Positions 1-64,000 of a DNA stretch of 64,000 bases are shown in pieces. Made by a program: the position numbers and the translations under genes. This DNA comes from a virus (Duplodnaviria; Heunggongvirae; Uroviricota; Caudoviricetes), in IMG/VR virus record IMGVR_UViG_3300045007_000064, positions 60,236 to 124,235 of that record; one strand, written 5' to 3'. Position 1 is the first letter of the stretch. The number at the start of each line of letters is the position of its first letter. The notes beneath the pieces were generated by a model. That model saw nothing but the letters and a program-made list of their open reading frames with translations. It was not told the origin of the DNA and searched no databases.

Positions 1-1201
1 GCGTGTAGTAACGCTCAGCAGGCTTGGCGCTGTGAACGATCACGAGACGTCGATAGTCGGACGACCAATCCCACGGCGTCACGTGGGAAAGCTCGCGGTG
101 AACCTTCTCGACCAGCCAGCCGGTCTTCGTGTGACCGACCCACTGCGGGGAGCACCAGGTTCCGATGGGGTTAGGAAGCTTGTTGCCCCGGAACTTAGTG
201 CCAGGAAGAAGGATGTACTTCCCCTTGTACTTAATGTCGTCGGCGGGGTAGCCGCTCCGAGCCATCCGGTCACGCTCTCGGAGTGCCGTCTTGATGTTCG
301 GGGCGTTGTTGATTGCCTCCTCGAAATCGACACGGGCGACCTGAAGAGCCTCCTGCATCCGCTTCTGAAGCGCTTCCTTCGTCGGGGTGTTGTAGATCAG
401 GTCCTCACGGCTCGGTGCGATCTTGACCGACCCGTTGTCCACCTTGATGATGTACCCCTTGAGGTTCGACCATTCGTTGAACGAGATACCGATCTTGTTG
501 TAGTGCAGGAGGTAGGAGACCTGGTTGATGACCACACGCACCATGTCACGAGGGGAGGTGGTGCCGGTGAGGTCCTTCCAACCCGAGCCGTTCTTCAGCG
601 GGCGGTAGTAGTTCTCGTCGTGCAGCGAGTACTTCGGCTGCTCGCCGTCGATGGTGATGGTACCCGGCTTCCAGCCGAGGAAGAAGTTGTCCAGGTTCCC
701 CAGACGGTCGCGAGAGGCGATGGGAATGGTGATGAGGGTCCCGGAGTCGTCGTCGGTCTCGGCTTCCGCGAGGAAGTTCATGTGCGGGCGGTTCTGCTCG
801 TCACGCGCCACGACAACCGTGTTGCGCTTGCCGTCCTTGATGGACGTGACGATGAACTGGCTCGCGACCGCCAGGCCCGACTTCGAGCCGAGACCGAAGC
901 CTCCCGTCAGCTCGTTCGTGTCGCGCTTGGTGGACTGACCAAACTGCCCAAAGCCCTTCAGCTCCTCACGGCTGAGACCCACACCGTAGTCGCGGATGCG
1001 GAGGTTGGCGGCGAGTGGGGACGGCAGTTCGACCTCGACCGGGCGGGTGACGCCCTGCTCCACATGCACGTCATAGGCGTTCGACGTGTACTCACGGAGA
1101 ACGGCCTGCTCGGGGAAGTTGTATGCCGAAATGAGTCGTTCGATCACCATGGGGATCGCATCGTGACCGATGCCCATCTCCACGGACTCGTCGTACTGCA
1201 T
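1..1201 (-). CDS. GHKL-superfamily ATPase (HATPase_c-like); 3' end cut off by the window edge
   Basis: Minus-strand reading frame with strong GC3 bias runs off position 1 (the plus ORF 32..1261 is its antisense). The translation carries the Bergerat-fold motifs E-x3-NAYD (N box), DYGVGLS (G1) and GGFGLGSKS (G2). The ATG at 1201 is preceded by AAGGA. Confidence 0.6.
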   Translation of the reverse strand, partial: MQYDESVEMGIGHDAIPMVIERLISAYNFPEQAVLREYTSNAYDVHVEQGVTRPVEVELPSPLAANLRIRDYGVGLSREELKGFGQFGQSTKRDTNELTGGFGLGSKSGLAVASQFIVTSIKDGKRNTVVVARDEQNRPHMNFLAEAETDDDSGTLITIPIASRDRLGNLDNFFLGWKPGTITIDGEQPKYSLHDENYYRPLKNGSGWKDLTGTTSPRDMVRVVINQVSYLLHYNKIGISFNEWSNLKGYIIKVDNGSVKIAPSREDLIYNTPTKEALQKRMQEALQVARVDFEEAINNAPNIKTALRERDRMARSGYPADDIKYKGKYILLPGTKFRGNKLPNPIGTWCSPQWVGHTKTGWLVEKVHRELSHVTPWDWSSDYRRLVIVHSAKPAERYYT

Positions 1202-1311
1202 GTTCGACTGGACTTCAACAGCGTTCACTTCGAGCTTCAAAACGGTTCCTTACGTGTCTAGGGGGCGCTCCCTGCGCCATATCTACAGCGTAGCAGGGTC
1301 TCACACCCGTG

Positions 1312-2373
1312 TCAAGACAGACTTCCGATACGGGCAGGCTTCATCTCGATGCTAGGCCAGACGTTACGCGCCTGCGTGCGGACATCATCGAGGTCCTGCT
1401 CCGGGCACAGGCGCAGGAGGTTGCGGATCGCGAAGCGCAGACCCCAAAGCTCCTCCTGCCGGTTGAACGTCAGCATCTCTCGCATCTGCGGTGCCCAGGA
1501 GATTGACGGTTGAGAGCCGCTGGCGCGAGCCGCGAGGGACTGACAGAAGGTGACGACTCGGCTGTCCACACCGAGGCTCAGCGCCAGGTCCCAGTCCGTG
1601 ACGACCTCCACCTGGAGCGGGAATCGCGAGGACAGCGCTCGGCTCATCTTAGCTCCGGGGACGCCTGGGTTTCCGGTACCGATAATGAAGAACCCTTCCT
1701 TGGCGGGGACGACGCCGATCTTCGGGTTCTCCGTCACGTCCAGGAACCCTCGGTCGTCCATGAGCGGGTACAGCACAGACAGAACCTTGGGGTCACCGAG
1801 GAGGATTTCGTCTAGAAGAATCGGTCGTCCTTCTCGAACGGCTACCAGCAACGGACCGTCAACCCAGACATACCCGCCCTTGCCGTCCGGGATGAAGGAG
1901 CCGACCAGTTCGCTCACCGTGGTCTCACCCGTGATGACGATAGTGACCAGCTCGTCTCCGAACGCGGCTTCCGCCATGGCGGTCTTACCGGTTCCCGGAG
2001 GACCCTGGAGTAGCGGGAACTGGCCTGCCTCTCGGGCCTCCTTGAGAAGTTCCACATCCCAGTAGTCGTCCCACTTTCGGGCGTAGTAGAGGCTGCCGTT
2101 CGGTCGCTTGTATTCCGGTCGAGTATTGTCGGGAACGGGATCGCTCTTAGCTGGGGCGGTGGTGGTCGCTTCGGGGTCGCCCGCCAGGTACTCACGGAAC
2201 TTCGGGTCACGTTCCTGCATGAGCACCGCGAGCAGAAGTTCACCGAGTTCGCGGCGGGCGGCGGCCTGAGAGGTGCCCAGGCCAGAAAAGAGACGACCGG
2301 CATTGTCGTCCTTAAACTCCTGAGCCGCAGCAACGAGGGTGTTCTGTACGAAGAACTGATGGGGCCGAGTCAC
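1312..2373 (-). CDS. AAA+ ATPase (MoxR/AAA_5-like)
   Basis: Walker A LLQGPPGTGKT and Walker B ILLDEI. Sits directly downstream of the GHKL gene on the same strand and overlaps the next gene by 4 nt. Confidence 0.7.
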   Translation of the reverse strand: MTRPHQFFVQNTLVAAAQEFKDDNAGRLFSGLGTSQAAARRELGELLLAVLMQERDPKFREYLAGDPEATTTAPAKSDPVPDNTRPEYKRPNGSLYYARKWDDYWDVELLKEAREAGQFPLLQGPPGTGKTAMAEAAFGDELVTIVITGETTVSELVGSFIPDGKGGYVWVDGPLLVAVREGRPILLDEILLGDPKVLSVLYPLMDDRGFLDVTENPKIGVVPAKEGFFIIGTGNPGVPGAKMSRALSSRFPLQVEVVTDWDLALSLGVDSRVVTFCQSLAARASGSQPSISWAPQMREMLTFNRQEELWGLRFAIRNLLRLCPEQDLDDVRTQARNVWPSIEMKPARIGSLS

Positions 2374-2822
2374 TTTGCGTCCTCCCCGGGTAGAGCCGGA
2401 AGTTCGAGAGCCTTACGCTGAATACGAATTTCAGTCAAAATGGAGGTCGGTACGCGGTTCGACTTTAGCTCCTGGATTTCAAGAATCTCCGCCACCGCTG
2501 ACTCCGACAGTAGGAAGGGGAAAGCGATGCGAAGGTCGGAAGAGGTATCCACAAGGGCCTCTCGCATGTGCGAAGACAGCCCCTCAAGCTGCTTTAGCTC
2601 TTCCCGGATAGCGGTATCGAGACTACCAAAGGGGGAGGGCGGGAAGGGATCGTAGTCAGAACGTACTGACCGGCTCCACGTCCTCTTCGGGCGCTCCGGT
2701 GTGATCGTCCGGGACCAGTAGCTAGGCCAGACGGAAGCTGTGCCGACACGGAACGCGGGACTGAAGATGTTCTGCCGAACGGCGTCCCCGGAGACGAGTT
2801 CGAAGTAAAGGGCGTAAGTCAT
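2370..2822 (-). CDS. hypothetical protein
   Basis: ORF with GC3 bias, translationally coupled to its neighbours. Confidence 0.5.
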   Translation of the reverse strand: MTYALYFELVSGDAVRQNIFSPAFRVGTASVWPSYWSRTITPERPKRTWSRSVRSDYDPFPPSPFGSLDTAIREELKQLEGLSSHMREALVDTSSDLRIAFPFLLSESAVAEILEIQELKSNRVPTSILTEIRIQRKALELPALPGEDAK

Positions 2823-2844
2823 GGTGACTCCACCTTATACAGGA

Positions 2845-3231
2845 TCAAGCCCAGTTGTCAACCTGTTCGGGGATACGGGTCAGAAGCTCCCGGGGGACGC
2901 GACCCGCAACGAGGTCACCGAAGTCCCAGCCCTCGGTGTTGACGTGGCCGCGCGCCTCGGTGATGAGGCCTTCCGGGGCCATCCACGGAGACTCGAAAAC
3001 TTCCTTCATCGCCACGTCGGCAACGAATTCGTCCAAGCCGTCAAACTTCAGACTCAAACGCATTCCCACAATGGGAATGACGCGCCACCCCTCGGTCGGG
3101 TCCAGACGGTCCCGAGCCGAGGAGAAGCGCATAAGTGCTGCGGCGCTCACATTGAACGACCAAGGCAGCACGATAAGCTGGAGACGCTTTCCGCCCCGGC
3201 GTCGATACTGGAGTACAAGCATTTCATCCAC
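2845..3231 (-). CDS. hypothetical protein
   Basis: Minus-strand ORF fits the surrounding gene order; the overlapping plus-strand ORFs look like antisense artefacts. Confidence 0.45.
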   Translation of the reverse strand: MDEMLVLQYRRRGGKRLQLIVLPWSFNVSAAALMRFSSARDRLDPTEGWRVIPIVGMRLSLKFDGLDEFVADVAMKEVFESPWMAPEGLITEARGHVNTEGWDFGDLVAGRVPRELLTRIPEQVDNWA

Positions 3232-3247
3232 GGCGGGCCTCCTCTAG

Positions 3248-3889
3248 CTACGCGATGATGTGATCTACCTTGCGGTACAGGTCTTCCAGTGTACCATCAT
3301 TGCGGATGGTTCTGTCAAAGTCGGTCTCGCGAACGCTGTTCTCGCTAGAGTGCTCGGAGTTGGCTCCGGCCTGGAGCGAGGGACGAACGACCCACCACAG
3401 CTCACCCTCTAGCTCGTCGGTGATCATGTCCAGCTCGTTCGGGTACCGGATACCGGTGATGATGACACCTGGTGCCGTTTTTGCGGCTTCCTTTGCACGA
3501 CGAACAACGATGTCGGTCCACACGGACTCGCTGATGATCTTCCGACCTACCTCAGTGCCGAGCTTCTGGAGCAGGCGGCGGACCTCCTCATTCGTCTTCG
3601 CTTCCACATAGCCGACCTCATCGAAGAGGTCCGAGTAGCGCTGGAAGTCCGCGATTTCCACAGTACGCTTCTTGCGATCCAGGAACCGGGAGAGCATGCC
3701 CTTCAGACCTGTTTCGGTCTTCGGGTCCGGAAGGTGGATCGGAACGTACGGGTCCAGGATGTAGAGCGCTTCCGCGAGGGCGTCACTCATTCCGAGCTTC
3801 ACCCATCCGTGCTTCTCCACGAGGTGGTCGGAGATTGCGTCCTTGCCGGAGGCGAGCTTGCCTCCGATGCCGATGATGTTGTTTACCAT
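3248..3889 (-). CDS. deoxynucleoside monophosphate kinase (T4 gp1-like)
   Basis: N-terminal P-loop GIGGKLASGKD, as in the phage dNMP kinase family. Confidence 0.6.
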   Translation of the reverse strand: MVNNIIGIGGKLASGKDAISDHLVEKHGWVKLGMSDALAEALYILDPYVPIHLPDPKTETGLKGMLSRFLDRKKRTVEIADFQRYSDLFDEVGYVEAKTNEEVRRLLQKLGTEVGRKIISESVWTDIVVRRAKEAAKTAPGVIITGIRYPNELDMITDELEGELWWVVRPSLQAGANSEHSSENSVRETDFDRTIRNDGTLEDLYRKVDHIIA

Positions 3890-4497
3890 GGATTGGTTCC
3901 TAGGGTTGCGAGTAGTTCCTGTCGTTCAGCCTCTTCGGCTTTGTCCTCTGCGATTTCCTCTAGAACGATCTTCCACTGATCCGAGGTCCAGTCCGTGATA
4001 CGGTAGCCAGGCTGGTCCCGGTTGTAGGGTGCGTCAACGTACACCTGAGTCCAGGTGGCGTTTTCCTTGTTCGGGATCGGGTGCTTGTCGTCAAAGAGGA
4101 CATCACCCGCAACGATGGTCTTATCACGCGCGAGAATGAGCTTCTTCGCCAGGTCGAGGCCGAAGTGCTCCTCCACCCAGGCGTACTTGTCCGAGGCTCC
4201 GGTGGGGTTGGTGATCCACGGCGCAGACAGGAAGAAGACCTCGTGGCCCATAGCCACAGCCTCGTGAACGGCGTCCACGGCTCCCTCGTACGGCTCCAGG
4301 TCTCGGTAGAAACCCTTGTGGTTCATGAGGGCGTCGATAGCCGCAACCTCTTCCGGCGTGCGATTCTGCCAGAGATTGAAGCTCGCGTGGTTTTCGAGTA
4401 CGATACTCGTCAGTAGAGGATACTGCTCGGCACGCAGCGCATCAAAGCGACGGCGGAAGTGCGCGACTGTATCGTCTAGGTCAAATAGAATTCGCAT
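3883..4497 (-). CDS. 5'(3')-deoxyribonucleotidase (HAD superfamily, NT5C-like)
   Basis: HAD motif I DLDDTV near the N-terminus; length and later motifs match NT5C nucleotidases. Confidence 0.6.
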   Translation of the reverse strand: MRILFDLDDTVAHFRRRFDALRAEQYPLLTSIVLENHASFNLWQNRTPEEVAAIDALMNHKGFYRDLEPYEGAVDAVHEAVAMGHEVFFLSAPWITNPTGASDKYAWVEEHFGLDLAKKLILARDKTIVAGDVLFDDKHPIPNKENATWTQVYVDAPYNRDQPGYRITDWTSDQWKIVLEEIAEDKAEEAERQELLATLGTNPW

Positions 4498-4537
4498 AGG
4501 GGCGAGTGTATCAGTACACCCGCCCCGTATGCAAGTC

Positions 4538-5812
4538 TTATCGCATGATGTTCAGAAGGTCCGGACGCTCAACACCGTTGATGATGAGCTTGATGTCCGA
4601 GACGATCTGCTTGTTGGGGTTACCCTGGTAGCCGCCACCCGTGCGGAGGTTGAACTTCTCTCCGGTGAAAATCGGGTCGATGATCTTCACGACAGCGCTG
4701 GTCGTGTCCGACTGGAGCATCATGTGAGCCTGTCGTCCTCCGGAGCCAAAGTCGCACTTCTCCAGGATGACCGTGCCCGCCATGCGCTCGAAGTTGGCGC
4801 AGACCTCGCCACCGATGCTGCGGAACTTGACGTTACGCATCGTGGCGTTGTTGCAGGTAAACCAGGCGATACCGTGACCGTACTTGGTGTCGTGGAGGTA
4901 GGAGTTCTCGATGAGCACGTTGTCGGAGAAGTTGACACCGATAGCCGCAGCCGCGACCGCTACACCATCACGGCGACCATCGATTTCGATGTCCCGAGCC
5001 GTGGTCTTGTGGGAGCGGAAGATGTTGATGCTGAATGTCTCGCCGGGATTGGCACTGGCGCTACCGGGGATGCCGGTTACCTTGACGCGCTCCAGCAGGG
5101 ACTCTGGAGCCTCGTAAATCTGGAGACCGTTGTAGTCGTGGCCCTGGTCGGTGCCCTGAATAGTCAGGTCAGTAACCGCTACCGCGCCGTCCGTGTTGCC
5201 TAGACGGACGTAGTAGAGGTTGTTGGTACCGGCATTCAGGTAGTTCACGGTTCCGGCAGGCGGATTGGGCGGAACCTGGCTCTTACGAGTCGAGACGCCC
5301 GGAGTCTGACGAACGATGCTACGGTCAATACCCGAACCGCGAAGACCGCGAAGACCTCGGACCAGGTAAACTCCGATACCGTATGCACCTACCGTACGGG
5401 TGTCGTACATAGTGAAGTCGCCAAACTCGGCAACCTCAGCAGGGAGAGTGATCTGAGAACCTGCCGGTGCGGCTGCATAGGTAGCGGTAAGTGTGGCCTT
5501 CTTCGTGAGGCTTTCTGCCTTGACGAATCCAGAACCTTCCGGGCGAGGGGGCGGCGCGGGGGTAGGCGTCTGAGCCTCAAGCTCCTTGATCCGAGCCTGA
5601 AGTGTATTGATCTTGTTCAGAAGCGAGGTCACCTGGTCGGTCGCTGTAGTCAGTAGGTCCGTTGCCTTGTCTAGCTCAGCGCGAGTGGTGTCTCGGTCGA
5701 TCTTTAGATCACTGATGATTCGTGTCTGATCCTCGATCACAGCCTTCAGCTCGTTGATCTTGTCGTCATACACCTTGTAGTACGCAGCGCGCGCATCTTC
5801 ATGGATTGTCAT
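4538..5812 (-). CDS. tail fibre or tailspike protein with a right-handed beta-helix domain
   Basis: N-terminal coiled coil followed by repetitive parallel-beta-helix-like sequence (NVLIENSYLHDTKYGHGIAWF). Start chosen at the internal M (MTIHED), which abuts the upstream gene. Confidence 0.55.
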   Translation of the reverse strand: MTIHEDARAAYYKVYDDKINELKAVIEDQTRIISDLKIDRDTTRAELDKATDLLTTATDQVTSLLNKINTLQARIKELEAQTPTPAPPPRPEGSGFVKAESLTKKATLTATYAAAPAGSQITLPAEVAEFGDFTMYDTRTVGAYGIGVYLVRGLRGLRGSGIDRSIVRQTPGVSTRKSQVPPNPPAGTVNYLNAGTNNLYYVRLGNTDGAVAVTDLTIQGTDQGHDYNGLQIYEAPESLLERVKVTGIPGSASANPGETFSINIFRSHKTTARDIEIDGRRDGVAVAAAAIGVNFSDNVLIENSYLHDTKYGHGIAWFTCNNATMRNVKFRSIGGEVCANFERMAGTVILEKCDFGSGGRQAHMMLQSDTTSAVVKIIDPIFTGEKFNLRTGGGYQGNPNKQIVSDIKLIINGVERPDLLNIMR

Positions 5813-5813
5813 G

Positions 5814-6038
5814 TTAGTCGTCGTCCTCCGGGACAATACCGTGCTCGTTATATAGAGACACGCCGTAGCTCTGCATGAAAAGTTCAAAGAACTCTTCGGG
5901 GGAGAGATTCATGTTCTGATTCGAGACACACCATCTATCTGCGTACTCGAAGAGAGCGCTGTCATCATCTCTGGAATACCCGTGGGTCTCCATGTTTTCG
6001 AATAGAAGACTACGCAACTGTTCCAGGGGTGTAGGCAC
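5814..6038 (-). CDS. hypothetical protein
   Basis: Small ORF lying between tail genes. Confidence 0.45.
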   Translation of the reverse strand: MPTPLEQLRSLLFENMETHGYSRDDDSALFEYADRWCVSNQNMNLSPEEFFELFMQSYGVSLYNEHGIVPEDDD

Positions 6039-8070
6039 TGCCCTTGTCCTCTCGGGTCCATAGTCGAGTGTTTCCCATAGCTACAAACTCTGCCTGGGTT
6101 GTTCCCATGTAGGCGTTCTCGATGTCGGTGCCGTAGCTCCGCTCGAAGAACGCGATGGTATCTTCAGTATAGCTGGTTGTGCCCGTCTGATGAACTCGCT
6201 TGGCCTCCCAGCGGAATCGCAGCTCCTTGCCGTTGTCCGTGATCGTCAGTAGGCTGTAAGCGCCCCATCCCTGTTCCGGCGTGTTGGTAACGGTGATCGC
6301 GCCGTTGGCGATGTCCCAGCCGGTAGAGCCATCCCCGGTCCAACTGTTGCGGTTGAACCCCGAGATATTCAGGGACGGAATGCCCTTGAAGCGGTACTGA
6401 GTTCCGGTGCGTGTACCGGAGTCCGCCTGAAGGGAATGCGAGTCTCCTCCGATAATGACCATCTTCTTCTTTAGAGCGGGTCGAGCATCGATGAAGTTCT
6501 CTAGCTCCGTAGTCTCCGAGTTGAATGAGGCCCAACGACCGTTACCGTTGTTCATGGCTGTCCACGAGCACCACCACACAACCAGAGCTACGTCTGAGGA
6601 GTCGTTCGCGGCCTGTAGAGCGTCCTTGAATGCCTGCTTCTGGGCAGCACCTAGGAATGTCCTAGGCTCCGCCACAGCGTCCGGGTCGTCCTTGTTGGTC
6701 CAGTTGTCGGTCTGGATGAACATGACGCGTCCGACCTGCCACATGCGCCCCGCAGAGTCATTCGAGAGGTAGTCGGGAACCGCACCCGAGAATGTCCGCC
6801 ACTGCGTGTTGGTCGCAGGGTCGGTGTAGCCCATGTTCAGAGGGGACGCCGATGCACCCGCATCGAGGATGATGCGGTCGTGATTGTCCCACGTCCAATG
6901 GAAAGGAATGCGGTCGAGCATGTACTGGAAGTTCGATGCCGTGAGACTAGAATTGACCGCTGTGCGCCATGCCGTGTCGGTGGTAGGGTCGGCGTAGTGG
7001 AGGTCACCCATGTGGCTGATGAATTCAGGATTCTTGTCAGCCATTGCACGGAACACGGGATTATTGGACGCCGTGAACTGACAGGAGCCACCAATAGCGA
7101 TGAAGGAGGAGGGGGTGCCTGCCGCCTTCTTGGTCTTCGCACGGACGATGTTCACGTCCGTCTGGAGAACGCCGTCAACTTCGAACTTGACCGTGTAAAC
7201 CGTATCAACTGTCAGCCCCGTGAATGCCGCGTTACCCCAAGATGTGGTCGCATTCACCGTCATAGTGGTACGCTGAAGCTCCGTGGTTCCGGCTGCGTCA
7301 TATAGCACCGCTACAACGCTGGAGCCACCAAGTCGTGCCGCGCCCACCGTGAGAGCGGTAGTACCGGCGTGAGTGACCGCGTGTCCACCGATCCGACCCG
7401 TAGACACCGGCTGGTTTGCGGTGCCAATGGCGTAGAGGAATGCGCTGGAGTTGGAGGCGTGGCTGTTGGTGAATGTTCCAGTGGTGTCGCCCACAGCTCC
7501 CGCCGTAGGCATGGGCTTCTCGGCAAGGACGATAGCGTTGGGGTTAGCGTCTCCGGATGTGTTGTGCGCTTCAAAAACGAGGCTGAATCCGTTGTTGATG
7601 GTAGGCGCATTGTCAATCGCATTGGTACGCTCCATCGCGATGTACATTGCCGTGTAATCATTTGCGGGGGTAGTAATACTCGGTGCGGTGGTAGAAAAGG
7701 CTCCACCAGATGCCGCACGGGTACCGATAGCACCGACGACAGGAGTCGCAGAGGAGTTCCATCCTGAGATGGTGATAGGAACTACTCGCCATCCGTCTGA
7801 TCCGCTACGAGTCAGAGTATAAGTCGTATCCCCGGCCTCGAATGTCTTTGTAAAGGCGGTCAGTTTACCCGTACCGGTAGCCGGAGCATTCATGATCCGG
7901 GTCCACGGCGAGGGCATTGTCCAGTTGGAGGATGCCGTGTCAGCCGCCGCAACGATGACCAGGATGAGGTCACCCACCTTCGAGGAGGCATGCGGAGTAA
8001 CGGTCAGGGTACCGGCTGAGGCCTGACCGACTGCCCCGAGAAGCGTACCGGCTGAATAAGAAAGTGCCAT
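6010..8070 (-). CDS. minor tail protein with a C-terminal PhoD-like metallophosphatase domain
   Basis: The Thr/Ala/Gly-rich N-terminal half resembles tail fibre shafts. The C-terminal half carries metallophosphatase motifs GDLHYAD and WDNHD. Confidence 0.55.
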   Translation of the reverse strand: MALSYSAGTLLGAVGQASAGTLTVTPHASSKVGDLILVIVAAADTASSNWTMPSPWTRIMNAPATGTGKLTAFTKTFEAGDTTYTLTRSGSDGWRVVPITISGWNSSATPVVGAIGTRAASGGAFSTTAPSITTPANDYTAMYIAMERTNAIDNAPTINNGFSLVFEAHNTSGDANPNAIVLAEKPMPTAGAVGDTTGTFTNSHASNSSAFLYAIGTANQPVSTGRIGGHAVTHAGTTALTVGAARLGGSSVVAVLYDAAGTTELQRTTMTVNATTSWGNAAFTGLTVDTVYTVKFEVDGVLQTDVNIVRAKTKKAAGTPSSFIAIGGSCQFTASNNPVFRAMADKNPEFISHMGDLHYADPTTDTAWRTAVNSSLTASNFQYMLDRIPFHWTWDNHDRIILDAGASASPLNMGYTDPATNTQWRTFSGAVPDYLSNDSAGRMWQVGRVMFIQTDNWTNKDDPDAVAEPRTFLGAAQKQAFKDALQAANDSSDVALVVWWCSWTAMNNGNGRWASFNSETTELENFIDARPALKKKMVIIGGDSHSLQADSGTRTGTQYRFKGIPSLNISGFNRNSWTGDGSTGWDIANGAITVTNTPEQGWGAYSLLTITDNGKELRFRWEAKRVHQTGTTSYTEDTIAFFERSYGTDIENAYMGTTQAEFVAMGNTRLWTREDKGSAYTPGTVA

Positions 8071-8399
8071 TACGGAAGTACCACGTAGTAAACGTTAGGG
8101 TCCTTGGTCGGGATTGCGTCATACTGAGCCTTTGTGCCCTTCCACAAACCAGTAACACCATTCAGGCCAGTGACCTTAGAGGTGGCAATCCCAAAGACGT
8201 TATCGAGGTCGGCAGCATTCGCCTTCTGAGCGAGCTGATTGTTGACGTTGGATTCTGTAGCCTTGGTCGCAACTACGTCTGAGAGCGCGTCAATTTCACC
8301 CTGAAGAGATACCCCTCCAGCGGCAATTTCCGAGCGGACCGCCTTGAATTCGGCAGCGATTCGCTGGACTACGAGAAGAATATTGGTCGCGAGACCCAT
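8070..8399 (-). CDS. tail fibre-like protein (short paralogue)
   Basis: Its N-terminus MGLATNILLVVQRIAAEFKAVRSEI is paralogous to the N-terminus of the adjacent tail fibre. Confidence 0.5.
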   Translation of the reverse strand: MGLATNILLVVQRIAAEFKAVRSEIAAGGVSLQGEIDALSDVVATKATESNVNNQLAQKANAADLDNVFGIATSKVTGLNGVTGLWKGTKAQYDAIPTKDPNVYYVVLP

Positions 8400-8425
8400 C
8401 GCGCCTCCTTAAAGTGGTGTTGGAT

Positions 8426-9070
8426 TTAGGCGAGGGCTGTGTTGAATGCTGTTACAAAGTCCGTGGTGGAGTCTCCGGCGACAGCCATGAGGTTAGCGGG
8501 GGTGACAGCGCGCACGGGGTCCGTACCGGCGATAGCCTCGGCGTCCGTAGCAAGCTCGACCTTACCCTGAGTGGTGGCGGAAGCCGCAGGGACGGCCCCA
8601 GCTACACGGGCGTCTACCGCCGTGGCGAAGTCCGTGATCTGAGATGCGGTGTGGGTGTGGCTCGTGCTGGCCTTTCCGGCGAGCGCATTGGTGATCGTGG
8701 TGGCGAAGTTCGGATCGTCACCGAGAGCCGCAGCCAGCTCGTTCAGCGTGTCGAGTGCGCCGGGAGCCGAGTCGGTGATCGCAGCGATAGCGGCCTGAAC
8801 CGCAGCGTCAATCTCCGCGTCCGTCTTGGACGAGGACCATACGCTGGTCGTGGTAGGCGCACCGTCAACGATGGTGGCACCACCCTCGGCGCTGGACAGG
8901 GCCTCGATAGCGGCGTCCAGCTCGTTGATAGCGGCGACCAGATTGCCCTTGGCGGTCGTGGTCAGCCCTGCGAGAGAGCCGGAGTTGTTGCCTGTGATCT
9001 GCGTGCGAAGAGTCTTGAACTCAGTCGCCACGCGAATGAAGGCGGAGGATACATTTGTAGCGAGTGACAT
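8426..9070 (-). CDS. tail fibre protein
   Basis: N-terminus MSLATNVSSAFIRVATEFKTLRTQI. Contains the segment TQGKVELATDAEAIAGTD, typical of phage tail fibre repeats, and is Ala/Thr-rich. Confidence 0.6.
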   Translation of the reverse strand: MSLATNVSSAFIRVATEFKTLRTQITGNNSGSLAGLTTTAKGNLVAAINELDAAIEALSSAEGGATIVDGAPTTTSVWSSSKTDAEIDAAVQAAIAAITDSAPGALDTLNELAAALGDDPNFATTITNALAGKASTSHTHTASQITDFATAVDARVAGAVPAASATTQGKVELATDAEAIAGTDPVRAVTPANLMAVAGDSTTDFVTAFNTALA

Positions 9071-9759
9071 TAGACTAGTCCATTCTCAAACATGACGGAT
9101 AGGGAGGGGATATCAAGGTCGTAGGCCTTGTGAGGCTCCGGGTCATTCTCGTGGTCCTGAATTGCTGCCGCGAGACTTGCCGGGGATACAACACTTTCGG
9201 GATGATCCTGGAACCACTGATCCACCGAGTCGCCCACAAACTCATCGAGATTTTGCAGAGCTGACGCGACTTCCTCAGCGGACGTAGCCGCTGCGTCTGC
9301 CGCAGCCTGAGCGGCTACAACCGCATCAGACCAGGTATCCGGCACCGAGACCGTGCCACCCGCCGACTTAGCCGTGTAGGACAACATCTCATCGATGTCA
9401 ACCGGGCCAGTACCCGCAGGAAGCAGTGCGCGGATGGGAGTGTTCTTGGAGTGAACAGACCCATTCCGCAGGTAGTACACGTCAATCTTGTAGTAGAAAG
9501 CGTGCTCACCCGGCTCCAGCTCAATCAGGTTCCCGCGGGTGTCGCGGTATCCCTCCTGGTCTGTAACCGGAAGTTCAATAAGGCCCTCATCGCCAGCCTT
9601 GATGCTGTATGTATTGAGGGTTGGAAGGACGGGAGTGCCGTCCCAGACGAGTGTGCGAGAGGGCGCAACCATCACTCGAATTGTGTAGTAGGCACCAGAA
9701 ACGAGGTCGGTAGCTGGACCAACCTTGATTTCTCGTGTAGTGACTCCTGCTGGGAACAC
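9070..9759 (-). CDS. minor tail protein
   Basis: ORF 9070..9915 trimmed to an internal GTG so it does not overlap the upstream gene; the start is uncertain. Confidence 0.45.
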   Translation of the reverse strand: MFPAGVTTREIKVGPATDLVSGAYYTIRVMVAPSRTLVWDGTPVLPTLNTYSIKAGDEGLIELPVTDQEGYRDTRGNLIELEPGEHAFYYKIDVYYLRNGSVHSKNTPIRALLPAGTGPVDIDEMLSYTAKSAGGTVSVPDTWSDAVVAAQAAADAAATSAEEVASALQNLDEFVGDSVDQWFQDHPESVVSPASLAAAIQDHENDPEPHKAYDLDIPSLSVMFENGLV

Positions 9760-9826
9760 AAACACCCCCGGTGTTATAGAGCGGAATTCTCCACATCTAT
9801 AGTACCAGGGGTGTTCGTGGGTGATG

Positions 9827-10417
9827 TTACGAGTGCTTCGCGATGTATTCGCGCATCTGCTCGATGTGCTTCGGTTCAAGTCCGAAGTTGAAGGTCGGGC
9901 TGATAACCAGACCACCAGCGTCCGTCAGCGAGCGCCAGATCATCGGGTGGATGTTGGCCCACTCATCGTCCACCGCGATAAATGGGGAGGGGTCCTTCTC
10001 CTGATCGGCTATGATCGCCTCGTACTTCCAATGGATGGAAGGGAACTCGGTCTTGCCGTTGATCGGGTGAAGTACTCGCTGCGGGTCATGGAGGAGCTTC
10101 ATGGCGGTGCCAACCTTCAGGGCGTCCTCACGCCAGGTGGTTGTCCAAACCCACTCGACATTCTCCAGACTGTTCAGGGCGTCGATGAGGCGAGAGTTCC
10201 ACACCATCTTGAAGCCCTGGAATGAGCGGTAGCCACCCCATCCAGCGGGAACGTTCTCATCTTTCCTCTTACCGAAATCATCGAACTCTGGCATGACGTA
10301 CTCACTCAGAAGACCCGCGTCGTCCGTGTCTCCCTCCTGACGCCACTTGACGGCGTTCCAGTCGGCATTGAGGCATCCATCGATGTCCTCGTATATTCGA
10401 ATCAGCTTATTCACCAT
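9827..10417 (-). CDS. HAD-family phosphatase (possibly a polynucleotide 3'-phosphatase)
   Basis: Motif I YEDIDGCL (DxDG) and a later FIAVDDE segment. Confidence 0.45.
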   Translation of the reverse strand: MVNKLIRIYEDIDGCLNADWNAVKWRQEGDTDDAGLLSEYVMPEFDDFGKRKDENVPAGWGGYRSFQGFKMVWNSRLIDALNSLENVEWVWTTTWREDALKVGTAMKLLHDPQRVLHPINGKTEFPSIHWKYEAIIADQEKDPSPFIAVDDEWANIHPMIWRSLTDAGGLVISPTFNFGLEPKHIEQMREYIAKHS

Positions 10418-11277
10418 GATCGGTTTCCGTTCAGTTCACCGCGGAACTCCGTGAGGAGGTCGTTGTGGTCGATGTTTCGGGCGGTGCGGGTCTCGGTATC
10501 GAGAACGGCCATGGAGTAGTTGTTGAACTCACAGTTGAGACCGATCACGTGGGTGATGTCGCCGTACTGGCCACCGGGCCGCTGGATGTTCTCGTTCACT
10601 GCCGTGTGGTAGTGCCCGTGGAAGAAGAACTCCGGAGCTACACCCCGGAATGCTTCGGTCATCAGCAGACGACCCTCCTCGGCGTACAATAGGTCCGCCA
10701 TATGGAACCCGTGAGGGTTGCCTTGGATGGCCCTCTCGATGCCTCGAATTCCGTGGGGTGCGTCGTGTCCGATCATCACGTCCGCGTAGCCGCCAGCCAC
10801 CACGTAGTCCACGTCAGCCTGCGTAATCTGCTCCTCAGCGTACCAGAGCTGATTCGCCTTGTACTTATCCTTGGAGCGATTGTCAAGCTGGAGACGCCAG
10901 GTGCGGTCCACACTAGGAGCACCGCCGAGAGCGAGGAAGGACATACTCCACCAGTCCCAGCGGTACCCACGAGGCGCGATGAAGATGTTCGACCGATATG
11001 CCACCAGGTTCTCGCGGTCATCGCCCACCATCTCGTTGATGACGCGCCAGTTCTCGTGGTTACCTGGCACCACAATGAGCGTGATGCCGTACTCCTTGGC
11101 GTACTCGTTGACCTTCGAGGCGAACTTCATGCTCTTGTTGTCCGTGTAGATACCGAAGTCGCCTACGTGGATGACTCGCTGGACGCCCATGCGGTGCATA
11201 GACCACAGCATGAACCGGGCCGCTGCGGTGTTGCCGTGGAGGTCACCGAGGATGCCGACGAGGAGTTGAGTAGTCAT
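10411..11277 (-). CDS. calcineurin-like metallophosphoesterase
   Basis: Motifs GDLHGN, GDF and GNHE. Start chosen at the internal M (MTTQLL). Confidence 0.6.
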   Translation of the reverse strand: MTTQLLVGILGDLHGNTAAARFMLWSMHRMGVQRVIHVGDFGIYTDNKSMKFASKVNEYAKEYGITLIVVPGNHENWRVINEMVGDDRENLVAYRSNIFIAPRGYRWDWWSMSFLALGGAPSVDRTWRLQLDNRSKDKYKANQLWYAEEQITQADVDYVVAGGYADVMIGHDAPHGIRGIERAIQGNPHGFHMADLLYAEEGRLLMTEAFRGVAPEFFFHGHYHTAVNENIQRPGGQYGDITHVIGLNCEFNNYSMAVLDTETRTARNIDHNDLLTEFRGELNGNRSW

Positions 11278-11602
11278 TAGAGTCCTGTAGTTTCTGTCTG
11301 TAGTCGAAAGTCCATCTCTCACCAAACACTGGATTGTAGAGGGGTGCGATTCTTCTGACCCCGGAGGTGTCATCGATAGCTCCCTCTGGGGTGAGCTTCG
11401 CCATCATCACTCCACCAGCGGAGAGAGGCTTCTTCTGCGGTTTCCTGCTCTCTTCCAGCTCGGATTCGTACTCTAGGAGTTGTTCCTTCAGCACAGCCTC
11501 CCGCTCCTGACCGAGAGCAAGACTGGTTTTCAGTGCACTGTTTTCGGCCAGGAGACGGTTATACTGCCGCAAGAGCTTATCCAGATCGTCTTCTGCGGTC
11601 AT
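11243..11602 (-). CDS. hypothetical coiled-coil protein
   Basis: Start placed at an ATGA overlap with the upstream stop codon. Confidence 0.45.
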   Translation of the reverse strand: MTAEDDLDKLLRQYNRLLAENSALKTSLALGQEREAVLKEQLLEYESELEESRKPQKKPLSAGGVMMAKLTPEGAIDDTSGVRRIAPLYNPVFGERWTFDYRQKLQDSNDYSTPRRHPR

Positions 11603-12270
11603 GGCAGGTAGTCCAGCCACTCAACGATGGTGGCCTCGGAGACAAGCTCCATGTCCCAGGCGTCGGGGCCGACGTGGAACATCGGCGTGCCCTCCAGGGA
11701 TGTGTGGGCCTTGTGACGACCGTGGGTGTGTCCGTGCAGTAGAGGGATGCCCTCGTCCCGCAGACGGACCTCCAGCAGACGGTCTCCACCCTCGAACTCG
11801 CGGTCACCCTCCCCGTCATACGGGTAGTGGCTCAGCGCGACCCGGCGACCGCCGATCTTCAGGAAGGCGAAGTCGGTGACGGTCTCAAAGGTGCCCGCCC
11901 ACTCAGGCCGCATGCGAGCGTTCAGCCCCTTGGAACGAAAGCCTGCAACCTCGTCGTGGTTTCCGGCGATCAGAATCTTCTTCCCGGGGCGCTCACGGAA
12001 CCACTCGAAGGCACCCTTCTTCGGGTTCATCGCGATGTCCCCCAGGACGTAGACCGTATCATCCGGACCTACGACGCGATCCCAGTTTGCTGCCAGCTCA
12101 GCGGCATGCTCAGCGACGAACAGAGCGATCTGTCCAGGGGTCAGGTCTTCCTTCCGCAGAAGGGGGCGACCAGCAGCGGCACGTTCTTGATTCCTCCGGC
12201 GCAACATGCGCTCCACCGACACCAACTCGTGGTTGATGTGGGGGTCGGAAGTGAAGTGTCTCTTGGTCAT
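11599..12270 (-). CDS. calcineurin-like metallophosphoesterase
   Basis: Motifs FTSDPHINH, GDI and GNHD. Confidence 0.6.
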   Translation of the reverse strand: MTKRHFTSDPHINHELVSVERMLRRRNQERAAAGRPLLRKEDLTPGQIALFVAEHAAELAANWDRVVGPDDTVYVLGDIAMNPKKGAFEWFRERPGKKILIAGNHDEVAGFRSKGLNARMRPEWAGTFETVTDFAFLKIGGRRVALSHYPYDGEGDREFEGGDRLLEVRLRDEGIPLLHGHTHGRHKAHTSLEGTPMFHVGPDAWDMELVSEATIVEWLDYLP

Positions 12271-12306
12271 AGGACCAGCCTATCAGTTAGAGTACGAACT
12301 GTCAAG

Positions 12307-12519
12307 TCACTCTCCCAGGATGAGATTCAGTCGGTCGCGCAGGAGAGTCGCCTCTTCGAACGTCATGCTGAATCCAAAGTCCTGATCGGCTGGATTGCCA
12401 TAGATATGCACCCACATTGAGGGAGTAAACGACGAATCGGAGTCCACATCGACGGAAATCGGCTCTCCATCATACATGGACAGAGGAATGTTCTCGTTAG
12501 TACGGTCTTCTAGTGACAT
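12307..12519 (-). CDS. hypothetical protein
   Basis: Small acidic ORF. Confidence 0.4.
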   Translation of the reverse strand: MSLEDRTNENIPLSMYDGEPISVDVDSDSSFTPSMWVHIYGNPADQDFGFSMTFEEATLLRDRLNLILGE

Positions 12520-13061
12520 CAGTCATCTCCGTAGTTGTAGCCGGTAACCTCGTACGTCTTGCCGCCGAAGACCTCATCCATGCGGGTGATCCACGTCTGG
12601 AGGTCTGCGCTGCCCTTGACATAGGCGAGGGTAATGTGGGGCTTGAAATCGTACTGGTTCGTGTGATCAAGTACCTGGAGTCGGGCGTTACCCTCGATTA
12701 GATTCGGCTGAGGTGAAACCTTGGCGATGACCGTGTTGTAGTCCTGACCTTCGATCCGGCTCGGGAAGAAGCTTACGTGGTCCACGAACAGGTCTTCCGG
12801 CTTCCAGCCCCGTAGAACGGCATCCACCATCCGCTTGTAGTCGGGGGATGGGTGAATACCGCCCAGCAGGGTCATGTGCGCCTTCGTCTCCGCGACTGCC
12901 CCCTGTGCGTATTTCAGCTCGGGGATATCCCCGTAGAAGAAGTCGTCCTCGTTGAGGTCCGGACCGTACGCCTGGTGGATGTCCAGCGGAGCGACATTCA
13001 GCATGAAGTATTTGAGGTCGGTGCTCTCGACCCCCTCGGGTAGAGGAATGTTAGGCACCAT
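12519..13061 (-). CDS. 2H phosphoesterase (LigT-like 2'-5' RNA ligase / cyclic phosphodiesterase family)
   Basis: Two H-x-T-x motifs (HMTL and HITL) at the spacing seen in LigT. Confidence 0.6.
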   Translation of the reverse strand: MVPNIPLPEGVESTDLKYFMLNVAPLDIHQAYGPDLNEDDFFYGDIPELKYAQGAVAETKAHMTLLGGIHPSPDYKRMVDAVLRGWKPEDLFVDHVSFFPSRIEGQDYNTVIAKVSPQPNLIEGNARLQVLDHTNQYDFKPHITLAYVKGSADLQTWITRMDEVFGGKTYEVTGYNYGDD

Positions 13062-13227
13062 TCACCTCTTCGCTGAAGGTCACGACCTGCGCCATGATCT
13101 TCTCGTGCAGCTCGAACGTGGCCGGGTGTCCCGCCACGATGAGGGAGGCAGACACCAGGGTCCACTCATCGAAGGTGAGCGTCACAGGGACCTCAACATT
13201 CGTGAATTCTGGCTGGTTATCGTCCAT
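13051..13227 (-). CDS. small hypothetical protein (58 aa)
   Basis: Not in the ORF track (under 60 aa). Strong GC3 bias, GGAG ribosome-binding site, and it fills the gap between the flanking genes. Confidence 0.4.
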   Translation of the reverse strand: MDDNQPEFTNVEVPVTLTFDEWTLVSASLIVAGHPATFELHEKIMAQVVTFSEEVNGA

Positions 13228-13960
13228 GGTTGTAACTCCAATCTGACTTGTAGATGTAATGCAGAAGACCGCTCATTCGGTCGCGGTCCCCCTTCTCAGG
13301 CAGACCGCTGGCTTCGATTTGGCCTTCGAGGTCGGACTGAAGCCGGTTGATGAGGTCGAGACCTTCATCCTTGGTGACCAGGCCAGAGCGGATTGCGCGG
13401 CAGGTTTCCAGAGCCTCGCCTTCCATGGGGAGCTTGATCTGGCCTGTACGCATGAGTTCCACGCCCTGGAATCCAAGGCGGACGGCGTGCGCGCCGAACT
13501 TCGTATCCCAGCCGTGCAGCTCGACCAGCTCCGGACGGTTCGTGGATCGATTCTTCTCGCCCGTGATCCGCATCTTCTGCGAGGTCATGTAGCCGAGGTA
13601 CTTCCGACCGGCCTGCTTGGACACGCACATATCGCGCTGCCCCTTCAGGATGTCGAAGTACTTCGAGGATTCGATGAGGTCGTCCATCCACAGGGTCGCC
13701 ATGACCTGGGGGTTGCCCTCAACGGCGAGCGTAGCGTAGTGCTTGAGGCCGTACTGCACCACGTCCGTATCCCACTTCTGAGAACGTTCGCCGTCAGTCG
13801 CGGTGCTGGTGTGCTTGGGGCGGAACTCACTGAGACCAGTGATGAAAATGGGCGGCTCGATGACAACCTGGATGATGTCTCGGTCGCTCTCGGGGGTGTT
13901 CGTGCCGTAGGCGCGAGACCCCCATTCAGCCTTGAAAAGTGTCGTCGGGTCTTCTGTCAT
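13217..13960 (-). CDS. Pol-beta-superfamily nucleotidyltransferase
   Basis: N-terminal GSRAYGTNTPESDRDI matches the nucleotidyltransferase signature hG[GS]x9-13Dh[DE]. Confidence 0.55.
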   Translation of the reverse strand: MTEDPTTLFKAEWGSRAYGTNTPESDRDIIQVVIEPPIFITGLSEFRPKHTSTATDGERSQKWDTDVVQYGLKHYATLAVEGNPQVMATLWMDDLIESSKYFDILKGQRDMCVSKQAGRKYLGYMTSQKMRITGEKNRSTNRPELVELHGWDTKFGAHAVRLGFQGVELMRTGQIKLPMEGEALETCRAIRSGLVTKDEGLDLINRLQSDLEGQIEASGLPEKGDRDRMSGLLHYIYKSDWSYNHGR

Positions 13961-14067
13961 TTCTCGGTCTCATTCCTAGGGAGTGGTAGTCCCCATCGGG
14001 GTTGTCGCACCAGCAGTATCCTTGGGCGATAAGGATGTTATCGGCCATGATTACTCGCCAGTGTGGT

Positions 14068-14274
14068 TTAGTCATCGAGGGGTGTCCAGTTCGCGTCGAG
14101 TACGTACTTCTTCAGCTCGTACTGCTGTCCGCTCTTTTCAGCCCGGATTTTGATCGTGTCGATACGCTGATTCATATCGCGTTCGGTGCGGAAGATACCA
14201 CCACCTGGGCCTCTGTAATAGGTTCGGTTGGTGAACTTCACTTCCAGGAGGAAAATCTGCTTAGGCTTTGGCAC
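14068..14274 (-). CDS. hypothetical protein
   Basis: Small ORF. Confidence 0.4.
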   Translation of the reverse strand: MPKPKQIFLLEVKFTNRTYYRGPGGGIFRTERDMNQRIDTIKIRAEKSGQQYELKKYVLDANWTPLDD

Positions 14275-14644
14275 GGATGGGTCCTCGCTTCAGGTCTCGG
14301 GGGTCGTCCATATCATCGCAAGGGCAGCCCGGACGCCCCATGCCGCCGCGGTTACCCATCTTCGGGTGCCAGATGACGGTGCAGGTTCCGTAGACGCACC
14401 GGTACTGCTCGGACTCGTCATGCGCGCGCCCCGCGCAGGCCGAGAAGAATTCGACCGCCTTGTCCTTCGGGAAGCCGAGGACGGTATCTACCCCCGTATC
14501 CTCTGCCTTGCGGTAGGCGTTGATGAGCCAGAGCCACCCGAACGGGTAGCGGCGGTGGGCGTAGATGACGACCGACCAAGGGAACGCCTTGTAGATGACG
14601 TTGTTGATCGGGACGTAGTACTTGTTATAGAGTTTCTTCAGCAT
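14261..14644 (-). CDS. hypothetical protein
   Basis: ORF that overlaps the ORFs on either side. Confidence 0.45.
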   Translation of the reverse strand: MLKKLYNKYYVPINNVIYKAFPWSVVIYAHRRYPFGWLWLINAYRKAEDTGVDTVLGFPKDKAVEFFSACAGRAHDESEQYRCVYGTCTVIWHPKMGNRGGMGRPGCPCDDMDDPRDLKRGPIRAKA

Positions 14645-14889
14645 CAGATGGGGCGACCTGCCTTCTTCATCCGCTTCCGGAAGCGCTCCTCGAAGCCGTC
14701 ACGGCTGTAGGGACGGCCTCCCAGCTCCGTCATTCGAGAGAAGTAGGCGTTGTACGCCTCCTGCATCCGGCTCTCCTGGTTCAGCCGATCCGAGTAGAAC
14801 CACGCGAACTCAGCCTGAAGCATGGCGCTCTGGTTGAGCACCTTGCCCTTGTCCCGCTCCGCGCGGTCTCTACGCTTGAAAGTAGCCAT
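14644..14889 (-). CDS. hypothetical protein
   Basis: Last ORF of the minus-strand block. Confidence 0.45.
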   Translation of the reverse strand: MATFKRRDRAERDKGKVLNQSAMLQAEFAWFYSDRLNQESRMQEAYNAYFSRMTELGGRPYSRDGFEERFRKRMKKAGRPI

Positions 14890-14937
14890 GAGGACACCCT
14901 ACCGGAACCGCCTGCTTTCGTCAACTTGAACTTTCGT

Positions 14938-14969
14938 CTTGACTTGGTAGGACGGACATGTCTATAATC
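14938..14969 (+). promoter_or_regulatory. sigma-A-type promoter giving a leaderless transcript
   Basis: TTGACT, an 18-nt spacer, then TATAAT ending 7 nt before the ATG at 14976. Confidence 0.55.
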
Positions 14970-14975
14970 GTAGGC

Positions 14976-15440
14976 ATGACCCAAGACCCTGATCGCCTGG
15001 AGCGATACGCGCTGCTCATCGAGCCGCTGTTGCCGCTGGCCAAGCGAGCTTACGGGTCCCGAGACACCATCTCACCTCAGCACGATGCCAGCCGTGAGTA
15101 CACCCGGCTGCTGTGTGAGTTCTATAATGATGGACAGGGGTCCCTCCTCGACATGGCGAAGCGCCTCGGTGTCCAGTATGCCGGGGTTCGCCGCCGAGTT
15201 GTCAACAAGGATGTCCCGGCATCCAGTCATCGCCCTCGCAAGAAGTTCCCGGAGGCCGTCTACGATGAGGCCGTCAAGGATATTCTTGCTGCCAAGGAGC
15301 AGGACACCTACACGTACCACCTGACCCTCCACAAGTACTACGAGGAGGGGCTGTCCATGGCGAAGATCGCTAAGAAGATGGGCCTGTCCAGCGCTAACCC
15401 GCTGTACTACGGCATCAATCGAATCAAGAAGGGAAAGTAG
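14976..15440 (+). CDS. helix-turn-helix DNA-binding protein
   Basis: C-terminal segment GLSMAKIAKKMGLS looks like a helix-turn-helix; first gene of the plus-strand block. Confidence 0.55.
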   Translation: MTQDPDRLERYALLIEPLLPLAKRAYGSRDTISPQHDASREYTRLLCEFYNDGQGSLLDMAKRLGVQYAGVRRRVVNKDVPASSHRPRKKFPEAVYDEAVKDILAAKEQDTYTYHLTLHKYYEEGLSMAKIAKKMGLSSANPLYYGINRIKKGK

Positions 15441-15454
15441 AGTAGACTATACAC

Positions 15455-15721
15455 ATGGAGCCAGTACTCGCAGAAGTGGGTCCGAGCGAAGGCGCTACAC
15501 AGGTGGAGCGTCCTCTGTCCGACACACTCAACAACTCTGACCGATGTGATGCATGCGGCGCGCAGGCGTTTGTGTGGATCAACATGCCCAATTCGAAGGC
15601 GGGACTGCTCTACTGCTCCCACCACTTCAACAAGTACGAGGTAAAGCTCCGTGAGCACGCCATCGACATTGTTGATGAGAGATACAAGATCAACAAAAAG
15701 GCGTCACAGTCGAGTTTCTGA
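15455..15721 (+). CDS. hypothetical zinc-ribbon protein
   Basis: Cysteine and histidine pattern CDACG...CSHH. Confidence 0.45.
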   Translation: MEPVLAEVGPSEGATQVERPLSDTLNNSDRCDACGAQAFVWINMPNSKAGLLYCSHHFNKYEVKLREHAIDIVDERYKINKKASQSSF

Positions 15722-15812
15722 CTGTACAAACCTGTAATATAATAACCTTGCAATTGCCGTAGTCTGGTAGTGTACAGGACATTTCCTGTGCTTCACCCTT
15801 GCAAGGAGAATC

Positions 15813-16298
15813 ATGGTACTCTCGCACTACTCCAAGGCGATCACATACATCGCCATGGCTGCGCTGACGTTCCTGGTCACTGCACTGTCTGACAACGCGC
15901 TGAGCACAGAAGAGATTCTGAACCTCGTCGTCATTGTCCTCGGTGCAATTGGTGTCTACCTCATCCCCAACTTCCCGGATGGAGTCGCGAAGGTCGCTAA
16001 GACCGGCGTGGCATTCTTCACGGCGGCTGTGGTTGCTGCCCTGTCGTTCCTGACAGGCGGTATCGAGGTCACCGAGTGGATTCAGATCGTCCTCGCCGCG
16101 TTCGCTGCCGTAGGTGTCTACATCGTCCCGAACGGCCCGGAGAATCCCGAGCCTGCACCGGTCGAGGTTGTCAACACCGAGGCCACGGCTGGCCCCGTCA
16201 CCACCACTAATGTGTTCGTGGCTGACCCAAAGGAGGCCGCTGACGTACTGAAGGCGACCGCCGAAGCCACTGTTGATCAGGGCTATCACGGAATCTAA
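15813..16298 (+). CDS. membrane protein with an internal tandem repeat
   Basis: About four predicted transmembrane segments. The segments VLGAIGVYLIPNFPDG and AAFAAVGVYIVPNGPEN are duplicated. Strong ribosome-binding site AAGGAG. Confidence 0.55.
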   Translation: MVLSHYSKAITYIAMAALTFLVTALSDNALSTEEILNLVVIVLGAIGVYLIPNFPDGVAKVAKTGVAFFTAAVVAALSFLTGGIEVTEWIQIVLAAFAAVGVYIVPNGPENPEPAPVEVVNTEATAGPVTTTNVFVADPKEAADVLKATAEATVDQGYHGI

Positions 16299-16305
16299 GT
16301 TCTGA

Positions 16306-16340
16306 AAACGAAACCCCGGGTCTCACGGCCCGGGGTTTTG
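16306..16340 (+). terminator. rho-independent terminator
   Basis: Hairpin CCCCGGG...CCCGGGG followed by TTTTGCTTTG. Confidence 0.6.
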
Positions 16341-16371
16341 CTTTGCCAAGTTGCAACTTCATTATAGAAAC

Positions 16372-16405
16372 CACTTGCTCGAACCCTGGTTCATCTGCTA
16401 GGATG
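16372..16405 (+). promoter_or_regulatory. candidate promoter of the nrd operon
   Basis: TTGCTC, an 18-nt spacer, then TAGGAT, upstream of nrdH. Confidence 0.4.
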
Positions 16406-16499
16406 GACGAACACTAAACACGCTTCACCAGCGAACAGATCATGGGTCTTCATGGTCTGTTTTCGTGTCTCTGGAGCCATTCTACACAAGGAGTCCACT

Positions 16500-16754
16500 G
16501 TGACCATTACCGTTCTCTCAAAGCCTTCCTGCGTTCAGTGCACCGCTACGTACCGGAAGCTTGACGCTGAGAAGCTGGAGTACAGCCCCGATGACATCTA
16601 CGAAGAGTCAAACCTCGCCGTCATCACCGAGCTTGGATACAAGGCTGCTCCTGTCGTTCTCGTCCGTGACGAGGCCGGAACCATCATCGACCACTGGGCC
16701 GGATTCCGCCCGGACAAGATTTCTGGACTTGCGTCTGAGCTGAAGGCTGCGTAA
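16500..16754 (+). CDS. nrdH: glutaredoxin-like protein NrdH
   Basis: CVQC redox motif, about 84 aa, GTG start after AAGGAG, directly upstream of nrdI and nrdE. Confidence 0.75.
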   Translation: MTITVLSKPSCVQCTATYRKLDAEKLEYSPDDIYEESNLAVITELGYKAAPVVLVRDEAGTIIDHWAGFRPDKISGLASELKAA

Positions 16755-16766
16755 GCTCGATGTGTA

Positions 16767-17156
16767 ATGAAAATCGTCTACTTCTCATCAGTCTCGGAGA
16801 ACACGCACAGGTTCGTCCAGAAGACGGGGATTCCGGCTCTACGGATTCCCCTACGTGCTGCGGAAACTCCTGCTCTCGCAACTGAGCCATACGTCCTCAT
16901 CACACCCACCTACGGCGGTGGCAGTAGACGAGGCGCAGACGTTCCCAAGCAGGTTATCCGGTTCCTCAACAACCAGGACAACCGAGCTTTGCTACGAGGG
17001 GTCATAGCCTCGGGGAACACCAATTTCGGTGCAGACTTCTGTCGCGCCGGAGAAATCGTGAGCGAGAAGTGCCAGGTACCGCTGTTGTACCGGTTCGAAC
17101 TTCTAGGCACCCCGCTCGATGTAACCGAAGTCCAATCACTAATGGAAAAGATATAA
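16767..17156 (+). CDS. nrdI: ribonucleotide reductase flavodoxin-like protein NrdI
   Basis: N-terminus [16 protein letters not shown] is typical of NrdI, and the gene sits between nrdH and nrdE. Confidence 0.8.
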
Positions 17157-17160
17157 TACA

Positions 17161-19314
17161 ATGGTCGTTGCTGAGGTCGAATCCGACATCAAGGTCACGA
17201 GCGAGAAGCTCGATTACCACTCCCTGAATGCTATGCTGAACCTGTATGACGCAAACGGCAACATTCAGTTCGAGGCGGACAAGAAGGCTGCCCGCGAATA
17301 CATCATCAACCATGTCAACGCGAACCTGGTGACGATGGAATCGCTGGAGGAAAAGTTGGAGTTCCTGGTGGAGGAGGGCTACTACGAGAAGGAAGTTCTC
17401 GACCAGTACGACCCGGCGTTCATCAAGAGCCTCTACAAGAAGGTCTATGACGCGAAGTTCCGTTTCCCCACCTTCATGAGCGCGTTCAAGTTCTACCAGA
17501 GCTACGCGCTGCGCACCTTCGACGGCAAGCGCTACCTGGAGCGCTACGAGGACCGCATCGCCATCACGGCGCTGTACCTGGCTCGTGGCGATGACCTTCT
17601 GGCGGAGACGCTGGCATTCGAGATGCTGAATGGGCGCTACCAGCCCGCCACCCCCACATTCTTGAACGCTGGAAAGGCTCGCCGTGGTGAACTCGTCTCG
17701 TGCTTCCTGGTACGCACGGAGGACTCGATGGACTCGATTTCTCGGTCGGTCAACGCGGTTCTTCAGCTCAGTAAGCGCGGCGGTGGTGTCGCGATTTCGC
17801 TGACCAACCTGCGCGAGGCGGGCGCACCGATTAAGGGCATGGAGGATCAGGCTGCGGGTCTCATCCCCGTTGCCAAGATGATCGAGGACGCCGTGTCCTA
17901 TGCCAACCAGCTCGGTCAGCGTGACGGTGCTGCGGCGATCTACATCTCGGCTCACCACCCTGACGTGCTCACGGTCCTGGACTCGAAGCGTGAGAATGCC
18001 GACGCACGTATCCGCCTGAACCGCCTCTCGATTGGTCTGGTCGTTACCGACATCGTGATGCAGAAGTTCAAGTCGGGTGAAACCTTCTACACCTTCTCGC
18101 CGTACGATATCGAGAAGGAGTACGGCGTACCCATGTCGGACATCTCCATCACGGAGAAGTACGACGAGCTAATGGCGAACCCGAACATCAAGAAGACCTC
18201 CATCGATGCCCGTAAGTTCATGAAGCTCGTGGCTGAGGTCCAGTTCGAGTCCGGCTACCCGTACATCATGTTCGAGGACACGGTGAACGGCGCATCCAAC
18301 ATCGATGGCCGTGTGTCCATGTCGAATCTCTGCTCGGAAATCCTCCAGGTCTCGACTCCCTCCACGTTCAAGGAAAACCTGAACTACGATGTGATCGGCA
18401 AGGACATCTCCTGCAACCTCGGCTCGATGAACATCGCCCAGGCGATGAAGGGGCGAGACCTTGAACGTACTGTAAGGTCGGCTATTCGTGCCCTCACGGC
18501 GGTTTCGGACCTGTCCAACATCGAATCGGTCCCTTCGGTCGCACGAGGCAATGATGAGAGCCATGCAATCGGTCTAGGGCAGATGAACCTCCACGGCTTC
18601 CTGGCCAGTGAGGGCATCCACTATGACTCGCCCGAGGCCGTAGACTTCACGTCGGCCTACTTCGCAATCATCGCGTACCACGCTGTCAATGCTTCCAGGG
18701 AGATTTCGTGGGAAACCGGCAAGAAGTTTGTCGGATTCGAGAAGAGCAAGTACGCCTCGGGTGAGTACTTCGAGAAGTACATCACCAAGAGCTTCGCACC
18801 TAAGACCGAGAAGGTCCAGGCTCTCTTTGAGAAGTACGGAATCTATGTTCCGGACGAGGCAGATTGGAGCATTCTTCGAGACAGCGTGATGGATCACGGC
18901 ATGTACAACGCCTATCTCCAGGCTGTGCCGCCCACGGGATCGATTTCCTACCTGTCCAATGCAACCTCGTCCATCCACCCCATCGTGGCGCAGGTCGAGA
19001 GCCGTAAGGAGGGCAAGATCGGTCGTGTCTACGTGGCTGCGTACGGACTCACCAACGAAAACCGTGAGTTCTACAAGGATGCGTACGAGATTGGTGCGAA
19101 GGCTGTCATCGATGTGTACGCCGCCGCAACCGAGCACGTTGACCAGGGTCTTTCTTGCACCCTGTTCTTCACGGACGAGGCAACCACCAAGACGATCAAC
19201 ATGGCCCAGGGTTACGCCTGGTCCAAGGGCATCAAGACGATCTACTACATCCGCTTGCGTCAGACAGTACTTGAAGGCGTGGACATGAGTGAGTGCGTCA
19301 GTTGCGCTTTGTGA
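17161..19314 (+). CDS. nrdE: class Ib ribonucleotide reductase alpha subunit
   Basis: 717 aa with the NLCSEI active-site region and the C-terminal CxxC pair. Confidence 0.9.
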
Positions 19315-19329
19315 GCGTTTGAGCTACGA

Positions 19330-19360
19330 TGAAAGGGCGGGTCTTCGGACTCGCCCTTTC
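19330..19360 (+). terminator. stem-loop after nrdE
   Basis: AAAGGGCGGGTCTTCGGACTCGCCCTTTC. Confidence 0.45.
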
Positions 19361-19376
19361 TTGACAGGAGAACCCA

Positions 19377-19544
19377 ATGACAACCACAGAATTCCCCCCG
19401 GGAATCGAGCTGATCCCTGGAGACACCCGCACACAGTGTGACGGCGGTCTGGTGATCCGAGGTGAGTACTTCCAGTGCGACTACGCCGAGGATCACAGCG
19501 GGTGGGCGCACTCCAACAAGAAGGCAGAGGCCATCTGGTCATGA
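19377..19544 (+). CDS. small hypothetical protein (55 aa)
   Basis: Under 60 aa so not in the ORF track. AGGAG ribosome-binding site and an ATGA overlap with the next gene. Confidence 0.4.
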   Translation: MTTTEFPPGIELIPGDTRTQCDGGLVIRGEYFQCDYAEDHSGWAHSNKKAEAIWS

Positions 19545-19849
19545 CAAAGTACATGAAGAAGCCCCTCGTCATCGAGGCAGTCCGGTTCGACCCGGAAGGT
19601 CTCGGTTTTGAGGCCGCAGTCGAGGCTCTGGATGAGTTTCTGCCTTCGGGGTATCTGGATGTGACGGACCCCGAGGACTGGGAGGACCCCAACGTCCGAC
19701 AGCTCGCGGTGTTCGATACTCTGCACAATACCTGGGTCACCTTCTATGACGGGGACTGGATCATCAAGGGCATCAAGGGCGAGTACTACCCGCACAACGG
19801 AGAGATTTTCTTCGATGTCTACGAGGAGTACGACGATGGGTCTGTGTGA
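19541..19849 (+). CDS. hypothetical protein
   Basis: Start chosen at MTKYMKK. Confidence 0.5.
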   Translation: MTKYMKKPLVIEAVRFDPEGLGFEAAVEALDEFLPSGYLDVTDPEDWEDPNVRQLAVFDTLHNTWVTFYDGDWIIKGIKGEYYPHNGEIFFDVYEEYDDGSV

Positions 19850-20015
19850 CCATATCCGAGAGGATGCTTTTGAGTGTAATCAGAAGGCCACCTGGGTGTT
19901 CTCGCTAGAAGACGAGCCGAATACCCTCATCCGGTCATGTAGCAATCATATTGCTTCAATGTTGCCTAGAAACCAGGCATCAACCACATACTACCTAGGA
20001 GACAGCAGTGAGTAG
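19836..20015 (+). CDS. small cysteine/histidine-containing hypothetical protein
   Basis: Lower-GC segment; the start overlaps the upstream stop codon. Confidence 0.35.
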   Translation: MGLCDHIREDAFECNQKATWVFSLEDEPNTLIRSCSNHIASMLPRNQASTTYYLGDSSE

Positions 20016-20307
20016 CCGTGGAGCCGACCTCATCGCCGCGGAGCGAGAGCGTCAAATGGACGAAGAGGGGTACAGCACCCGAGATGATGTAGACCGCGTT
20101 CAGGAGCTATTGGCCGCTGCCGGTGCATACATCAACTTCACTGATGCCCTGGACAACTGGGGTGTTCTTCTCACTCAGGATGAGGCCGGATTCCCCTGGC
20201 ACCATTCGTGCTGGAAGCCCTCTGACGATTCCGAACGAAACCTAACCAAGGCGGGCGCACTAATCGCCGCCGCAATCGATGCACTAGAGATGGAAAACGA
20301 GCAGTGA
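20008..20307 (+). CDS. hypothetical protein
   Basis: GTG start after AGGAG. Confidence 0.5.
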   Translation: MSSRGADLIAAERERQMDEEGYSTRDDVDRVQELLAAAGAYINFTDALDNWGVLLTQDEAGFPWHHSCWKPSDDSERNLTKAGALIAAAIDALEMENEQ

Positions 20308-21263
20308 GAGATAACGAGGACCTGGTTCTCCCCGTCAACTGGAACAACGTTGACGAGTTCAATAAGTCGATCTGGGAAACCTTGACGACAAACTTCTGGG
20401 TGCCTGAGCGTGTGAACATGTCAGGAGACCTGGCTTCGTGGCGCAAGCTGTCGGATGCCGAGAAGACGCTCGTTCTGCGCGTGTTCGCGGGTCTGACGCT
20501 GCTGGATACCATCCAGGGCACGGTAGGCGCTGTACGGCTCCTTCAGGACGCTAACAGCCCCTTCGAAGAGGCAGTGCTCGCCAACATTGTCTTCATGGAA
20601 CAGGTGCACGCCAAGTCCTACTCGAACATCTTCTCGACGCTCTCGAACACCGAGGACATCAACGAGGCGTTCGAATGGTCGCACGAGAATGAGTTCCTGC
20701 GCTACAAGCAGAAGCGAATCCTCGAAGCCTATGACGGTGACGACCCGCTGAAGCGCAAGATCGCCAGCGTCATGCTGGAATCCGGTCTGTTCTTCTCCGG
20801 GTTCGGTCTGCCGTTCCATTTGGCGGGACGCGGCAAGCTGCCCAACACTGCCGACATGATCCGTCTGATTCTGCGTGACGAGGCGGTTCACGGCTACGCA
20901 ATCGGATTCTATTTCCAGGAAGAGATGCGCAAGCTCTCTGAGGCGGAGCAGTTCGACTACCAGATGTGGGCTATTGACTTTGCCACCGATCTGTACGAGA
21001 ATGAGGAGAAGTACACGCGCTCGCTGTATGATGAAGCCGGTCTGACCGACATCATCCTGCCGTACGTGCGTTACAACTGGAGCAAGGCTTTCCAAAATTT
21101 GGGGTTCGACCCGATCTTCCCGGACACCCTGCGTGACATCGACCCGGTTCTTGCAGCCAGCATGAGCCAGCAGGAAAACGGAGACTTCTTCTCCGGCACC
21201 ACCACTTACGCCATTGGGAAGACAGAAGACGTGGACGGCGAAATCGAAGACTGGGACTTCTAA
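20304..21263 (+). CDS. nrdF: class Ib ribonucleotide reductase beta subunit
   Basis: Carries the ferritin-like di-iron motifs characteristic of NrdF. Confidence 0.9.
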   Translation: MRDNEDLVLPVNWNNVDEFNKSIWETLTTNFWVPERVNMSGDLASWRKLSDAEKTLVLRVFAGLTLLDTIQGTVGAVRLLQDANSPFEEAVLANIVFMEQVHAKSYSNIFSTLSNTEDINEAFEWSHENEFLRYKQKRILEAYDGDDPLKRKIASVMLESGLFFSGFGLPFHLAGRGKLPNTADMIRLILRDEAVHGYAIGFYFQEEMRKLSEAEQFDYQMWAIDFATDLYENEEKYTRSLYDEAGLTDIILPYVRYNWSKAFQNLGFDPIFPDTLRDIDPVLAASMSQQENGDFFSGTTTYAIGKTEDVDGEIEDWDF

Positions 21264-21286
21264 CCCTCTTCTGGTAAGGTGCAGCT

Positions 21287-21817
21287 ATGCTATACATGAG
21301 CCTGACTAGAGCAGAGCAGAGAGACCTGATTGACTCACACATTAGATCGAGTGAGCTTCCGTTGGCGGGCTGGGAATCGATGAGAGATGTTCGCAGAGAT
21401 TCGCTGCCCTCGCGTCAGAAGATTATAGATTGCTGGGCAGATACACTTCAGCTAATCGACAGATTCGACAGTAAGTTCGAGATTGAAGAGGGGGCCTGCT
21501 GGGCATGTGGTTTTTACTACGGGGGGAGCGCCTTGGCTAGGTGCCACATACTGTCGTGGCAACAAGGAGGCTCCTGGTCCGAGACTAATCTTCATCTTCT
21601 GTGCGATATGTGCCATAAAATGTCAGAAAATCTCTGGGGCGAAGACTACTGGGTGTGGTTCGCGGGAGGGGCGAAGATTTTTTCTCCGCATCGAAAGTAC
21701 TTTGAAGATCGGGCCAAGGGACTAGATAGGGGCGCAACTCCGACACTAGAGGAGGTCTTACCAGATGAGCCTGATTGCATTCGAGACTTGATTATCGAAG
21801 AAAGAAAGAAGCCATGA
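21287..21817 (+). CDS. HNH homing endonuclease
   Basis: HNH core with the cysteine/histidine pattern CWACG...CH...NLHLLCDMCH; this segment has lower GC than its surroundings. Confidence 0.7.
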   Translation: MLYMSLTRAEQRDLIDSHIRSSELPLAGWESMRDVRRDSLPSRQKIIDCWADTLQLIDRFDSKFEIEEGACWACGFYYGGSALARCHILSWQQGGSWSETNLHLLCDMCHKMSENLWGEDYWVWFAGGAKIFSPHRKYFEDRAKGLDRGATPTLEEVLPDEPDCIRDLIIEERKKP

Positions 21818-21996
21818 TCACACTTAATCTAGTCGGAGGCGGTCCTCTTGACGGACCCCTCCGGGTGGACCACCCCGAGGGCGCTCCAGTCCCGGACATC
21901 ACTTTGACCAACAACGACACTGGCGAGACATGGACATACCTGCCCACAGATGACCCTCAAGTGTTCCGATTCCAGAAAGTAGTGCACGATGCCTAG
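21814..21996 (+). CDS. hypothetical protein
   Basis: ATGA overlap with the upstream stop codon. Confidence 0.4.
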   Translation: MITLNLVGGGPLDGPLRVDHPEGAPVPDITLTNNDTGETWTYLPTDDPQVFRFQKVVHDA

Positions 21997-22258
21997 CGCT
22001 GGACTTGAAGAGGCTCAGGACTGGAAAGAGCGGACCCTGAAGCAGAACCGCAAGCCCGATCTTGTGGAAGCGCTGGAGGGGGAGTACACTGATGTGATGC
22101 TCATCTCGGCTTTCAACGCCTGGTGGGAGGTGTACTCGATGTACGTTCGGTATGCCCCCTCCAACCGGAGAGGGCAGGGAATCTCCGCCGATCACGCAGC
22201 AAGAGCGGGTCTGGCGGCTGACCACTTTGCGGTCATGATCCTGAGGAACTGGAAGTAG
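21989..22258 (+). CDS. hypothetical protein
   Basis: ORF in series with its neighbours. Confidence 0.45.
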   Translation: MPSAGLEEAQDWKERTLKQNRKPDLVEALEGEYTDVMLISAFNAWWEVYSMYVRYAPSNRRGQGISADHAARAGLAADHFAVMILRNWK

Positions 22259-22539
22259 TGGAAGACAACAATGCCCAGATGATCAAGTACATTGATCACA
22301 TTGCTCACTCGCTGCGCATTCAGGCTGCCGCTATGCTCACGGTCGAAGGCGATCCCAACTGGGATATGCACGACCAGTACGTCTACATGGCGGAGACAAT
22401 CGAAGACAGCGCCGACTACTTCCGGCGAAATGACCCGGAGCTTCCGGAAGCCCGTAAGTACCCCGACCCGGGGTACTACTACCCCAATGGCCAACTGGTT
22501 CTGGACCGGCTGGCAGAAAGACGGAAGACCAATGGCTGA
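22258..22539 (+). CDS. hypothetical protein
   Basis: ORF in series with its neighbours. Confidence 0.45.
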   Translation: MEDNNAQMIKYIDHIAHSLRIQAAAMLTVEGDPNWDMHDQYVYMAETIEDSADYFRRNDPELPEARKYPDPGYYYPNGQLVLDRLAERRKTNG

Positions 22540-22735
22540 AATCAGCAAGGGACGCGCCTCTCTGGACCTGGAGCGCGCACGAGAGAATCTGGCCCGAGTG
22601 CAGGACCTTCCCTCTTCCTCTCGCGTGAGGCGCGAGGCGGAGCTAGCCTACGCAGAGGCTCGTATGCAGGCAGCCCCGGTTGCCGCTCCCCTGGAGGAGC
22701 AGACCGACTTCGGCGGGTGGGAAGACCACTGATGA
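22532..22735 (+). CDS. hypothetical protein
   Basis: Only the well-biased tail of ORF 22292..22732 is kept; it starts at an ATG that overlaps the upstream stop. Confidence 0.4.
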
Positions 22736-22986
22736 CGTACAACGTCTATCCGGTGTTCGTCGGCGCGGACTGGAACCAGTTCAGCGGCGGAACCGCGTGG
22801 GTGAATGTCCCTCTGGAGCCGTATTCCGATCCCCGATTCCCCTTTGATGTCAAGGTGGGAGAGCGCTGCATCATTATAGAGAACGAAGAGATGCTGGGGG
22901 CGTTCGGTACGGTCGAAGAGATTCACCCGAAGACCGACGACAACGGCACCCCCAAATACGTAAAGGTTCGACTCGATGACCGCTGA
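22732..22986 (+). CDS. hypothetical protein
   Basis: ATGA overlap with the upstream stop codon. Confidence 0.45.
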   Translation: MTYNVYPVFVGADWNQFSGGTAWVNVPLEPYSDPRFPFDVKVGERCIIIENEEMLGAFGTVEEIHPKTDDNGTPKYVKVRLDDR

Positions 22987-23389
22987 GACCGTATTCGGCC
23001 TGATCCTCGCGCACTTTGTCGGTGACTACATCCTCCAGTCCGGGTGGATGGCTAACGAAAAGACCAAGCGTTGGCTGCCTGCCATCGCTCACGGTCTAGC
23101 GTACACTTTGCCCTTCATCTTCGTGACCCAGAACCCGTGGGCGCTGTTGATCATCGGCGGAACCCATATCGTGATCGACCGCTACCGGCTAGCGAAGTAC
23201 GTCACGTTCGCTAAGGAGTTCATCGCTCCAAAGCGTACGTGGCCAACATGGAACGACGCCAAGGACAACGCAGGACTCCCTAGCACGGTGCCGCCGTGGC
23301 TGAGCTTCTGGCTCATGTTCATCGCAGACAACACGATCCATGTAGCGATCAACTTCGGAGCTGTTGCGCTTTTCGGGACAACGTGGTAG
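22976..23389 (+). CDS. DUF3307-like membrane protein
   Basis: Motif HFVGDYILQ and several predicted transmembrane segments. Confidence 0.5.
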   Translation: MTAETVFGLILAHFVGDYILQSGWMANEKTKRWLPAIAHGLAYTLPFIFVTQNPWALLIIGGTHIVIDRYRLAKYVTFAKEFIAPKRTWPTWNDAKDNAGLPSTVPPWLSFWLMFIADNTIHVAINFGAVALFGTTW

Positions 23390-23398
23390 CGTGTAGGT

Positions 23399-23806
23399 AT
23401 GACAAACCACACAGACGCACTCAATCGGATCATCGCCCTCTCCAACCTCGCCCACGAGCAGTCCCTGCTCGTTCGTGAGCCGTCCCTGGTGAGCACGATC
23501 CACGCGCTGACGCTCGACATGGTGACCAGTGTCGCAGCCGAAGCTCTCTCTTCCGGTTCCAAGGAGGAGGCTTCCGAGCCGACCGCCGAAGCGCCGAAGA
23601 GCGATGCTGACGAGAAGTCCGATGACCTCATCGAAGGCCTCATCGCGGACCTGCTCGGCGGGAACCTGTCCTCGATCAAGAACATCAACCTCAACCTCCC
23701 CGGAGGCGGCGGCTTCATCGGCGGCATCCTCCCCGATGACACTCCCATCGCGGACCTCCTGAGCAAGGGGTACGACTTCCTCAACAAGCGCAACCCCAAG
23801 GCGTAA
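23399..23806 (+). CDS. hypothetical protein
   Basis: ORF. Confidence 0.5.
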   Translation: MTNHTDALNRIIALSNLAHEQSLLVREPSLVSTIHALTLDMVTSVAAEALSSGSKEEASEPTAEAPKSDADEKSDDLIEGLIADLLGGNLSSIKNINLNLPGGGGFIGGILPDDTPIADLLSKGYDFLNKRNPKA

Positions 23807-23821
23807 GCCCTCAAGGCGCGC

Positions 23822-23865
23822 GTCCACCACTCGGTGGGCGCGCGTCTTTCGTTATTTGGGACTTG
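23822..23865 (+). terminator. rho-independent terminator
   Basis: GC-rich hairpin GCGCGCGTCCACC...GGTGGGCGCGCG followed by a T-rich tract. Confidence 0.55.
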
Positions 23866-23897
23866 ATTCCTCTCCCTGAAAGTGTTATCCTTTTACT

Positions 23898-24131
23898 ATG
23901 ACACCTACACCTGAACTTACGATCTACATCAAGATGGGCGCTATCGGTCTCACCGAGGAGCGCCAGGAGACCTTCACGATCACCTGGGACCCGAACCTTT
24001 CCGACGAGCAGAACCAGCAGATCATGCTTCTGCGTGCACAGGTCATGCAGTCTCGCCTCCAGGCAAACATGCTGGAGATTCTGGCGGCTGCTGGCCCTGA
24101 ATTCCTGAAGGCAATGGGCACCGAGGAATGA
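23898..24131 (+). CDS. hypothetical protein
   Basis: ORF. Confidence 0.45.
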   Translation: MTPTPELTIYIKMGAIGLTEERQETFTITWDPNLSDEQNQQIMLLRAQVMQSRLQANMLEILAAAGPEFLKAMGTEE

Positions 24132-24132
24132 C

Positions 24133-24576
24133 ATGAAGCGGTGGACAAAGCGATCCCGCCTCGACGCAATCAGTCTCGTGATTCTGGTTGTGGGAGCTGT
24201 GCTGTTCGTTTTGTCCGCTGGCTTCTTCCTTGCGTCCGTCCTCATGATTGAACTCAATGACGGAATCGTACCACGATTCACCCTCGGTGAAATTGCCACT
24301 TTCCTCGGCCTCTGTGGTATGGTTATCGTCCCGCTCTTCATTCCGGCTACGATTTTGGCGGGAGTTCGAGAACGCCGAAAGCAGACTGGAAACGAAATTG
24401 ACGATCAAGCTCAGCAGCGAGCAGCAGGCCGTCGTGGACCTGATGGAGAAGACCAACGAACCGATCTTCATCACGGGACGAGCCGGTACCGGCAAGACGG
24501 CTGTGCTGAGAGCATTCGCCAAGACTACGAAGAAGAAGCACGTGGTCGCGGCATCCACGGGCATCGCCGCGCTTAA
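24133..24576 (+). CDS. membrane protein (3' end uncertain)
   Basis: N-terminal transmembrane segments are credible. After about 24360 the frame turns arginine-rich while the overlapping helicase frame gains GC3 bias. Confidence 0.35.
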   Translation: MKRWTKRSRLDAISLVILVVGAVLFVLSAGFFLASVLMIELNDGIVPRFTLGEIATFLGLCGMVIVPLFIPATILAGVRERRKQTGNEIDDQAQQRAAGRRGPDGEDQRTDLHHGTSRYRQDGCAESIRQDYEEEARGRGIHGHRRA

Positions 24577-25660
24577 CGCGGGAGGACAGACCCTCCACCG
24601 CCTCGTAGGCGTAGGCACAGCGCTACCCGCAGACCTCGGCGTGGACCTACACAAGGTCAAGGCTAAGCGCCATTGGCTCAAGAACATTCGGACCATCATT
24701 ATCGATGAGGTCTCGATGGTCTCCGCAGACCTCATGGATTCTATGGACCGCAACCTGCGATTCATCACCGACATTCACGACCAGCCGTTCGGCGGTATCC
24801 AGATCATCATGTTCGGGGACCCCTATCAGCTTCCGCCTGTGGTGACCAAGGAAGACGCCCGCTGGTATGCGGCACACAAGTACGCCTCGCCGTGGTTCTT
24901 TGATGCCAAGGTCTTCCATCGGAACCCGTTTCTGACGGTAGAACTCCAGACGATCTTCCGCCAGGAGGACGACACCTACAAGGACCTCCTGAACGGCGTG
25001 CGAGACGCTTCCCTGGACCGCGAAGGGCTGCTCATGCTCAACGCCCTAGGCGCTCGCGAGGGACGTACAGAGCAGGCGCTTCTTCTCGGCTCGACCAACA
25101 AGATCGTGCTGGACAGAAACCGCACGCGCCTCGCTAAGCTCCCCGGACGCACCCATGTGTACACGGCCCGGGTCAACACCGGATTTGGGCGTGGAGAGCC
25201 TGCCGAGCGCCGTCTGGAGCTGAAGATCGGCGCGCACATCATGATGCTCAATAACGACGACCAGGACCGCTGGGTAAACGGTTCTCGCGGAGAGATTGAG
25301 TACTGCGGTCCGGAGGATATTCAGGTCCGTATCTGGGACACCGATGAGGTCCACACAATCGAGCGCCACGCCTGGGTACCGGACGGCACGCCGCCCAACG
25401 CCTACCAGGCCGCGCCGAAGTACTGGCAGCTCCCGGTGAAGCTCGCGTGGGCCGTCTCGATCCACAAGAGCCAGGGACTTTCCCTCCCGGAAATCGAAAT
25501 CGACATGGGTCAGTTTGGCGCATTCGAGGGCGGTATGACATATGTCGCCCTGAGTCGCGCTACGGACCCGTGGGGTGTATACTTCAACCAGCCACTCCAG
25601 ATGGATGACATCATGGTCAACCCTCACGTGGCTAAATTCTTCGACAGACTAAGGGGGTGA
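24398..25660 (+). CDS. PIF1/RecD-like superfamily 1 DNA helicase
   Basis: Walker A GRAGTGKT, Walker B IIIDEVSM, QIIMFGDPYQLPPV, and a C-terminal VSIHKSQGLS...YVALSRA segment. TTG start chosen to keep the conserved LSSEQQAVVDL N-terminus. Confidence 0.75.
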   Translation: MTIKLSSEQQAVVDLMEKTNEPIFITGRAGTGKTAVLRAFAKTTKKKHVVAASTGIAALNAGGQTLHRLVGVGTALPADLGVDLHKVKAKRHWLKNIRTIIIDEVSMVSADLMDSMDRNLRFITDIHDQPFGGIQIIMFGDPYQLPPVVTKEDARWYAAHKYASPWFFDAKVFHRNPFLTVELQTIFRQEDDTYKDLLNGVRDASLDREGLLMLNALGAREGRTEQALLLGSTNKIVLDRNRTRLAKLPGRTHVYTARVNTGFGRGEPAERRLELKIGAHIMMLNNDDQDRWVNGSRGEIEYCGPEDIQVRIWDTDEVHTIERHAWVPDGTPPNAYQAAPKYWQLPVKLAWAVSIHKSQGLSLPEIEIDMGQFGAFEGGMTYVALSRATDPWGVYFNQPLQMDDIMVNPHVAKFFDRLRG

Positions 25661-25664
25661 CATA

Positions 25665-25838
25665 ATGGCATCAGAAAAGAACCAGTCGATTCGTCTAAAC
25701 GCGCTGGACATCGCTCGTGACACCCTGAAGCGGGGCGTAACTACCCGCGAAGGGGTAACCCTCGTTGACGCGGGAGAGTACACCACGGAAGACCTGATCG
25801 CGGAAGCTAAGAAGATCGAGGCGTACCTCAACGAATAA
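25665..25838 (+). CDS. small hypothetical protein (57 aa)
   Basis: Under 60 aa. Ribosome-binding site AAGGGGG; its C-terminus is paralogous to that of the next ORF. Confidence 0.4.
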   Translation: MASEKNQSIRLNALDIARDTLKRGVTTREGVTLVDAGEYTTEDLIAEAKKIEAYLNE

Positions 25839-25868
25839 CCCATCCAAACAAGAAGAGAAATACCTATA

Positions 25869-26066
25869 ATGACAGACAACAACGACAACGACCTCGCATT
25901 CACCGACGCGGTGGACCCGTATCAGGCTCGCAACGGACGCCGCGAGGCGCTTCAGTTCGCGCTTCCTCTCATCGAGCGAGGCATCGACACCGCGGAGACT
26001 CTGATCAAGTACGCCGACCAGATCGACGCATACCTCGAAGACGGCTCGCTGCCCGAGTCCGAGTAA
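25869..26066 (+). CDS. small hypothetical protein
   Basis: C-terminal pattern I..A..IDAYLEDG, shared with the preceding small ORF. Confidence 0.45.
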   Translation: MTDNNDNDLAFTDAVDPYQARNGRREALQFALPLIERGIDTAETLIKYADQIDAYLEDGSLPESE

Positions 26067-26230
26067 GCTATAATGGGAGAGTAACTACAACTCTCGGCCT
26101 GCGGGCCAGATTACGGAGGCCAAATGCCTAGACTAAAGTTCATCCGTTCGAGCAGCACTGCTGCGTTCTGGTACGAAATTCCGCAGGCGACCACCGCCAT
26201 GATTTAGGGGGTGGTCCCAAATCTCTGAGA

Positions 26231-26275
26231 AAGCCTCAGTCCTTCGGGACCGAGGCTTTCTTGGTTTCTAGGCGG
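26231..26275. terminator. bidirectional terminator between convergent blocks
   Basis: Perfect hairpin AAAGCCTC-A-GTCC-TTCG-GGAC-C-GAGGCTTT with A-runs and T-runs on both sides. Confidence 0.6.
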
Positions 26276-26338
26276 TAGATGTATTGGACACGGGCAATAA
26301 AGAGGCGTGGGATAACGTCCCGGACAAATGCGTAGGCC

Positions 26339-26485
26339 GCAACTCCGCTAGCCAGCAGTATCAGCGTCTTCATGACAGGTACACACGCATCCTCGCGAGT
26401 AGTCTTGCTTCAGGTAGAAATCGGTGCAGATTTCGTGCTGACCGGTAATGCACCAACCGGTCGGAAGTCGGTCTCCCTTGGTCAT
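26339..26485 (-). CDS. small cysteine-rich hypothetical protein (48 aa)
   Basis: ATGA coupling to the upstream gene; cysteine pattern C..C..CxCxC. A membrane-peptide ORF at 26237..26373 in another frame is an alternative. Confidence 0.3.
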
Positions 26486-26805
26486 GCTGCGTCCAGTACC
26501 CAGAGAGATGCCCAGATTGTGGCGGCTTCCACGGCCTCAGCTACGCTGCTCAGGTCTTCTCGGGGAATCTGCACCATGCGCTCGACACCGTTATCCCCGA
26601 ATACGACGAAGCGGACCCCAGCAGGCCCTCTCACGGTCGGATTGTGGTCGGGTCGGGCGAAGGTCCGCTCAAAGGGAAAGAGGCCGGGAAACAGGCTCGT
26701 GAGCGTGCTGAGAGCTGTCAGAGCGTTATCGGCTTCGTCATCGGAAAGTTCATCAATCAATACCGAACGCATGTACTGGTCGGTCGCATGAGGCGTGTAA
26801 TTCAT
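26482..26805 (-). CDS. hypothetical protein
   Basis: A TAGAAT -10 box sits 7 nt before the ATG, so the transcript is probably leaderless. Confidence 0.5.
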   Translation of the reverse strand: MNYTPHATDQYMRSVLIDELSDDEADNALTALSTLTSLFPGLFPFERTFARPDHNPTVRGPAGVRFVVFGDNGVERMVQIPREDLSSVAEAVEAATIWASLWVLDAA

Positions 26806-26837
26806 GATTACATTCTACCTCAGTTATAGAGAAAACA

Positions 26838-26872
26838 AAAGCGCCCCTCTTCGAAAAGAGGGGCGCTTCTGC
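26838..26872 (-). terminator. rho-independent terminator of rsr
   Basis: 12-bp stem AGCGCCCCTCTT / AAGAGGGGCGCT with a CGAA loop, then a T-tract on the minus strand. Confidence 0.65.
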
Positions 26873-26877
26873 TTAAG

Positions 26878-28581
26878 TCAGAACTCGCCGCGAGCGAAGG
26901 CCGACACGAGGGCCGGAGCCGCCGAGTCGAATCCTGCGATGTCCAGGCTGTTCTTGTCGTTCGGGTCGATCAGCGTGTTCGGTGTCGCCTCCGTGGAGAG
27001 GAAGATCACCTTGGCGTCGATTCCCGTCTCCCGTCGATACTTCTCCAGGGCCTCGAAGGGCTGGATGTCTCCGGCCCAGGTCTCGTTGTCCGTGAGGATA
27101 AGGAAGACCTCGGGGCGCAGACCCTTCTCCAGGGCGTACATGATCGGCACGGCGATGTCAGTACCGCCCATCGGCAGACGGCGAACGTCGTTGATCACGT
27201 CATCGAGACGCCGGTTGGGCGAAACGATGCGGTCGAGGTCCGTGACCGCCTGGCTGTAGTGATCCTTCTCCTTGGCCTCGGGGACCTGGTTCCGACGACC
27301 GTAGCCGTAGCGGTACCCGCCGCGTCCGCCAGCGTAGCTGGTGAAGCCGACGATGTGAGTCTCCGGCTCGGTTGCAGCCGTCACGAGGGCGATTGCAGCC
27401 GTGGCCTCACGGGGAGTCAGTACAGGGCGATCCTTGCCGTAGCCGTAGCCGTAGAAGCCGTCCATGGAACCGGACACGTCCAGGCCGATCAGGTACTTCT
27501 TGCCCGCGGGCACAACGTTCTTGAACGCCAGGTAGAAGGCCTTGTCCAGGGCGTCGATGACCTCGCGGCTCGGCGTCCAGACGGTGGAACCCTTCTGGGA
27601 CTTGCCCGCCGCGTAGGTCTTCAGCGCGGTCAGCACGGCGATGGGGTGGATACGAGCGCGCTCGATTTCCTCCTTGCTCGTGAGACGCTTGACGACCTCG
27701 CCCAGACGAGAGCCATCCTTCAGCTTCTCGAAGAAGCCGAGGTTGGTCAGTCGCGGGAGCTGGCGCAGCAGCGCACCGAGCGGCAGGTTGCCGTCCAGAA
27801 GCGCGTCCCACGTCTCACGCTTGTTCAGCGCCTCGGTGGGCAGCATCTCCCAGGTCAGGCCGTACTCACGAATGAGTGCCGGAACATCGGCATCGGCAGC
27901 CTGCGCAAGCAGGAAGCCCTTGACCAGCTCCGGAGCCTTGGAGGCGTCATCGTGCAGGAACCACTCACCCAGGCCCTGCCACGCGGCATCCTGAGTCTTC
28001 GGGTGGGTCGTGCGGAAGATGTCACGGTGCGTCCAGCCCTCACGCTGACGGTACTTGACGATCTGGTAGGCAGCCTTGTCGGCGTCCTTACCCACGTACC
28101 AGTCTCCGACAGCGGTCTTCAGAGCGCGGCCCCAGCCACGGAACTGAAGCGCGAAGTTGACGAACTGAATCAGCGTGGTGCCCGTACGAGCAACCGCGTT
28201 CAGCTTGGACAGCGCGTACCGGCGTGCCTCAACCGATCCTGTGGACGCGGCGATGGCAAGCGCGAACAGTCCGGCGTCCTGCTTGGGAGCGCGACCCTGG
28301 GTCGAGTACTCCACGATGAGGTCCACGAGCTGGCGTGAACCCTCGTCGGTGGAGGCAACGCGCTGGACAGCCTGCGCGTTCTCCAGAGCGAGCTTGGCAC
28401 CGGGCGTGTAGAAGTTGCTCTCAGCGCCGAGGATCAGGAACCGCTTGACGCGCTCGATGTCCTCCAGCTTGAAGGTGTACCCTCCGGCAGCGTTCTTGAT
28501 CTGCTCCGGGCGTGCCTTCTGGCTCTGCGGGGTTGCCGTCATGCCCTTGCGGGTGACAACCGTCTTCAGGGATGATCCCAT
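26878..28581 (-). CDS. rsr: Ro60-related protein Rsr (TROVE domain plus vWA/MIDAS domain)
   Basis: The TROVE-like N-terminal region and the C-terminal vWA MIDAS motif GLDVSGSM match the layout of bacterial Rsr. Start taken at MGSSLKTVV. Confidence 0.75.
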   Translation of the reverse strand: MGSSLKTVVTRKGMTATPQSQKARPEQIKNAAGGYTFKLEDIERVKRFLILGAESNFYTPGAKLALENAQAVQRVASTDEGSRQLVDLIVEYSTQGRAPKQDAGLFALAIAASTGSVEARRYALSKLNAVARTGTTLIQFVNFALQFRGWGRALKTAVGDWYVGKDADKAAYQIVKYRQREGWTHRDIFRTTHPKTQDAAWQGLGEWFLHDDASKAPELVKGFLLAQAADADVPALIREYGLTWEMLPTEALNKRETWDALLDGNLPLGALLRQLPRLTNLGFFEKLKDGSRLGEVVKRLTSKEEIERARIHPIAVLTALKTYAAGKSQKGSTVWTPSREVIDALDKAFYLAFKNVVPAGKKYLIGLDVSGSMDGFYGYGYGKDRPVLTPREATAAIALVTAATEPETHIVGFTSYAGGRGGYRYGYGRRNQVPEAKEKDHYSQAVTDLDRIVSPNRRLDDVINDVRRLPMGGTDIAVPIMYALEKGLRPEVFLILTDNETWAGDIQPFEALEKYRRETGIDAKVIFLSTEATPNTLIDPNDKNSLDIAGFDSAAPALVSAFARGEF

Positions 28582-28614
28582 GATGTATGTCCTTTCTTCG
28601 GCTCGTCCATAGAC

Positions 28615-28650
28615 GAACATTGCCCCTAACCTATCACGAAGGCAGGGGCA
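28615..28650 (-). promoter_or_regulatory. proximal promoter of rsr
   Basis: Minus-strand TTGACA, a 17-nt spacer, then TAGGTT. The leader continues AAUGUUCG...GAGCCGAAG...AAAGGAC before the ATG. Confidence 0.5.
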
Positions 28651-28734
28651 TGTCAAGTGTTAAAGCTGAACATGTTGTTGCGCATGGGGTTCGTTCAAAG
28701 AGATAACCCATACACTTCGGCTCGGCTTCGTGAT

Positions 28735-28775
28735 GATCTTAGGGTACCACACATCTGCGCTATGTGCAAACGAGA
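28735..28775 (-). promoter_or_regulatory. distal promoter of rsr; copy A of the repeated promoter-and-leader module
   Basis: Minus-strand TTGCAC, a 17-nt spacer, then TACCCT, followed by the leader motif CGAAGCCGAGCCGAAG...GGGTTATC. Confidence 0.45.
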
Positions 28776-28834
28776 GTCCCACCCGTACTTAGGTTTCGGG
28801 GTGGGACTCTCTGGCTCGCATTACGCACTTACTA

Positions 28835-30655
28835 CTATGGCAGAAGCTCGCGGAACTTGTCAAGTAGACCAGCGAGAGCGATGGCTTCATCCTTCGAGAG
28901 GGTGATCGTCCACTGATCCTTCGGGGTCTCGGGCTTCGGGTCAACCGGAGTGGTCGGCTTCTCGGCAGCGAATCCCTTTGCCAGTTCGACAATACGATCC
29001 AGGTTCATGCTCGGACCCGGGCAAGCCGTAGCTGCACCGGGGGTCTCGCGGTGACCGATGACGTGCGTGCGGTCAATCGGGAATCCGTAGCGCTTGGATG
29101 CCCAGGCTACCAACTTAGCGATGGCGATGTGGCTCGCTTCCGAGATTCCCCAGTTCGGGTCTCCGGAGGTGTTCTGGGTCTCCACCGTGACGGCGTTGTA
29201 GTCGAACGCACCCGAGGTCCATGCGCGGAAGTTGTCGGGCGGTACAATCTCAGACACCGATCCGTCCGCACCGATCAGCCAGTTGGGGCTGACCTTGCGG
29301 TCGTTTGCGTTCATGAACCGATCACGCAAGCCAACAACCGAGGTGGTTGCAGCCGCGTGGTGGATGACAAAGTACTGAACCTTATCTCCCGGTCGGCGCG
29401 GGCTGGAGTTGGAGGAGTGATCCCACCACACGGATTCCGGATACGTCGCCTTGACAGGCTTCGGGTACTGAACCGGCTTCGGGTCCGCGGGGATCGAAAC
29501 CGACGTGAACTTCTTGTCCGTGTTCAAGAACTCCTGGAGCTTGCGGATTGTGTCGGGGCCAATGGCACCGTCAACAGTAGCGCCAACGTTGATCTGGAGA
29601 GCCTTCGCGGTGTTCGGACCAACCTGACCGTCCTGCGTGATACCTACGGCCTTCTGGAATGCCTTCCAGGTGTTCGGGCCTAGCTCGCCGTCCTCGGTCG
29701 ATCCTACACGCTTCTGGAACGCCTTGATCGTGAGCGGACCCCACTGACCGTCAACCGTCAGCTTGGTCGGCGTCGGAGTAGGTGTCGGGGCGGGGGTGGC
29801 AGGCTTAGGCTTGAAGCCTCCGTTGTTGAGGCTCGTCTGTAGGGCCTTGATCGTGTTGGGACCCATCTGGCCGTCTACAGTCGTGCCGATGGCCTGCTGG
29901 AGGGCGCTGTAGGTCTTCGGACCCAGCTCGCCGTCAACCGCCACACCAAGCCACTTCTGGAGGGCCTTGGTGGTCGCAGGACCCCACTGACCGTCAGCCG
30001 TAACGCCGAGGCGCTGCTGTAGAACCTTCACGGTCGCAGGACCGAGCTTGCCGTCAACAGTGAGCTTGGCCTTGCCAGCCTGAACCTCGTTGTAGTACTT
30101 CTGGTGTGCGGTCTGCGTACCGGCACCCCACTGTCCGTCAATCGCTCCCGAGTATCCGTAGGCACGGAGGAATGTCTGGTAGCGCTTGTAGGCTGCGGTG
30201 GTGGCTGCACCCTGCTGACCGTCCACAGCCAGCTTCTCGCCGCGAGACTGGTTGAGCCATGCCTGACGGTTCTTCGTGTCCTGGTTACCGGCAGACGCTC
30301 CGCCTCCGCTGGTGCGGTAGCGGTCCTCGTTCGGGAAGTACTCGAAGTGCCACGGCTCGACAAGCTTTCCGTTACGGTAAACGGTACGACGCCAGCCGTG
30401 AGACTGAAGCATCGCTACGTGGTTCTGGCCTTCGTTCGTGTCGATAGCCGAACCCTTCTCGTGGAGAGAGGTTCCGGGGCGCGCAGCGATGGGGTAGCCG
30501 TAGCGCTGGTAGCGGTCCCAGTGGGCCTGCTGCTGAGCGCGGGTACGGCCCGCCTCGGTGATCTGCATGCGGTGGCCCAGGGCCTTGTCGATGCGGAAGA
30601 GGGACTGTGCGGGGGCGTCATTCAGCCAGCCGCGTCCGCCGCCAAGATCAGTCAT
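28835..30655 (-). CDS. endolysin (lysin A) with M15 peptidase, peptidoglycan-binding repeats and amidase-2 domains
   Basis: N-terminal VanY/M15-like region (SLHEKGSAID). Six or more LGxxxDGxxGPxT peptidoglycan-binding repeats. C-terminal N-acetylmuramoyl-L-alanine amidase-like region. Confidence 0.85.
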   Translation of the reverse strand: MTDLGGGRGWLNDAPAQSLFRIDKALGHRMQITEAGRTRAQQQAHWDRYQRYGYPIAARPGTSLHEKGSAIDTNEGQNHVAMLQSHGWRRTVYRNGKLVEPWHFEYFPNEDRYRTSGGGASAGNQDTKNRQAWLNQSRGEKLAVDGQQGAATTAAYKRYQTFLRAYGYSGAIDGQWGAGTQTAHQKYYNEVQAGKAKLTVDGKLGPATVKVLQQRLGVTADGQWGPATTKALQKWLGVAVDGELGPKTYSALQQAIGTTVDGQMGPNTIKALQTSLNNGGFKPKPATPAPTPTPTPTKLTVDGQWGPLTIKAFQKRVGSTEDGELGPNTWKAFQKAVGITQDGQVGPNTAKALQINVGATVDGAIGPDTIRKLQEFLNTDKKFTSVSIPADPKPVQYPKPVKATYPESVWWDHSSNSSPRRPGDKVQYFVIHHAAATTSVVGLRDRFMNANDRKVSPNWLIGADGSVSEIVPPDNFRAWTSGAFDYNAVTVETQNTSGDPNWGISEASHIAIAKLVAWASKRYGFPIDRTHVIGHRETPGAATACPGPSMNLDRIVELAKGFAAEKPTTPVDPKPETPKDQWTITLSKDEAIALAGLLDKFRELLP

Positions 30656-30803
30656 CGGTCGGCTCCACTTCTACAATGTCGGTTCCGTCCTCAGTCAGCG
30701 CAACGTAGACCGCTTCGCCGTCCTTACGGGTGGTCAGGATGCGTGGGACACCGGTCGTCTGTAGCGTGTACAGAAGGGTGTCATCTGTGTATGGATAAGT
30801 CAT
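30652..30803 (-). CDS. small hypothetical protein (49 aa)
   Basis: Its stop overlaps the lysin start as ATGA; good GC3 bias; no transmembrane segment. Confidence 0.4.
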
Positions 30804-30868
30804 ACTACTATCATACTACTCGCACAAATTCTGAGTTCTGGGCTGGTATGATACTGTCGGCGGACACG

Positions 30869-30902
30869 AAAAAGCCCCGATCAGCAATGACCGGGGCTTT
30901 TC
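30869..30902. terminator. bidirectional rho-independent terminator
   Basis: AAAAGCCCCG-loop-CGGGGCTTTT. Confidence 0.6.
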
Positions 30903-30992
30903 TAGAGGATCGTGAACATGTTGTGAAGATCGGTGTTTGAGCTAGGTTCCGGACCAGCGCACGAGTCGAACGTGCTTTCGCCTGTGTTTGAG

Positions 30993-31025
30993 ACAGATAA
31001 CCGATACCTCTTCGGCTCACGAAGT
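30993..31025 (-). repeat. copy B of the leader motif
   Basis: Plus strand reads GATAACCGATACCTCTTCGGCTCACGAAG; the reverse complement is GAGCCGAAGAGGUAUCGGUUAUC. Confidence 0.5.
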
Positions 31026-31085
31026 AAATCGCGAAGATGGTGTGGGAGTCGGAGAGCAGCCGTAGCTGCGATTGCGACCTATTCG

Positions 31086-31120
31086 TAAGATAACCGACTG
31101 TCCCTTCGCCTCGCGAAGTC
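31086..31120 (-). repeat. copy C of the leader motif
   Basis: Plus strand reads GATAACCGACTGTCCCTTCGCCTCGCGAAG. Confidence 0.45.
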
Positions 31121-31192
31121 TATGTGTAGTTTTCAAAGTAGTGGAGAACGAACATGGGGTGCAAGTGGGGATTGGATTCATTTACAGTGAAG

Positions 31193-31258
31193 GATAACCC
31201 ACGAGCTTCGGCTCGCTCTCGATAAATCTATAGTACCACAGCTAGAAGCTGTGTGCAA
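31193..31258 (-). promoter_or_regulatory. promoter D plus leader (third copy of the module)
   Basis: Minus-strand TTGCAC at 31253-31258, a 17-nt spacer, TACTAT at 31230-31235, then the leader GAGCGAGCCGAAGCUCGUGGGUUAUCC. Confidence 0.5.
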
Positions 31259-31261
31259 GTC

Positions 31262-31441
31262 CTAGGCGAACTTTTCTTGGAGATAGGCGAGGTACGCGCG
31301 GGCGTCCTCTTCCGGCAGGGTGACCGTCTCCGCACCCACGGTGATGATCAGGTCTGTGACGGTAGGCTCACCCGAGCCAGCCGTGGTGCGCGTGTGAGAT
31401 AGGAACCGCTTCGGGTTCAGGGGGCTGCGTGTGAATGTCAT
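31262..31441 (-). CDS. small hypothetical protein (59 aa)
   Basis: Under 60 aa. Very strong GC3 bias; lies between the SPFH-protein gene and promoter D. Confidence 0.45.
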   Translation of the reverse strand: MTFTRSPLNPKRFLSHTRTTAGSGEPTVTDLIITVGAETVTLPEEDARAYLAYLQEKFA

Positions 31442-31461
31442 GGGGCAAGCATAGCAAAGGA

Positions 31462-31493
31462 CCCAGAGTTTTACAACCCTGGGTCCTTCACTT
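31462..31493 (-). terminator. hairpin downstream of the SPFH-protein gene
   Basis: AAGGACCCAG...CTGGGTCCTT. Confidence 0.4.
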
Positions 31494-31504
31494 ACTGCTG
31501 GGTG

Positions 31505-32470
31505 TTACTTGCGGGTGTCCAGGAGGAGGTCTCCGTTGCCGCCATCGATGATGTAGTTGCCGTTCTTGCTGGCCTCGATGATACCCTCGATGCGGCGAAG
31601 CTCCACGACCTCGGGCGTCAGCGACTCGGAGAGCAAGCGGTTGGCCTCAGCCTCACCGCGGGCCTTCTCGATGTCGGCGTTCGCCTGACCCTGCGCCTCG
31701 ATCAGCTTCTTCTCGGCGTTGACCTCAGACGTGCGCTTCTCGGCCTCAGCCTTCTGCGCGGCCTGGTTCGCCTCCTCGATCTGCGTCAGAGCGGTCTCGA
31801 CCGACTCGGGGTAACGCACATCCTGGATGGTGATGGTCGTGAACTCGACACCGTACTGCTTCAGCTTCTCGTTGAGCTTGGTGCGGATCGCCTCTTCCGC
31901 CTCACCGCGCTGGGTACCGCGGAACTCGACCGCCGTGTACTCGGCAGGGACCTGGCGAGCGATGGAGAGGAGCTGCTTCTGGACGATCTGCTCCGTGAAA
32001 CGCTCCTGCGAGCGGAAGTCGGAGTAGATGTCCTCCAGGTACTCGGTACCCAGGGAGTAGGTCGCCACGAGGTCGATGTTGGCGCGGGTCGAGCCGCCGT
32101 CCACACCACCGACGTTGACGGTGATTTCCTTGCCGCTCACCGAGCCACCGGAGTAGCTAGGGGTCTCGCTGCCGTTACCGGCGAACGTGAGCTGCTGGGA
32201 GAAGAGGTCGAAGTCCACGAAGTCGTTGAGCGGAGACTTGAAGCCCGCACCCGGCGTCTCGATGGTTCCGACGATGGTCTTGTCCACGGAGTTGACGACG
32301 ACCTTCGCCTCACCGACGCCGTTCTGATAGAACGTGCCGAAGAAGAGGAAGATCGCACCGAGGACCGCGAGGCCCGCCGTGGCAAGCCCGGCGACCTTGA
32401 TCTTGCCGAAGATCGCCACAAGAAGCGCGATTGCCGCAAGGACGAACGCGATGACTGCAAGTACGAACAT
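31505..32470 (-). CDS. SPFH/band-7 family membrane protein (HflK/stomatin-like)
   Basis: N-terminal transmembrane segment, an SPFH core, and a Glu/Ala/Lys-rich coiled-coil tail. Confidence 0.75.
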   Translation of the reverse strand: MFVLAVIAFVLAAIALLVAIFGKIKVAGLATAGLAVLGAIFLFFGTFYQNGVGEAKVVVNSVDKTIVGTIETPGAGFKSPLNDFVDFDLFSQQLTFAGNGSETPSYSGGSVSGKEITVNVGGVDGGSTRANIDLVATYSLGTEYLEDIYSDFRSQERFTEQIVQKQLLSIARQVPAEYTAVEFRGTQRGEAEEAIRTKLNEKLKQYGVEFTTITIQDVRYPESVETALTQIEEANQAAQKAEAEKRTSEVNAEKKLIEAQGQANADIEKARGEAEANRLLSESLTPEVVELRRIEGIIEASKNGNYIIDGGNGDLLLDTRK

Positions 32471-32556
32471 GTCTGTCTTTCTGTCGTTGGATGTTCAGGC
32501 TAGTGCCTTGACATCTACGATCTAAGCACAAGGTTGCTCGCCCTGTCAAGTCTGAT

Positions 32557-32937
32557 CTACCACTTTCTCCCAGCGGCTCTAGTGGCCTTAGCTAGAGCGG
32601 CGTGAGCATCCCTACAGAGCTGGCAACGACACTTACCCTTCGTGTACCTGCTGTGCGTCCCGTGAGGGGAGGCCTTTTCCAGATTCGTCTTCTCCAGATG
32701 ATGGTCGTAGCACAGCACCTGACAATTGGCAAGCTCTCTATCTCTGAACGCCTGCCCTCGGGACCAAATACCGGAAGGCTCAACCGTTTTCAGCTTACGA
32801 TCTATGTGGTCAACTTCCAGTCGATCATCGGAGCCGCAGACAGCACAAACGCCGCCCTGACTGTCAATCCAGTCCTGACGGCGCTTAGCAACCCACTTGC
32901 GCTGATACTCGCGCTTGGCATCTCCTGTGTAACCCAT
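32557..32937 (-). CDS. HNH endonuclease
   Basis: CAVCG...LEVDHID...CQVLCYDHH. Start trimmed to MGYTGD so that it does not overlap the tRNA-Ala gene. Confidence 0.7.
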   Translation of the reverse strand: MGYTGDAKREYQRKWVAKRRQDWIDSQGGVCAVCGSDDRLEVDHIDRKLKTVEPSGIWSRGQAFRDRELANCQVLCYDHHLEKTNLEKASPHGTHSRYTKGKCRCQLCRDAHAALAKATRAAGRKW

Positions 32938-32967
32938 GGTTCGATGGTACCATATCCACAGAGATTT

Positions 32968-33043
32968 TGGTGGAAGATAGGAGATTCGAACTCCTGACAT
33001 CCTGCTTGCAAAGCAGGCGCTCTACCAACTGAGCTAATCCCCC
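32968..33043 (-). tRNA. tRNA-Ala (anticodon TGC), CCA encoded
   Basis: GGGGGAT acceptor with the G3·U70 wobble pair, D-arm GCTCAGTTGGTAGAGC, anticodon loop CTTTGCAA, T-arm AGGAGTTCGAATCTCCT. Confidence 0.75.
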
Positions 33044-33104
33044 AAACTAACCAACATGCATGCGTGGTGCCTCGAAAGACGCTTACGTTGCAGCGGTTGG
33101 TAGC

Positions 33105-33177
33105 GTGGACCAGACGTGATTCGAACACGCAACCTTCACTATGCCATAGTGTTGCTCTACCGTTGGAGCTACAGGCC
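33105..33177 (-). tRNA. tRNA-Ala (anticodon GGC)
   Basis: G3·U70 pair, T-loop TTCGAAT, anticodon loop ATGGCAT; one mismatch in the acceptor stem. Confidence 0.5.
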
Positions 33178-33196
33178 CATATGTTGTTCAGTTGTT

Positions 33197-33273
33197 TGGT
33201 GGAGACGAGCGGAATCAAACCCCTCACACTCTGCTTGCAAAACAAAGTCGCCATTCTTGGTACATGCGCCCCC
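33197..33273 (-). pseudogene. degenerate tRNA-Ala(TGC)-like element, CCA encoded
   Basis: Acceptor, T-arm (TTTGATT loop) and CCA are intact. The anticodon region CTTTGTTTTGCAAGCAG cannot form a proper stem, and the D-arm is aberrant. Confidence 0.35.
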
Positions 33274-33291
33274 GTAGGATGTTCAGTTATA

Positions 33292-33368
33292 TGGTGCCCA
33301 CACCTAGAGTTGAACTAGGACTTACGAGTTATCAGCTCGTCGTGCAGAGACCGCTACACCATGCGGGC
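33292..33368 (-). tRNA. tRNA-Ile (anticodon GAT), CCA encoded
   Basis: Perfect cloverleaf with anticodon loop CTGATAA and T-loop TTCAACT. Confidence 0.75.
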
Positions 33369-33579
33369 AGACAACATACAGGGCGAACATGGGGTGCCAA
33401 CGGAGATTCCATTCTTTCATGGTGTCATACGGGCCTTTCCCCGTCAGGTCATTCACTCTGACCCGAAGGCCATTCACCGGAGTGACACGTCCCAGATTAC
33501 CCTCTGGGAGGTTACTGCAAAGTTACGTGGACCTACGTCCACGGTTTGTGGTGGTTACATTACCTATTAGTGTGATAAC

Positions 33580-33647
33580 CGTATAGCTTCGGCTCGCCCT
33601 GTTGAGTTGTTGGTATCTATCGTAGCACACTTTCTCGGAGTGTGCAA
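33580..33647 (-). promoter_or_regulatory. promoter E plus leader, driving the first tRNA array
   Basis: Minus-strand TTGCAC at 33642-33647, a 17-nt spacer, TACGAT at 33619-33624, then the leader GAGCCGAAGCUAUACGGUUAUCAC. Confidence 0.5.
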
Positions 33648-33653
33648 CTTTTC

Positions 33654-33992
33654 TTACTCGTCTGCTCCGTAGGCTGCGTCACGTGCGCGGCGCAGGAGCT
33701 TGATGAGCTTGTTGATCTGGTAGCGAGACAGGCTGTCCGTGTAGATCGCCCGCTTCGTCACCTGTGGATCATCCTTCAGCGATTCCGCGTTTGCGATCCA
33801 CTGCTCGCGCGGGAACTCGATGCTGAGTTGGACGTGACCCATGTCACGACTCCAGTTTAGCTCAACACCGGGGGCGTAGTCAATGTGACCGCCCTCTGGA
33901 ACTTCACCAGGTTCACCGACTCCGGCGTTGACCTGGTGGCCTTCCTTGTTGTAGATGTCCCACGATGAGGGGACGACAGTTTCCTTGGGCAC
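33654..33992 (-). CDS. hypothetical protein
   Basis: ORF. Confidence 0.45.
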   Translation of the reverse strand: MPKETVVPSSWDIYNKEGHQVNAGVGEPGEVPEGGHIDYAPGVELNWSRDMGHVQLSIEFPREQWIANAESLKDDPQVTKRAIYTDSLSRYQINKLIKLLRRARDAAYGADE

Positions 33993-34052
33993 GGTGGCCT
34001 CCTAGTCTCTACCGCATCACGCGGTCTACCCAGCCTCACGCCGGGGAGGAGA

Positions 34053-34454
34053 CTATTCTACCACGGAAAATGCGAGAGCGGCTTCACCAAGAATCTGCTT
34101 TGACAGGTTCTCGGCCTCGATCTTGTTGCCCAGGGCCACGAGGAAGCTCGGTAGCCAGGGCTGATTGCCGGTCGCGTCGTTCTCGTGGGTGAGAATAATC
34201 ACGTTGTTCAGGTTGGTGCGCTGCACCCAGACTGCCGGGTCCACATGGATTTCTTCGCGGTCCTCGTCCAGCACCATCATGTCCAGCTCTTCGCGGCGGA
34301 TGGGGGTGACGCTACTGGGTTCGTCGGTCTCCCGATTCGCCTGCTTGTTCTCCCAGCGCCACAGGTACGCGCCGACAGGCTTGATGGATCGGTTCTCGAA
34401 CCGGTCCCAGTAGGCCATCACCTTGCGGGGGTCGTTGAAAATCAGTACAGCCAT
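34053..34454 (-). CDS. hypothetical protein
   Basis: Start at MAVLIF, overlapping the upstream stop. Confidence 0.45.
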   Translation of the reverse strand: MAVLIFNDPRKVMAYWDRFENRSIKPVGAYLWRWENKQANRETDEPSSVTPIRREELDMMVLDEDREEIHVDPAVWVQRTNLNNVIILTHENDATGNQPWLPSFLVALGNKIEAENLSKQILGEAALAFSVVE

Positions 34455-34828
34455 TACTTGTCCTTTGTCTTCCAGCGGTCTTCGAAATCCTTGCCGTGTT
34501 CCTCTTCCCACGCAGCCCAGTCTTCGAGGGACTTCGGCTCCATGTAGGCAAGCCACAGCTCTATCTCGCCCATTTCGTAGGCGGTCCTGACCTGGAGGTA
34601 GGATTCGTATGCCTGTGTGGCCTTGCCTAGATCGAGGCCGAGCTTGAACGCGTCGGACTCGAAATCGTCGTCCTCCACCCAGGAGACGTACACCTCTTCA
34701 TCGGTGTAGTCATCGCCTTCCTGGAACACTCTGCGGGCGTACTCGCAGGCCTGTTCGACTGACTCGGGGTCGAGACCCTGGTCAGTGGCGTAGCTGCGGA
34801 AGCTATCCAGTCGGTTGTCGTTTGTCAT
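34454..34828 (-). CDS. acidic hypothetical protein
   Basis: ORF. Confidence 0.5.
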   Translation of the reverse strand: MTNDNRLDSFRSYATDQGLDPESVEQACEYARRVFQEGDDYTDEEVYVSWVEDDDFESDAFKLGLDLGKATQAYESYLQVRTAYEMGEIELWLAYMEPKSLEDWAAWEEEHGKDFEDRWKTKDK

Positions 34829-34829
34829 G

Positions 34830-34907
34830 CGCCCCAGGCAGGATTCGAACCCGCATTTTCATCCAGTTACGATTCTCGGAGGTAGAAGCTCCGGTCGGTA
34901 CTGAGGC
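34830..34907 (-). pseudogene. tRNA-like element with an Arg(TCT)-like anticodon hairpin and aberrant architecture
   Basis: Intact 7-bp acceptor stem, T-arm GCGGG-TTCGAAT-CCTGC and hairpin CGGAG-CTTCTAC-CTCCG, but no D-arm and a 22-nt insert before the T-arm. Confidence 0.3.
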
Positions 34908-34914
34908 ATGTCGG

Positions 34915-35223
34915 TCAGTTGCCGATATCGTCCTTCTTCAGGCGATCAACGATTTCGGAAACCATCTTTTCAATTCTCGCGTCTTCCTGTTCTTCCTGTT
35001 CTGCCTGACGCACTTCAACTCGTGCGGCCTGCCAAGCGGCCCAGTGACCGGAGACGAGCGCCCAAACGGAGAGCGCTGATACATATACTACACTAGAGAC
35101 CCATCCGAACGCAAGAGAGGGGATGATCATAACCACCCAGAAGACCGTTGCCCACCCGTTGAATCGGCGCATGAAGACCGGATCACCGATCTTTTCCATC
35201 ATCCAGTCGTAGGTCTTGCGCAT
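34915..35223 (-). CDS. membrane protein (two transmembrane segments)
   Basis: Hydrophobic N-terminal half. Confidence 0.5.
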   Translation of the reverse strand: MRKTYDWMMEKIGDPVFMRRFNGWATVFWVVMIIPSLAFGWVSSVVYVSALSVWALVSGHWAAWQAARVEVRQAEQEEQEDARIEKMVSEIVDRLKKDDIGN

Positions 35224-35235
35224 GAGGTGTTCCTT

Positions 35236-35330
35236 GTTTGGGAGGCGGCGATATGCGGGGGCGAAATAAGAAGTGGCCTACCTCTGCCACTCCCCGCACA
35301 TTCTTCTGTGGGGTACGCGCCGCCTCCCAT
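35236..35330 (-). promoter_or_regulatory. large structured element in the 5' UTR of the membrane-protein gene
   Basis: 11-bp inverted repeat GGGAGGCGGCG / CGCCGCCTCCC enclosing about 75 nt that contain an inner GCGGGGG / CCCCGC stem. Confidence 0.4.
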
Positions 35331-35354
35331 TTGGGAGACGGCTAAGGTCTGAAG

Positions 35355-35535
35355 CTATGCCGTCTGGTCATACGCTCCTCGAATCCGTGCGTACGCATCG
35401 ACATCGAGGATAAACGAAATCCACTGATTGCTGGCCCAGCCGTGTGACCGCGCAAGGGTCTGTGCCTCCGAGAGGCTTCTGGCGTAAATCGAGTAGATCA
35501 TCTCCATCAGTTTAGCACTGATTCTGATGTTCATA
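35355..35535 (-). CDS. small hypothetical protein (59 aa)
   Basis: Under 60 aa. Moderate GC3 bias; begins 4 nt after the tRNA-Cys gene. Confidence 0.3.
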
Positions 35536-35538
35536 AAG

Positions 35539-35616
35539 TGGAGACCCTGGTCGGAATCGAACCGACAAATTCATTCGCTTTGCAGGCGAAGCGCTTGACC
35601 ACTCACGCACAGGGCC
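35539..35616 (-). tRNA. tRNA-Cys (anticodon GCA), CCA encoded
   Basis: Anticodon arm TTCGC-CTGCAAA-GCGAA and T-arm GTCGG-TTCGATT-CCGAC. Confidence 0.7.
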
Positions 35617-35617
35617 G

Positions 35618-35693
35618 TGGTAGGGTGTGTGGGACTCGAACCCACGCTCGTCAGATTATGAGTCTGGTGCCTTTACCAGCTTGGCTAACACCC
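35618..35693 (-). tRNA. tRNA-Met or tRNA-Ile2 (anticodon CAT), CCA encoded
   Basis: Anticodon loop CTCATAA and T-arm GTGGG-TTCGAGT-CCCAC. Confidence 0.6.
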
Positions 35694-35694
35694 C

Positions 35695-35769
35695 GTCGCT
35701 CGGGTGGGGCACGATCCCACCTACACTCCTTATGAGGGAGGGCCGGAACCATCTCCGGTCTACCGAGCG
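35695..35769 (-). tRNA. tRNA with anticodon CAT and a non-canonical T-loop (ATCGTGC)
   Basis: Acceptor CGCTCGG / CCGAGCG, anticodon loop CTCATAA, A in place of T54. Confidence 0.4.
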
Positions 35770-35809
35770 TCTGCCCCGAAGGGCTATTCAGTTGTTCTAG
35801 TTTAGCACA

Positions 35810-36526
35810 TCACCACCAGGACTGCCCAGCCTTGCGGCGCGGGGTGATGTTCTCACGGTCGAAGGAATCCTCCCAGAACTCCTCTCCCGAGTTGAACTGC
35901 TTGGCGACTTCCTTCAGCGTGTCGCGGGCGATTGCACGCTTAGCGGCGTTGTATCCCTGAGGGGAGCAGCAGGAGCAGCGGTACTTGTAGACGTTGCGGT
36001 CTGCGCCGTACCAGTCTGCTTCCATGTAGCAGGGGTTGGCGTTGCTCCAACGGCTCACCATGAGCGGCTTCTCATCGATGGTGCAGTGATCGGGCACGGT
36101 GTACGCGAGGTAGCGCTCCTGCTTCGGGCGGCGGTAGGTGCCACCCTCCACGAGGGCGCTGTCCGGGTAACCGTGAGCGCGGAGCCACATGGCCTCGGAG
36201 CGGACCTTCGCGTAGTCGCGGGAGCGTGCCACGGAGTAGTCGCGGTTCCAACGCCAGTAGCGAATCTCCTCACCGGATTCCGAGCGCTTGGGGATCGAGA
36301 GTCCCTTGTCGGTGACCCAGGCCCACGAGTACATGGTTTCCGGCTTGGCGAGGAGGTCTCCCACGGTGTGGAAGTACGGAACCTCTTCGAGAACGGTCTT
36401 GCCGTCCTCATCCTTTACATCACGGGTGTACCAGACCTCTTCGCCCAGGCGAGAGTGGTCGTGGTGCTCCACACCGTGATCGTTGACCTTCACCCAGTAG
36501 GGTCGGGTCTTGTCAGTGCGAGACAT
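35810..36526 (-). CDS. hypothetical protein
   Basis: Long ORF rich in Trp, Tyr, Arg and His. Confidence 0.55.
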   Translation of the reverse strand: MSRTDKTRPYWVKVNDHGVEHHDHSRLGEEVWYTRDVKDEDGKTVLEEVPYFHTVGDLLAKPETMYSWAWVTDKGLSIPKRSESGEEIRYWRWNRDYSVARSRDYAKVRSEAMWLRAHGYPDSALVEGGTYRRPKQERYLAYTVPDHCTIDEKPLMVSRWSNANPCYMEADWYGADRNVYKYRCSCCSPQGYNAAKRAIARDTLKEVAKQFNSGEEFWEDSFDRENITPRRKAGQSWW

Positions 36527-36737
36527 TGTGTTCCTATCCGGAACACAGGTGCTAGGCCTTTCCTAGCTCTGGTCCTGTGTTCCTAACACCTGAACAGCGT
36601 TGGGCTGCTCATAGTGACTAGGAACGCGGTGTTGTCGAATTCGTTGCTCATGGGTCCAGTGTAGCACACCTTCCGGGATAACGCAAACGGAGCTTGATCC
36701 TATTCGGGTTAGGATCAAGCTCCGTTGATCTTACAGG

Positions 36738-37964
36738 TCAGCCCTTGACGCAGAGGATCGTCTGAAGGTGCGCGACCTTCTCGACCAGGTTGCTCTGAGC
36801 CTCGACCACCGCGTGTAGGTCCTTGTAGGCGTGAGAGATTTCGTCAATCACACCCGCGTCCTTGCGCGACTCGATGCCCTTCATGGTCTCAGCCACGTCC
36901 GCCACCGTGAAGCGGCGCTTGGCCTCACCACGGCTCATCTTCCGACCGGCACCGTGAGATGCGGAGGTCAGAGACGCCTCGTTACCGAGACCACGGACGA
37001 TGTACGAGCCGGTTGCCATCGATCCGGGGATCAACGCCAGCTCGCCCTTCTTCGCGGAGATTGCGCCCTTACGGGTCACGATCATGTCCACCGGCTTGCC
37101 ATCCACGAGGTGAGTCTCCTCCGCCACGTAGTTGTGGTGGCAGTTGATTTCGTCCTCGAAGCGCACCTTGGAGATGACGCGAGCCAGCTCACGCTTCACG
37201 AGGGACATCATCACCGTACGGCTGGTCGCCGCGTAGTTCTGCGCCCACATGAGGTCGTGCCGGTACTCCAGCATCTCCGGGGTGTCCTTCAGGAAGACCG
37301 CCAGCTCCTTGATCGGAAGGTCCTGGTTGTGATCCAGGGTCTTCGCGATGGAGATGTGGCGCTCTGCCAGCTCCTTGCCGATGTTCCGCGAACCGGAATG
37401 CAGCGTGATCCAGATGTTGTCATCCTCGTCCGTGCACAGTTCGATGAAGTGGTTACCTCCACCGAGGGTACCGAGCTGCTTACCGGCACGCTCCTCCAAC
37501 TTGTCCGCACCCGGGGCGCGGAGAGAGTCGAAGCCGTTCTTCAGCTTGGTGACCTCGGAGTTCAGGCCGTTACCGCCGATGTCTCGGAGGTCCTTCGAGG
37601 ACAGCGCCTCACCGTGGGAGTTGAAGCCGACCGGCACCGCGCGCTCGATGGCGCTACGGAGCTTGTGGAGGATGCCGTCAACGTCCTCACGAGTGAGGTT
37701 CGTCTTCACGGCGTTCACACCACAGCCGATGTCCACACCCACAGCGGACGGACAGATCGCGCTCGTGGAGCCGATCACCGTACCGATGGTCGCGCCAGCG
37801 CCCAGGTGAACGTCGGGCATCACGCGCAGCTCGTCAACCCACGGCAGCGCGCCGACGTTGCGAATCTGCTGAACCGCCTGCGGTTCGATTTCCCACTCGT
37901 TCGCCCACATGAGTGTGCGAGTCTTTGCACCCGGCAATTCAACCGGGAAGTTGTTGTCAGTCAT
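36738..37964 (-). CDS. rtcB: RtcB-family RNA 3'-phosphate ligase
   Basis: VMPDVHLGAGATIG, part of the metal-binding histidine signature, in a 408-aa protein. Confidence 0.9.
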   Translation of the reverse strand: MTDNNFPVELPGAKTRTLMWANEWEIEPQAVQQIRNVGALPWVDELRVMPDVHLGAGATIGTVIGSTSAICPSAVGVDIGCGVNAVKTNLTREDVDGILHKLRSAIERAVPVGFNSHGEALSSKDLRDIGGNGLNSEVTKLKNGFDSLRAPGADKLEERAGKQLGTLGGGNHFIELCTDEDDNIWITLHSGSRNIGKELAERHISIAKTLDHNQDLPIKELAVFLKDTPEMLEYRHDLMWAQNYAATSRTVMMSLVKRELARVISKVRFEDEINCHHNYVAEETHLVDGKPVDMIVTRKGAISAKKGELALIPGSMATGSYIVRGLGNEASLTSASHGAGRKMSRGEAKRRFTVADVAETMKGIESRKDAGVIDEISHAYKDLHAVVEAQSNLVEKVAHLQTILCVKG

Positions 37965-38254
37965 TTCGTGTCCTCGTAGTGGAAGAAGATTTCGGTGTCG
38001 GGTCGAAGGTAAATCTTGTACCCGTTTTGGTTGATCAGAATCGTCCCGTTCTGGTGAACGTAGATCGACTCAATGGTGTAGACATGCGGCTTGGTGATCC
38101 AGGCCTTAGCGGTATCATCCCAGTGTCGGGAAGGCTTAGCCTTCCCCCGGCGACTACCGTAGACGATGGACTCTACCGTACGCCCTAGGTCGCTGATCCG
38201 TAGTTCGGATGCTGGAACTGGAATCTTCGAGACGGTCATGCGTTGTACGTCCAC
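37961..38254 (-). CDS. hypothetical protein
   Basis: ATGA coupling to the rtcB start. Confidence 0.45.
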   Translation of the reverse strand: MDVQRMTVSKIPVPASELRISDLGRTVESIVYGSRRGKAKPSRHWDDTAKAWITKPHVYTIESIYVHQNGTILINQNGYKIYLRPDTEIFFHYEDTK

Positions 38255-38697
38255 AGCTCGATGTCTGCTCGATACCGCAGGGCAACTTCGGTGAGGACGA
38301 CCTCGACCATACGTTGGTCCAGACCGCCGATACCGCTGCCGATCCGAGGCAGGGCCAGAGTCTCGATGCCCACCTCATCACACTTCTGGAGGGCCGCAGC
38401 CACACCGCCGATGAGCAGGTCGTAGGAGGCGTTCGCCCCGGGAAGCTCCTGCGAGGCGATGTTCAGAACGAGCGCAGGCTGTCCCCACGGGGTCTTCAGG
38501 CTCCAGGAGAACACGCCTCCCGGCTCCAGGGTGCGGTTGCTGCACGCCTCCCGGTAGGCCTCGAACATCTCAGGGAACCGCTTGCTGAACTGCGCAGCGA
38601 TCCCCGCGCCCATAACGCCCACGGTGTTGACGCCGTGGCCGATGGCTCGCGAAGTCGTGGTGAAGATGTCGCCGTAGCGGTGGATAAGCTTTGTCAT
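38236..38697 (-). CDS. macro-domain protein (ADP-ribose or ADP-ribose-1''-phosphate processing)
   Basis: GDIF...GVNTVGVMGAGIAAQF and LPRIGSGIGG are macro-domain signatures. Confidence 0.7.
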   Translation of the reverse strand: MTKLIHRYGDIFTTTSRAIGHGVNTVGVMGAGIAAQFSKRFPEMFEAYREACSNRTLEPGGVFSWSLKTPWGQPALVLNIASQELPGANASYDLLIGGVAAALQKCDEVGIETLALPRIGSGIGGLDQRMVEVVLTEVALRYRADIELWTYNA

Positions 38698-38736
38698 GGT
38701 CTCAGCCTAACAGGTGTCGCCTGCTGTGTCAAGGCG

Positions 38737-39012
38737 TCAGTACGCCGTGTTGTCCTCGTGACCGCAGGAACCCTTGTGATTGACGGGCTTCTTGCATGGT
38801 TTCCATGTCCAGTCACTCGCATCCCATGCGTCCACGTCCCGGTAGGCCTGACCGCACTCATAGCTGTCGCTGTGGGTGTGGTAGAACCCGGCTCGACTGT
38901 TCGGGAGCTTGCCCAGCTCGGGTCCCGTCAGCTTCTTGATTCCTTGCTGCACTTCCGATAGCTCGTGGAGTAGTCTCTCCTCTTCGCGCTGAAGATCGCT
39001 GAGGGCGCTCAT
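38737..39012 (-). CDS. hypothetical cysteine/histidine-containing protein
   Basis: Start taken at MSALSDL. Confidence 0.4.
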   Translation of the reverse strand: MSALSDLQREEERLLHELSEVQQGIKKLTGPELGKLPNSRAGFYHTHSDSYECGQAYRDVDAWDASDWTWKPCKKPVNHKGSCGHEDNTAY

Positions 39013-39386
39013 TCGCTGTCTCCCTTGCTCAGGTGGTCGTAGATGACGCTGATCTTGACCCACTCGGGGGCCTCGGCGTTCGCGGCGGCGAGCATCTGCT
39101 TGCGCGCGGGAGGGTTGGACGTGTGGATGGTCAGCTCCTCAGGCCAGACCTCGTGCTCGATCATCCAGTTCAGCACCTTCATGCCGGTGTCGTCACCGCC
39201 GAGGTCGTGATCCAGGCTGACCTCCTCGATCCCGCCACCAAGAGGGCGTCCACGCTTGTCGTTGTTTCGACGCCACGTCTCCAGCCAGTCGATGGCCTCA
39301 GCGCTTGTCCGCGCGTGAACGTGCCATGGAATGCTATTGGAGTCCCACGGCATGGGACGCTCGTCGTCTACCCAAATCTTCATCAC
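39009..39386 (-). CDS. hypothetical protein, WVDDERP paralogue 1
   Basis: N-terminus MMKIWVDDERPMP...VSLDHDLG. Confidence 0.5.
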   Translation of the reverse strand: MMKIWVDDERPMPWDSNSIPWHVHARTSAEAIDWLETWRRNNDKRGRPLGGGIEEVSLDHDLGGDDTGMKVLNWMIEHEVWPEELTIHTSNPPARKQMLAAANAEAPEWVKISVIYDHLSKGDSE

Positions 39387-39694
39387 TTACCGTCCTGGTT
39401 GTCGTCGTCTACGAGGATCAGACCCTCCGGCCCTGCTTCCTTGGCGTAGGAGAGAATCTGGTAGCGACCGGTGCCACCGCCCGAGTGGGAGTGAAGTTCA
39501 CGAGGCCAGATGCCACGGCTTTCCATCCACTGGAGAACGTCGAAGCCGGAGTCCCAGCCGATCAGCACGTAGTCCAGCGAGACCACATCGTAGTCATTCT
39601 CCTGGAGCAGGCTGCGCGCATCGTCGGCGGTCTTGGCTACGTCCCAGTTCTCGTCCGGAGCGGGGCGCTCATCGTCTACCCAGAGTTTCTTCAT
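39383..39694 (-). CDS. hypothetical protein, WVDDERP paralogue 2
   Basis: N-terminus MKKLWVDDERPAP...VVSLDYVL; tandem duplicate of the neighbouring gene. Confidence 0.5.
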   Translation of the reverse strand: MKKLWVDDERPAPDENWDVAKTADDARSLLQENDYDVVSLDYVLIGWDSGFDVLQWMESRGIWPRELHSHSGGGTGRYQILSYAKEAGPEGLILVDDDNQDGK

Positions 39695-39744
39695 ACTGCC
39701 AGGGTACACGAGAAAGGCCCCGCTGTCAAGCGAGGCCTTTCCGG

Positions 39745-40818
39745 TCAGCGGTCGTGCTTCAGGAGGTACCGCTGGGAGATTGCCTTCCACGAGGCCCGAG
39801 CACCGTTCGGGAACGTTGCTACCTCGGTGTTCCGCCAGACGACACCCTCGACAGGCCGCTGAGGGTTGATCAGGCTCTTCAGGTTCTCGACCTGAGCCAG
39901 AGCCTCGTCCTGGTCCTTCGGGTAGGGCAGGTCGTGGATCGGCACGGCGATGTCGAGCGCCCACTGTGGCCAGGAGGCACGAGGAAGCTCCTCGCGGTCA
40001 ACCTGGATCGTGAAGAGTCGGAACTGGACTTGCTTGACCTGGAGAGGGTTGCCCTGGATTCCAGGACCAAAAATCTCCCCCTGGAGAGCGATTTCAGCCT
40101 CCACCAGGTAATCCTGAGCGGGGTACCAGTTGGTCATCTTCTCGTGGAGGTCCAGCTCGCGAGCCAGCTTCCACATGGAGTTGTGGCTGGTGTCCTCGAT
40201 GTCCCAGTTGCGCGAGGCCACGCCGTTCTCGTTGTTGGCGTAGAAGACGGTCATTGACGAGCCGTCAATCTTCTCGGTGGCGACCCAGGCATCCGGAGTC
40301 GGCTGAGAGCCGTCGAAGAGCCAGGAGAGGTTCTGCACGCGCTCCTCGTCGGTCTTGCGGAAGATGGACGGGAAGGCACCCTTGGCGCTTCCTGCAAGCT
40401 CGGCGGGGATGGGCGGGTCCCACTTCTCCAGTCCGGGAATGGCGGACGTGATATCCATACCGAGCAGAGCAATGCCCTGAGCCACGGCGAAAGCTTCATC
40501 CTCGAACTGAGCGAAGGGAAGCACGAGGCCCTGGCTGTAGACGCCACGGAGCTTCGCAGTCTTCAGGACGTGGCCCTCCACGCCCTCCTGGTTCTTCCGC
40601 GCTCCACGAGGCGCGAGGAAGGTGAATCGGGGGTCGTCCAGCGGCAGGAACGAGTCGATTTCGAAGTAGACCACAAGGTCTCCAACCTCGAACTCTCCGA
40701 TGCGCACGACGACATCCCAGCCGCGCACACGCGCGACCTCGATGCTGTCGGCTCCCTCGATGGGACGCAGCTCTGTGATTTCCTCGACCGTTGCGAGGGC
40801 GCGTTCTTCTGTAGTCAT
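39745..40818 (-). CDS. ATP-dependent RNA ligase (nucleotidyltransferase KxDG family)
   Basis: Motif I EKIDGSS with the covalent-adenylation lysine, an N-terminal OB-like region, and later ligase motifs. Confidence 0.65.
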   Translation of the reverse strand: MTTEERALATVEEITELRPIEGADSIEVARVRGWDVVVRIGEFEVGDLVVYFEIDSFLPLDDPRFTFLAPRGARKNQEGVEGHVLKTAKLRGVYSQGLVLPFAQFEDEAFAVAQGIALLGMDITSAIPGLEKWDPPIPAELAGSAKGAFPSIFRKTDEERVQNLSWLFDGSQPTPDAWVATEKIDGSSMTVFYANNENGVASRNWDIEDTSHNSMWKLARELDLHEKMTNWYPAQDYLVEAEIALQGEIFGPGIQGNPLQVKQVQFRLFTIQVDREELPRASWPQWALDIAVPIHDLPYPKDQDEALAQVENLKSLINPQRPVEGVVWRNTEVATFPNGARASWKAISQRYLLKHDR

Positions 40819-40872
40819 GAGTCCAGCGTATACGAAAAAAGCCTCGCTGTCAACGCCAGCGAGGCTATGTTC

Positions 40873-40946
40873 TTGGTGGGTCCTGCGGGGATCGAACCCG
40901 CGCTTGAAGGGTAAAAGCCAACAGTGCTCCCGCTACACCAAAGACC
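40873..40946 (-). tRNA. tRNA (anticodon not resolved), CCA encoded
   Basis: Good acceptor stem and T-arm GCGGG-TTCGATC-CCCGC; the anticodon stem is ambiguous. Confidence 0.45.
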
Positions 40947-40947
40947 C

Positions 40948-41019
40948 GCACTCCCACCTGAAATCGAATCAGGACTTCGAGGACCAAAATCTCGCGTGGC
41001 TACCGTTACACTATGGGAG
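40948..41019 (-). tRNA. tRNA-Gln (anticodon TTG)
   Basis: A1-U72 pair, T-arm CCTGA-TTCGATT-TCAGG, anticodon loop TTTTGGT. Confidence 0.5.
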
Positions 41020-41079
41020 TATGTGGAAGCTTTAAGGACTCGAACGTGCGCACGTTTGTCCCACGGTTTTCCAACCTCC

Positions 41080-41150
41080 GCTCCCCAGCCTGGATTCGAA
41101 CCAAGACGAGCAGATTCAGAGTCTGCCATGCTACCGTTACATCACCGGGG
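41080..41150 (-). tRNA. tRNA-Gln (anticodon CTG)
   Basis: U1-A72 pair, anticodon arm GCAGA-CTCTGAA-TCTGC, T-arm CTTGG-TTCGAAT-CCAGG. Confidence 0.7.
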
Positions 41151-41266
41151 AATACGCCTGCCGCATCTACACATACGCTTTGAGGCCGTGACCCAGGCCA
41201 GCAGGACTTCTGTGGAGGTCTCGACTTCGATTTCGCCCCGAAGGATACGCATATCGACTCCACATT

Positions 41267-41337
41267 GCTCCCCAGCCTGGTTACGATCCAAGTCTTCGAT
41301 GTTCAGAGCATCGCGTGCTGCCAGTACACTACCGGGG
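41267..41337 (-). tRNA. tRNA-Gln(CTG)-like paralogue with T-loop ATCGTAA
   Basis: Same acceptor as the preceding gene, anticodon arm CGATG-CTCTGAA-CATCG, A in place of T54. Confidence 0.4.
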
Positions 41338-41346
41338 AATAGATGG

Positions 41347-41466
41347 GCTACATGCCCACCAAGATTGCTGCTACGAGAATGATCAGTCCAAGACCGATGG
41401 TGGCGAGGGTGATCTTCACGTCTGAGGGCGACTTGAACTGGCCCTCTTCTTCTGCGTCGAATGTCA
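41347..41466 (-). CDS. small membrane protein (39 aa)
   Basis: Under 60 aa. AGGA ribosome-binding site, strong GC3 bias, one predicted transmembrane helix; lies between tRNA genes. Confidence 0.35.
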
Positions 41467-41483
41467 TGCTGACATCCTACCAC

Positions 41484-41558
41484 ATGGTGTCCCCGGAGGG
41501 GATCGAACCCTCGACCAAGGTCTTAGGAGGACCTGATTCTGCCACTGAACTACGGAGA
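41484..41558 (-). tRNA. tRNA-Arg (anticodon CCT), CCA encoded
   Basis: Anticodon arm AGGTC-CTCCTAA-GACCT and T-arm CGAGG-GTTCGATC-CCCTC. Confidence 0.75.
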
Positions 41559-41774
41559 CATATGCTGACCTGTAAGCCGGGTTCTGTCGTTGAAGACGCA
41601 CATCTACCTTCGCCACATACCCGCTCATCATCGGGGAATGACACCCTAGAACTGTTTGTGTTGCACCCACGGCCTCACCGCTGCTTCATTAGTCTGTGCT
41701 TAGTGGACGTACCACACGGCTATCATTCGGGTGCCCGGACTTTCCTCAGCTTGCGCCGCGTGCGTCCAGTCAGC

Positions 41775-41847
41775 GTGCCAACACCGGGATTCGAACCCGG
41801 AACCTTCAGCCTCGGAAGCTGCTGCTCTATCCATTGAGCTATGTCGG
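41775..41847 (-). tRNA. tRNA-Arg (anticodon CCG)
   Basis: Anticodon loop TTCCGAG and T-arm CCGGG-TTCGAAT-CCCGG. Confidence 0.6.
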
Positions 41848-41848
41848 C

Positions 41849-41923
41849 GTGGTCTCCCCGGCAAGAATCGAACTTGCATCGCCTGGTTCGTAGCCAGACA
41901 TCGTATCCATTGGAACACGAGGA
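41849..41923 (-). tRNA. tRNA-Arg (anticodon ACG), CCA encoded
   Basis: Anticodon arm TCTGG-CTACGAA-CCAGG. Confidence 0.7.
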
Positions 41924-41973
41924 GTTACCTGCGACTTAAACAGAGCACCGACTTTACGATGTTGCGCCGCATT

Positions 41974-42046
41974 GTACCCCAAGAGGGATTCGAACCCCCG
42001 ACCTCTGCATCCGTAGTGCAGCGCTCTATCCACTGAGCTATTGAGG
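41974..42046 (-). tRNA. tRNA-Arg (anticodon ACG), second copy
   Basis: Anticodon arm CTGCA-CTACGGA-TGCAG and T-arm GGGGG-TTCGAAT-CCCTC. Confidence 0.55.
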
Positions 42047-42047
42047 C

Positions 42048-42120
42048 GCATGGGTGGCAGGATTTGAACCCGCGACACGTCGGGTTGGAGCCGACTGCTC
42101 TGGCCTCTGAGCTACACCCA
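42048..42120 (-). tRNA. tRNA-Trp (anticodon CCA)
   Basis: A1-U72 and G73, anticodon arm GTCGG-CTCCAAC-CCGAC, T-loop TTCAAAT. Confidence 0.7.
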
Positions 42121-42564
42121 TATAGTGGTCGAAGAGCGTCTGAGATATTCAAGCGCTCTGAGAAGACCTGTTTCGTTGTCGCCTAGCATTCCGATCCCAG
42201 TGTTGCAGGGAGCGCAGAGTAGGCCTCGTACACACTTACCGCACGAGTGAGGCCCCGGGCAGCAACTGTGGTCATGGTCCACAACCTTAGCAGGTCTTGC
42301 CTGGCAAGACCAGCACATCCCGTTGAACATGGCAAGGAGTTCCTGCCATCGTTCGACCGAGATACCATGACGAGTATGTGAAGGACCATTCTTCTTGTGA
42401 ATGGCTTGCGCCTTGTCAATGTACTTCTGACGGTTGGCTTGGTAGTGCGACTTTCGATAGGCGCGGTGGCAATCCTTGCACTGGGCAGCGCGTCTGACGT
42501 TCTTCACTCGCCAGCTATAGTTCTCTTCTGGCTGAGTCACGCCACACTTGGTACACTTCTTCAT
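42112..42564 (-). CDS. HNH endonuclease
   Basis: VVDHDHS...CGKCVRGLLCAPCN. AT-rich. A TATAAT box lies 7 nt upstream of the ATG. Its 3' end overlaps the tRNA-Trp gene by a few nt. Confidence 0.7.
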   Translation of the reverse strand: MKKCTKCGVTQPEENYSWRVKNVRRAAQCKDCHRAYRKSHYQANRQKYIDKAQAIHKKNGPSHTRHGISVERWQELLAMFNGMCWSCQARPAKVVDHDHSCCPGPHSCGKCVRGLLCAPCNTGIGMLGDNETGLLRALEYLRRSSTTIWV

Positions 42565-42737
42565 ACTCACATTATAGCACTCCAAAATATTTCGTTTGGA
42601 GACCGCACCCCACCGACGAATCGAACGCCGCACGCAGAGGGTTGGAATCTCTACTGGTACCCAGACCGTGGGATATATGACGACCAACGCACTACAGTCC
42701 AGTTCGCGACCATTGCCGTAGGTGAATTGATCATCCG

Positions 42738-42809
42738 CTCCCCCGCCTGGATTCGAACCAGGGACCTTAGAGTTAACAGCTCTCTGCTCTGCCGCTGAGC
42801 TACAGGGGA
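42738..42809 (-). tRNA. tRNA-Asn (anticodon GTT)
   Basis: Anticodon loop CTGTTAA and T-arm CCTGG-TTCGAAT-CCAGG. Confidence 0.65.
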
Positions 42810-42877
42810 ATACGCTACACATTCGCTAATCAACATGCTTTCGCACCGTTAGCCTAAAAGGACAGTAGCCTTCCTCG

Positions 42878-42950
42878 CTCCCCCGCCTGGTGACGATCCA
42901 AGCTCACGCGGTTAACAGCCGCGGGTTTTACCAACATAAACTACAGGGGA
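42878..42950 (-). tRNA. tRNA-Asn(GTT)-like paralogue with T-loop ATCGTCA
   Basis: Anticodon arm CGCGG-CTGTTAA-CCGCG, A in place of T54. Confidence 0.4.
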
Positions 42951-43021
42951 ATATGGGGACCGTTCCTTTTACGGATTCGTTGGTTACCCCAGCACGGTCC
43001 TACACCGGGGGTTGTTACGTC

Positions 43022-43501
43022 TTAGAGCCAGTCTGCCTCTGGGTGGCTCCACCTGTAGGCTTCCTCGAAAGTCGGCTTGTAAGGCTGGAATGCCAGGGTC
43101 ATGCCGCTCTGTTCAAGCGACTTGTCACCCTTCTTGTTGTTGCAGGGCTGGCAAGCGGCAATCGAGTTCTCCCACGATGCGGGGTTACCCTTGGACTTGG
43201 GCTTGATGTGGTCCACCGTGGTAGCCTTGCCGCCACAGTAGGCACAGACGAAGCCGTCTCGCCTCAGGACGCCACGCTTAGAGAACGGGATGACGCCTGT
43301 GCGGTTGTACTTCCACTTGGCGAAGACGTACCGGACCAGCTCGACAGCCGTAGGCCGCTCGTAGGGGCCGAACATCTCACCAGCAATGCTCTTCAGAATA
43401 CGAGCCTTGCCCTGGTGGACCATCTTGATTGCGTGGGTCAGACTGACGCGGTTCAGCGCTTCCTTACCACCTAGGTTGTAAACGATAACTGTTGCGCTCA
43501 T
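43022..43501 (-). CDS. HNH endonuclease
   Basis: CAYCGG...TVDHIKP...CQPCNNKKG. Start taken at MSATVIV. Confidence 0.7.
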   Translation of the reverse strand: MSATVIVYNLGGKEALNRVSLTHAIKMVHQGKARILKSIAGEMFGPYERPTAVELVRYVFAKWKYNRTGVIPFSKRGVLRRDGFVCAYCGGKATTVDHIKPKSKGNPASWENSIAACQPCNNKKGDKSLEQSGMTLAFQPYKPTFEEAYRWSHPEADWL

Positions 43502-43574
43502 GAGTCTGACCTCCAATCACATTCTATCACAGCGTCATGAGTTTTAGGGGGCAGTAGGTTGCCAGCCCGTCAAT

Positions 43575-43871
43575 TTAGACGATCAGAGCCATTGCCTTAG
43601 CGAATGCCTCGGGGTCGTAACCTCCGGCGTAAGCGCCTGCCCAGAGAGAAGTTGCCTCCTCACGAGCCTGCTCTGCCGTCAGAGGACCGGTTAGGTCATC
43701 ATCCGAGTGGGATTCCCAAGGGCTGTAGCAGGAGCACCCGCTGTCCGTAGACAACCAGTATCCGTCCTCAGTCTTCCAGATTCCCACAAGGTCGTAGGAG
43801 TAGTAAGGCTCAGCCAAATCTACTTCCACGATCATTTCGAACTTGTCACTGATCTTGCTTCCGTACATCAT
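43575..43871 (-). CDS. hypothetical protein
   Basis: ORF. Confidence 0.45.
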   Translation of the reverse strand: MMYGSKISDKFEMIVEVDLAEPYYSYDLVGIWKTEDGYWLSTDSGCSCYSPWESHSDDDLTGPLTAEQAREEATSLWAGAYAGGYDPEAFAKAMALIV

Positions 43872-44042
43872 GATTCTCCATTCGTTGTTATAGCGAAACC
43901 ATTCTTGGAGAACCTATGCACTTGTAGCGTAGACCGCCAGGGAATCGAACCCTGCACAACTTCCGTGTAAAGGATGTCTGCGTACCCAGCGCGCAGTCCG
44001 TATGAGTAGTACTCTAGCAGACACTCGGATGAATGTCAACTG

Positions 44043-44114
44043 TGTTCGCGAGAGGAATTGAACCTCCGACATCCGACGAGTCAGGTCGGCACTCTACCAC
44101 TGAGTTACGCGAAC
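44043..44114 (-). tRNA. tRNA-Val (anticodon GAC), tentative
   Basis: Perfect acceptor stem GTTCGCG / CGCGAAC and anticodon arm CCGAC-CTGACTC-GTCGG; position 37 is unusual. Confidence 0.45.
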
Positions 44115-44259
44115 GTGCGGGAACCTAAGAGTTAGCGACCTCTGACCATGACTCCCGAATACGTCAGCGGCTCTTGTGTTTTGGGCGACTGGTTACGGCC
44201 CGCAGGGTTTCTCGTGTGTTCCCATTTGTATACCGCCTCCAAACCCTTGTCGGCGGGAG

Positions 44260-44333
44260 TGCCGCGTCTGGGAATCGAACCCAGGACCTCTCCCGTACCA
44301 GGGGAGTGTTCTAAACCACTGAACTAACGCGGC
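44260..44333 (-). tRNA. tRNA-Thr (anticodon GGT)
   Basis: Anticodon arm CTCCC-CTGGTAC-GGGAG and T-arm CCTGG-GTTCGATT-CCCAG. Confidence 0.75.
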
Positions 44334-44420
44334 ATGGCATGAGACGGGCACCAACTCTCGCCCTTACTGAGGCTCACACACCCCAACGGATTTTGCTGTG
44401 CACAGCAGGCATTCCTACCT

Positions 44421-44494
44421 TGGTGCCGGAACTCAGAATCGAACTGAGGGCTGCTCGTTACGAAGGAGCTGCTTTACCACTAAGCGATACCGGC
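44421..44494 (-). tRNA. tRNA-Thr (anticodon CGT), CCA encoded
   Basis: Anticodon loop TTCGTAA; U6·U67 mismatch in the acceptor stem. Confidence 0.6.
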
Positions 44495-44575
44495 ATGCAG
44501 GGTTTTTCACTGACAGCCTCTACTGTCACTCGGATATTACCGAGACGCATTCCTAGGAAATGTCCCTTACGTTTG

Positions 44576-44648
44576 TGCCGGAGTTGGGAATCGAACCCAC
44601 GTTAATCCGCTTTACAAGAGCGGTGCAAAACCACTATGCATCACCGGC
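44576..44648 (-). tRNA. tRNA-Thr (anticodon TGT)
   Basis: Anticodon arm CCGCT-CTTGTAA-AGCGG; the same U6·U67 mismatch. Confidence 0.65.
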
Positions 44649-44656
44649 AAGAGTGC

Positions 44657-44766
44657 TGGAGGACTTGAACCTCTCGGACGCCGCATGGACCCTAGGCCTG
44701 TTTTACATGCGTTAGTGCGTGCCTGTTATTTTCTTCAGCCCGAATCATTACGGGTCTACAGCACCG
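44657..44766 (-). pseudogene. unresolved tRNA-like element of about 110 nt
   Basis: 7-bp acceptor stem (GGTGCTG / CAGCACT) and T-arm (TTCAAGT loop) with about 45 extra nt between the D region and the T-arm. Confidence 0.25.
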
Positions 44767-44840
44767 TGCGGAGAACGGGGATCGAACCCGCGACCTTCTC
44801 GTTGGCAACGAGACGCTCTGCCAGATTGAGCTACCTCCAC
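44767..44840 (-). tRNA. tRNA-Gly (anticodon GCC)
   Basis: Anticodon arm TCTCG-TTGCCAA-CGAGA and T-arm GCGGG-TTCGATC-CCCGT. Confidence 0.7.
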
Positions 44841-44962
44841 TTAGGTGCATGGGCATTACCCCCATGCTGGCCGACACCCCTGTAACGAAACTCAGTCGGA
44901 GAGACCCGGCACTGCGTTTTAGCCTCGTCAAGTGCGTTCGAGGGAGCCGTATGCATCCGGCT

Positions 44963-45036
44963 TGGAGCGACTAGCGGGAATCGAACCCGCGCGTACACCA
45001 TGGCAAGGTGTCAAGCTACCATTACATCATAGTCGC
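44963..45036 (-). tRNA. tRNA-Gly (anticodon GCC), second copy, CCA encoded
   Basis: Anticodon arm ACACC-TTGCCAT-GGTGT and T-arm CGCGG-GTTCGATT-CCCGC. Confidence 0.5.
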
Positions 45037-45142
45037 GTATGGACACGGCGTCCCCAGAGCGACTGCCCGAGGACAACAATAACGACTTCGCTATTCGCAT
45101 TCACATATCGTTACCGCTAAGCACCCGTATCCGGTTGCTCCG

Positions 45143-45213
45143 AGTGAGTGACGGGGATCGAACCCGCGACAACAGGGTGGAAGCCTGTCATGTTACCGCT
45201 ACACCACACTCAC
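45143..45213 (-). tRNA. tRNA-Gly (anticodon TCC)
   Basis: Anticodon arm ACAGG-CTTCCAC-CCTGT. Confidence 0.7.
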
Positions 45214-45362
45214 GTATCTGTACCATTCTAGCACAGAAGTGTTTAGGGCGCAACCATCGAAAGTTGCATCTGCCACGCGGGAAGTCATGACTTTCCCGGT
45301 TCCGCCTCGGGTAGTACTCCCCGATTTGGACAAGGCCGTGTTTCCATTGACACCAGCCCCCG

Positions 45363-45436
45363 TACCCCCACTCGGACTCGAACCGAGGACCCACCGCTTA
45401 AGAGGCGGTTGCTCTAACCAACTGAGCTATAGAGGC
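45363..45436 (-). tRNA. tRNA-Lys (anticodon CTT)
   Basis: Anticodon arm ACCGC-CTCTTAA-GCGGT and T-arm CTCGG-TTCGAGT-CCGAG. Confidence 0.7.
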
Positions 45437-45507
45437 AAATTGAGAAGGGACGTTTGTGCCACTCGTCCTGCCGTGATCATTCGGCCATGCCCTTCTCGGA
45501 CGCGACG

Positions 45508-45581
45508 TGGGTCCCACGGGATTCGAACCCGTATTCCGCTGGGTAAGAGCCAGGAGTAATAAGCCGTTATACCAGAGACCC
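45508..45581 (-). tRNA. tRNA-Lys (anticodon CTT), second copy, tentative
   Basis: Anticodon loop CTCTTAC and T-arm ACGGG-TTCGAAT-CCCGT. Confidence 0.45.
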
Positions 45582-45689
45582 AAATGCGAGGCGGCAAGAT
45601 TTGTGACCTTTGCGCTTCTCTCCGGTACGGTCATGCGGAGACCTCGTGCTATTACAGTACTACAAGTCGGGGCTATTGTCAACCCCTCG

Positions 45690-45775
45690 CGGCGAGCAGA
45701 GAAATCGAATCCCACAGCCTTGCGACTGCCGACTCCTTAGCAGGGAGCGCCCAGAACCATCGGGGATTACTCGCC
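45690..45775 (-). tRNA. tRNA-Ser (anticodon GCT), class II
   Basis: Anticodon arm GCTCC-CTGCTAA-GGAGT, long variable arm, T-loop TTCGATT. Confidence 0.55.
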
Positions 45776-46127
45776 AAAGATACCACCTAAGTAAAGGTAC
45801 GAGCAACCCTCCTGTGTCTCATGGACGTGTACCCCTGTCCCCGTAAGCCTACTTAGCAACATACAGGACTCGATACACCAAGGTTGCAACCCAAGCCGCA
45901 CAAAGACGACGTGTGGTAACGCGGAGAGCAGAGTAGTCGAAACCCATACCTTGCGGTACCAGCGGTGTTCAAAGCCGCGCCGTCATTCCCTGCCGGTTTA
46001 CTCTCCATGGCGGTGAGCAGAGTATTCGAAACCCATGCCCGGAGGCACCATCAGTTTTCGAGGCTGAGTCACGGAACCCCCGTGATTTACTCACCATGTG
46101 CCGGGATCAAGGCTCCCGGCGAGCCTA

Positions 46128-46302
46128 CTAGACGCGAGTGTCCGTCTTCTTGCCTGTGATGTAGCGCCACAGCCACGAGATAAGGGCAACGAGTGCCAGG
46201 GCCAGGGCGATCCAGAGCATCCACTTCACGGCCTCGACCAGAAGGCCGAATCCAAAGAAGATGATTGCAAGGACAATAAGCACGATCAATAGTGCGTTCA
46301 TG
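46128..46302 (-). CDS. small membrane protein (58 aa, two transmembrane segments)
   Basis: Under 60 aa. AGGAG ribosome-binding site 11 nt upstream; hydrophobic. Confidence 0.45.
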
Positions 46303-46323
46303 AGTTGTGTTACTCCTAGTTAA

Positions 46324-46641
46324 TTACCAATTGCGATCCGGGAACAGGTAAACCAAGTCAGCAGGGGTGATTGAGTAAATCTCAATTCCTCGCTTCCGGA
46401 ATTCCTTGATCAATTTCGCACCAGAATGGTCGTCCGACCACTCCAGGTCTCCATGATCCCCCGGGAACAGATAATCCTCCGGGTGAAGATCGTACACGAC
46501 CTCGTTGAACTTGTCAACCGTCAGGTCCCACGGGGCGTCAACAACCACCCAATGTCTCCACTTCTTTCGAAGGTCCTTCTTTGTCAAAGTACCTACGATT
46601 TCACCCACGAAGAAATTCTGCATGGGTACATCGTAGCACAA
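46324..46641 (-). CDS. hypothetical protein
   Basis: ORF with lower GC than its surroundings. Confidence 0.45.
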   Translation of the reverse strand: MCYDVPMQNFFVGEIVGTLTKKDLRKKWRHWVVVDAPWDLTVDKFNEVVYDLHPEDYLFPGDHGDLEWSDDHSGAKLIKEFRKRGIEIYSITPADLVYLFPDRNW

Positions 46642-46644
46642 AAC

Positions 46645-46744
46645 TGCACGGCCCGCTCACAGGATTCGAACCTGATTTCGGCGGGTGGGCTTATTTACCA
46701 TCGTCCCAAGTTCATCCATTCGGTAACCAACCGTTGGGCCGTGC
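46645..46744 (-). pseudogene. tRNA-like element with a 9-bp extended acceptor stem
   Basis: GCACGGCCC / GGGCCGTGC stem, D-arm-like CGG-TTGGTTA-CCG, T-arm (TTCGAAT loop), and no recognisable anticodon arm. Confidence 0.3.
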
Positions 46745-46748
46745 ATTG

Positions 46749-46834
46749 CGGTGGGCAGCGGAATCGAACCGCAAGGATTTTCACCCTCGACTATCTTTCC
46801 AGGATAGCTCCGTCACCATCAGGAGTTACCCACC
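46749..46834 (-). tRNA. tRNA-Ser (anticodon GGA), class II
   Basis: D-stem CTCC / GGAG, anticodon arm CTATC-CTGGAAA-GATAG, long variable arm. Confidence 0.6.
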
Positions 46835-46927
46835 ATTTTCCTCTGTGTACTTTTCACGTCTTGCTTCAAGCGACTCGCCCTGTCTGCATATCAACAGCTT
46901 CAGACGGTCTAGACCCACTATAACCAA

Positions 46928-46958
46928 AAACCCCCGGCTTGTCAACCGGGGGTTTCTA
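46928..46958. terminator. bidirectional terminator
   Basis: AAAAACCCCCGG-CTTGTCAA-CCGGGGGTTTCT. Confidence 0.55.
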
Positions 46959-47084
46959 GGGTAAGTAGTTTAGTCCTAGAGCGCCCCGATGATCCCGTTG
47001 ACGGATGATACCGTACGGGTCCACTGGTTGCGCTTCGAACTTGTCATACCGACAGTCTAGCACAGATTTGGATGGGTGTCTAGC

Positions 47085-47276
47085 TCAGAACAGAGGTTCC
47101 TGAGATTCGTCGTCCTGGCGGCGCTCTAGGAACTCCGCCCAAACGACCCACGCCTCGGCGGCGCGGCGGGCGAATTCGGGGCTTGAGTCATTCTCATCCG
47201 TGATGTCGAATGACCACTCACCAACGTCATACCAGTCCGGTAGTTCGTTGTGAGGTGTGACAGTTGGTCGTGTCAT
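47085..47276 (-). CDS. hypothetical acidic protein
   Basis: ATGA coupling to the thyX stop codon. Confidence 0.4.
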   Translation of the reverse strand: MTRPTVTPHNELPDWYDVGEWSFDITDENDSSPEFARRAAEAWVVWAEFLERRQDDESQEPLF

Positions 47277-47974
47277 GGTGCTACTCTTCCGTGCTCGTTC
47301 CACAGCTCGAACACGAGTGGGAACTGTTCTGAGAGCAGAGCTTCAATCTTCTTCGAGGCCTGCTGGATTTCATACTGGGGGTGGCCCTGGTAGGTGGACC
47401 ATTCTTCATTCGTCCGAAGACTCAGGAAGTGGAGCCAACCGCGAAGGTTGACCGAGGCGTACATCGACTTCTTGATTCCGGTGGGGATAACCGAACGCGC
47501 GGCTTCCTTGGACCATCCGATGTCAAGCAGCTCTTCGTAGGCGTTCCAGGCGTACGTGTACGCCTCGAACTGAACCTCGATACCGCGTTCGTACTGCTCC
47601 TGCGATGCGGGAGCCATTTTCGGGCGTGCGGAGGTTCCTACGTTGACCAGCGGGCGCTCGGGAGCCGGTTGCCAGAAGCGAGGGGTGGCCTTGGTGTAAC
47701 GGCCCGACTCCTCGTTGAAAGACTGGATGCGGTGGCGGTGCCATTCGTAGAAGGTGAATAGCTCTGCCTCTACGCGGATGGTAGCCCAGGCGTGCTCGAA
47801 CGGGGTACCGTGACGCTGCTCCATGAGGTAGTTGAGAAGACCGCGAATGCGACCTTCATCCTTCTCGCGCTCGTCAACCGTGGTGGAAATCCATGCGGCT
47901 CGTGCGATTGCAACGTCATCGCCTACGTGCTGGATCAGCTCGACCGTAGGCTCAGAGAATGTCTCGATGCTCAA
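47273..47974 (-). CDS. thyX: flavin-dependent thymidylate synthase
   Basis: ThyX motif RHRxxxxxxxS, seen here as WHRHRIQSFNEESGRY. Confidence 0.85.
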   Translation of the reverse strand: MSIETFSEPTVELIQHVGDDVAIARAAWISTTVDEREKDEGRIRGLLNYLMEQRHGTPFEHAWATIRVEAELFTFYEWHRHRIQSFNEESGRYTKATPRFWQPAPERPLVNVGTSARPKMAPASQEQYERGIEVQFEAYTYAWNAYEELLDIGWSKEAARSVIPTGIKKSMYASVNLRGWLHFLSLRTNEEWSTYQGHPQYEIQQASKKIEALLSEQFPLVFELWNEHGRVAP

Positions 47975-48363
47975 AAGCTCTTGACCCCCGAGTTCTTCGT
48001 GTCGGCGCGGCGAGCGTTGTATTCAATCTTGCCGACCAGGTGCGCGAGAGTATCCTCAGCATCGAGACCGTAGAACTCGATGATTTCGTAGATGGTGCCG
48101 AAGGATCGGATAATCGCATCGAACTTCTCGATGAGATAGCCTTCGAGCTTGTTGTCACCCGAGAGGTAAATCTCGTGGGGAGCCTTGCCCTTACGCAGCT
48201 CGTCCAACGCCTCAGCTAGCTCGCTGACCTCCAAGAGGTCCTTCTTGGCGAGGTAGTCCACGCCGTACCCGTCTGCCTCCGCTGCCGCGAATCCGTTGTA
48301 GCCGTTCTTGCCGTTCGTCTCGCCTGCAAGCACGACGAGTTCTGAGAGTGTCTGATTTGTCAT
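47971..48363 (-). CDS. hypothetical protein (possibly nucleoside 2-deoxyribosyltransferase-like)
   Basis: Start taken at MTNQTLS; the functional call rests on weak similarity only. Confidence 0.4.
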   Translation of the reverse strand: MTNQTLSELVVLAGETNGKNGYNGFAAAEADGYGVDYLAKKDLLEVSELAEALDELRKGKAPHEIYLSGDNKLEGYLIEKFDAIIRSFGTIYEIIEFYGLDAEDTLAHLVGKIEYNARRADTKNSGVKSF

Positions 48364-48457
48364 GAGGGATATCTTACACGAAGAAACCCCTCCGTGCAAC
48401 GTCGGAGGGGTTTCAATCAGGAGTAACAAGCGGTTGGAATGCGCTGAGACTAGTGTA

Positions 48458-48724
48458 TCACACCAGGCTCAGGTGGTCGTACTTACCGAGACCGCCGCGC
48501 TGGATCAGTCGCTCGGCAATGGCGTTGTTGATCACGTACGGCATCCGCACGACAGAAATGCCGAGCACTTTGGATGCGACCCGTTCGAGGTCCTTCTGCC
48601 TCATCTTGCCACCATGGTCCCGCAGCACATCGACCGTGGTGTTGATCCAGTCCCAGAGCTGACTCACACCGGGGCTGGAGACATCGCGCTCGATGTCAGG
48701 CATTTCGCTGAGGTAGTGACCCAT
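48458..48724 (-). CDS. hypothetical protein (MGHYLSEM family, member 1)
   Basis: N-terminus MGHYLSEMPD is shared with the ORF at 48985..49416. Confidence 0.45.
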   Translation of the reverse strand: MGHYLSEMPDIERDVSSPGVSQLWDWINTTVDVLRDHGGKMRQKDLERVASKVLGISVVRMPYVINNAIAERLIQRGGLGKYDHLSLV

Positions 48725-48985
48725 TTATCGCTCCTTCTGGGCTGCTTCGAGTGTTTGTGGTGGGGTGGGGGTGTTGTGGTTTGAGAAGAACTCGGTGTCA
48801 GGTCCGAAGTACGGGGGAGTACAATTCCCCTCGCTGTATAGCTCGATGATGTTTCCATCCTCGTCATAGACGTTCGTGATACACCGGCACGGACCCTCAT
48901 GTCCTGGATCGAGAGAGCACCCATGCGATCCCCAGAAGACATCGCAGTACAGCGGGTTGTCGTAGTCCCAGTCATCTCGTGGCAT
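48725..48985 (-). CDS. cysteine-rich hypothetical protein
   Basis: C..C...C.C...C pattern; the start position is uncertain. Confidence 0.4.
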   Translation of the reverse strand: MPRDDWDYDNPLYCDVFWGSHGCSLDPGHEGPCRCITNVYDEDGNIIELYSEGNCTPPYFGPDTEFFSNHNTPTPPQTLEAAQKER

Positions 48986-49416
48986 TAGTACCATCCCTCG
49001 CTGTGCTCGTTGCTCTCTGCGATGACTTCCCACGGCCCGTATGTGACGGTGCGCTTCATGACGCGGCCCGGGCGACCGGTACGGTCCTGGTTACCATGAG
49101 ACCGGATAGACTGCTCGCCCCACTTGATCTGCTCCTCTTCGGAGGCACCACTAGATGGGCTGTACAGATGCATGCGCTGAGGCTTCCACTCGCTGAGAGG
49201 CGGATCATCCGGGCGCTTCGGGAGATATCGAGCGCTGTAGTCGTACACGTCGTAATCAACCGCATACTCGACACGAACGGTGTCTTCGTCCATACTTCCG
49301 AGTACATCTTCGGGCTGGTTGACGGCTCGTCGGGCCTTATCCTCCAGACCAACTCTCTTCCGAGTCGGAGACACGCTTGGCCCGTCTGACATTTCGCTAA
49401 GATAGTGACCCATCAT
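48985..49416 (-). CDS. hypothetical protein (MGHYLSEM family, member 2)
   Basis: N-terminus MMGHYLSEMSD. Confidence 0.45.
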   Translation of the reverse strand: MMGHYLSEMSDGPSVSPTRKRVGLEDKARRAVNQPEDVLGSMDEDTVRVEYAVDYDVYDYSARYLPKRPDDPPLSEWKPQRMHLYSPSSGASEEEQIKWGEQSIRSHGNQDRTGRPGRVMKRTVTYGPWEVIAESNEHSEGWY

Positions 49417-49874
49417 TCCTCCGAGTCTTCAGGCCAGTTGGTACCGGCTGTCATGGTTCCGGGGTCGAGCTGCGTGTGACCGGCATCGTGGATCACGGTG
49501 GTCATCTGCTTGATCTTCGTGGGACCGGCGTCCAGCACCACGACCTTGCAGTCGGGATGCACGCCCAGCGCCACCAGGGCCGCGTGCACGGCGTGTGCGG
49601 CGAGCTTGTTGGGCGTGGCCTTGTCCTTCAGCGCCCGGTTGAGGTAGATGCGCATCTTGGGCTGTGGACGGTCCTGCGGCCCCTCAGCCGCCAGCTCAGC
49701 GCTGAGGCGGTTGCGGAGGAGGCGCTTCTCGTCATAGGACGAGGCAACGTTCGCTCGGAGCCGTTCAATCTCCTCCGCCGCCTCCAGGATCAGAGAGGCG
49801 GGCACGGAAGCACGACCCGTATCACTCGGGTAGGTGGCATGTGCTCGAAGCAGATCACTCAGGTTCTCAGTCAT
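49413..49874 (-). CDS. peptidyl-tRNA hydrolase, PTH2-like (tentative)
   Basis: KMRIYLNRALKDKATPNKLAAHAVHAAL resembles the PTH2 core motif. Start taken at MTENLS. Confidence 0.45.
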   Translation of the reverse strand: MTENLSDLLRAHATYPSDTGRASVPASLILEAAEEIERLRANVASSYDEKRLLRNRLSAELAAEGPQDRPQPKMRIYLNRALKDKATPNKLAAHAVHAALVALGVHPDCKVVVLDAGPTKIKQMTTVIHDAGHTQLDPGTMTAGTNWPEDSEE

Positions 49875-49878
49875 GACT

Positions 49879-49917
49879 CCAACATACACGAAAAAGCCCC
49901 CGACCGCAAGGCCGGGG
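49879..49917 (-). terminator. rho-independent terminator
   Basis: Minus-strand hairpin AGCCCCCGG...CGGGGGCT followed by TTTTT, just upstream of the PTH2-like gene start. Confidence 0.55.
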
Positions 49918-49996
49918 GCTAATTGTCCAACGTAGCTCATCCCGTTGGATCGACAGTTACGGATGACCGAGAGCTTCAGGGGTTCCGTTGTCGTCG

Positions 49997-50071
49997 TCTC
50001 GCAGAGGGGATTCGAACCCCCAGCATCGCGGACTCTCATTCCACGTGGTCTACCAGATTGCCTACCGCGAG
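49997..50071 (-). tRNA. tRNA (anticodon not resolved)
   Basis: Acceptor CTCGCGG / CTGCGAG and T-arm GGGGG-TTCGAAT-CCCCT; the D and anticodon arms are ambiguous. Confidence 0.45.
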
Positions 50072-50081
50072 ATAAAGGAGA

Positions 50082-50152
50082 CGAGAAGTCAGGACTCGAA
50101 CCCGATCCAACGCCCATAACGGCGCTGTGCTGACCCTTACACTACATCTCTC
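50082..50152 (-). pseudogene. tRNA-like element (imperfect)
   Basis: T-arm TCGGG-TTCGAGT-CCTGA and D-arm are present, but the acceptor stem has mismatches and the loop that should hold the anticodon is 6 nt long. Confidence 0.3.
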
Positions 50153-50234
50153 AGGAGGCTAGTGAGACCTACCTGCTCCTGCACAGCGTCCAGCCCGATC
50201 AGGTCACTATCCCAATTTGACTTTCTGCTTTGCG

Positions 50235-50308
50235 TGCCCCTGGTGGGGTTCGAACCCACAGACCCCAAGGTTTGAGCTTGGTCCATATTCCTGTTCTGGT
50301 ACAAGGGC
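50235..50308 (-). tRNA. class-I-shaped tRNA with anticodon CAA (a leucine codon)
   Basis: 74 nt, 5-nt variable loop, A73. Anticodon arm CCAAG-CTCAAAC-CTTGG and T-arm GTGGG-TTCGAAC-CCCAC. Confidence 0.45.
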
Positions 50309-50309
50309 A

Positions 50310-50789
50310 TTACTTTCTGTACTTGTGAGGCATGTTACTGGTCTCTTCCTGCGAGTGGCAATTAGGACAGATGAATCTGAGGTTGTCCCGTCTGTTATCC
50401 TCCCACTTCCCATTGATGTGATCAATTTCTAGTGTAAGCTTCTTACCGTTCCAGGATGGGCCTAGACCGCAGCACGCGCACTCCTCGCTTCGACCGATTG
50501 ATATCAGTGCTCTGCGCAGCGCAGCGGTCTTTTCTTTGCCGCGAGAGATGTCTCTCAGTACAAGTACTTCGTCCGGAGTGCGTCTATTTCTAGCCGCTCG
50601 TCCCTTTGACCACCCCTGACCTCTGAAATGAGAAGTGTCAACCTCAAACTCCTTCAGCTTTTTGCTGATATGGGAGTGAGTGCCACCAGCCCGTCGAAGA
50701 CCGAGGTAGTCAAGAACTTCCATGATGCTGATGCTGTTGGCAGCAGCTTCTGTTAGAAGCTCTTTGGTATACTTGATGTGCTTTGCCAT
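50310..50789 (-). CDS. HNH endonuclease
   Basis: EIDHINGKWEDNRRDNLRFICPNCH. AT-rich. Start taken at MAKHIKY, which has a TATACT-like box close upstream. Confidence 0.7.
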   Translation of the reverse strand: MAKHIKYTKELLTEAAANSISIMEVLDYLGLRRAGGTHSHISKKLKEFEVDTSHFRGQGWSKGRAARNRRTPDEVLVLRDISRGKEKTAALRRALISIGRSEECACCGLGPSWNGKKLTLEIDHINGKWEDNRRDNLRFICPNCHSQEETSNMPHKYRK

Positions 50790-50806
50790 ATACCAAGTAT
50801 ACCATT

Positions 50807-50880
50807 GTATCCGTGGAGGGATTCGAACCCACACTGCACAGGACCTAAACCTGTTGCCTCCTACCGTTGGGCTACACGGA
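50807..50880 (-). tRNA. class-I-shaped tRNA with anticodon TAG (a leucine codon)
   Basis: 74 nt, anticodon arm ACAGG-TTTAGGT-CCTGT, T-loop TTCGAAT. Confidence 0.45.
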
Positions 50881-50944
50881 CATACAGCGCCAGGGAAGAG
50901 CGTGGCAACCCTTCACAAGTCGGCCTTCCACCGAACCCTGACTC

Positions 50945-51017
50945 GTAGCGCAGACCGGATTCGAACCGGCAGCATCTGATGTTCTGGGCATCAGTGGTCT
51001 TCCGTTGCCTACCGCGC
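50945..51017 (-). tRNA. class-I-shaped tRNA with anticodon CAG (a leucine codon)
   Basis: 73 nt, anticodon arm TGATG-CCCAGAA-CATCA, T-arm GCCGG-TTCGAAT-CCGGT. Confidence 0.45.
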
Positions 51018-51128
51018 CATATCGGATACGCTCGCGGGGTATCCCTCCCAGTCTAACAAACTGCAAGAGAGCACTCACGCATCCTCAGACCTTGCGACAG
51101 ATACCCTCTGTCAGGCGAGTCACTCCTT

Positions 51129-51200
51129 GTGGGACCGAGGGGAATCGAACCCCTGCCATTCGGGCTTCAACCGAACGCTCTACCTACTAAGCTACAGCCC
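51129..51200 (-). tRNA. tRNA-Phe (anticodon GAA)
   Basis: D-arm GCTTAGTAGGTAGAGC, anticodon arm TTCGG-TTGAAGC-CCGAA, T-arm AGGGG-TTCGATT-CCCCT. Confidence 0.75.
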
Positions 51201-51224
51201 CGTTGCCCCGAAGGGCTGTCCCGG

Positions 51225-51396
51225 CCTACGCCGAGACGACTACGAGAGTGACCTTGCGATCATTCTCCAGCGCTCGCTTGCCCATGCGGGCCAGCTCACG
51301 CGACGAATACACGAACGGCTCGCCGTTCTTCTGACGGACGATCTGACGATCTTCCTTTGTCACCAGGGTGAACTTCTCATTCTTGTTATTTGTCAT
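51225..51396 (-). CDS. small hypothetical protein (57 aa)
   Basis: Under 60 aa. Moderate GC3 bias; starts 2 nt downstream of the tRNA-Tyr gene. Confidence 0.3.
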
Positions 51397-51397
51397 G

Positions 51398-51472
51398 TGG
51401 CGAGACTGAGAATCGAACTCAGAGGGGCTACTGTTTTACAGACAGCGCAGGGACCCAGCCCTAGACCTCGCC
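51398..51472 (-). tRNA. tRNA-Tyr (anticodon GTA) with a short variable arm
   Basis: Anticodon arm GCTGT-CTGTAAA-ACAGT and T-arm CTGAG-TTCGATT-CTCAG; 75 nt. Confidence 0.5.
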
Positions 51473-51601
51473 ATATCTGCGTTTGCTTTCATCCTGTACC
51501 GTAGTATTCCACCAGGCAATCCAGGTCCCGCAGGTTCCGTGCTGTGTCTAAGTTACCACGTAGGTCCTGGCACGTCAAGCCCTACGATCTTTTGTTTCAA
51601 G

Positions 51602-51675
51602 TGATGCGGACGGGAATCGAACCCGCGACGCCCGGATTGAAAGTCCAGGTTGCAACTACCAGCGTACACCGCACC
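51602..51675 (-). tRNA. tRNA-Glu (anticodon TTC)
   Basis: Anticodon arm CTGGA-CTTTCAA-TCCGG and T-arm GCGGG-TTCGATT-CCCGT. Confidence 0.55.
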
Positions 51676-51760
51676 ATTCGGCAGGGGAGAAGTGGTGAAC
51701 GTCCTCCATTTTCCTGCCTAAGTCCAGAAGGCTTATCCACCAACAACCTTTCCTGACTTG

Positions 51761-51832
51761 TACTCCCACGGGGAATTGAACCCCGACCTCATGACTGAGA
51801 ATCACGTGTACTAACCATTATACTATGAGAGC
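51761..51832 (-). tRNA. tRNA-Glu (anticodon CTC)
   Basis: Anticodon loop TTCTCAG and T-arm CGGGG-TTCAATT-CCCCG. Confidence 0.6.
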
Positions 51833-51844
51833 ATATTTCATGCG

Positions 51845-51916
51845 TCCTCGCGAAGGGAGTTGAACCCTCTCTACAAGCTTGACAAGCTTGCGTGCGCACC
51901 GGTACACTACGCGAGG
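51845..51916 (-). tRNA. tRNA-Asp (anticodon GTC)
   Basis: Anticodon arm CAAGC-TTGTCAA-GCTTG; perfect acceptor stem. Confidence 0.7.
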
Positions 51917-52161
51917 AAAGGTGAGTAGTGGGATCGCCCCACACTGACAGGTAGACATTCGCTAAAATGAATTGCTGTCAGACCATGCGTTAGCCGCTAA
52001 GCAAATCCCGTTCATGACCGCTAAGTCGTTCCGGTTGACCCAGACTCACCGATTGGCTCTGCCTGTGACCTCCGATTGAGATTCCACATGTGCGTTTCGT
52101 CTCCCGCATCTACTACGGGATTTCGTTCCGCCATACTCCAGTCGAGTGCCCCCGACTGTTG

Positions 52162-52236
52162 CGATCCTGACCGGATTTGAACCGGCGACCTCCTGCTTGA
52201 CGGGCAGGCGAACACTCCAAACTGTTCTACAAGACC
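52162..52236 (-). tRNA. tRNA-Asp (anticodon GTC), second copy
   Basis: Discriminator G73, anticodon arm CCTGC-CCGTCAA-GCAGG, T-arm GCCGG-TTCAAAT-CCGGT. Confidence 0.5.
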
Positions 52237-52303
52237 AATCTCCGTCATATCCTGGACGGCCAGGCCCGACTGTCGGGCTAGAGCTAGAAATACTCTAGGT
52301 TCG

Positions 52304-52377
52304 TTGCGGGAGTTGGAGTCGAACCAACGTCGTCAGGTTATGAGCCTGCACCGGAACCACCTCCGGGTTACCCCGCA
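52304..52377 (-). tRNA. tRNA with anticodon CAT (third copy; Met, fMet or Ile2)
   Basis: Anticodon loop CTCATAA and T-arm GTTGG-TTCGACT-CCAAC. Confidence 0.5.
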
Positions 52378-52417
52378 ATACCACTGTATCACACGTTCAG
52401 AGTACGTGTCAACTCCG

Positions 52418-52491
52418 GGTGACCGACGGGGTTCGAACCCGCAAAAAACAGGTCCACAACCTGCCGCATTTTCCGCCTCTGCCACGGCCAC
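52418..52491 (-). tRNA. tRNA-His (anticodon GTG)
   Basis: Discriminator C73 and anticodon arm GCAGG-TTGTGGA-CCTGT. Confidence 0.65.
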
Positions 52492-52529
52492 ACTTAGGGA
52501 GGATATAGACCAGGGGTCCACTCCTCTTG

Positions 52530-52605
52530 TCGGGATAACAGGATTTGAACCTGCGACCTCACGCCCCCCAGGCGCGCGCTCTAAACCAAACTGAGCTATA
52601 TCCCG
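52530..52605 (-). tRNA. tRNA-Pro (anticodon GGG)
   Basis: Perfect acceptor stem CGGGATA / TATCCCG and anticodon arm CGCGC-CTGGGGG-GCGTG. Confidence 0.7.
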
Positions 52606-52671
52606 TTACGTAGGTTCCTCATTCGTCGGAGTCTATACCGAGCACGGGAGTTTACCCACAACTAACCTGCG

Positions 52672-52745
52672 TCTAGGTGACAGGATTTGAACCTGCGACT
52701 TCTCCCGTCCGAGGGGAGCGACCTACCAAGCTGGCCTACACCTAG
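52672..52745 (-). tRNA. tRNA-Pro (anticodon CGG)
   Basis: Acceptor CTAGGTG / CACCTAG and anticodon arm CTCCC-CTCGGAC-GGGAG. Confidence 0.65.
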
Positions 52746-52835
52746 TCAGGTTGTTTCAACGAAGGCTCCTCAGCCTCTCCCTCGGATGTGCCGTCTGTGA
52801 CGATAGGCTCCCAGGACCGATCCTGCGTTAGTTAG

Positions 52836-52876
52836 ACTCTAGCAGACCGAATCTGCCGTTGTCAAGTGTCGAAGCT
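52836..52876 (-). promoter_or_regulatory. strong sigma-A-type promoter driving the second tRNA array
   Basis: Minus-strand TTGACA, an 18-nt spacer, then TAGAGT; the leader contains a UUCG-loop hairpin. Confidence 0.55.
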
Positions 52877-52944
52877 CCTACCCACCTGGCACATCGACTT
52901 TAGGCACGTAACTGCCCACTCTCCGCTTCCCCGAAGGGAAGAAT

Positions 52945-52985
52945 TAGACTCTAGCAGACGCATCTGCCAGTGTCAAGCACGTACG
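52945..52985 (-). promoter_or_regulatory. second tandem promoter driving the tRNA array
   Basis: Minus-strand TTGACA, a 17-nt spacer, then TAGAGT. It lies inside a roughly 50-nt direct repeat shared with the promoter at 52836-52876. Confidence 0.55.
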
Positions 52986-53055
52986 GTGTTCTACCTTAAA
53001 CTACCAGACGAACCAACGCCCGGGCGGGACTACGATACCCCCATCTCCGTACTCG

Positions 53056-53126
53056 TCAAGCTGGGGAGAATCGAACTCCCACCTCAAGGTCCCAAACCCC
53101 GTGCGCTACCATTACGCTACAGCCTG
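53056..53126 (-). tRNA. tRNA-Pro (anticodon TGG)
   Basis: D-stem GCGT / GCGC, anticodon loop TTTGGGA, T-arm GGGAG-TTCGATT-CTCCC. Confidence 0.5.
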
Positions 53127-53377
53127 ATGATTTCCTCTATTGTCTTGTCAGTGTTCTTGCCCGTGCTCGCTACCGAATCTCTCCGGCTCCTGAGCGGGAC
53201 TACCCATCTAAACAGAAGACCCCCACTTTGTCAAGTGAGGGTCGTGAAGACGGTTTTTACGCGCGTTCGACCCCTACCTAGGCTCTAGGTGGAAATCGAG
53301 TTCATAAGTACGCATGCGTCTATGGTAGCACACTTCCAGAGGGGTGTCAAAACGGATTTCGGGTGTAGAATGGACGC

Positions 53378-53641
53378 ATGGATGACAAGCCCGAACTCCC
53401 CACGCTCCGCACGGAGATTTCCTTCCTCCGCGAGATTGCGCTGGAGGGCCGTGAACTCCTGGACGAGCTACTCGATGTAGGCTTCTCCGACAAGCAGGCG
53501 ACCTTCGTAGTTGCGCAGATGATTGTTGATGCGGTAAACTCTCGGGACGAGGATGCCTACTCCATCGAGTTTGTCTCCTCGTATGAAGAAGACGAAGACG
53601 ATGATGATGAGGACTACTATGGCGACGGATACCCAGGTTAA
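53378..53641 (+). CDS. hypothetical acidic protein
   Basis: A TAGAAT box 6 nt upstream suggests a leaderless transcript; the C-terminus is rich in Asp and Glu. Confidence 0.45.
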   Translation: MDDKPELPTLRTEISFLREIALEGRELLDELLDVGFSDKQATFVVAQMIVDAVNSRDEDAYSIEFVSSYEEDEDDDDEDYYGDGYPG

Positions 53642-55490
53642 TGAAGGACTAGGGTCACCAAACCTCCATCTTGTCGATAGTGTAGCCGAAGCGCAGAACT
53701 TTCTGAGCTGGCTTGGCGAGCGCCGTCCCCACGACGCTGTAGCTATCGACTTGGAGACCGGCGAGCACAAGGGCCGGGACAAGTCCGGGGCACTTTCGCC
53801 CTGGCACGGACGCATCCGTCTGGCACAGGTTGGTGACGGACAGACGGGTTGGGCCATTCCGTGGGAGATGTGGTCTGGAGTCTTCTATGAAGGCATGAAC
53901 AACTATCAGGGTCCGGTTATCGCGCACAACATCGCGTTCGAGTCGAAGTGGCTCGCGGTCAACTCGGACTACAAGCTGCCGTGGGATCGCGCGCACGACA
54001 CGATGATCATGAGCCAGGTCTTCCAGCCCGCGTCCCCGACGCACGCGCTGAAGTCTTTGACGGATATCTACATCGATCCGCGAGCTTCCGCGCTCCAGGG
54101 CTTCCTCGACCAGACCATGGTCAAGAACGGCTGGACCTGGGGCACCATCCCGGTGAACTTCCCGATCTACTGGCAGTATGGCGCGCTCGACACCGTGATC
54201 ACGGCTCGTCTTTTCACTGAGCATTTCTACCAGCACGTCAAGCCGGGTACGCAGCTCAACCGCGCGTACGAGCTTGAGATGTCCAACCGCCGTATTTGCA
54301 CGCAGATGGAAATCAACGGCGCTCGCGTGGACCTGGAGTACTCTGCTCAGAAGTTCCAGCAGCTTATGGACTACGAGGAGCAGGCGAAGACCATGGCCAT
54401 GCAGCGCTATGGCTACAACATCGGCTCCCCGTCCCAGCTTGCGCAGGCGGTCCTCTCCCTCGGTGGTGAGATTGTCAAGCAGACAAAGGGCGGCTCTCCT
54501 TCCATGGACAAGGAGGCGATGGACATCTACATGCGTGACGGCAACAAGGACGTACGCGAACTGGCTGAGCTGGTGAACAACGTCCGCAAGGCACGCAAGC
54601 TCGCGATGAGCTACTTCCACAACTTCCAGAAGGACGCTGTGGATGGATTCCTTCACCCTGAAATCCGTACGCTCGAAGCTCGTACCGGTCGTATGTCGAT
54701 CACGAACCCGGCGCTCCAGACGCTGCCCTCGGGCGATCCTCTGGTGCGTCACGCCTTCCTCCCGCGTAACGAGAACGAGCGCATCGTCTCGTCCGACCTC
54801 GACCAGGTGGAGTTCCGCCTCACGGCAAACTTCTCCAAGGATCAGGCCCTCATCAACCTGTTCCTGGAGGCTGACCGCACGGGCGGTGACGTGTTCACCG
54901 AGATTATGCGCCAGGTCTACAAGGACGACTCGCTCCAGAAGTCGGACCCCCGACGCAAGCTCATCAAGGGAACCGTTTACGGAAAGCTCTATGGCGCGGG
55001 TGTCCCGAAGATGGCCCTGACCTCCAAGGTTTCGGAATCCGACATGCAGGAGGTCGTGGACGCCTTCGACCGCACCTACCCCGGTGTCAAGCAGTTCCAG
55101 AAGCGTGTTGAGCGTGAGGGACAGGAGCGCCTGGATCGTGAGGGCGTCGGATACGTTCTTACGGAAACGGGACGCCGCCTGCCCGCGGATGACGACAAGA
55201 TGTACGCACTGACCAACTACAAGATTCAGGGCACCGCTGCGGAGCTGTTCAAGCAGAACCTCATCGACCTGGATGCGGCTGGTCTCACCCAGTACATGCT
55301 CGTCCCCGTGCACGACGAAATCGTCTTCTCCATTCCGGAGGAGATGATCAAGGACGCCGCCCCGGTCATCCAGGAGTGCATGACCACTTCCAAGGGCTGG
55401 GATGTCCCCCTCACTGCTGGATGCGATTACGTGAACAGTAAGGGCGAGTACTTCCACACCTGGGGTCAGAAGTACGAAGAGGATCACTGA
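53619..55490 (+). CDS. family-A (Pol I-like) DNA polymerase with a 3'-5' exonuclease domain
   Basis: Exo I motif AIDLETGE, polymerase motif A region DYSQIELR-like, motif B KxxxYG, and C-terminal HDE. Start at the first in-frame ATG that has an AGGA upstream. Confidence 0.85.
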   Translation: MATDTQVNEGLGSPNLHLVDSVAEAQNFLSWLGERRPHDAVAIDLETGEHKGRDKSGALSPWHGRIRLAQVGDGQTGWAIPWEMWSGVFYEGMNNYQGPVIAHNIAFESKWLAVNSDYKLPWDRAHDTMIMSQVFQPASPTHALKSLTDIYIDPRASALQGFLDQTMVKNGWTWGTIPVNFPIYWQYGALDTVITARLFTEHFYQHVKPGTQLNRAYELEMSNRRICTQMEINGARVDLEYSAQKFQQLMDYEEQAKTMAMQRYGYNIGSPSQLAQAVLSLGGEIVKQTKGGSPSMDKEAMDIYMRDGNKDVRELAELVNNVRKARKLAMSYFHNFQKDAVDGFLHPEIRTLEARTGRMSITNPALQTLPSGDPLVRHAFLPRNENERIVSSDLDQVEFRLTANFSKDQALINLFLEADRTGGDVFTEIMRQVYKDDSLQKSDPRRKLIKGTVYGKLYGAGVPKMALTSKVSESDMQEVVDAFDRTYPGVKQFQKRVEREGQERLDREGVGYVLTETGRRLPADDDKMYALTNYKIQGTAAELFKQNLIDLDAAGLTQYMLVPVHDEIVFSIPEEMIKDAAPVIQECMTTSKGWDVPLTAGCDYVNSKGEYFHTWGQKYEEDH

Positions 55491-55948
55491 TGGTTGCTCG
55501 CCGGATCATCGCTATTGACCCCGGTAAGATGACAGGCCTCTCCTGCTTTTCCTTGGAGAAGGGGGGAGAGCCTGTCCTCGAATGGTCAGCAGAAGTTGAC
55601 GAGGATACCTATGCGATCCCGCTCCGAACGGAGTTCGCCAAGTACCCCCATCTGGAGGTCGTCTGTGAGCGATTCGTCATCACAGTTCAGACCGCGAAGA
55701 ATACTCAGGCCCCTTATTCGCTTGAACTTATTGGAGTGCTGAAGCAGATCGTCCGTGACCACGGTCGCCCGGTCTCTTCCATCCACTTCCAGAGTCCTAG
55801 TGACGTGATGAAGCTCTTCCCCAATCCCGCCCTCAAGAAGCTGGGCTACTGGCACAAGGGAGGCGCGGACCACGCCAACGACTCGATTCGTCATGGCCTT
55901 GCATACCTCTCCGGAAATGGTTGGATGCCAACCCGCCTTCTCGATTGA
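55490..55948 (+). CDS. RuvC-like Holliday-junction resolvase
   Basis: N-terminal IIAIDPGKMTG and a later acidic residue spaced as in RuvC-family resolvases. Confidence 0.55.
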   Translation: MVARRIIAIDPGKMTGLSCFSLEKGGEPVLEWSAEVDEDTYAIPLRTEFAKYPHLEVVCERFVITVQTAKNTQAPYSLELIGVLKQIVRDHGRPVSSIHFQSPSDVMKLFPNPALKKLGYWHKGGADHANDSIRHGLAYLSGNGWMPTRLLD

Positions 55949-56000
55949 CAGGCGTAAGGGAAACTGCTAGGCTATATACCCTAGCCAGAAGGATACATCA

Positions 56001-57944
56001 ATGCCCGTAACCGCCACCATCGAACCCGATGGCGAGTACATCTTCCTGAAGTCCGAGCCTCGGTTCTATGACGCTATCCGTGCGCTCCCGGGAGCCAACT
56101 TCAAGTCGGCTCGCCAGGGATTCCGCATGCCTCTTTCGTGGGCTACGTGCCTCATGATCAAGAACACGCTGACACACAACCTAGAACCGGATGCGGAGCT
56201 TACCGCGTGGCTTCAGAAGGAGTATGCCGAGCGAGTTTACCCCGCCATGCTCCTGCGCGATGTCACAGAGCTGGCGGAGGGGGAGGGGGACCCCGATTTG
56301 TTCCCGCACCAGCGAGCCGGTGTGAAGTTTCTCACGACCGCTCGTCGTGCCCTGCTGGCTGATGAGCCGGGTCTGGGTAAGACGGCTCAGGCTATCCGCT
56401 CGATGACGGAGCTGGTGCGACAGGGCGTGGACACACTGCCCGCGCTCGTTGTGTGCCCGAACACGCTGAAGCCAAACTGGAAGCGTGAAATCGAAAAGTG
56501 GTGGCCCGGAATACGTGTCCACATCATCGAGGGCACCCCCACCGACCGACGCAAGCAGTTCGAGAAGTTCAAGGGCAACCCTGACCGTAGCCAGTGCCCC
56601 ATCCACGGCACCGAGGAGGCAAAGGCTGAAGCTCTCAAGGCAAAGCCGAAGGGCCGAGGTAAGAAGGCCTCTACAGAGCCGGAATGCTCGTGCCCGGGTC
56701 ACGTGCTCATCATCAACTGGGAGAACCTGAAGAACCACTCGAAGCTAGAGTGGCACGGCGGTACGGCTCTCAAGAAGTGCGAGGAGCACGGCGGAGCCGA
56801 CCCCAAGATCACACCCGCACGCTGCGAGGTGCACGAGAAGGAACTCAACGGCATCACCTTCCACACGGTTATCGCGGACGAGATTCACCGAGCCAAGAAC
56901 CCGAAGTCTGCACAGACGCGCGCTCTGTGGGCTGCCACGGGCGACGCAGGCAACCGGTTTGCCCTCACAGGCACACCGCAGTCTGGAGATGTCTCAGACC
57001 TGTGGTCGATCATGCACTGGGTCAGCCCGGAAGAGTGGCCCAGCAAGTCGAAGTGGCAGGACCGCACGGTCGTGACCCAGACTAACGCTTTCGGTGGGAC
57101 CATGATTCTCGGTCTTCAGCCTGAGCGTATGCAGGAGTTCTTTGACATTCTGAACCCCCGAATGCGTCGAATGCTGAAGAAGGTTGTGCTTCCGTTCCTC
57201 CCTCCGGTCCTCAACCAGGTCCGTACGGTAGAGATGAGCGCGAAGCAGAAGACCGCCTACAAGCAGATGGAAGAGAACATGATCGCGCAGGTCGATGGTG
57301 GTCACCTCTTGGTGAAGACACCTCTGACACGCGCAAAGCGCCTCCAGCAGTTCGCCACTGCGTACGCGGAGCTTCATGAAGACGGCGTGACGGACCAGGG
57401 CGAGACCAAGTACAAGGTCAAGCTCTCCGAGCCGTCCAGCACCGCTGAGGCCATCGCAAACGACATCATCGAGGGTGACTTCGGTACGCAGTCCATCGCG
57501 GTCATGGCCGTGTCTAGCCAGCTCCTTGAGCTAATTTCTGCTAGACTTACTAAGGCAAAGGTTCCCCATGGAATGATCACCGGAGACTACTCTGTCGATG
57601 TGCGTCAGAACGCAATTGATGCATTCCAGGCGGGGCATACAAAGGTCATCCTGTACACGGCTCAGGCCGGTGGTGTGGGTGTGACCCTCACGGAAGCCAG
57701 CGTGCTTCTCCGTGCTGAAATCCCCTTCTCCTTCATCGACTACATCCAGGCGAACGACCGCGTACACCGAATCGGCTCCGAAAAGCACGAGAGCATTCTG
57801 ATCGTGGACTACTTCGTCAAGGACACGGTGCAGTACAAGGTATTCGAGGCCATCAACAGAAAGGGCCTCAACTTCGAAGAGGTCGTACGAGACCAGGACC
57901 AGCTAGCCAAGCTGCTAGCAGAGGAGCAGATCGTACCGTGGTAG
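56001..57944 (+). CDS. SNF2-family helicase
   Basis: Motif I LADEPGLGKT, motif II DEIHRAKN, and C-terminal helicase motifs. Confidence 0.8.
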   Translation: MPVTATIEPDGEYIFLKSEPRFYDAIRALPGANFKSARQGFRMPLSWATCLMIKNTLTHNLEPDAELTAWLQKEYAERVYPAMLLRDVTELAEGEGDPDLFPHQRAGVKFLTTARRALLADEPGLGKTAQAIRSMTELVRQGVDTLPALVVCPNTLKPNWKREIEKWWPGIRVHIIEGTPTDRRKQFEKFKGNPDRSQCPIHGTEEAKAEALKAKPKGRGKKASTEPECSCPGHVLIINWENLKNHSKLEWHGGTALKKCEEHGGADPKITPARCEVHEKELNGITFHTVIADEIHRAKNPKSAQTRALWAATGDAGNRFALTGTPQSGDVSDLWSIMHWVSPEEWPSKSKWQDRTVVTQTNAFGGTMILGLQPERMQEFFDILNPRMRRMLKKVVLPFLPPVLNQVRTVEMSAKQKTAYKQMEENMIAQVDGGHLLVKTPLTRAKRLQQFATAYAELHEDGVTDQGETKYKVKLSEPSSTAEAIANDIIEGDFGTQSIAVMAVSSQLLELISARLTKAKVPHGMITGDYSVDVRQNAIDAFQAGHTKVILYTAQAGGVGVTLTEASVLLRAEIPFSFIDYIQANDRVHRIGSEKHESILIVDYFVKDTVQYKVFEAINRKGLNFEEVVRDQDQLAKLLAEEQIVPW

Positions 57945-58873
57945 CACAGAATATCGGAGAACCGTACAAGGTCTCCAACTCAGAAATCCAGGCGTTCAAG
58001 GATTGCCGTCGAAAGTGGTATCTCAACTACTATCGCCACTTGATGCCCAAGAAGGTGAAGGTCTCCGGACCCCTCGCCTTGGGTACTCGCATTCACGCTG
58101 CACTGGAGGCCTTCTATAATGGTGAAGACCTCATCGCAACCTACATGGAGCTGCTGAAGCAGGACGAGATTATCGCTATCACGAATGATCTTGACGTGGA
58201 CGCGCTGCTTTCCGAGGGCGATATGGGCCGCATCATGCTGGAAGGCTACATCGAGTGGATTGAGGAAGAGGCTATCGACTCCAAGTACGAGATTATCTCG
58301 AACGAGGAGACGCTGGAAATGCCTATGCTCGATGGACGTGTTGCTCTGCGAGGTAAGATCGACATGCGTCTGCGGCGTAAGTCTGACGGTACCCGTCTCA
58401 TCCGAGACTTCAAGACCGTAGGACAGACGTTCCAGCAGTATGCCGCAACCCTGAACCTCAACGAGCAGGCGCTCACGTACATGACGCTGGACGCCTACCA
58501 CAACACCCCGGAGGACCGCGCTGACGGTGCGATCTTCACCCTGCTCAAGAAGAACAAGCAGACGGCTCGGGCCAAGGGTCCGTTCTACGGTGAGGAAGAA
58601 GTTCTCCACAACATTTTCACACTTCGGTCGTTTTGGATTAGGCTAAACGCCACCCTGTCTGATATGATGGCTGTCAAGGACGCACTAGACGACGGGGCGG
58701 CTCACCAGAGCGTGGCCTATCCTCGACCGTCTAATGACTGCACTTGGAAGTGTCCGTTCTTCTCGATCTGCGGATCGATGGACGACGGTTCACCGGTCGA
58801 AGAGATGATCGCAGACCTTTACACAGTCGGAAACCCCGACGAACGATACGACGACAAGAAGGGCAACGAGTAA
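57938..58873 (+). CDS. PD-(D/E)xK nuclease of the Cas4/RecB family
   Basis: Nuclease core with a C-terminal cysteine cluster CTWKCPFFSIC. Confidence 0.65.
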   Translation: MVAQNIGEPYKVSNSEIQAFKDCRRKWYLNYYRHLMPKKVKVSGPLALGTRIHAALEAFYNGEDLIATYMELLKQDEIIAITNDLDVDALLSEGDMGRIMLEGYIEWIEEEAIDSKYEIISNEETLEMPMLDGRVALRGKIDMRLRRKSDGTRLIRDFKTVGQTFQQYAATLNLNEQALTYMTLDAYHNTPEDRADGAIFTLLKKNKQTARAKGPFYGEEEVLHNIFTLRSFWIRLNATLSDMMAVKDALDDGAAHQSVAYPRPSNDCTWKCPFFSICGSMDDGSPVEEMIADLYTVGNPDERYDDKKGNE

Positions 58874-59640
58874 TGTCCCTCGATAGAGGCCTTACCATCC
58901 TGGTACACGGTGAAACCGGTGCAGGAAAGAGCAGCTTTGCGGTTACCTCCCCGTACCCGCGTCTGCTTCTAGACATCGAGTCGGGATACCGATTCCTCCC
59001 CATCAAGACCGTCCGATGGGACCCCTCAATTGAGGCTCCCCCTGTAGCGGACGGAAGCTGGGACACGTGTGTTGTAGTTGTCCACAACTATGACACCGTG
59101 CTGAAGGTGTACGAGTGGCTGCGCTCGGGGCAGCACCAGTTCCGCTCGCTCATCATCGACTCCATCTCGGAGCTTCAGGTCCGATTCTTCGACCAGCTTG
59201 CCGGTGACGAGCAGCTCAAGATGCAGCAGTGGGGTGAAGTTCTCCGTAAGATGGGTGGACTTCTGCGTAACATCCGCGACCTCACGACTCACCCGACTAA
59301 CCCACTTGAGGCCATTGTGCTGACCGCTATGACGCGTCAGGACAAGGACGGCGTGTTCCGACCCTATCTTCAGGGTCAGCTCGCAGTTATGGCTCCATAT
59401 TTGTTCGACATTCTGGGTGCACTTGTGGTAGAGTCTTTCCAGCACCCCGATCCTACTCAGGGCCGTTATTCCGTCCGAAGAATGTACATCGAGCGGACAC
59501 CGACCCATGAGGCCAAGGAGCGGGTACAGGGCCGTCTTGGTTCCATTGTGGAGCAGGACAACCTGAACGTCGATCAAATGCTTGACCGAATCTTCGGCCC
59601 ACGGGAAGTTCCCGCGGCGACCGCGCAGACAACTGAATAA
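58873..59640 (+). CDS. AAA_24 / RecA-like ATPase (Sak4-like recombination protein)
   Basis: Walker A VHGETGAGKS. Start taken at MSLDRG, which overlaps the upstream stop as TAATG. Confidence 0.65.
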   Translation: MSLDRGLTILVHGETGAGKSSFAVTSPYPRLLLDIESGYRFLPIKTVRWDPSIEAPPVADGSWDTCVVVVHNYDTVLKVYEWLRSGQHQFRSLIIDSISELQVRFFDQLAGDEQLKMQQWGEVLRKMGGLLRNIRDLTTHPTNPLEAIVLTAMTRQDKDGVFRPYLQGQLAVMAPYLFDILGALVVESFQHPDPTQGRYSVRRMYIERTPTHEAKERVQGRLGSIVEQDNLNVDQMLDRIFGPREVPAATAQTTE

Positions 59641-59669
59641 CCTCTAACCGAAACACAGGAGAAACACTA

Positions 59670-60395
59670 ATGACCTCAACCAACTGGATCGACCTTCTCA
59701 ACGAGGCGAAGCAGAATGGTGGCCCCCAGGACTTCGGTCCCATTCCGGCCAACGACTACCACCTGAAGGTTCTTGAGGCGGAGACCCGCCAGACCCAGGC
59801 TGGCAAGACGAAGTACACCATCAAGGCGCAGGTCCAGACCGGACCCCACGCCTCTCGACTCATCTGGGACGACCTGATCGTTTCTCCTGAGTCCGCTGGA
59901 GCCATGGGCTTCTTCTTCCGCAAGATGAAGGCTCTCGGCCTGGACGAGGCGTTCTTCGCCACGGCCCCGACCGACGACCAGATCACTTCTGCCCTGAAGG
60001 ACCGTGAGTTCCTTGGCAAGGTAATCATCGACAACTACGGCGGCAAGAGCCGTAACAAGATCGACGGTTACAAGCCGTTCACCGCTGGCGCTGGTGGTGC
60101 GTTCCCGCCGTCCCCGCAGGCCGCAGCCACCCCCGCTGCTCCGTTCCCGCAGGCTGCACCCGCTCCTGCGGCTGCTCCTGCCCCGCAGGCAGCCCCGGCT
60201 CCTCAGGCAGCACCCGCGCCTGCTCCGGCCCCGCAGCAGCCTGCACAGGCCCCGTGGGACCAGGGTGGCGCACCGGCAGCACCCGCGGCTCCGGCAGCGC
60301 CCGCTCCGGGTGGAAACCCGTGGGACCAGGGTGCCGCTCCCGCACCGGCAGCTCCGGCTCCCGGCGCACCGCAGTTCCCCCAGCCCCCGTTCTAA
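59670..60395 (+). CDS. DUF669-like ssDNA-binding protein with a Pro/Ala-rich C-terminal tail
   Basis: Sits after the AAA_24 gene as in many phages; low-complexity PAPAA repeats with WDQG motifs. Confidence 0.5.
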   Translation: MTSTNWIDLLNEAKQNGGPQDFGPIPANDYHLKVLEAETRQTQAGKTKYTIKAQVQTGPHASRLIWDDLIVSPESAGAMGFFFRKMKALGLDEAFFATAPTDDQITSALKDREFLGKVIIDNYGGKSRNKIDGYKPFTAGAGGAFPPSPQAAATPAAPFPQAAPAPAAAPAPQAAPAPQAAPAPAPAPQQPAQAPWDQGGAPAAPAAPAAPAPGGNPWDQGAAPAPAAPAPGAPQFPQPPF

Positions 60396-60463
60396 GCCCT
60401 GATATAATGACATGTGGGTCAGGTTACTACAGCCTGGCCCACATTGTCAATAGGAGATAACCC

Positions 60464-60895
60464 ATGAATGAAGACGAGCTAGACCTGAGCTGGGTCAAGG
60501 ACCAGCTAGCCAATGCTCGCGTCCATGTCTCCGTGGGGGTCGCCGTGTTGGCGCTTCTCAAGGAGTGGGCTGAACTGCAATTCCCTAACGAAGAAACCCG
60601 AGATAAGGCGCTGGAGATTTTCTCCAAGCTGGCCAAGGACGAGGCTGTCTATGTTGAAGAGGAGCACCAGTACGCTCCCGTGATGGTCGGATTCAATGTC
60701 CAGGTCGGTAACATTGTCCGAGTCCGCTCGGATGCCTTCACGGGCGAGGCGGGTCGCCTCCACAACGGGCGTATCGGTCGAGTCACCGCTAAGCGCAACG
60801 GAGACATCATCGTTACGAGCATCGACGGACGAGAGCCGAAGCTAGAAATGGCTCACTATCCGCCCTCTGCACTAGAACTCCGCATCAACAGATGA
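60464..60895 (+). CDS. hypothetical protein
   Basis: ORF. Confidence 0.5.
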   Translation: MNEDELDLSWVKDQLANARVHVSVGVAVLALLKEWAELQFPNEETRDKALEIFSKLAKDEAVYVEEEHQYAPVMVGFNVQVGNIVRVRSDAFTGEAGRLHNGRIGRVTAKRNGDIIVTSIDGREPKLEMAHYPPSALELRINR

Positions 60896-60934
60896 CTAAA
60901 AACCCCTTCGGAACAATCCGGAGGGGTTTTCAGT

Positions 60935-61324
60935 TTGCTTTATTCAGGATCGTGTACTATGATAGAACTCGCGATCTTGACCAGGAGAACAATGACACCC
61001 TCACATTACTGGGAGCAGTGGGACGGCCTAGGCTTTCCTTCCGAGAAAACTGACCCCATCGTCTACTACACGCTTGACGTTGTAGATATCGAAAACCCGG
61101 ACAATCTTGATGACCTCATTGTCACGCTGCACCAGGACGGCGTAGCTGAGTCCAAAAAGGAAGCCCGAGAAATGCTCGACACCGCCACCGTTGTGCACGG
61201 TCAGGTCCTGAAGTCCGAAGGCGAGCTTCAGTGGTATTCCGGCACCGAATACGGCTATGGAGAAGAAGTACTAGAAGCAACCGCGGACGCAACGTGGATC
61301 GAAATGGACAGCACCGATGACTAA
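60935..61324 (+). CDS. hypothetical protein
   Basis: ORF; the start position is uncertain. Confidence 0.45.
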   Translation: MLYSGSCTMIELAILTRRTMTPSHYWEQWDGLGFPSEKTDPIVYYTLDVVDIENPDNLDDLIVTLHQDGVAESKKEAREMLDTATVVHGQVLKSEGELQWYSGTEYGYGEEVLEATADATWIEMDSTDD

Positions 61325-61880
61325 GGATCGTGAGCTATTCGAGCCAGATAGTGATTGGCGATCCAAGGCTGTATGCGCTACTCCAGAGAATAAGCAGAAG
61401 TACTTCATCGAACATGACGTGTGGTTCCATCCAGACGAAGATGATCCCGCCTACGATCCTGTACAAGAGGCCCGGGACGCTGGCGTAGCGCTTGCGATGT
61501 GCTTCCAGTGCCCTGTCCGCGATCTGTGTCTCCGGGACGCCCTGGAGGACCAGAGAATTGACGGGACCCGTGGAGGACAGACGGAGCGCGGCATCCGTAA
61601 GACCCTATCCGTAGACGAGACGGGCAAGGAAGTGCGTCGTGGAGACTACCCCATCTGCCCGTTCTGCGCGGCCCCTACGTCCCGTCTGAGACCTACCACC
61701 ATCGATCTAGACGGTGGAGGCCGTTGGTCTGTCGCGAAGGCTGTCCAGTGCGAGAGCTGCGGATTCGAGTGGAAGTCCAGGAGTTCTCACAATTCCGTCA
61801 CGGCCTTCTACAAGGAGAAGCACAAGCGCGAAGAACAAGAAAGACGTGAGCAAATAGCACGAGAGCGGCTGTCGAAGTGA
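61317..61880 (+). CDS. WhiB-family transcriptional regulator with a C-terminal zinc ribbon
   Basis: Four-cysteine WhiB pattern (C...CFQCPVRDLC) plus a second cluster CPFC...CESCG. Confidence 0.7.
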   Translation: MTKDRELFEPDSDWRSKAVCATPENKQKYFIEHDVWFHPDEDDPAYDPVQEARDAGVALAMCFQCPVRDLCLRDALEDQRIDGTRGGQTERGIRKTLSVDETGKEVRRGDYPICPFCAAPTSRLRPTTIDLDGGGRWSVAKAVQCESCGFEWKSRSSHNSVTAFYKEKHKREEQERREQIARERLSK

Positions 61881-61904
61881 CAGCCGCTCTCGCGGTTTCT
61901 GGAG

Positions 61905-62804
61905 TCAGTAACTCCGCTGGTTGGTTGTGCTGACGCGCTTGTAGCTGCGGGACCACTTTCCGCAGTTGCTACACAGCAGCTTCGGGAACTCTCCGGCACC
62001 GGTCTTGGTGGTGCCGTGGGCCTTCAGGTTGGTCGAGCCGCAGTTCGGGCAGCATTCTGCCTCACCGGAATACAGGCCGTAGTTCGGGTGGCCCTTGATC
62101 CACGGGAGCAGGCGCTTGTAGAGCGGGATGAGAAGGTCCACGTCCTGAATCTGGTATTCCTTCATCTGGTCCCAGGCCTGCTGGTCACCTGCCATGCACT
62201 TCACCCACAGGGTGTGTCCTTCGTGCTGGACCTTCGCGCCGAGTCCGAGCTGCTGGGCCACATAGTCCAGCTTGTTGCTCGGGAAACGGAAATTCGCCTT
62301 CACCGTGAGCATCAGATCAAGATCGATGACCGGGGAAGGCGGATTCATACCTGCTTCCAGGAACTCGCGATTCAGGTGCTTCATATCGAAGCCCTTGGAG
62401 TTCCAGCCCATAACTGCGTCAGCCTCGTTGATAAGCTCCCACGCGCGCTGAAGCATAGCTTCCTTGCCGTCGTGATGCACGGACCGGAACTCTACCGTGT
62501 CCTCGTGGAGCCACCGCGCGCCGAAACAGATGACCTCGGCTGAGGCCATGAGCTGGTTGAGTGAAACGTTCTGCTTGAAAAGTCCCCACACGTGCGCGAT
62601 GTTTGGGCTGTTCTCCAGGTCGAGCGCCAGAATCTTCGGAGCCTTCGCGATTGGTAGAACCGGAGGGAGGCTTGATTCGAGTGCCCGCTGTCGTGCCCGC
62701 GCGTCGTTGATGGTAGACTTTCCGCATCCGAGCACCTTCGCAGCCTTACGAGATGTAAGGTGTGCGACAGAGGCCAGGTCTGCGTCTGAAATGTACTTTG
62801 CCAT
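61905..62804 (-). CDS. DEDD-family 3'-5' exonuclease (RNase H-like fold) with an N-terminal helix-turn-helix and a C-terminal zinc ribbon
   Basis: ILALDLEN (Exo I), GWNSKGFD (Exo II) and YQIQDVD (Exo III); CPNCGS...CSNCGKW. Confidence 0.65.
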   Translation of the reverse strand: MAKYISDADLASVAHLTSRKAAKVLGCGKSTINDARARQRALESSLPPVLPIAKAPKILALDLENSPNIAHVWGLFKQNVSLNQLMASAEVICFGARWLHEDTVEFRSVHHDGKEAMLQRAWELINEADAVMGWNSKGFDMKHLNREFLEAGMNPPSPVIDLDLMLTVKANFRFPSNKLDYVAQQLGLGAKVQHEGHTLWVKCMAGDQQAWDQMKEYQIQDVDLLIPLYKRLLPWIKGHPNYGLYSGEAECCPNCGSTNLKAHGTTKTGAGEFPKLLCSNCGKWSRSYKRVSTTNQRSY

Positions 62805-62849
62805 GTCGTCCTAACGGATTGGAACGGAGGCATCGTAAACCTCCAGCGC

Positions 62850-63431
62850 CTATTCTACCTCATCCTGGCCGATAACAAAAGTTCCAGTCACAATCTTGGC
62901 CGCAGCCTCCTCGCGCTCGCGTGCCTTGTCGATCAGAACCGCAATCTCCTGCTGCTTCAGACGGAGCTGTTCCTTCTGTGCGAGAATACGTGCCTCGGCC
63001 CGCTCCAGAGCTGCCTGCGTGCGGTCGCGGTCATTGGTGAGCTGGCTAATGATGTCACCCTGCGCGGCATTTACATCCTTCATGAGGGCGATGGTGCCGT
63101 TCAGCGTTTCCACTGTGCTCTTCAGAGCCGCGATCTGTTCCTTGGACTCTCCTAGAAGCTCCTGGATGACGCGGACCGCGGACTCCTTGCCTTCACGCTC
63201 CTCACGAGCCTGGTCCTTGTACCGATTCACAACATCAGACTCAGCATCGAGTGTGTTCTTACGCTCGGTGATTCGGGAGTTACGGCGGTTGATGAGGTAC
63301 TGAACTAGTCCGGTGATGATCGCGCTAAAGACGGTAGCAGAAACAACGGATGTGATGACAAGGGACACCACATCCGCTGCGGGGCTTACCTCACCGACTG
63401 CCGCGGCGAGGATATGGAGCGCGTAGAACAT
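62850..63431 (-). CDS. coiled-coil membrane protein
   Basis: N-terminal transmembrane segments followed by a long Glu/Arg/Lys/Ala-rich coiled coil. Confidence 0.5.
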   Translation of the reverse strand: MFYALHILAAAVGEVSPAADVVSLVITSVVSATVFSAIITGLVQYLINRRNSRITERKNTLDAESDVVNRYKDQAREEREGKESAVRVIQELLGESKEQIAALKSTVETLNGTIALMKDVNAAQGDIISQLTNDRDRTQAALERAEARILAQKEQLRLKQQEIAVLIDKAREREEAAAKIVTGTFVIGQDEVE

Positions 63432-63434
63432 CGA

Positions 63435-63902
63435 TTACTTCAGCTCCTCGTCTGCTAGCGGAATCTTCTTCACCAGCTTCACACGCGCCTTGAGCTGACG
63501 GCGGCGCTTGTTGAGGAACAGGTAGGGCCATAGGGCGAAGAAAATGAGGTGGACACGGGCCATCGGGTCTCCGATGCCAGTGACGAGACCAAAGACAAGA
63601 AGACCGAGCTGAGTCAGGGCGAAGGCAAAAGGACCGATCATGAGTAGGTTGACGCCGAAGCGCTCGACCAGTAGATTGTCGTTGGTAACCAGGCCGAAGA
63701 CGCCAAGCGATCCGCCTAGAATCGTTACCCCTGTCCACAGGAAGACCAGCGTGGTGCTGAAGACCGTGAGAGTTGCGGTGGGGGTCGCGACGAGGTACAC
63801 TAGTGCCCACAACGCTCCCCACGAGTAGATGAAAAGGTAGTCCTTTTGCTCGGGAGGAGAGTTGCGCCAGAACTGTCGAATCGACTTCACGGTTACTCTC
63901 AA
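63435..63902 (-). CDS. membrane protein (about four transmembrane segments)
   Basis: Hydrophobic ORF. Confidence 0.5.
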   Translation of the reverse strand: MRVTVKSIRQFWRNSPPEQKDYLFIYSWGALWALVYLVATPTATLTVFSTTLVFLWTGVTILGGSLGVFGLVTNDNLLVERFGVNLLMIGPFAFALTQLGLLVFGLVTGIGDPMARVHLIFFALWPYLFLNKRRRQLKARVKLVKKIPLADEELK

Positions 63903-64000
63903 TCTAAAGGGTCTTACACTATTGTACTTGGCGTTTCATTGTTCTAATGGAAGGTAGTGTACGGCGGGCTGTGGTACCCTGGAGGGACCCCTTCTCCGCG

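What the first reader, a model, noticed from the sequence alone, without database searches (positions are those of the whole stretch)
33197..46744. Several aberrant tRNA-like elements with intact acceptor stems and T-arms but non-tRNA bodies
33197-33273 looks like a decayed tRNA-Ala(TGC) duplicate with CCA. 34830-34907 has a perfect acceptor stem, T-arm and an Arg(TCT) anticodon hairpin, but no D-arm and a 22-nt insert. 44657-44766 is about 110 nt with an insert of about 45 nt. 46645-46744 has a 9-bp acceptor stem, D-like and T-arms, and no anticodon arm. They may be pseudogenes, intron-containing tRNAs, or tRNA-like modules of the kind found in bacterial YrlA Y RNAs. YrlA uses a tRNA-like domain (acceptor stem, T-arm and D-arm) attached to a Ro-binding helix.
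Basis: seen in the sequence. Interest (0 to 1): 0.55.

Follow-up and report, generated by a model that had tools for sequence, protein, structure and literature searches.

The report
Non-canonical phage tRNAs, not relics
Four odd tRNA-like genes in a Microbacterium phage's tRNA array are real and conserved: one belongs to a widespread arginine-tRNA type, found almost only in viruses, whose D-arm is wired in a different order and which gene finders miss, one is a widespread phage alanine-tRNA variant, and two are tRNA mimics with no anticodon.

Summary
All four elements exist at the stated coordinates, on the minus strand, inside a 43-tRNA array of a ~190-kb Microbacterium phage. None looks like decay.

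- **34830-34907** is a tRNA-Arg(UCU) with a re-threaded core. A 3-bp "D stem" encloses the anticodon arm, and the D-loop (UAAYUGGA, keeping A20) sits just before the T arm. The fold recurs in about 130 IMG/VR contigs and about 315 GenBank phage records (Felix O1-like, 145-kb coliphages, Streptomyces phages), always with Arg anticodons. Its helix covaries strongly. It is almost never annotated and nearly absent from 185,579 prokaryotic genomes.
- **33197-33273** is a widespread phage tRNA-Ala(UGC) variant with a 2-bp D stem and a 6-bp anticodon stem. Its apparent T-loop defect is a compensated tertiary pair (A19:U56).
- **44657-44765 and 46645-46744** are lineage-restricted tRNA-like RNAs without an anticodon arm, kept by compensatory changes. 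Their function is unknown.

None of the four carries the Ro-binding motif. The phage does encode Ro60 and five Y-RNA-like genes elsewhere, one of them YrlA-like, and also an RNase P RNA lacking the specificity domain. The pseudogene and intron readings are not supported. The YrlA idea fits the locus but not these four elements.

The parts
33197..33273 (-). E1: phage-type tRNA-Ala(UGC) variant. It has G3:U70, the D region CAUGUACCAAGAAUGGCGA with a 2-bp mini D stem, a 6-bp anticodon stem, a 4-nt variable loop, the tertiary pair A19:U56, one G.G mismatch in the T stem, and an encoded CCA.
   Evidence: Sequence. Homologues in Pseudomonas and Vibrio phages. Class of more than 120 IMG/VR contigs. 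Tertiary covariation. Structure counts.
34830..34907 (-). E2: tRNA-Arg(UCU) with a transposed D arm. Layout: acceptor (7 bp), UAC, CGA (strand 1 of a 3-bp helix), C, anticodon arm (loop CUUCUAC), AGAA, UCG (strand 2), UAACUGGAUGAAAAU (D-loop-like), T arm, acceptor strand, discriminator G.
   Evidence: The class covariance model R1 scores it 82.7 bits, against 31 bits or less for canonical tRNAs in the window and the six related Microbacterium phage loci.
44657..44765 (-). E3: tRNA-like RNA with a 7-bp acceptor stem, a D-like hairpin (CCCG/CGGG) and a T arm. In place of the anticodon arm it has a conserved single strand, GAAGAMAAUAAC, and a long irregular hairpin. It directly abuts tRNA-Gly(GCC).
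   Evidence: Orthologues in Zooman and Cece, with compensatory changes in the acceptor stem, D stem, T stem and inner helix. No further homologues.
46645..46744 (-). E4: tRNA-like RNA with a 9-bp closing stem, the hairpin CGGU-UGGUU-ACCG followed by AAUGGAUGAA, a GGG/CCC hairpin with a 15-nt loop, and a 4-bp T arm. It has no anticodon arm. It lies 3 nt after tRNA-Ser(GGA) and just before a CDS that has its own extended -10 element.
   Evidence: Copies in Cece (two compensatory changes in the closing stem) and in a metagenome contig (99/100 identical beside a divergent tRNA-Ser). E4 model R2 finds no other copies.
26878..28656 (-). Context: Ro60 orthologue (TROVE and Ro60 vWA domains).
   Evidence: Pfam. 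Annotated as 'Ro-like RNA binding protein' in all six relatives.
30908..31022 (-). Context: Y-RNA-like gene YC, which is YrlA-like. Its closing stem carries GAGCCGAAG, followed by a V hairpin, a perfect T arm (GCACG UUCGACU CGUGC) and an acceptor-like hairpin.
33380..33600 (-). Context: Y-RNA-like gene YD (approximate ends). It has GAGCCGAAG...GGUUAUC at the 5' end and CCCCAUGUUCGCCC at the 3' end, and lies just upstream of tRNA-Ile. The other Y-like genes are at about 28660-28726, 31145-31220 and 31028-31118.
41557..41777 (-). Context: 221-nt RNase P RNA-like gene (catalytic domain only) between tRNA-Arg(CCG) and tRNA-Arg(CCU).
   Evidence: Rfam RNaseP_bact_a, 71.7 bits, E = 3e-20, with the specificity domain deleted. 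Compensatory changes across 5 phages.

Best explanation
The four elements are working members of the phage's tRNA gene family. They are not relics, and they fall into three kinds.

**(1) E2 is an arginine tRNA reading AGA whose core is threaded differently.**
- The strand that normally forms the 5' half of the D stem, together with the D loop, has moved from upstream of the anticodon arm to just before the T arm.
- A 3-bp helix, formed by nucleotides 11-13 and three nucleotides after the anticodon arm, therefore encloses the anticodon arm and should stack on it.
- The relocated D-loop (U-A14-A15-Y-U-G18-G19-A20...A-U48) can still make the U8:A14, A15:U48, G18:psi55 and G19:C56 contacts. It still presents A20, which with C35 is the ArgRS identity element.
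- I infer a normal L shape, charging by ArgRS and decoding of AGA.
- The three new backbone junctions (9 to 23, 47 to 10, 21 to 48) join residues that are neighbours in canonical tRNA structure.

**(2) E1 is an alanine tRNA (UGC) of a widespread phage variant.** It has a 2-bp D stem, a 6-bp anticodon stem and a short variable loop. It would be charged through G3:U70. Its elbow pair has switched from G19:C56 to A19:U56.

**(3) E3 and E4 are tRNA-shaped RNAs without an anticodon.** They cannot decode. They most likely act as tRNA mimics: substrates or decoys for tRNA-binding enzymes, or RNase P/Z processing punctuation at the ends of tRNA transcription units.

**Shown versus inferred.** Shown: the sequences, class membership, secondary and tertiary covariation, distribution, and absence from annotation. 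Inferred: 3D shape, aminoacylation, decoding, and any role for E3 and E4.
For: **E2**
- Orthologues are 88-100% identical in four relatives. Two other relatives have a canonical tRNA-Arg(UCU) at the same locus.
- The same architecture occurs in 55 and 84 IMG/VR contig sets, which overlap. It occurs in 268 GenBank phage records for the UCU type and 47 for the ACG type.
- Every parsed member has an Arg anticodon: UCU, ACG, UCG, CCU or GCG.
- All three pairs of the new helix covary. Pairs 11:42 and 12:41 are paired in every sequence, across 4 pair types each. The whole structure is 96.5% paired against 61% in shuffles (0 of 500 shuffles reach it), and sliding the partners drops pairing to 47% or less.
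- U8, A9, UAAYUGGA and the AU before the T stem are invariant or nearly so.
- The class model separates members (68.9-82.7 bits, including ACG-type and Felix O1-like copies not used in training) from canonical tRNAs (32 bits or less).
- Only 2 hits appear in 185,579 prokaryotic species genomes, both on MAG contigs.
- E2 is the only UCU-anticodon gene in the window, whose ORFs use AGA 68 times in 13,284 codons.

**E1**
- It is 80% identical over its full length to an annotated tRNA-Ala of Pseudomonas phage VCM.
- More than 120 IMG/VR contigs share the D-region motif. G3:U70 is present in 108 of 108 parsed.
- The tertiary pair 19:56 is G:C in 108, A:U in 3 and C:G in 1, with no mismatches. E1 has A:U.
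- The sixth anticodon-stem pair and the mini D stem covary.

**E3 and E4**
- Compensatory changes are seen in the acceptor or closing stems and in inner helices.
- E4 is 99/100 identical in a metagenome contig whose neighbouring tRNA-Ser has diverged strongly.
Against: - No expression, processing, aminoacylation or structure-probing data exist here, so everything functional is inferred.
- E2-type genes sit next to a canonical tRNA-Arg(UCU) in at least four contigs. Some Microbacterium phages carry a rearranged Arg(ACG) beside canonical Arg(ACG) genes. The fold is therefore not needed simply to supply an anticodon.
- E1 has a G.G mismatch in its T stem.
- E3 rests on three sequences. E4 rests on three sequences with only two haplotypes.
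- E3 and E4 are absent from most relatives and so are dispensable. Their distal parts are poorly conserved.
- The single-sequence folding z-scores of E1-E3 are unremarkable.
- Failing to find a publication does not prove the fold is undescribed.
Confidence: 0.7

Rival explanations
1. The elements are decaying tRNA pseudogenes left by duplication and shuffling in a fast-evolving tRNA array.
For: ARAGORN misses all four, and Rfam scores only E2, just above threshold. E1 has a T-stem mismatch and a non-consensus T loop. E3 and E4 lack anticodons and are absent from most relatives. The array contains homing endonuclease genes and is rearranged between phages.
Against: E1 and E2 match deep, covarying classes found across unrelated phages. 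E2 is 100% identical between the window and Pumpernickel although the flanks differ. E1's T-loop change is compensated in the D loop. E3 and E4 show compensatory rather than random substitutions, and E4 is far better conserved than its neighbouring tRNA.
Confidence: 0.07
2. They are YrlA-like Y RNA modules that bind the phage Ro60 protein.
For: The phage encodes Ro60 on the same strand, together with RtcB and an RNA ligase. Bacterial and phage YrlA RNAs contain tRNA-like domains (Chen et al. 2014). E4 contains ACCGAAUGG, one base from the GNCGAAN0-1G motif.
Against: None of the four has the motif, and E4's near match is lost in Cece. The Rfam YrlA model gives no hit on them. Their arm order is that of tRNA, not the T arm, acceptor-like stem, D arm order of YrlA. 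Five separate genes with GAGCCGAAG...GGUUAUC and a paired 3' CAUGUUC already fill the Y RNA role, and are conserved in at least five of the six relatives (the strict motif search found none in Pumpernickel).
Confidence: 0.04
3. The rearranged tRNA-Arg class (E2), and perhaps E3 and E4, are anti-defence devices rather than ordinary decoders. On this reading they are tRNAs or tRNA decoys whose altered D-arm connectivity or missing anticodon lets them escape or absorb host tRNA-targeting nucleases or modifying toxins.
For: The fold is essentially restricted to viruses. It co-occurs with canonical isoacceptors. Every one of the seven Microbacterium phages keeps at least one copy. Several paralogues in these arrays alter the D arm specifically: E1, E2, and the 'Ala2' genes of Big4, Zooman and Cece. 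The array is embedded in RNA-repair genes: RtcB, RNA ligase, Ro60, a macro domain, a cyclic-phosphate receiver domain, and a peptidyl-tRNA hydrolase annotated in relatives.
Against: There is no direct evidence for any host nuclease acting on tRNA-Arg D arms. The anticodon loop, the usual nuclease target, is canonical. Conservation of A20, the discriminator base and the T arm fits ordinary translation equally well. The two roles are not mutually exclusive.
Confidence: 0.2
4. E3 is a tRNA carrying an intron or an expanded anticodon arm that is removed or tolerated, with the phage RtcB acting as the splicing ligase.
For: About 60 nt replace a 17-nt anticodon arm between intact D and T arms. RtcB, the archaeal and metazoan tRNA splicing ligase, is encoded nearby.
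Against: No 7-nt anticodon loop or bulge-helix-bulge motif is conserved among the three orthologues. The distal part differs completely between the window and Zooman or Cece. There is no group I intron signature in Rfam. The conserved segment is a single strand, not an exon-like anticodon stem.
Confidence: 0.04

Closest known systems
Canonical bacterial and phage tRNA-Arg (for example the tRNA-Arg(UCU) annotated at the same locus in A3Wally and in the phage whose name is masked in the database)
   Same: It shares the 7-bp acceptor stem, 5-bp anticodon stem, loop CUUCUAA, canonical T arm, G18-G19-A20 motif, overall length of about 76 nt, Arg-only anticodons and a place in phage tRNA clusters.
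   Different: Only 7 nt separate the acceptor and anticodon stems. The D-stem partner strand and the D loop lie downstream of the anticodon arm, so the D helix encloses the anticodon arm instead of forming its own hairpin. Rfam scores it at threshold and ARAGORN misses it.
D-arm-lacking mitochondrial tRNAs (for example metazoan mt-tRNA-Ser(AGY/UCU); review PMC7609411)
   Same: A short connector stands where the D arm normally is, and the gene is missed by standard finders.
   Different: Mitochondrial forms lose the D arm and its elbow contacts. Here the D-loop sequence and a covarying D-type helix are retained but relocated. The T arm and acceptor stem are fully canonical, and the class occurs in bacteriophages.
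Circularly permuted or split tRNA genes (Cyanidioschyzon merolae, archaea)
   Same: The order of tRNA segments in the gene differs from the canonical order.
   Different: In those cases processing restores a canonical mature tRNA (from my own knowledge and the abstract of PMC3728597). Here the ends of the gene are the normal acceptor strands and only an internal segment is transposed, so the mature RNA itself must have the new topology.
YrlA / bacterial Y RNAs (Rfam RF02553; Chen et al. 2014)
   Same: These are tRNA-like modules in a genome that encodes Ro60 and RtcB. The window has such RNAs at 30908-31022 and four other sites.
   Different: E1-E4 lack the GNCGAAN0-1G motif, are not hit by RF02553, and have tRNA-like rather than YrlA arm order.
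tRNA-Sec and allo-tRNAs (9/4, 8/4 and 9/3 acceptor/T-stem geometries)
   Same: E4 has a 9-bp closing stem and a 4-bp T stem, a 13-bp acceptor domain like the 9/4 tRNA-Sec form.
   Different: E4 has no anticodon arm, has five unpaired nucleotides between the T stem and the closing stem, and is known from only three related phages.
tmRNA tRNA-like domain
   Same: E1 has G3:U70, a reduced D region and a T arm, and gets a weak tmRNA hit.
   Different: The score is 14 bits against a threshold of 47. E1 has no mRNA-like domain, and it has a normal UGC anticodon arm.

Membership tests
tRNA as detected by standard tools (Rfam RF00005, ARAGORN) | Scores at or above the Rfam gathering threshold, or is called by ARAGORN. 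| tested here: inconclusive
   E2 scores 29.6 bits against a threshold of 29. E1, E3 and E4 give no tRNA hit even at E up to 10. ARAGORN calls none of them.
Canonical cloverleaf tRNA | A D-arm hairpin between nucleotide 9 and the anticodon stem. | tested here: not met
   E2 has 7 nt there. E1 has only a 2-bp stem. E3 has a D-like hairpin but no anticodon arm, and E4 likewise.
Transposed-D-arm tRNA-Arg class (defined here) | The 7-nt connector UAYNNNN, whose nucleotides 11-13 pair with the 3 nt that precede UAAYUGGA. | tested here: met
   In E2, CGA pairs with UCG. The A-U to G-C switch in Big4 and Cece is compensatory. R1 scores E2 at 82.7 bits.
Transposed-D-arm tRNA-Arg class (defined here) | An arginine anticodon in a 7-nt loop with U33 and A37, and G18-G19-A20 in the relocated D loop. 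| tested here: met
   E2 has the loop CUUCUAC and the segment UGGA. All parsed class members carry UCU, ACG, UCG, CCU or GCG, and GGA.
Transposed-D-arm tRNA-Arg class (defined here) | Aminoacylation by ArgRS and decoding on the ribosome. | not testable with these tools
   Inferred only from conserved identity elements and from AGA codon usage.
Phage tRNA-Ala(UGC) variant with a minimal D arm | The D region CAUGUWCYRAG..RGCGA, G3:U70, a 6-bp anticodon stem and a 3-4 nt variable loop. | tested here: met
   E1 matches all of these. The class counts are, and the alignment with phage VCM is.
Phage tRNA-Ala(UGC) variant with a minimal D arm | A Watson-Crick tertiary pair between D-loop position 19 and T-loop position 56. 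| tested here: met
   E1 has A19:U56. Across the class the pair is G:C in 108, A:U in 3 and C:G in 1, with no mismatches.
YrlA / bacterial Y RNA | The GNCGAAN0-1G motif near the 5' end (Chen et al. 2014). | tested here: not met
   The motif is absent from E1-E3. E4 has ACCGAAUGG, which becomes ACCGAUGG in Cece. It is present in five other genes of the window.
YrlA / bacterial Y RNA | A match to Rfam RF02553. | tested here: not met
   There is no hit on E1-E4 at E up to 10. The only RF02553 hit (15.6 bits, E = 9) overlaps tRNA-Gly. The window's own Y-like RNAs do not match RF02553 either. They match the nematode sbRNA model at 30.1 and 25.4 bits, below its threshold.
YrlA / bacterial Y RNA | Binding to Ro60/Rsr. 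| not testable with these tools
   This needs immunoprecipitation.
tmRNA | A tRNA-like domain plus an mRNA-like tag reading frame, and a score above the Rfam threshold. | tested here: not met
   E1 scores 14 bits against 47 and is 77 nt long, with no room for a tag frame. ARAGORN finds no tmRNA in the window.
Intron-containing tRNA | Exons that reconstitute an anticodon stem-loop, and a recognisable intron (group I or bulge-helix-bulge). | tested here: not met
   No conserved anticodon loop exists in the E3 or E4 alignments, and Rfam gives no intron hit.

The most novel reading that the evidence does not exclude
The transposed-D-arm tRNA-Arg may be a previously unrecognised alternative tRNA fold found almost only in viruses. 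It keeps the L shape and ArgRS identity while changing backbone connectivity in the core. On this reading it is maintained in hundreds of phages, including Felix O1-like and 145-kb coliphages, because it escapes or manipulates a host factor that reads the canonical D arm, such as a nuclease, a modification enzyme or a quality-control pathway. In this Microbacterium phage group it would be part of a larger kit that includes elbow-variant tRNAs, anticodon-less tRNA mimics (E3, E4), Ro60 with Y RNAs, RtcB, and a phage-encoded RNase P RNA lacking the specificity domain that normally reads the tRNA elbow.
Probability: 0.25. Interest if true: 0.9.

Novelty: new variant of a known kind. Interest (0 to 1): 0.78.

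Why it matters
[quoted passage not shown] The arginine tRNA class found here would be a natural, abundant tRNA that keeps every canonical stem and tertiary partner but threads the chain differently. That bears directly on how tRNA folds and on how ArgRS, EF-Tu, RNase P and the ribosome tolerate changes in topology.
- **Phage tRNA repertoires are under-counted.** The genes are missed by ARAGORN and left unannotated in hundreds of curated phage genomes. Codon-usage arguments about phage tRNAs therefore rest on incomplete lists, often missing the AGA or CGN decoder.
- **It is experimentally tractable.** The class occurs in E. coli and Salmonella phages (Felix O1-like and others), so expression, charging, decoding and any anti-defence role can be tested at once.
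- **The tRNA array is richer than a list of tRNAs.** The two anticodon-less mimics, the Y RNAs and the small RNase P RNA make this phage group a compact system for studying viral manipulation of tRNA metabolism.

Tried and rejected
- **Rfam.** Scans at gathering and permissive thresholds gave no YrlA, tmRNA, tRNA-Sec or intron family on E1-E4 beyond the marginal hits cited.
- **Single-sequence folding.** Z-scores were -0.4, -1.4, -0.3 and -2.6 for E1-E4, uninformative for the first three.
- **E3 and E4 in IMG/VR.**
  - The exact 5' motif of E4 gave 0 hits.
  - The E3 motif GAAGAMAAUAAC placed upstream of a T loop gave 12 hits, all ordinary tRNAs preceded by the motif by chance.
  - A combined E3 D-arm and motif pattern gave 0 hits.
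  - An over-specific E2 pattern also gave 0 hits before a generalised one succeeded.
- **Alternative helix in E4.** CCCGC/GCGGG around the T arm is weakened in Cece, so I did not adopt it.
- **Short ORF in E4.** The candidate frame AUG...UGA loses its start codon in Cece, so I rejected it.
- **Antisense target for E3.** No complement of its conserved single strand exists in the window.
- **Is E4 a rearranged tRNA-Arg?** Model R1 matches only its T loop, at 13.4 bits. The shared UGGAUGAA segment remains only a hint of common origin.
- **T5-like phage element.** It resembles the 3' half of E2 but scores 28 bits with R1, so it is not a member.
- **Small RNase P RNAs in IMG/VR.** A CR-I...CR-V pattern with a short spacing gave 0 hits.
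- **Literature.** Five searches and one review gave no description of either tRNA variant or of a phage RNase P RNA.

Full report
**Setting**

The window comes from a Microbacterium phage of about 190 kb. Its closest relatives in GenBank are Big4, Zooman, A3Wally, Cece, Pumpernickel and one record whose name is masked.

ARAGORN finds 43 tRNA genes, all on the minus strand between 32968 and 53126. Rfam confirms them. The array is interleaved with RNA-repair genes: a Ro60 orthologue (26878-28656), RtcB (36738-37964), an RNA ligase (39745-40818), a macro-domain protein and a cyclic-phosphate receiver-domain protein. Relatives also annotate a peptidyl-tRNA hydrolase.

**Checking the observation**

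Reading the minus strand confirms all four descriptions. A scan for T-arm motifs finds orphan T arms at exactly these sites, and at a few others that turn out to be tRNAs ARAGORN missed.

ARAGORN calls none of the four. Rfam's tRNA model scores only E2, at 29.6 bits against a threshold of 29. E1 gets a 14-bit tmRNA hit, and E3 and E4 get nothing. The interpretation needed comparative data.

**E2 (34830-34907)**

Orthologues are 100% identical in Pumpernickel, 95% in Zooman and 88% in Big4 and Cece. A3Wally and the masked phage have an ordinary tRNA-Arg(UCU) at the same locus.

Between the two E2 haplotypes there are two compensatory double changes. One is in the anticodon stem. The other joins the short connector after the acceptor stem (ACGA to ACGG) with the segment after the anticodon arm (UCGU to CCGU). 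This suggested that a D-type helix encloses the anticodon arm.

A sensitive BLAST search then found the same layout, unannotated, in the T4-like Pectobacterium phage POP12. A generalised pattern recovered 55 IMG/VR contigs, and an anticodon-free pattern recovered 84.

Every parsed member has the same parts:
- a 7-bp acceptor stem
- the connector UAYNNNN
- a 5-bp anticodon stem
- an arginine anticodon (UCU, ACG, UCG, CCU or GCG)
- a 4-8 nt linker
- three nucleotides complementary to connector positions 11-13
- the sequence UAAYUGGA followed by 3-4 nt and AU
- a canonical T arm

In an alignment of 41 distinct sequences, the three pairs of the new helix take four Watson-Crick types each. Two of the pairs have no unpaired cell. 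The whole structure is 96.5% paired against 61% in shuffles, and 47% or less when partners are slid.

A covariance model built on this structure scores class members at 68.9-82.7 bits. These include ACG-type copies in three Microbacterium phages and a Felix O1-like copy that were not in the training set. All canonical tRNAs score 32 bits or less.

**How the E2 fold probably works**

The relocated segment reads like a D loop: U, A14, A15, Y, U, G18, G19, A20. The A after GG was not required by my first pattern, yet it is invariant. A20 together with C35 is the classical ArgRS identity set (established knowledge). U8, A9 and the U before the T stem are also invariant. The U8:A14, A15:U48, G18:psi55 and G19:C56 contacts can therefore all form.

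Formally, nucleotides 10-21 have moved to between 47 and 48. The three new junctions (9 to 23, 47 to 10, 21 to 48) join residues that touch each other in canonical tRNA, as seen in the A9 triple with A23-U12, the G45 triple with G10-C25, and the position of A21 next to 48 in yeast tRNA-Phe (established knowledge). My inference is a normal L shape with a re-threaded core, charged with arginine.

In the window, E2 is the only UCU-anticodon gene. AGA makes up 7% of arginine codons, 68 in 13,284 codons.

**Distribution of the E2 class**

- The UCU type occurs in 268 GenBank phage records. These include Felixounavirus, 145-kb coliphages, Klebsiella KB57-like phages, 350-kb Escherichia jumbo phages and Proteus phage Mydo.
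- The ACG type occurs in 44 Streptomyces phages and 3 Microbacterium phages.
- Almost every copy is unannotated. One is labelled 'tRNA-OTHER'.
- ARAGORN missed all 55 tested loci.
- In the Felix O1-like phage Alf5 the gene sits unannotated inside the tRNA cluster.
- The same pattern that hits 84 viral contigs hits only 2 contigs in one genome per 185,579 prokaryotic species, and both are MAG contigs.
- Each of the seven Microbacterium phages has at least one copy.
- In four contigs a canonical tRNA-Arg(UCU) lies beside the rearranged gene. The fold may therefore do more than supply an anticodon.

Five literature searches and a 2020 review of non-canonical tRNAs turned up no description of it.

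**E1 (33197-33273)**

In fact E1 is 80% identical over its whole length to an annotated tRNA-Ala of Pseudomonas phage VCM, and it resembles genes in Vibrio phages.

Class members have G3:U70 (108 of 108 parsed), the UGC anticodon, a 2-bp D stem, a 6-bp anticodon stem and a 3-4 nt variable loop.

E1's unusual T loop (U56) is matched by A in place of G19. Across the class this tertiary pair is G:C in 108 sequences, A:U in 3 and C:G in 1, with no mismatch. E1 therefore carries a compensated elbow, which argues for function. Its only blemish is a G.G mismatch in the T stem.

**E3 and E4**

E3 has orthologues in Zooman (same position) and in Cece (after a different tRNA). Compensatory changes occur in the acceptor stem, D stem, T stem and an inner helix. 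A 12-nt single strand, GAAGAMAAUAAC, is conserved, while the distal hairpin is not.

E4 has a copy in Cece, with two compensatory changes in the 9-bp stem. A metagenome contig carries a 99/100 identical copy next to a strongly diverged tRNA-Ser(GGA).

Neither element has a candidate anticodon loop. I found no further homologues.

E4's hairpin plus AAUGGAUGAA resembles the helix plus D-loop segment of E2, but the E2 class model does not recognise it.

I conclude that E3 and E4 are selected tRNA mimics of unknown role. Decoys or substrates for tRNA-binding enzymes, or processing punctuation, are the most plausible uses. E4 ends a tRNA-Ser unit immediately before a promoter-like TGnTACGAT element.

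**The YrlA idea**

Chen et al. 2014 define bacterial Y RNAs by a 5' GNCGAAN0-1G motif, location next to Ro60 on the same strand, and in YrlA a tRNA-like module ordered T arm, acceptor-like hairpin, D arm. E1-E4 fail the motif test and the Rfam YrlA model.

The window does contain five genes with GAGCCGAAG, then 5-8 nt, then GGUUAUC, and a 3' CAUGUUC that pairs back. Two of them hit the nematode sbRNA (Y RNA homologue) model at 30.1 and 25.4 bits, below its threshold. One, at 30908-31022, folds with a V hairpin, a perfect T arm and a covarying acceptor-like hairpin. Homologous sets occur in at least five of the six relatives; the strict motif search found none in Pumpernickel.

**Verdict**

The main result is that E2 reveals a widespread tRNA-Arg fold, found almost only in viruses, with a transposed D arm. 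I rate it a new variant of a known kind.

My confidence is:
- high for the structure and distribution
- moderate for aminoacylation and decoding
- low for any role of E3 and E4

Noticed in passing
window 41557-41777 (-): This is a 221-nt RNase P RNA-like gene between tRNA-Arg(CCG) and tRNA-Arg(CCU). It matches Rfam bacterial type A end to end at 71.7 bits (threshold 100, E = 3e-20). CR-I (GAGGAAAGUCCGGGC), CR-V (ACAGAACCCGGCUUA), P1-P4 and P15 are present, but the specificity domain is reduced from about 110 nt to 23 nt. It is 99.5% identical in A3Wally and about 91% identical in Zooman, Big4 and the masked phage, with compensatory changes in P3, P5-like and P15/16 helices and correlated changes in P4. 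It is absent from Cece and Pumpernickel. A short-spacing pattern found none in IMG/VR, and I found no paper on phage RNase P RNA. A ribozyme lacking the domain that reads the tRNA elbow, sitting in an array rich in elbow and D-arm variants, deserves its own study.
   Followed up: partly
window 26878-28656 (-) and about 28660-28726, 30908-31022, 31028-31118, 31145-31220, 33380-33600 (-): The window encodes a Ro60 orthologue and five Y-RNA-like genes with GAGCCGAAG...GGUUAUC...CAUGUUC. At least three are preceded by a TTGCAC-N17-TAnnnT(AGAT) promoter-like element. A sixth GAGCCGAAG lies in the Ro60 leader at about 28602. The 30908-31022 copy is YrlA-like, with a T arm and an acceptor-like hairpin but no D arm. 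None matches Rfam YrlA.
   Followed up: partly
window 46011-46095, 45922-46006, 45690-45775 (-): These are three type II tRNA-Ser genes (anticodons CGA, UGA, GCU) missed by both ARAGORN and Rfam in the window. They have a U.U at the first T-stem pair and a C.A at position 31:39. Relatives annotate tRNA-Ser genes with the same anticodons; only the Big4 tRNA-Ser(GCU) was matched directly to the 45690-45775 copy.
   Followed up: partly
window 42606-42674 (-): This is a tRNA-Trp(CCA)-like gene with a 4-bp D stem closed by a 3-nt loop and an A.C at 31:39. ARAGORN and Rfam miss it. A 58-nt stretch is 100% identical in the masked relative, where it is unannotated.
   Followed up: no
L001 9127-9193, L003 10092-10158, L004 6310-6380: Big4, Zooman and Cece carry a third kind of tRNA-Ala(UGC), 67-68 nt long (the Big4 and Zooman copies are 67 nt by my parse). 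It has no nucleotides 8-9 and a CUUA-CGGG-UAAG D hairpin. Zooman's copy has the same acceptor stem as E1 (GGGGGCG/CGUCUCC). D-arm remodelling recurs across paralogues in these arrays.
   Followed up: no
L008 374-445 (Escherichia phage DaisyDussoix, T5-like) and about 80 related records: T5-like phages carry an unannotated tRNA-like element. It consists of a 6-bp acceptor stem with one U.U, the hairpin ACGGU-AAUAUCA-ACCGU, then AACUGGUGGAAGAU and a canonical T arm. It shares 32 of 37 nt with the 3' half of E2 but scores only 28 bits with the class model.
   Followed up: partly
alignment A12 (E1 class), column 50 against pair 15:23: In the phage tRNA-Ala variant, the last variable-loop base tracks the second mini-D-stem pair. 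It is G when the pair is C-G, and U or A when the pair is U-A. This suggests a base triple.
   Followed up: no
window 50080-50153 (-): ARAGORN calls a tRNA-His with the unusual anticodon AUG at loop position 37. Rfam scores it only 36 bits. It may be another non-canonical tRNA or a wrongly folded one.
   Followed up: no
window 33000-47000: The megablast search listed 119 Synechococcus phage records, and 122 of the 168 matching records fell in the 95-99% identity band, presumably over a short tRNA-sized segment. I did not determine which segment is shared with cyanophages.
   Followed up: no
L005 (A3Wally) annotation table: Many tRNA products in the A3Wally GenBank record appear to be named from the anticodon read as a codon. 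For example, 'tRNA-Ser(tct)' is the Arg(UCU) gene and 'tRNA-Pro(cct)' is Arg(CCU). This looks like an annotation error in the public record.
   Followed up: no

Follow-up and report, generated by a model that had tools for sequence, protein, structure and literature searches.

Three tRNA genes of a Microbacterium phage carry a T-loop in which the tertiary pair U54·A58 is swapped to A54·U58, and these genes are a conserved, structure-preserving variant, not products of decay. They were found in a 64,000-nucleotide stretch of the phage record IMGVR_UViG_3300045007_000064, here called the window. No earlier description of the A54·U58 swap was found in the literature.

Results

The window holds 44 tRNA-like genes, all on the minus strand. 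The T-loops ATCGTAA, ATCGTCA and ATCGTGC occur in exactly three of them, a tRNA-Gln(CUG), a tRNA-Asn(GUU) and a tRNA with CAU anticodon (Table 1), as the initial annotation had described with coordinates correct within 1 nt. Comparison of the T-arms across the window sets these ATCGT genes apart from the remaining 41 of 44, which read TTC[G/A]A. In the reverse-complemented T-arms, T54→A and A58→T come together in all three variant genes; a gene with only one of the two changes was not present among the 44. Since both positions are changed, the pair is swapped and not merely lost: the initial annotation had correctly reported A54 in all three genes, but had overlooked the change of A58. Position 60, usually T, is A in two of the swapped genes and C in the third. 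G18/G19, U55, C56 and G53:C61 are unchanged, and the acceptor, anticodon and T stems are intact. None of the three genes reached the Rfam tRNA threshold or was matched even at E ≤ 1.

Table 1 Positions of the swapped tRNA genes, their canonical counterparts and neighbouring features in the window
Feature	Position	Strand	Remarks
CAU tRNA, canonical, adjoining the swapped CAU gene	35618..35694	−	ARAGORN
CAU-anticodon tRNA, swapped	35695..35769	−	T-arm hairpin GTGGG-ATCGTGC-CCCAC; cloverleaf MFE
RNA-repair gene block (context)	36738..40818	−	between tRNA blocks; Pfam, PHROGs
RtcB	36738..37964	−	RNA-repair block
Macro domain	38236..38697	−	RNA-repair block
Two cREC_REC domains	39009..39386, 39383..39964	−	RNA-repair block
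RNA ligase	39745..40818	−	RNA-repair block
tRNA-Gln(CUG), canonical paralogue	41080..41151	−	T-loop TTCGAAT
tRNA-Gln(CUG), swapped	41267..41338	−	ARAGORN; MFE fold is a cloverleaf; below Rfam threshold
Miniature RNase P-like RNA, 221 nt	41557..41777	−	between tRNA-Arg(CCU) and tRNA-Arg(CCG)
tRNA-Asn(GUU), canonical paralogue	42737..42809	−	T-loop TTCGAAT; anticodon loop identical to variant's
tRNA-Asn(GUU), swapped	42877..42950	−	ARAGORN; T-arm CTTGG-ATCGTCA-CCAGG
CAU tRNA, canonical T-loop	52303..52377	−	initiator-like acceptor TGCGGGG…CCCGCA

The variant tRNA-Gln (T-arm CTTGG-ATCGTAA-CCAGG, with A54, U58 and A60) has a variable loop of 4 nt and belongs to a covarying family (A2). It matches the canonical copy in U1:A72 and G73 and is identical to it throughout the acceptor stem, T-stem and anticodon loop. 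The variant tRNA-Asn has the acceptor stem of the canonical tRNA-Asn, and shares its D-arm GTTTATGTTGGTAAAAC and its T-arm with the variant tRNA-Gln in phages Big4, Zooman and Magritte. The swapped CAU gene was not called by ARAGORN, but folds into a four-arm cloverleaf at minimum free energy (−31.9 kcal/mol). It has a long D-stem of 5 bp, is separated from the next tRNA by one base and shares an unusual D-arm with its closest paralogue, the initiator-like CAU tRNA. From the pattern of three CAU genes in relatives, we infer that it is probably the sole elongator-Met-type gene of the phage. The adjoining canonical CAU gene is probably a tRNA-Ile2; phage Pumpernickel carries a tRNA-Ile(UAU) in its place. 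An unannotated stretch of Pumpernickel matches the swapped CAU gene with 99% identity over 99 nt, with flanks of only about 76–80%.

The ATCGT-type variant was found in four related phages, and random degeneration at the orthologous loci, sought in seven relatives, was absent: the genes are either intact and canonical or carry the same variant. Big4, Zooman and Magritte have a variant tRNA-Gln on a scaffold common with the window; in Magritte it encodes CCA and is the only Gln(CUG) gene of the array. Among close relatives, swapped genes are distributed patchily, with 0 to 3 per array and isoacceptors that differ between phages (Gln, Lys(CUU), Ser(GCU) or Met-type). T-loops with A54/A58 were found in Lys(UUU) of phage Cece and in four Magritte genes. 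Three phages keep both a variant and a canonical copy, the two having the same anticodon loop. In a family of 13 A54/U58 genes for Gln, Asn and Lys, 99.6% of the stem cells of the alignment are paired (32–54% in slid controls), a value reached by 0 of 500 shuffles, and 16 of 21 pairs display double compensatory changes.

A census of 1,693 unique, unselected IMG/VR phage tRNAs gave 1571 T/A, 89 A/T, 20 A/A and 3 T/non-A combinations at positions 54/58. This covariation (Fisher p ≈ 6e-124) rules out a chance origin of the swap. Canonical tRNAs have U60 in 85% of cases, but swapped ones in only 1% (p = 3e-66); the A54/A58 class (about 1%) has a purine at 60, and G54/G58 occurs as well. The notion of a recurrent, non-random class is thus borne out by the 54/58/60 covariation together with the intact elbow, the compensatory stems and the conservation in relatives. 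The 'specific subset' of tRNAs that had been proposed does not hold beyond this phage, as the swapped T-loop extends over about 20 specificities in IMG/VR phages. Pairing of a variant with a canonical paralogue applies to Gln and Asn here, but is a local feature: the CAU gene lacks an adjoining canonical twin of the same function, and in larger IMG/VR arrays, 187 of 202 variants are alone in serving their anticodon and 15 have a canonical partner. Variant/canonical pairs have twice the frequency of canonical duplicates in these arrays (7.4% versus 3.7%, with small numbers). The range of the variant comprises bacteria, archaea and phages, and in some bacteria lone A54/U58 tRNA genes lie amid ordinary chromosomal genes on long contigs. 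Other phage arrays lack the UUC motif by other routes, namely C55, G55 or a U56 paired with A19; non-UUC T-loops showed no significant tendency to gather in particular arrays (22 arrays observed, about 21 simulated).

The genomic context of the swapped tRNAs includes a miniature RNase P-like RNA. It spans the full Rfam model RF00010 within 221 nt (71.7 bits, E 5e-22) and is 93% conserved in 5 phages; its 48 pairs are 99.6% paired, with 8 compensatory changes, 3 of these in P4. A3Wally and another phage encode this RNA and have no swapped tRNA, while Pumpernickel and Magritte have swapped tRNAs and lack the RNA.

Discussion

Judged from their sequences, the three genes very probably encode functional, compensated tRNAs, which would be expressed and charged like others. 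[quoted passage not shown] The stacking order of the elbow, C61-A58-G18-R57-C56:G19, puts the 54·58 pair inside (PMC7912444). As G53:C61, U55, C56, R57 and G18/G19 are kept, the L-shape and the outer face, in which the G19:C56 pair would serve as stacking platform for RNase P and the ribosome, should stay unchanged. The lone chromosomal genes in bacteria and the only Gln(CUG) gene of Magritte indicate an ordinary tRNA function.

The 54-58 pair is reportedly the most constrained element of the D/T-loop region in vivo: in work of Zagryadskaya, Doyon and Steinberg from 2003 (NAR) it is said to be replaceable by the mimicking pairs G54-A58 and G54-G58, with A54-U58 reportedly not among the recovered solutions. 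In contrast to these in vivo selections, A54-U58 clearly outnumbers all other natural alternatives in the phage census. Metazoan mitochondrial tRNAs lose the whole D-loop/T-loop interaction network; they also lack the canonical T54/A58 in functional tRNAs, whereas the swapped tRNAs strictly keep G18G19, U55, C56 and G53:C61 and differ by one precise swap. T-loops with A54·A58 are known from eukaryotic initiator tRNA-Met and metazoan tRNA-Ala(AGC) (Basavappa & Sigler 1991; Westhof et al. 2020, PMC7566577). These functional tRNAs likewise have A54 for the conserved U/T, a purine for the usual pyrimidine at 60 and coordinated core changes elsewhere, e.g. at 15/48 or in D-loop length, but keep A58 (m1A58) in a longer purine-purine pair, while the phage variant has U58. 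The unusual pairs described by Westhof et al. have, by their account, not been observed in tRNAs of bacteria or archaea (PMC7566577), in contrast to the A54·U58 variant.

But, why should a phage swap a pair that is buried in the elbow? The identity of the buried bases is altered, with no U54, hence no U54-U55-C56 motif, and no A58, and proteins that recognise or cleave a tRNA at U54/U55 are expected to act poorly on the variant. In the paired copies, the difference indeed lies at the elbow and the anticodon loop is identical. Evasion of nucleases is a possible, albeit doubtful, reason for the swap. Only 3 of 44 tRNAs are swapped and a broad T-loop nuclease would still disable translation, so that a benefit requires an isoacceptor-selective enzyme; we know of no T-loop nuclease in Microbacterium. 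Counter-defence by phages cannot explain the variant where it occurs in ordinary tRNA genes of cells. The patchy distribution among close relatives and the lack of significant clustering of non-UUC loops also speak against evasion.

The latter two observations and the occurrence in cellular genes fit a near-neutral polymorphism, which we consider rather unlikely, yet worth serious attention. A54·U58 with non-U60 would then be a second workable T-loop without specific advantage, reached by two mutations via a viable A54·A58 state and drifting into phage tRNA genes, which evolve fast under weak constraint, and now and then into cellular ones. Such an intermediate exists in the census, in Cece and in Magritte, and the A19:U56 covariation in phage tRNAs fits a generally relaxed constraint with structural compensation. 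Drift does not readily account for the one elbow module (D-arm plus T-arm) common to the Gln genes of three phages and the Asn gene of the window, for the CAU gene, which looks like recent spread given its more divergent flanks, for the retention of variant and canonical copies in three phages, or for the twofold excess of such pairs, small as these numbers are.

A gain of independence from modification appears improbable as the driving force. The swap would free a tRNA from host m5U54 (TrmA/TrmFO), m1A58 (TrmI) and perhaps Ψ55 (TruB) formation, enzymes whose conserved targets are reviewed in PMC7912444, and this might be useful where infection leaves the enzymes or S-adenosylmethionine in short supply or altered, or where the host tells tRNAs apart by their modification. 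With A54 and U58 in place, m5U54 and m1A58 are chemically impossible, and both modified positions change together in the census. Nevertheless, most tRNAs of this phage keep U54/A58, the choice of Gln, Asn and Met is left unexplained, and the present data fit nuclease evasion equally well.

The initial annotation had considered decoys for anticodon nucleases, non-translating RNAs and repair substrates. Such a role, also as cofactor of the repair enzymes or the RNase P-like RNA, is very improbable, even though the variants lie near RtcB, the RNA ligase and the RNase P-like RNA, have canonical partners in the case of Gln and Asn, and score below tRNA model thresholds. A decoy with an anticodon loop identical to that of the canonical copy would give no differential protection, the identity-bearing parts and EF-Tu-binding T-stems are all conserved, no other gene in most phage arrays, or in that of Magritte, serves the anticodon of the variant, ordinary tRNA genes of cells have this T-loop too, and swapped tRNAs and RNase P-like RNA do not consistently co-occur across relatives. 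Decaying pseudogenes are a negligible alternative: Gln and Asn are second copies with changes at 'invariant' positions and scores below the Rfam threshold, but only the double swap occurs, the stems are perfect with compensatory evolution, the variant has been conserved in different phage clusters and the three-way covariation reaches p values of 1e-66 to 1e-124.

We return, tentatively and with somewhat less than even confidence, to working compensated tRNAs that escape T-loop-directed tRNases. The several routes by which UUC has been lost in other phage arrays and the RNA-repair genes of the window speak for such an escape. Selective agents acting exactly on U54/U55 are known. The CRISPR-associated Schlafen nuclease 'Cash' cuts 28 E. 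coli tRNAs at the T-loop UUC motif and does not cut single U54 or U55 mutants; phage tRNAs were left as an open question by its authors (PMC13462974). CdiA-CT(E479) cleaves between T and Ψ of the T-loop, according to the account of Nikolakakis 2012 given in PMC9086364. Both are putative antagonists and not relatives of the swapped tRNAs, and were studied in Chloroflexi/E. coli and Burkholderia, not in Actinobacteria. Phage tRNAs escape anticodon nucleases via substitutions in the anticodon loop (van den Berg et al. 2023, PMC10264068, where the T-loop is not mentioned), and the T5 tRNAs acting against PARIS and retron Eco7 belong to the same group. In these tRNAs, as may hold for the variants of the window, decoding is kept and the site of nuclease recognition or cleavage is changed, often beside or in replacement of host-like versions; the change is in the anticodon loop there, but in the T-loop here, with identical anticodon loops. 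We propose that the swap may be the T-loop counterpart of such mutations: for some codons, it would provide the phage with a tRNA that is resistant to, and survives, T-loop-directed tRNases of its hosts or competitors.

Results

The window has a G+C content of 57.9% and carries 43 tRNA genes called by ARAGORN, every one on the minus strand. As the tRNAs lie on this strand, we checked their T-loops in the reverse complement, the initial annotation having read the plus strand. Three genes, a tRNA-Gln(CUG), a tRNA-Asn(GUU) and a CAU tRNA, have T-loops of the type ATCGTxx, while the remaining 41 read TTC[G/A]A. The A54 reported in the initial annotation is real in all three; what had passed without remark is that position 58 is a T in each of them (3/3), so that the U54·A58 pair is swapped and not broken. 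No gene in the window is changed at 54 or 58 alone. Position 60, usually a T, is A, A and C, and none of the three genes combines a canonical U54·A58 reverse-Hoogsteen pair with a pyrimidine at 60.

Employing ARAGORN and manual parsing, we found a complete cloverleaf for the swapped genes, with a 7-bp acceptor stem, a 5-bp anticodon stem, a 7-nt anticodon loop with U33 and a 5-bp T stem, and the minimum-free-energy fold of the Gln variant and of the CAU gene is likewise a cloverleaf (four arms, −31.9 kcal/mol for the latter). The elbow bases G18, G19, U55, C56 and G53:C61 are kept in all three. The Gln and Asn variants retain the acceptor stem, T stem and U33 of their canonical partners, and their anticodon loops are identical to those of the partners (CTCTGAA and CTGTTAA, respectively). 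None of the three reaches the gathering threshold of Rfam RF00005 (29 bits), a 17-kb search returned no Rfam tRNA match for them even at E≤1, and ARAGORN calls two of them and misses the CAU gene. The swapped genes lack one defining tRNA feature, the U54·A58 pair, and stay below the Rfam threshold; the other tested features are all present.

Coordinates of the swapped tRNA genes and of other features in the window and in retrieved loci
Feature	Location	Strand	Remarks
tRNA-Gln(CUG), swapped	41267-41338	−	T-arm CTTGG-ATCGTAA-CCAGG
tRNA-Asn(GUU), swapped	42877-42950	−	T-arm CTTGG-ATCGTCA-CCAGG
CAU tRNA, swapped	35695-35769	−	T-arm GTGGG-ATCGTGC-CCCAC
Mini RNase P-like RNA	41557-41777	−	221 nt, inside the tRNA array between tRNA-Arg(CCU) and tRNA-Arg(CCG)
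RNA-repair-type gene block	36738-40818	−	Between tRNA blocks
Endonuclease VII	42112-42822		Interleaved with tRNAs
HNH endonuclease	43022-43516		Interleaved with tRNAs
Arg(UCU)-type tRNA match	34830-34907	−	Weak Rfam match, 29.6 bits
'tRNA-His(atg)'	50080-50153	−	ARAGORN call, low Rfam score (36 bits)
A54/A58 tRNA-Lys(UUU), Cece	L004 26436-26508
A54/A58 tRNA-Glu and two tRNA-Gly, Magritte	L007 11893-11964, 13842-13917, 14003-14076
tRNA-Ile(GAU), phage T5	L406 8211-8287		Example of A19:U56
RNase P RNA, IMGVR_UViG_3300027902_000011	L060 976-1255	−	280 nt, 170.9 bits

By BLAST, the window groups with Big4, Zooman, A3Wally, Pumpernickel, Cece and a sixth phage, all of them Microbacterium phages of ~190 kb whose tRNA arrays are collinear with that of the window. 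The initial annotation had argued that conservation of the variant in related arrays would speak for function and random degeneration against it. The ATCGT loop recurs in the orthologous arrays, and the orthologues have either this loop or a canonical one, with no sign of random decay. Across eight Microbacterium phage arrays, 9 of ~333 tRNA genes are swapped. In Big4, Zooman and Magritte, the variant tRNA-Gln has the D-arm GTTTATGTTGGTAAAAC and the T-arm of the window's swapped Asn. Magritte is a 133-kb phage of another cluster, and its swapped tRNA-Gln is the sole Gln(CUG) in the 30-kb array stretch and encodes CCA. In the variant Lys(CUU) of Zooman, D-loop, variable loop and T-arm have changed together, but acceptor and anticodon stems are still those of the orthologues. 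In an alignment of 13 A54/U58 Gln, Asn and Lys genes (five from these phages and eight from IMG/VR), 99.6% of the pairs are standard and 16 of 21 pairs show compensatory double changes, values matched by none of 500 shuffles; slid controls were paired at 32-54%. Pseudogenes would be recognisable by uncompensated mismatches, lost core bases and lack of conservation, none of which the swapped genes display. A54/A58 loops whose position 60 is a purine (ATCGATA, ATCGAAA, ATCGAAG) are present in the tRNA-Lys(UUU) of Cece and in a tRNA-Glu and two tRNA-Gly genes of Magritte, and such loops are a plausible intermediate on the route to the swap.

The CAU gene is separated from the next tRNA by a single base and has an unusual 5-bp D-stem in common with the accepted CAU tRNA at 52303-52377. 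Three CAU genes are kept in all relatives. Pumpernickel has a tRNA-Ile(UAU) in place of the 'GGGGTGT'-type gene; the 'TGCGGGG'-type gene is initiator-like and the swapped one is not. From this three-gene pattern we infer that the swapped gene is of elongator-Met type and therefore not truly one of a pair. The 99 nt at 35695-35793, comprising the tRNA and, upstream of it, 24 nt that contain a GCCC-UUCG-GGGC hairpin, are 99% identical to positions ~7629-7727 of the Pumpernickel locus (L002), where the gene is unannotated, while the flanks show only 76-80% identity. Such an island of identity suggests a recent exchange of this gene; the host of Pumpernickel is M. paraoxydans. A conserved 238-aa ORF adjoining the gene gave no Pfam or PHROGs match.

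Some further peculiarities of these arrays were observed. The Arg(UCU)-type match, which ARAGORN does not call, combines a good acceptor stem with an Arg(UCU)-type anticodon arm and a canonical T-arm; a D-arm is missing from its usual position, and ~22 nt separate anticodon arm and T-arm. In the corresponding region, A3Wally and the sixth relative carry a normal tRNA-Arg(UCU). The 'tRNA-His(atg)' has an odd anticodon position, and its counterpart in relatives is Tyr-like or unassignable, which marks it as an aberrant tRNA-like gene. In the A3Wally record (MZ150783.1), tRNAs are systematically misnamed as though the anticodon were the codon, e.g. 'tRNA-Leu(ctg)' for what is tRNA-Gln(ctg) in the near-identical sixth relative, or 'tRNA-Gly(ggc)' for Ala(ggc).

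To get beyond this phage group, we scanned IMG/VR with exact patterns, first for both variant T-arms and later for GGATCGT linked to a generic D-arm; the matches listed comprise hundreds of tRNA genes at the least. Positions 54 and 58 were counted only in unique tRNAs that had not been selected by the search patterns (n = 1,693): 1571 were T/A, 89 (5.3%) A/T, 20 A/A, three T/non-A and none T/T, which amounts to a strong covariation of the two positions (Fisher p = 6e-124). U60 is found in 85% of the canonical and in one of the 89 swapped tRNAs (p = 3e-66). In 13 loci found purely through chance matches, the swap is present in 4 of 151 tRNAs (2.6%). It occurs in ~20 amino-acid specificities, with Asn(GUU) as the commonest carrier in a sample that is biased by the search patterns. 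CCA is encoded equally often in swapped and canonical genes, and among 327 A54/U58 tRNAs, G53:C61 is kept in 325 and the D-loop GG in 96%. The paired paralogues emphasised in the initial annotation are no general layout: within arrays of at least eight tRNAs, a canonical partner with the same anticodon was found in the locus for only 15 of 202 swapped genes, hence pairing belongs to this phage group and not to the class. The idea that the swap marks a pathway in which the amino acid is modified once attached to its tRNA (as for Gln, Asn and (f)Met, by GatCAB or formylase) was rejected in view of the Lys and Ser variants of the relatives, the range of specificities in IMG/VR phages and the CAU gene not being initiator-like.

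Other departures from UUC were also encountered in phage arrays, up to seven kinds per array, among them C55, G55 and U56 with A19 for G19. In the IMG/VR loci (L008-L405), U56 T-loops go with a D-loop GA instead of GG at a ratio of 28:1, A19:U56 replacing G19:C56, and G54/G58 loops recur among phage tRNAs, as do C55 and G55. Phage T5 has no A54/U58 tRNA and only one U56/A19 covariant. Clustering of non-UUC T-loops in particular arrays was not significant in a comparison confounded by how the arrays were found.

We scanned 185,579 species genomes with the same generic pattern, and the following statements cover the matches listed. Most of the cellular matches are lone tRNA genes that recur within lineages: swapped Gly(CCC) in Bacteroidales and on a 7.9-Mb Blastocatellia contig, His(GUG) and Met(CAU) in Kiritimatiellae, Lentisphaerae and Verrucomicrobia, Lys in bacteria of the candidate phyla radiation and Thr(UGU) in Hadesarchaea. 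The two loci that we inspected both have the swapped gene among ordinary chromosomal genes, in one case beside arginine decarboxylase, a sigma factor and a protein kinase, and in the other beside succinyl-CoA ligase and enoyl-ACP reductase. The indication is good, though indirect, that the A54·U58 T-loop would be compatible with ordinary tRNA processing and translation. Transcription, CCA-tailing, charging and use on the ribosome are likewise hinted at, indirectly, by these cellular genes and by other arrays, in which the variant is often the only isoacceptor. Lone swapped genes in cellular chromosomes argue against the proposal that the variants are decoys for host anticodon nucleases or non-translating RNAs, and both candidates are disfavoured. 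The other cellular matches listed lie in dense tRNA arrays or are identical sequences common to several phyla, which suggests mobile elements. Separately, an identical or near-identical A54/U58 CAU gene (anticodon loop CTCATAT, T-loop ATCGTGG) was seen in Segatella copri, Phocaeicola massiliensis, Bacteroidaceae and Spirochaetales (loci L200, L216, L226, L194 and L199); being common to different phyla, it may belong to a mobile element or phage and not to the core genes.

An in vivo selection by Zagryadskaya et al. 2003 reportedly recovered G54-A58 and G54-G58, but not A54-U58. We found no wording for A54-U58 in 8 million full texts. Of the T-loops described so far, the A54·A58 pair with purine 60 of eukaryotic initiator tRNA and metazoan tRNA-Ala(AGC) comes nearest; it is reportedly absent from bacteria and archaea (PMC7566577). 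The window genes resemble it in A54 and in their mostly A60, but have U at position 58 and hence do not carry the eukaryotic initiator-type loop (A54, A58 and A60), which is matched in type by the A54/A58/A60 loops of the Cece tRNA-Lys(UUU) and of four Magritte genes. In contrast to the nuclease-evading tRNAs of van den Berg et al. 2023, the swapped copies show no anticodon-loop substitution.

Two further elements of the window concern RNA metabolism. The RNA-repair-type block encodes two ligases, RtcB and an RNA ligase with a PHA02142 OB domain, as well as a Macro-domain protein (with a PHROG 'phosphatase' match) and two cyclic-phosphate-processing receiver (cREC_REC) proteins. The mini RNase P-like RNA matches Rfam RF00010 with 71.7 bits (E = 5e-22, model positions 1-367), below the gathering score of 100 bits. 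It has the P1-P4 core of bacterial class A RNase P RNA, including both conserved motifs, GAGGAAAGUCCGGGC and ACAGAACCCGGCUUAC, as well as the P4 pseudoknot; the specificity domain (P7-P14) is cut from ~140 model positions to ~58 nt, and P18 is absent. Across five M. foliorum phages the element is 93% identical, and all 48 modelled pairs hold; eight are compensatory, three of these in the P4 pseudoknot, which is catalytic. A search of 50,697 phage records yielded matches in just four other M. foliorum phages, the genome of the window not being one of them, and none of these four public records annotates the element. Our literature search found no phage-encoded RNase P RNA, and the element is possibly more novel than the swapped tRNAs. 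Its presence and absence do not track those of the swapped tRNAs, and we therefore claim no functional link. On an unrelated 59.8-kb viral contig, IMGVR_UViG_3300027902_000011, an RNase P RNA whose score exceeds the Rfam gathering score lies immediately upstream of three tRNA genes, including an A54/U58 tRNA-Lys, so that the Microbacterium phages are not the only viruses with an RNase P RNA. A search for further mini RNase P RNAs in IMG/VR, based on core motifs at short spacing, gave two matches, both due to chance.

Discussion

What could a phage gain from tRNAs with a reversed 54/58 pair? The outer face of the C56:G19 pair, which is used by RNase P, the ribosome and T-boxes, would be untouched by the swap. 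The canonical elbow contains a single stack of C61, A58, G18, R57 and C56:G19, with U54·A58 resting on G53:C61 (PMC7912444), an order that places the 54·58 pair in the interior. The swap necessarily removes U54, A58 and the UUC motif, and with them any possibility of m5U54 or m1A58. CRISPR-associated Schlafen (Cash) nucleases cut the T-loop at UUC, 5′ of U55, and spare single mutants of U54 or U55; whether phage tRNAs are among their targets was left open (PMC13462974). For CdiA-CT(E479), the cleavage site likewise lies in the T-loop, between T and Ψ (PMC9086364). Escape of phage tRNAs from anticodon nucleases through mutated loops is already on record, in work that did not consider the T-loop (PMC10264068). 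As our preferred explanation, the swapped genes are predicted to be working isodecoders, which the compensated swap may render unreadable to T-loop-directed enzymes, and the RNA-repair block would fit a phage under RNA-damaging attack. We tentatively suggest, while considering it rather unlikely, that A54·U58 with a non-U60 is a distinct, undescribed T-loop architecture, repeatedly adopted by phages and some cells to hide U54-U55 from T-loop tRNases of immunity or competition with the tRNA staying fully functional, and that in this phage lineage it would be part of a largely self-sufficient tRNA supply, alongside duplicate isodecoders with different elbows, the RNA-repair block and a miniature RNase P RNA encoded by the phage itself.

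Serious caveats apply to nuclease evasion. Only 3 of 44 tRNAs are swapped, which would be useful only against an isoacceptor-selective enzyme, and to our knowledge no T-loop nuclease of this kind has been described in Microbacterium. The swap is also present in ordinary cellular tRNA genes, its spread among the relatives is patchy, and the clustering test gave a null result. The main rival explanation is a near-neutral, structurally compensated polymorphism reached via an A54·A58 intermediate, and loops of precisely this intermediate type were observed.

By the usual teaching, U54 and A58 are conserved in all tRNAs, and the exception recognised in the sources we consulted is the eukaryotic A54·A58. 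The swap described here covaries with position 60 and occurs in a few percent of the sampled phage tRNAs and in some bacterial and archaeal genes, and it offers structural biology a natural alternative T-loop. With the swapped genes scoring below the thresholds of standard models and one of them unannotated in a published relative, phage tRNA repertoires are under-counted by standard tRNA models. For the phage-defence question left open in 2026, whether phage tRNAs escape T-loop-cutting Schlafen-type nucleases, the Gln and Asn isodecoders provide matched pairs of sensitive and putatively resistant tRNAs within one genome.
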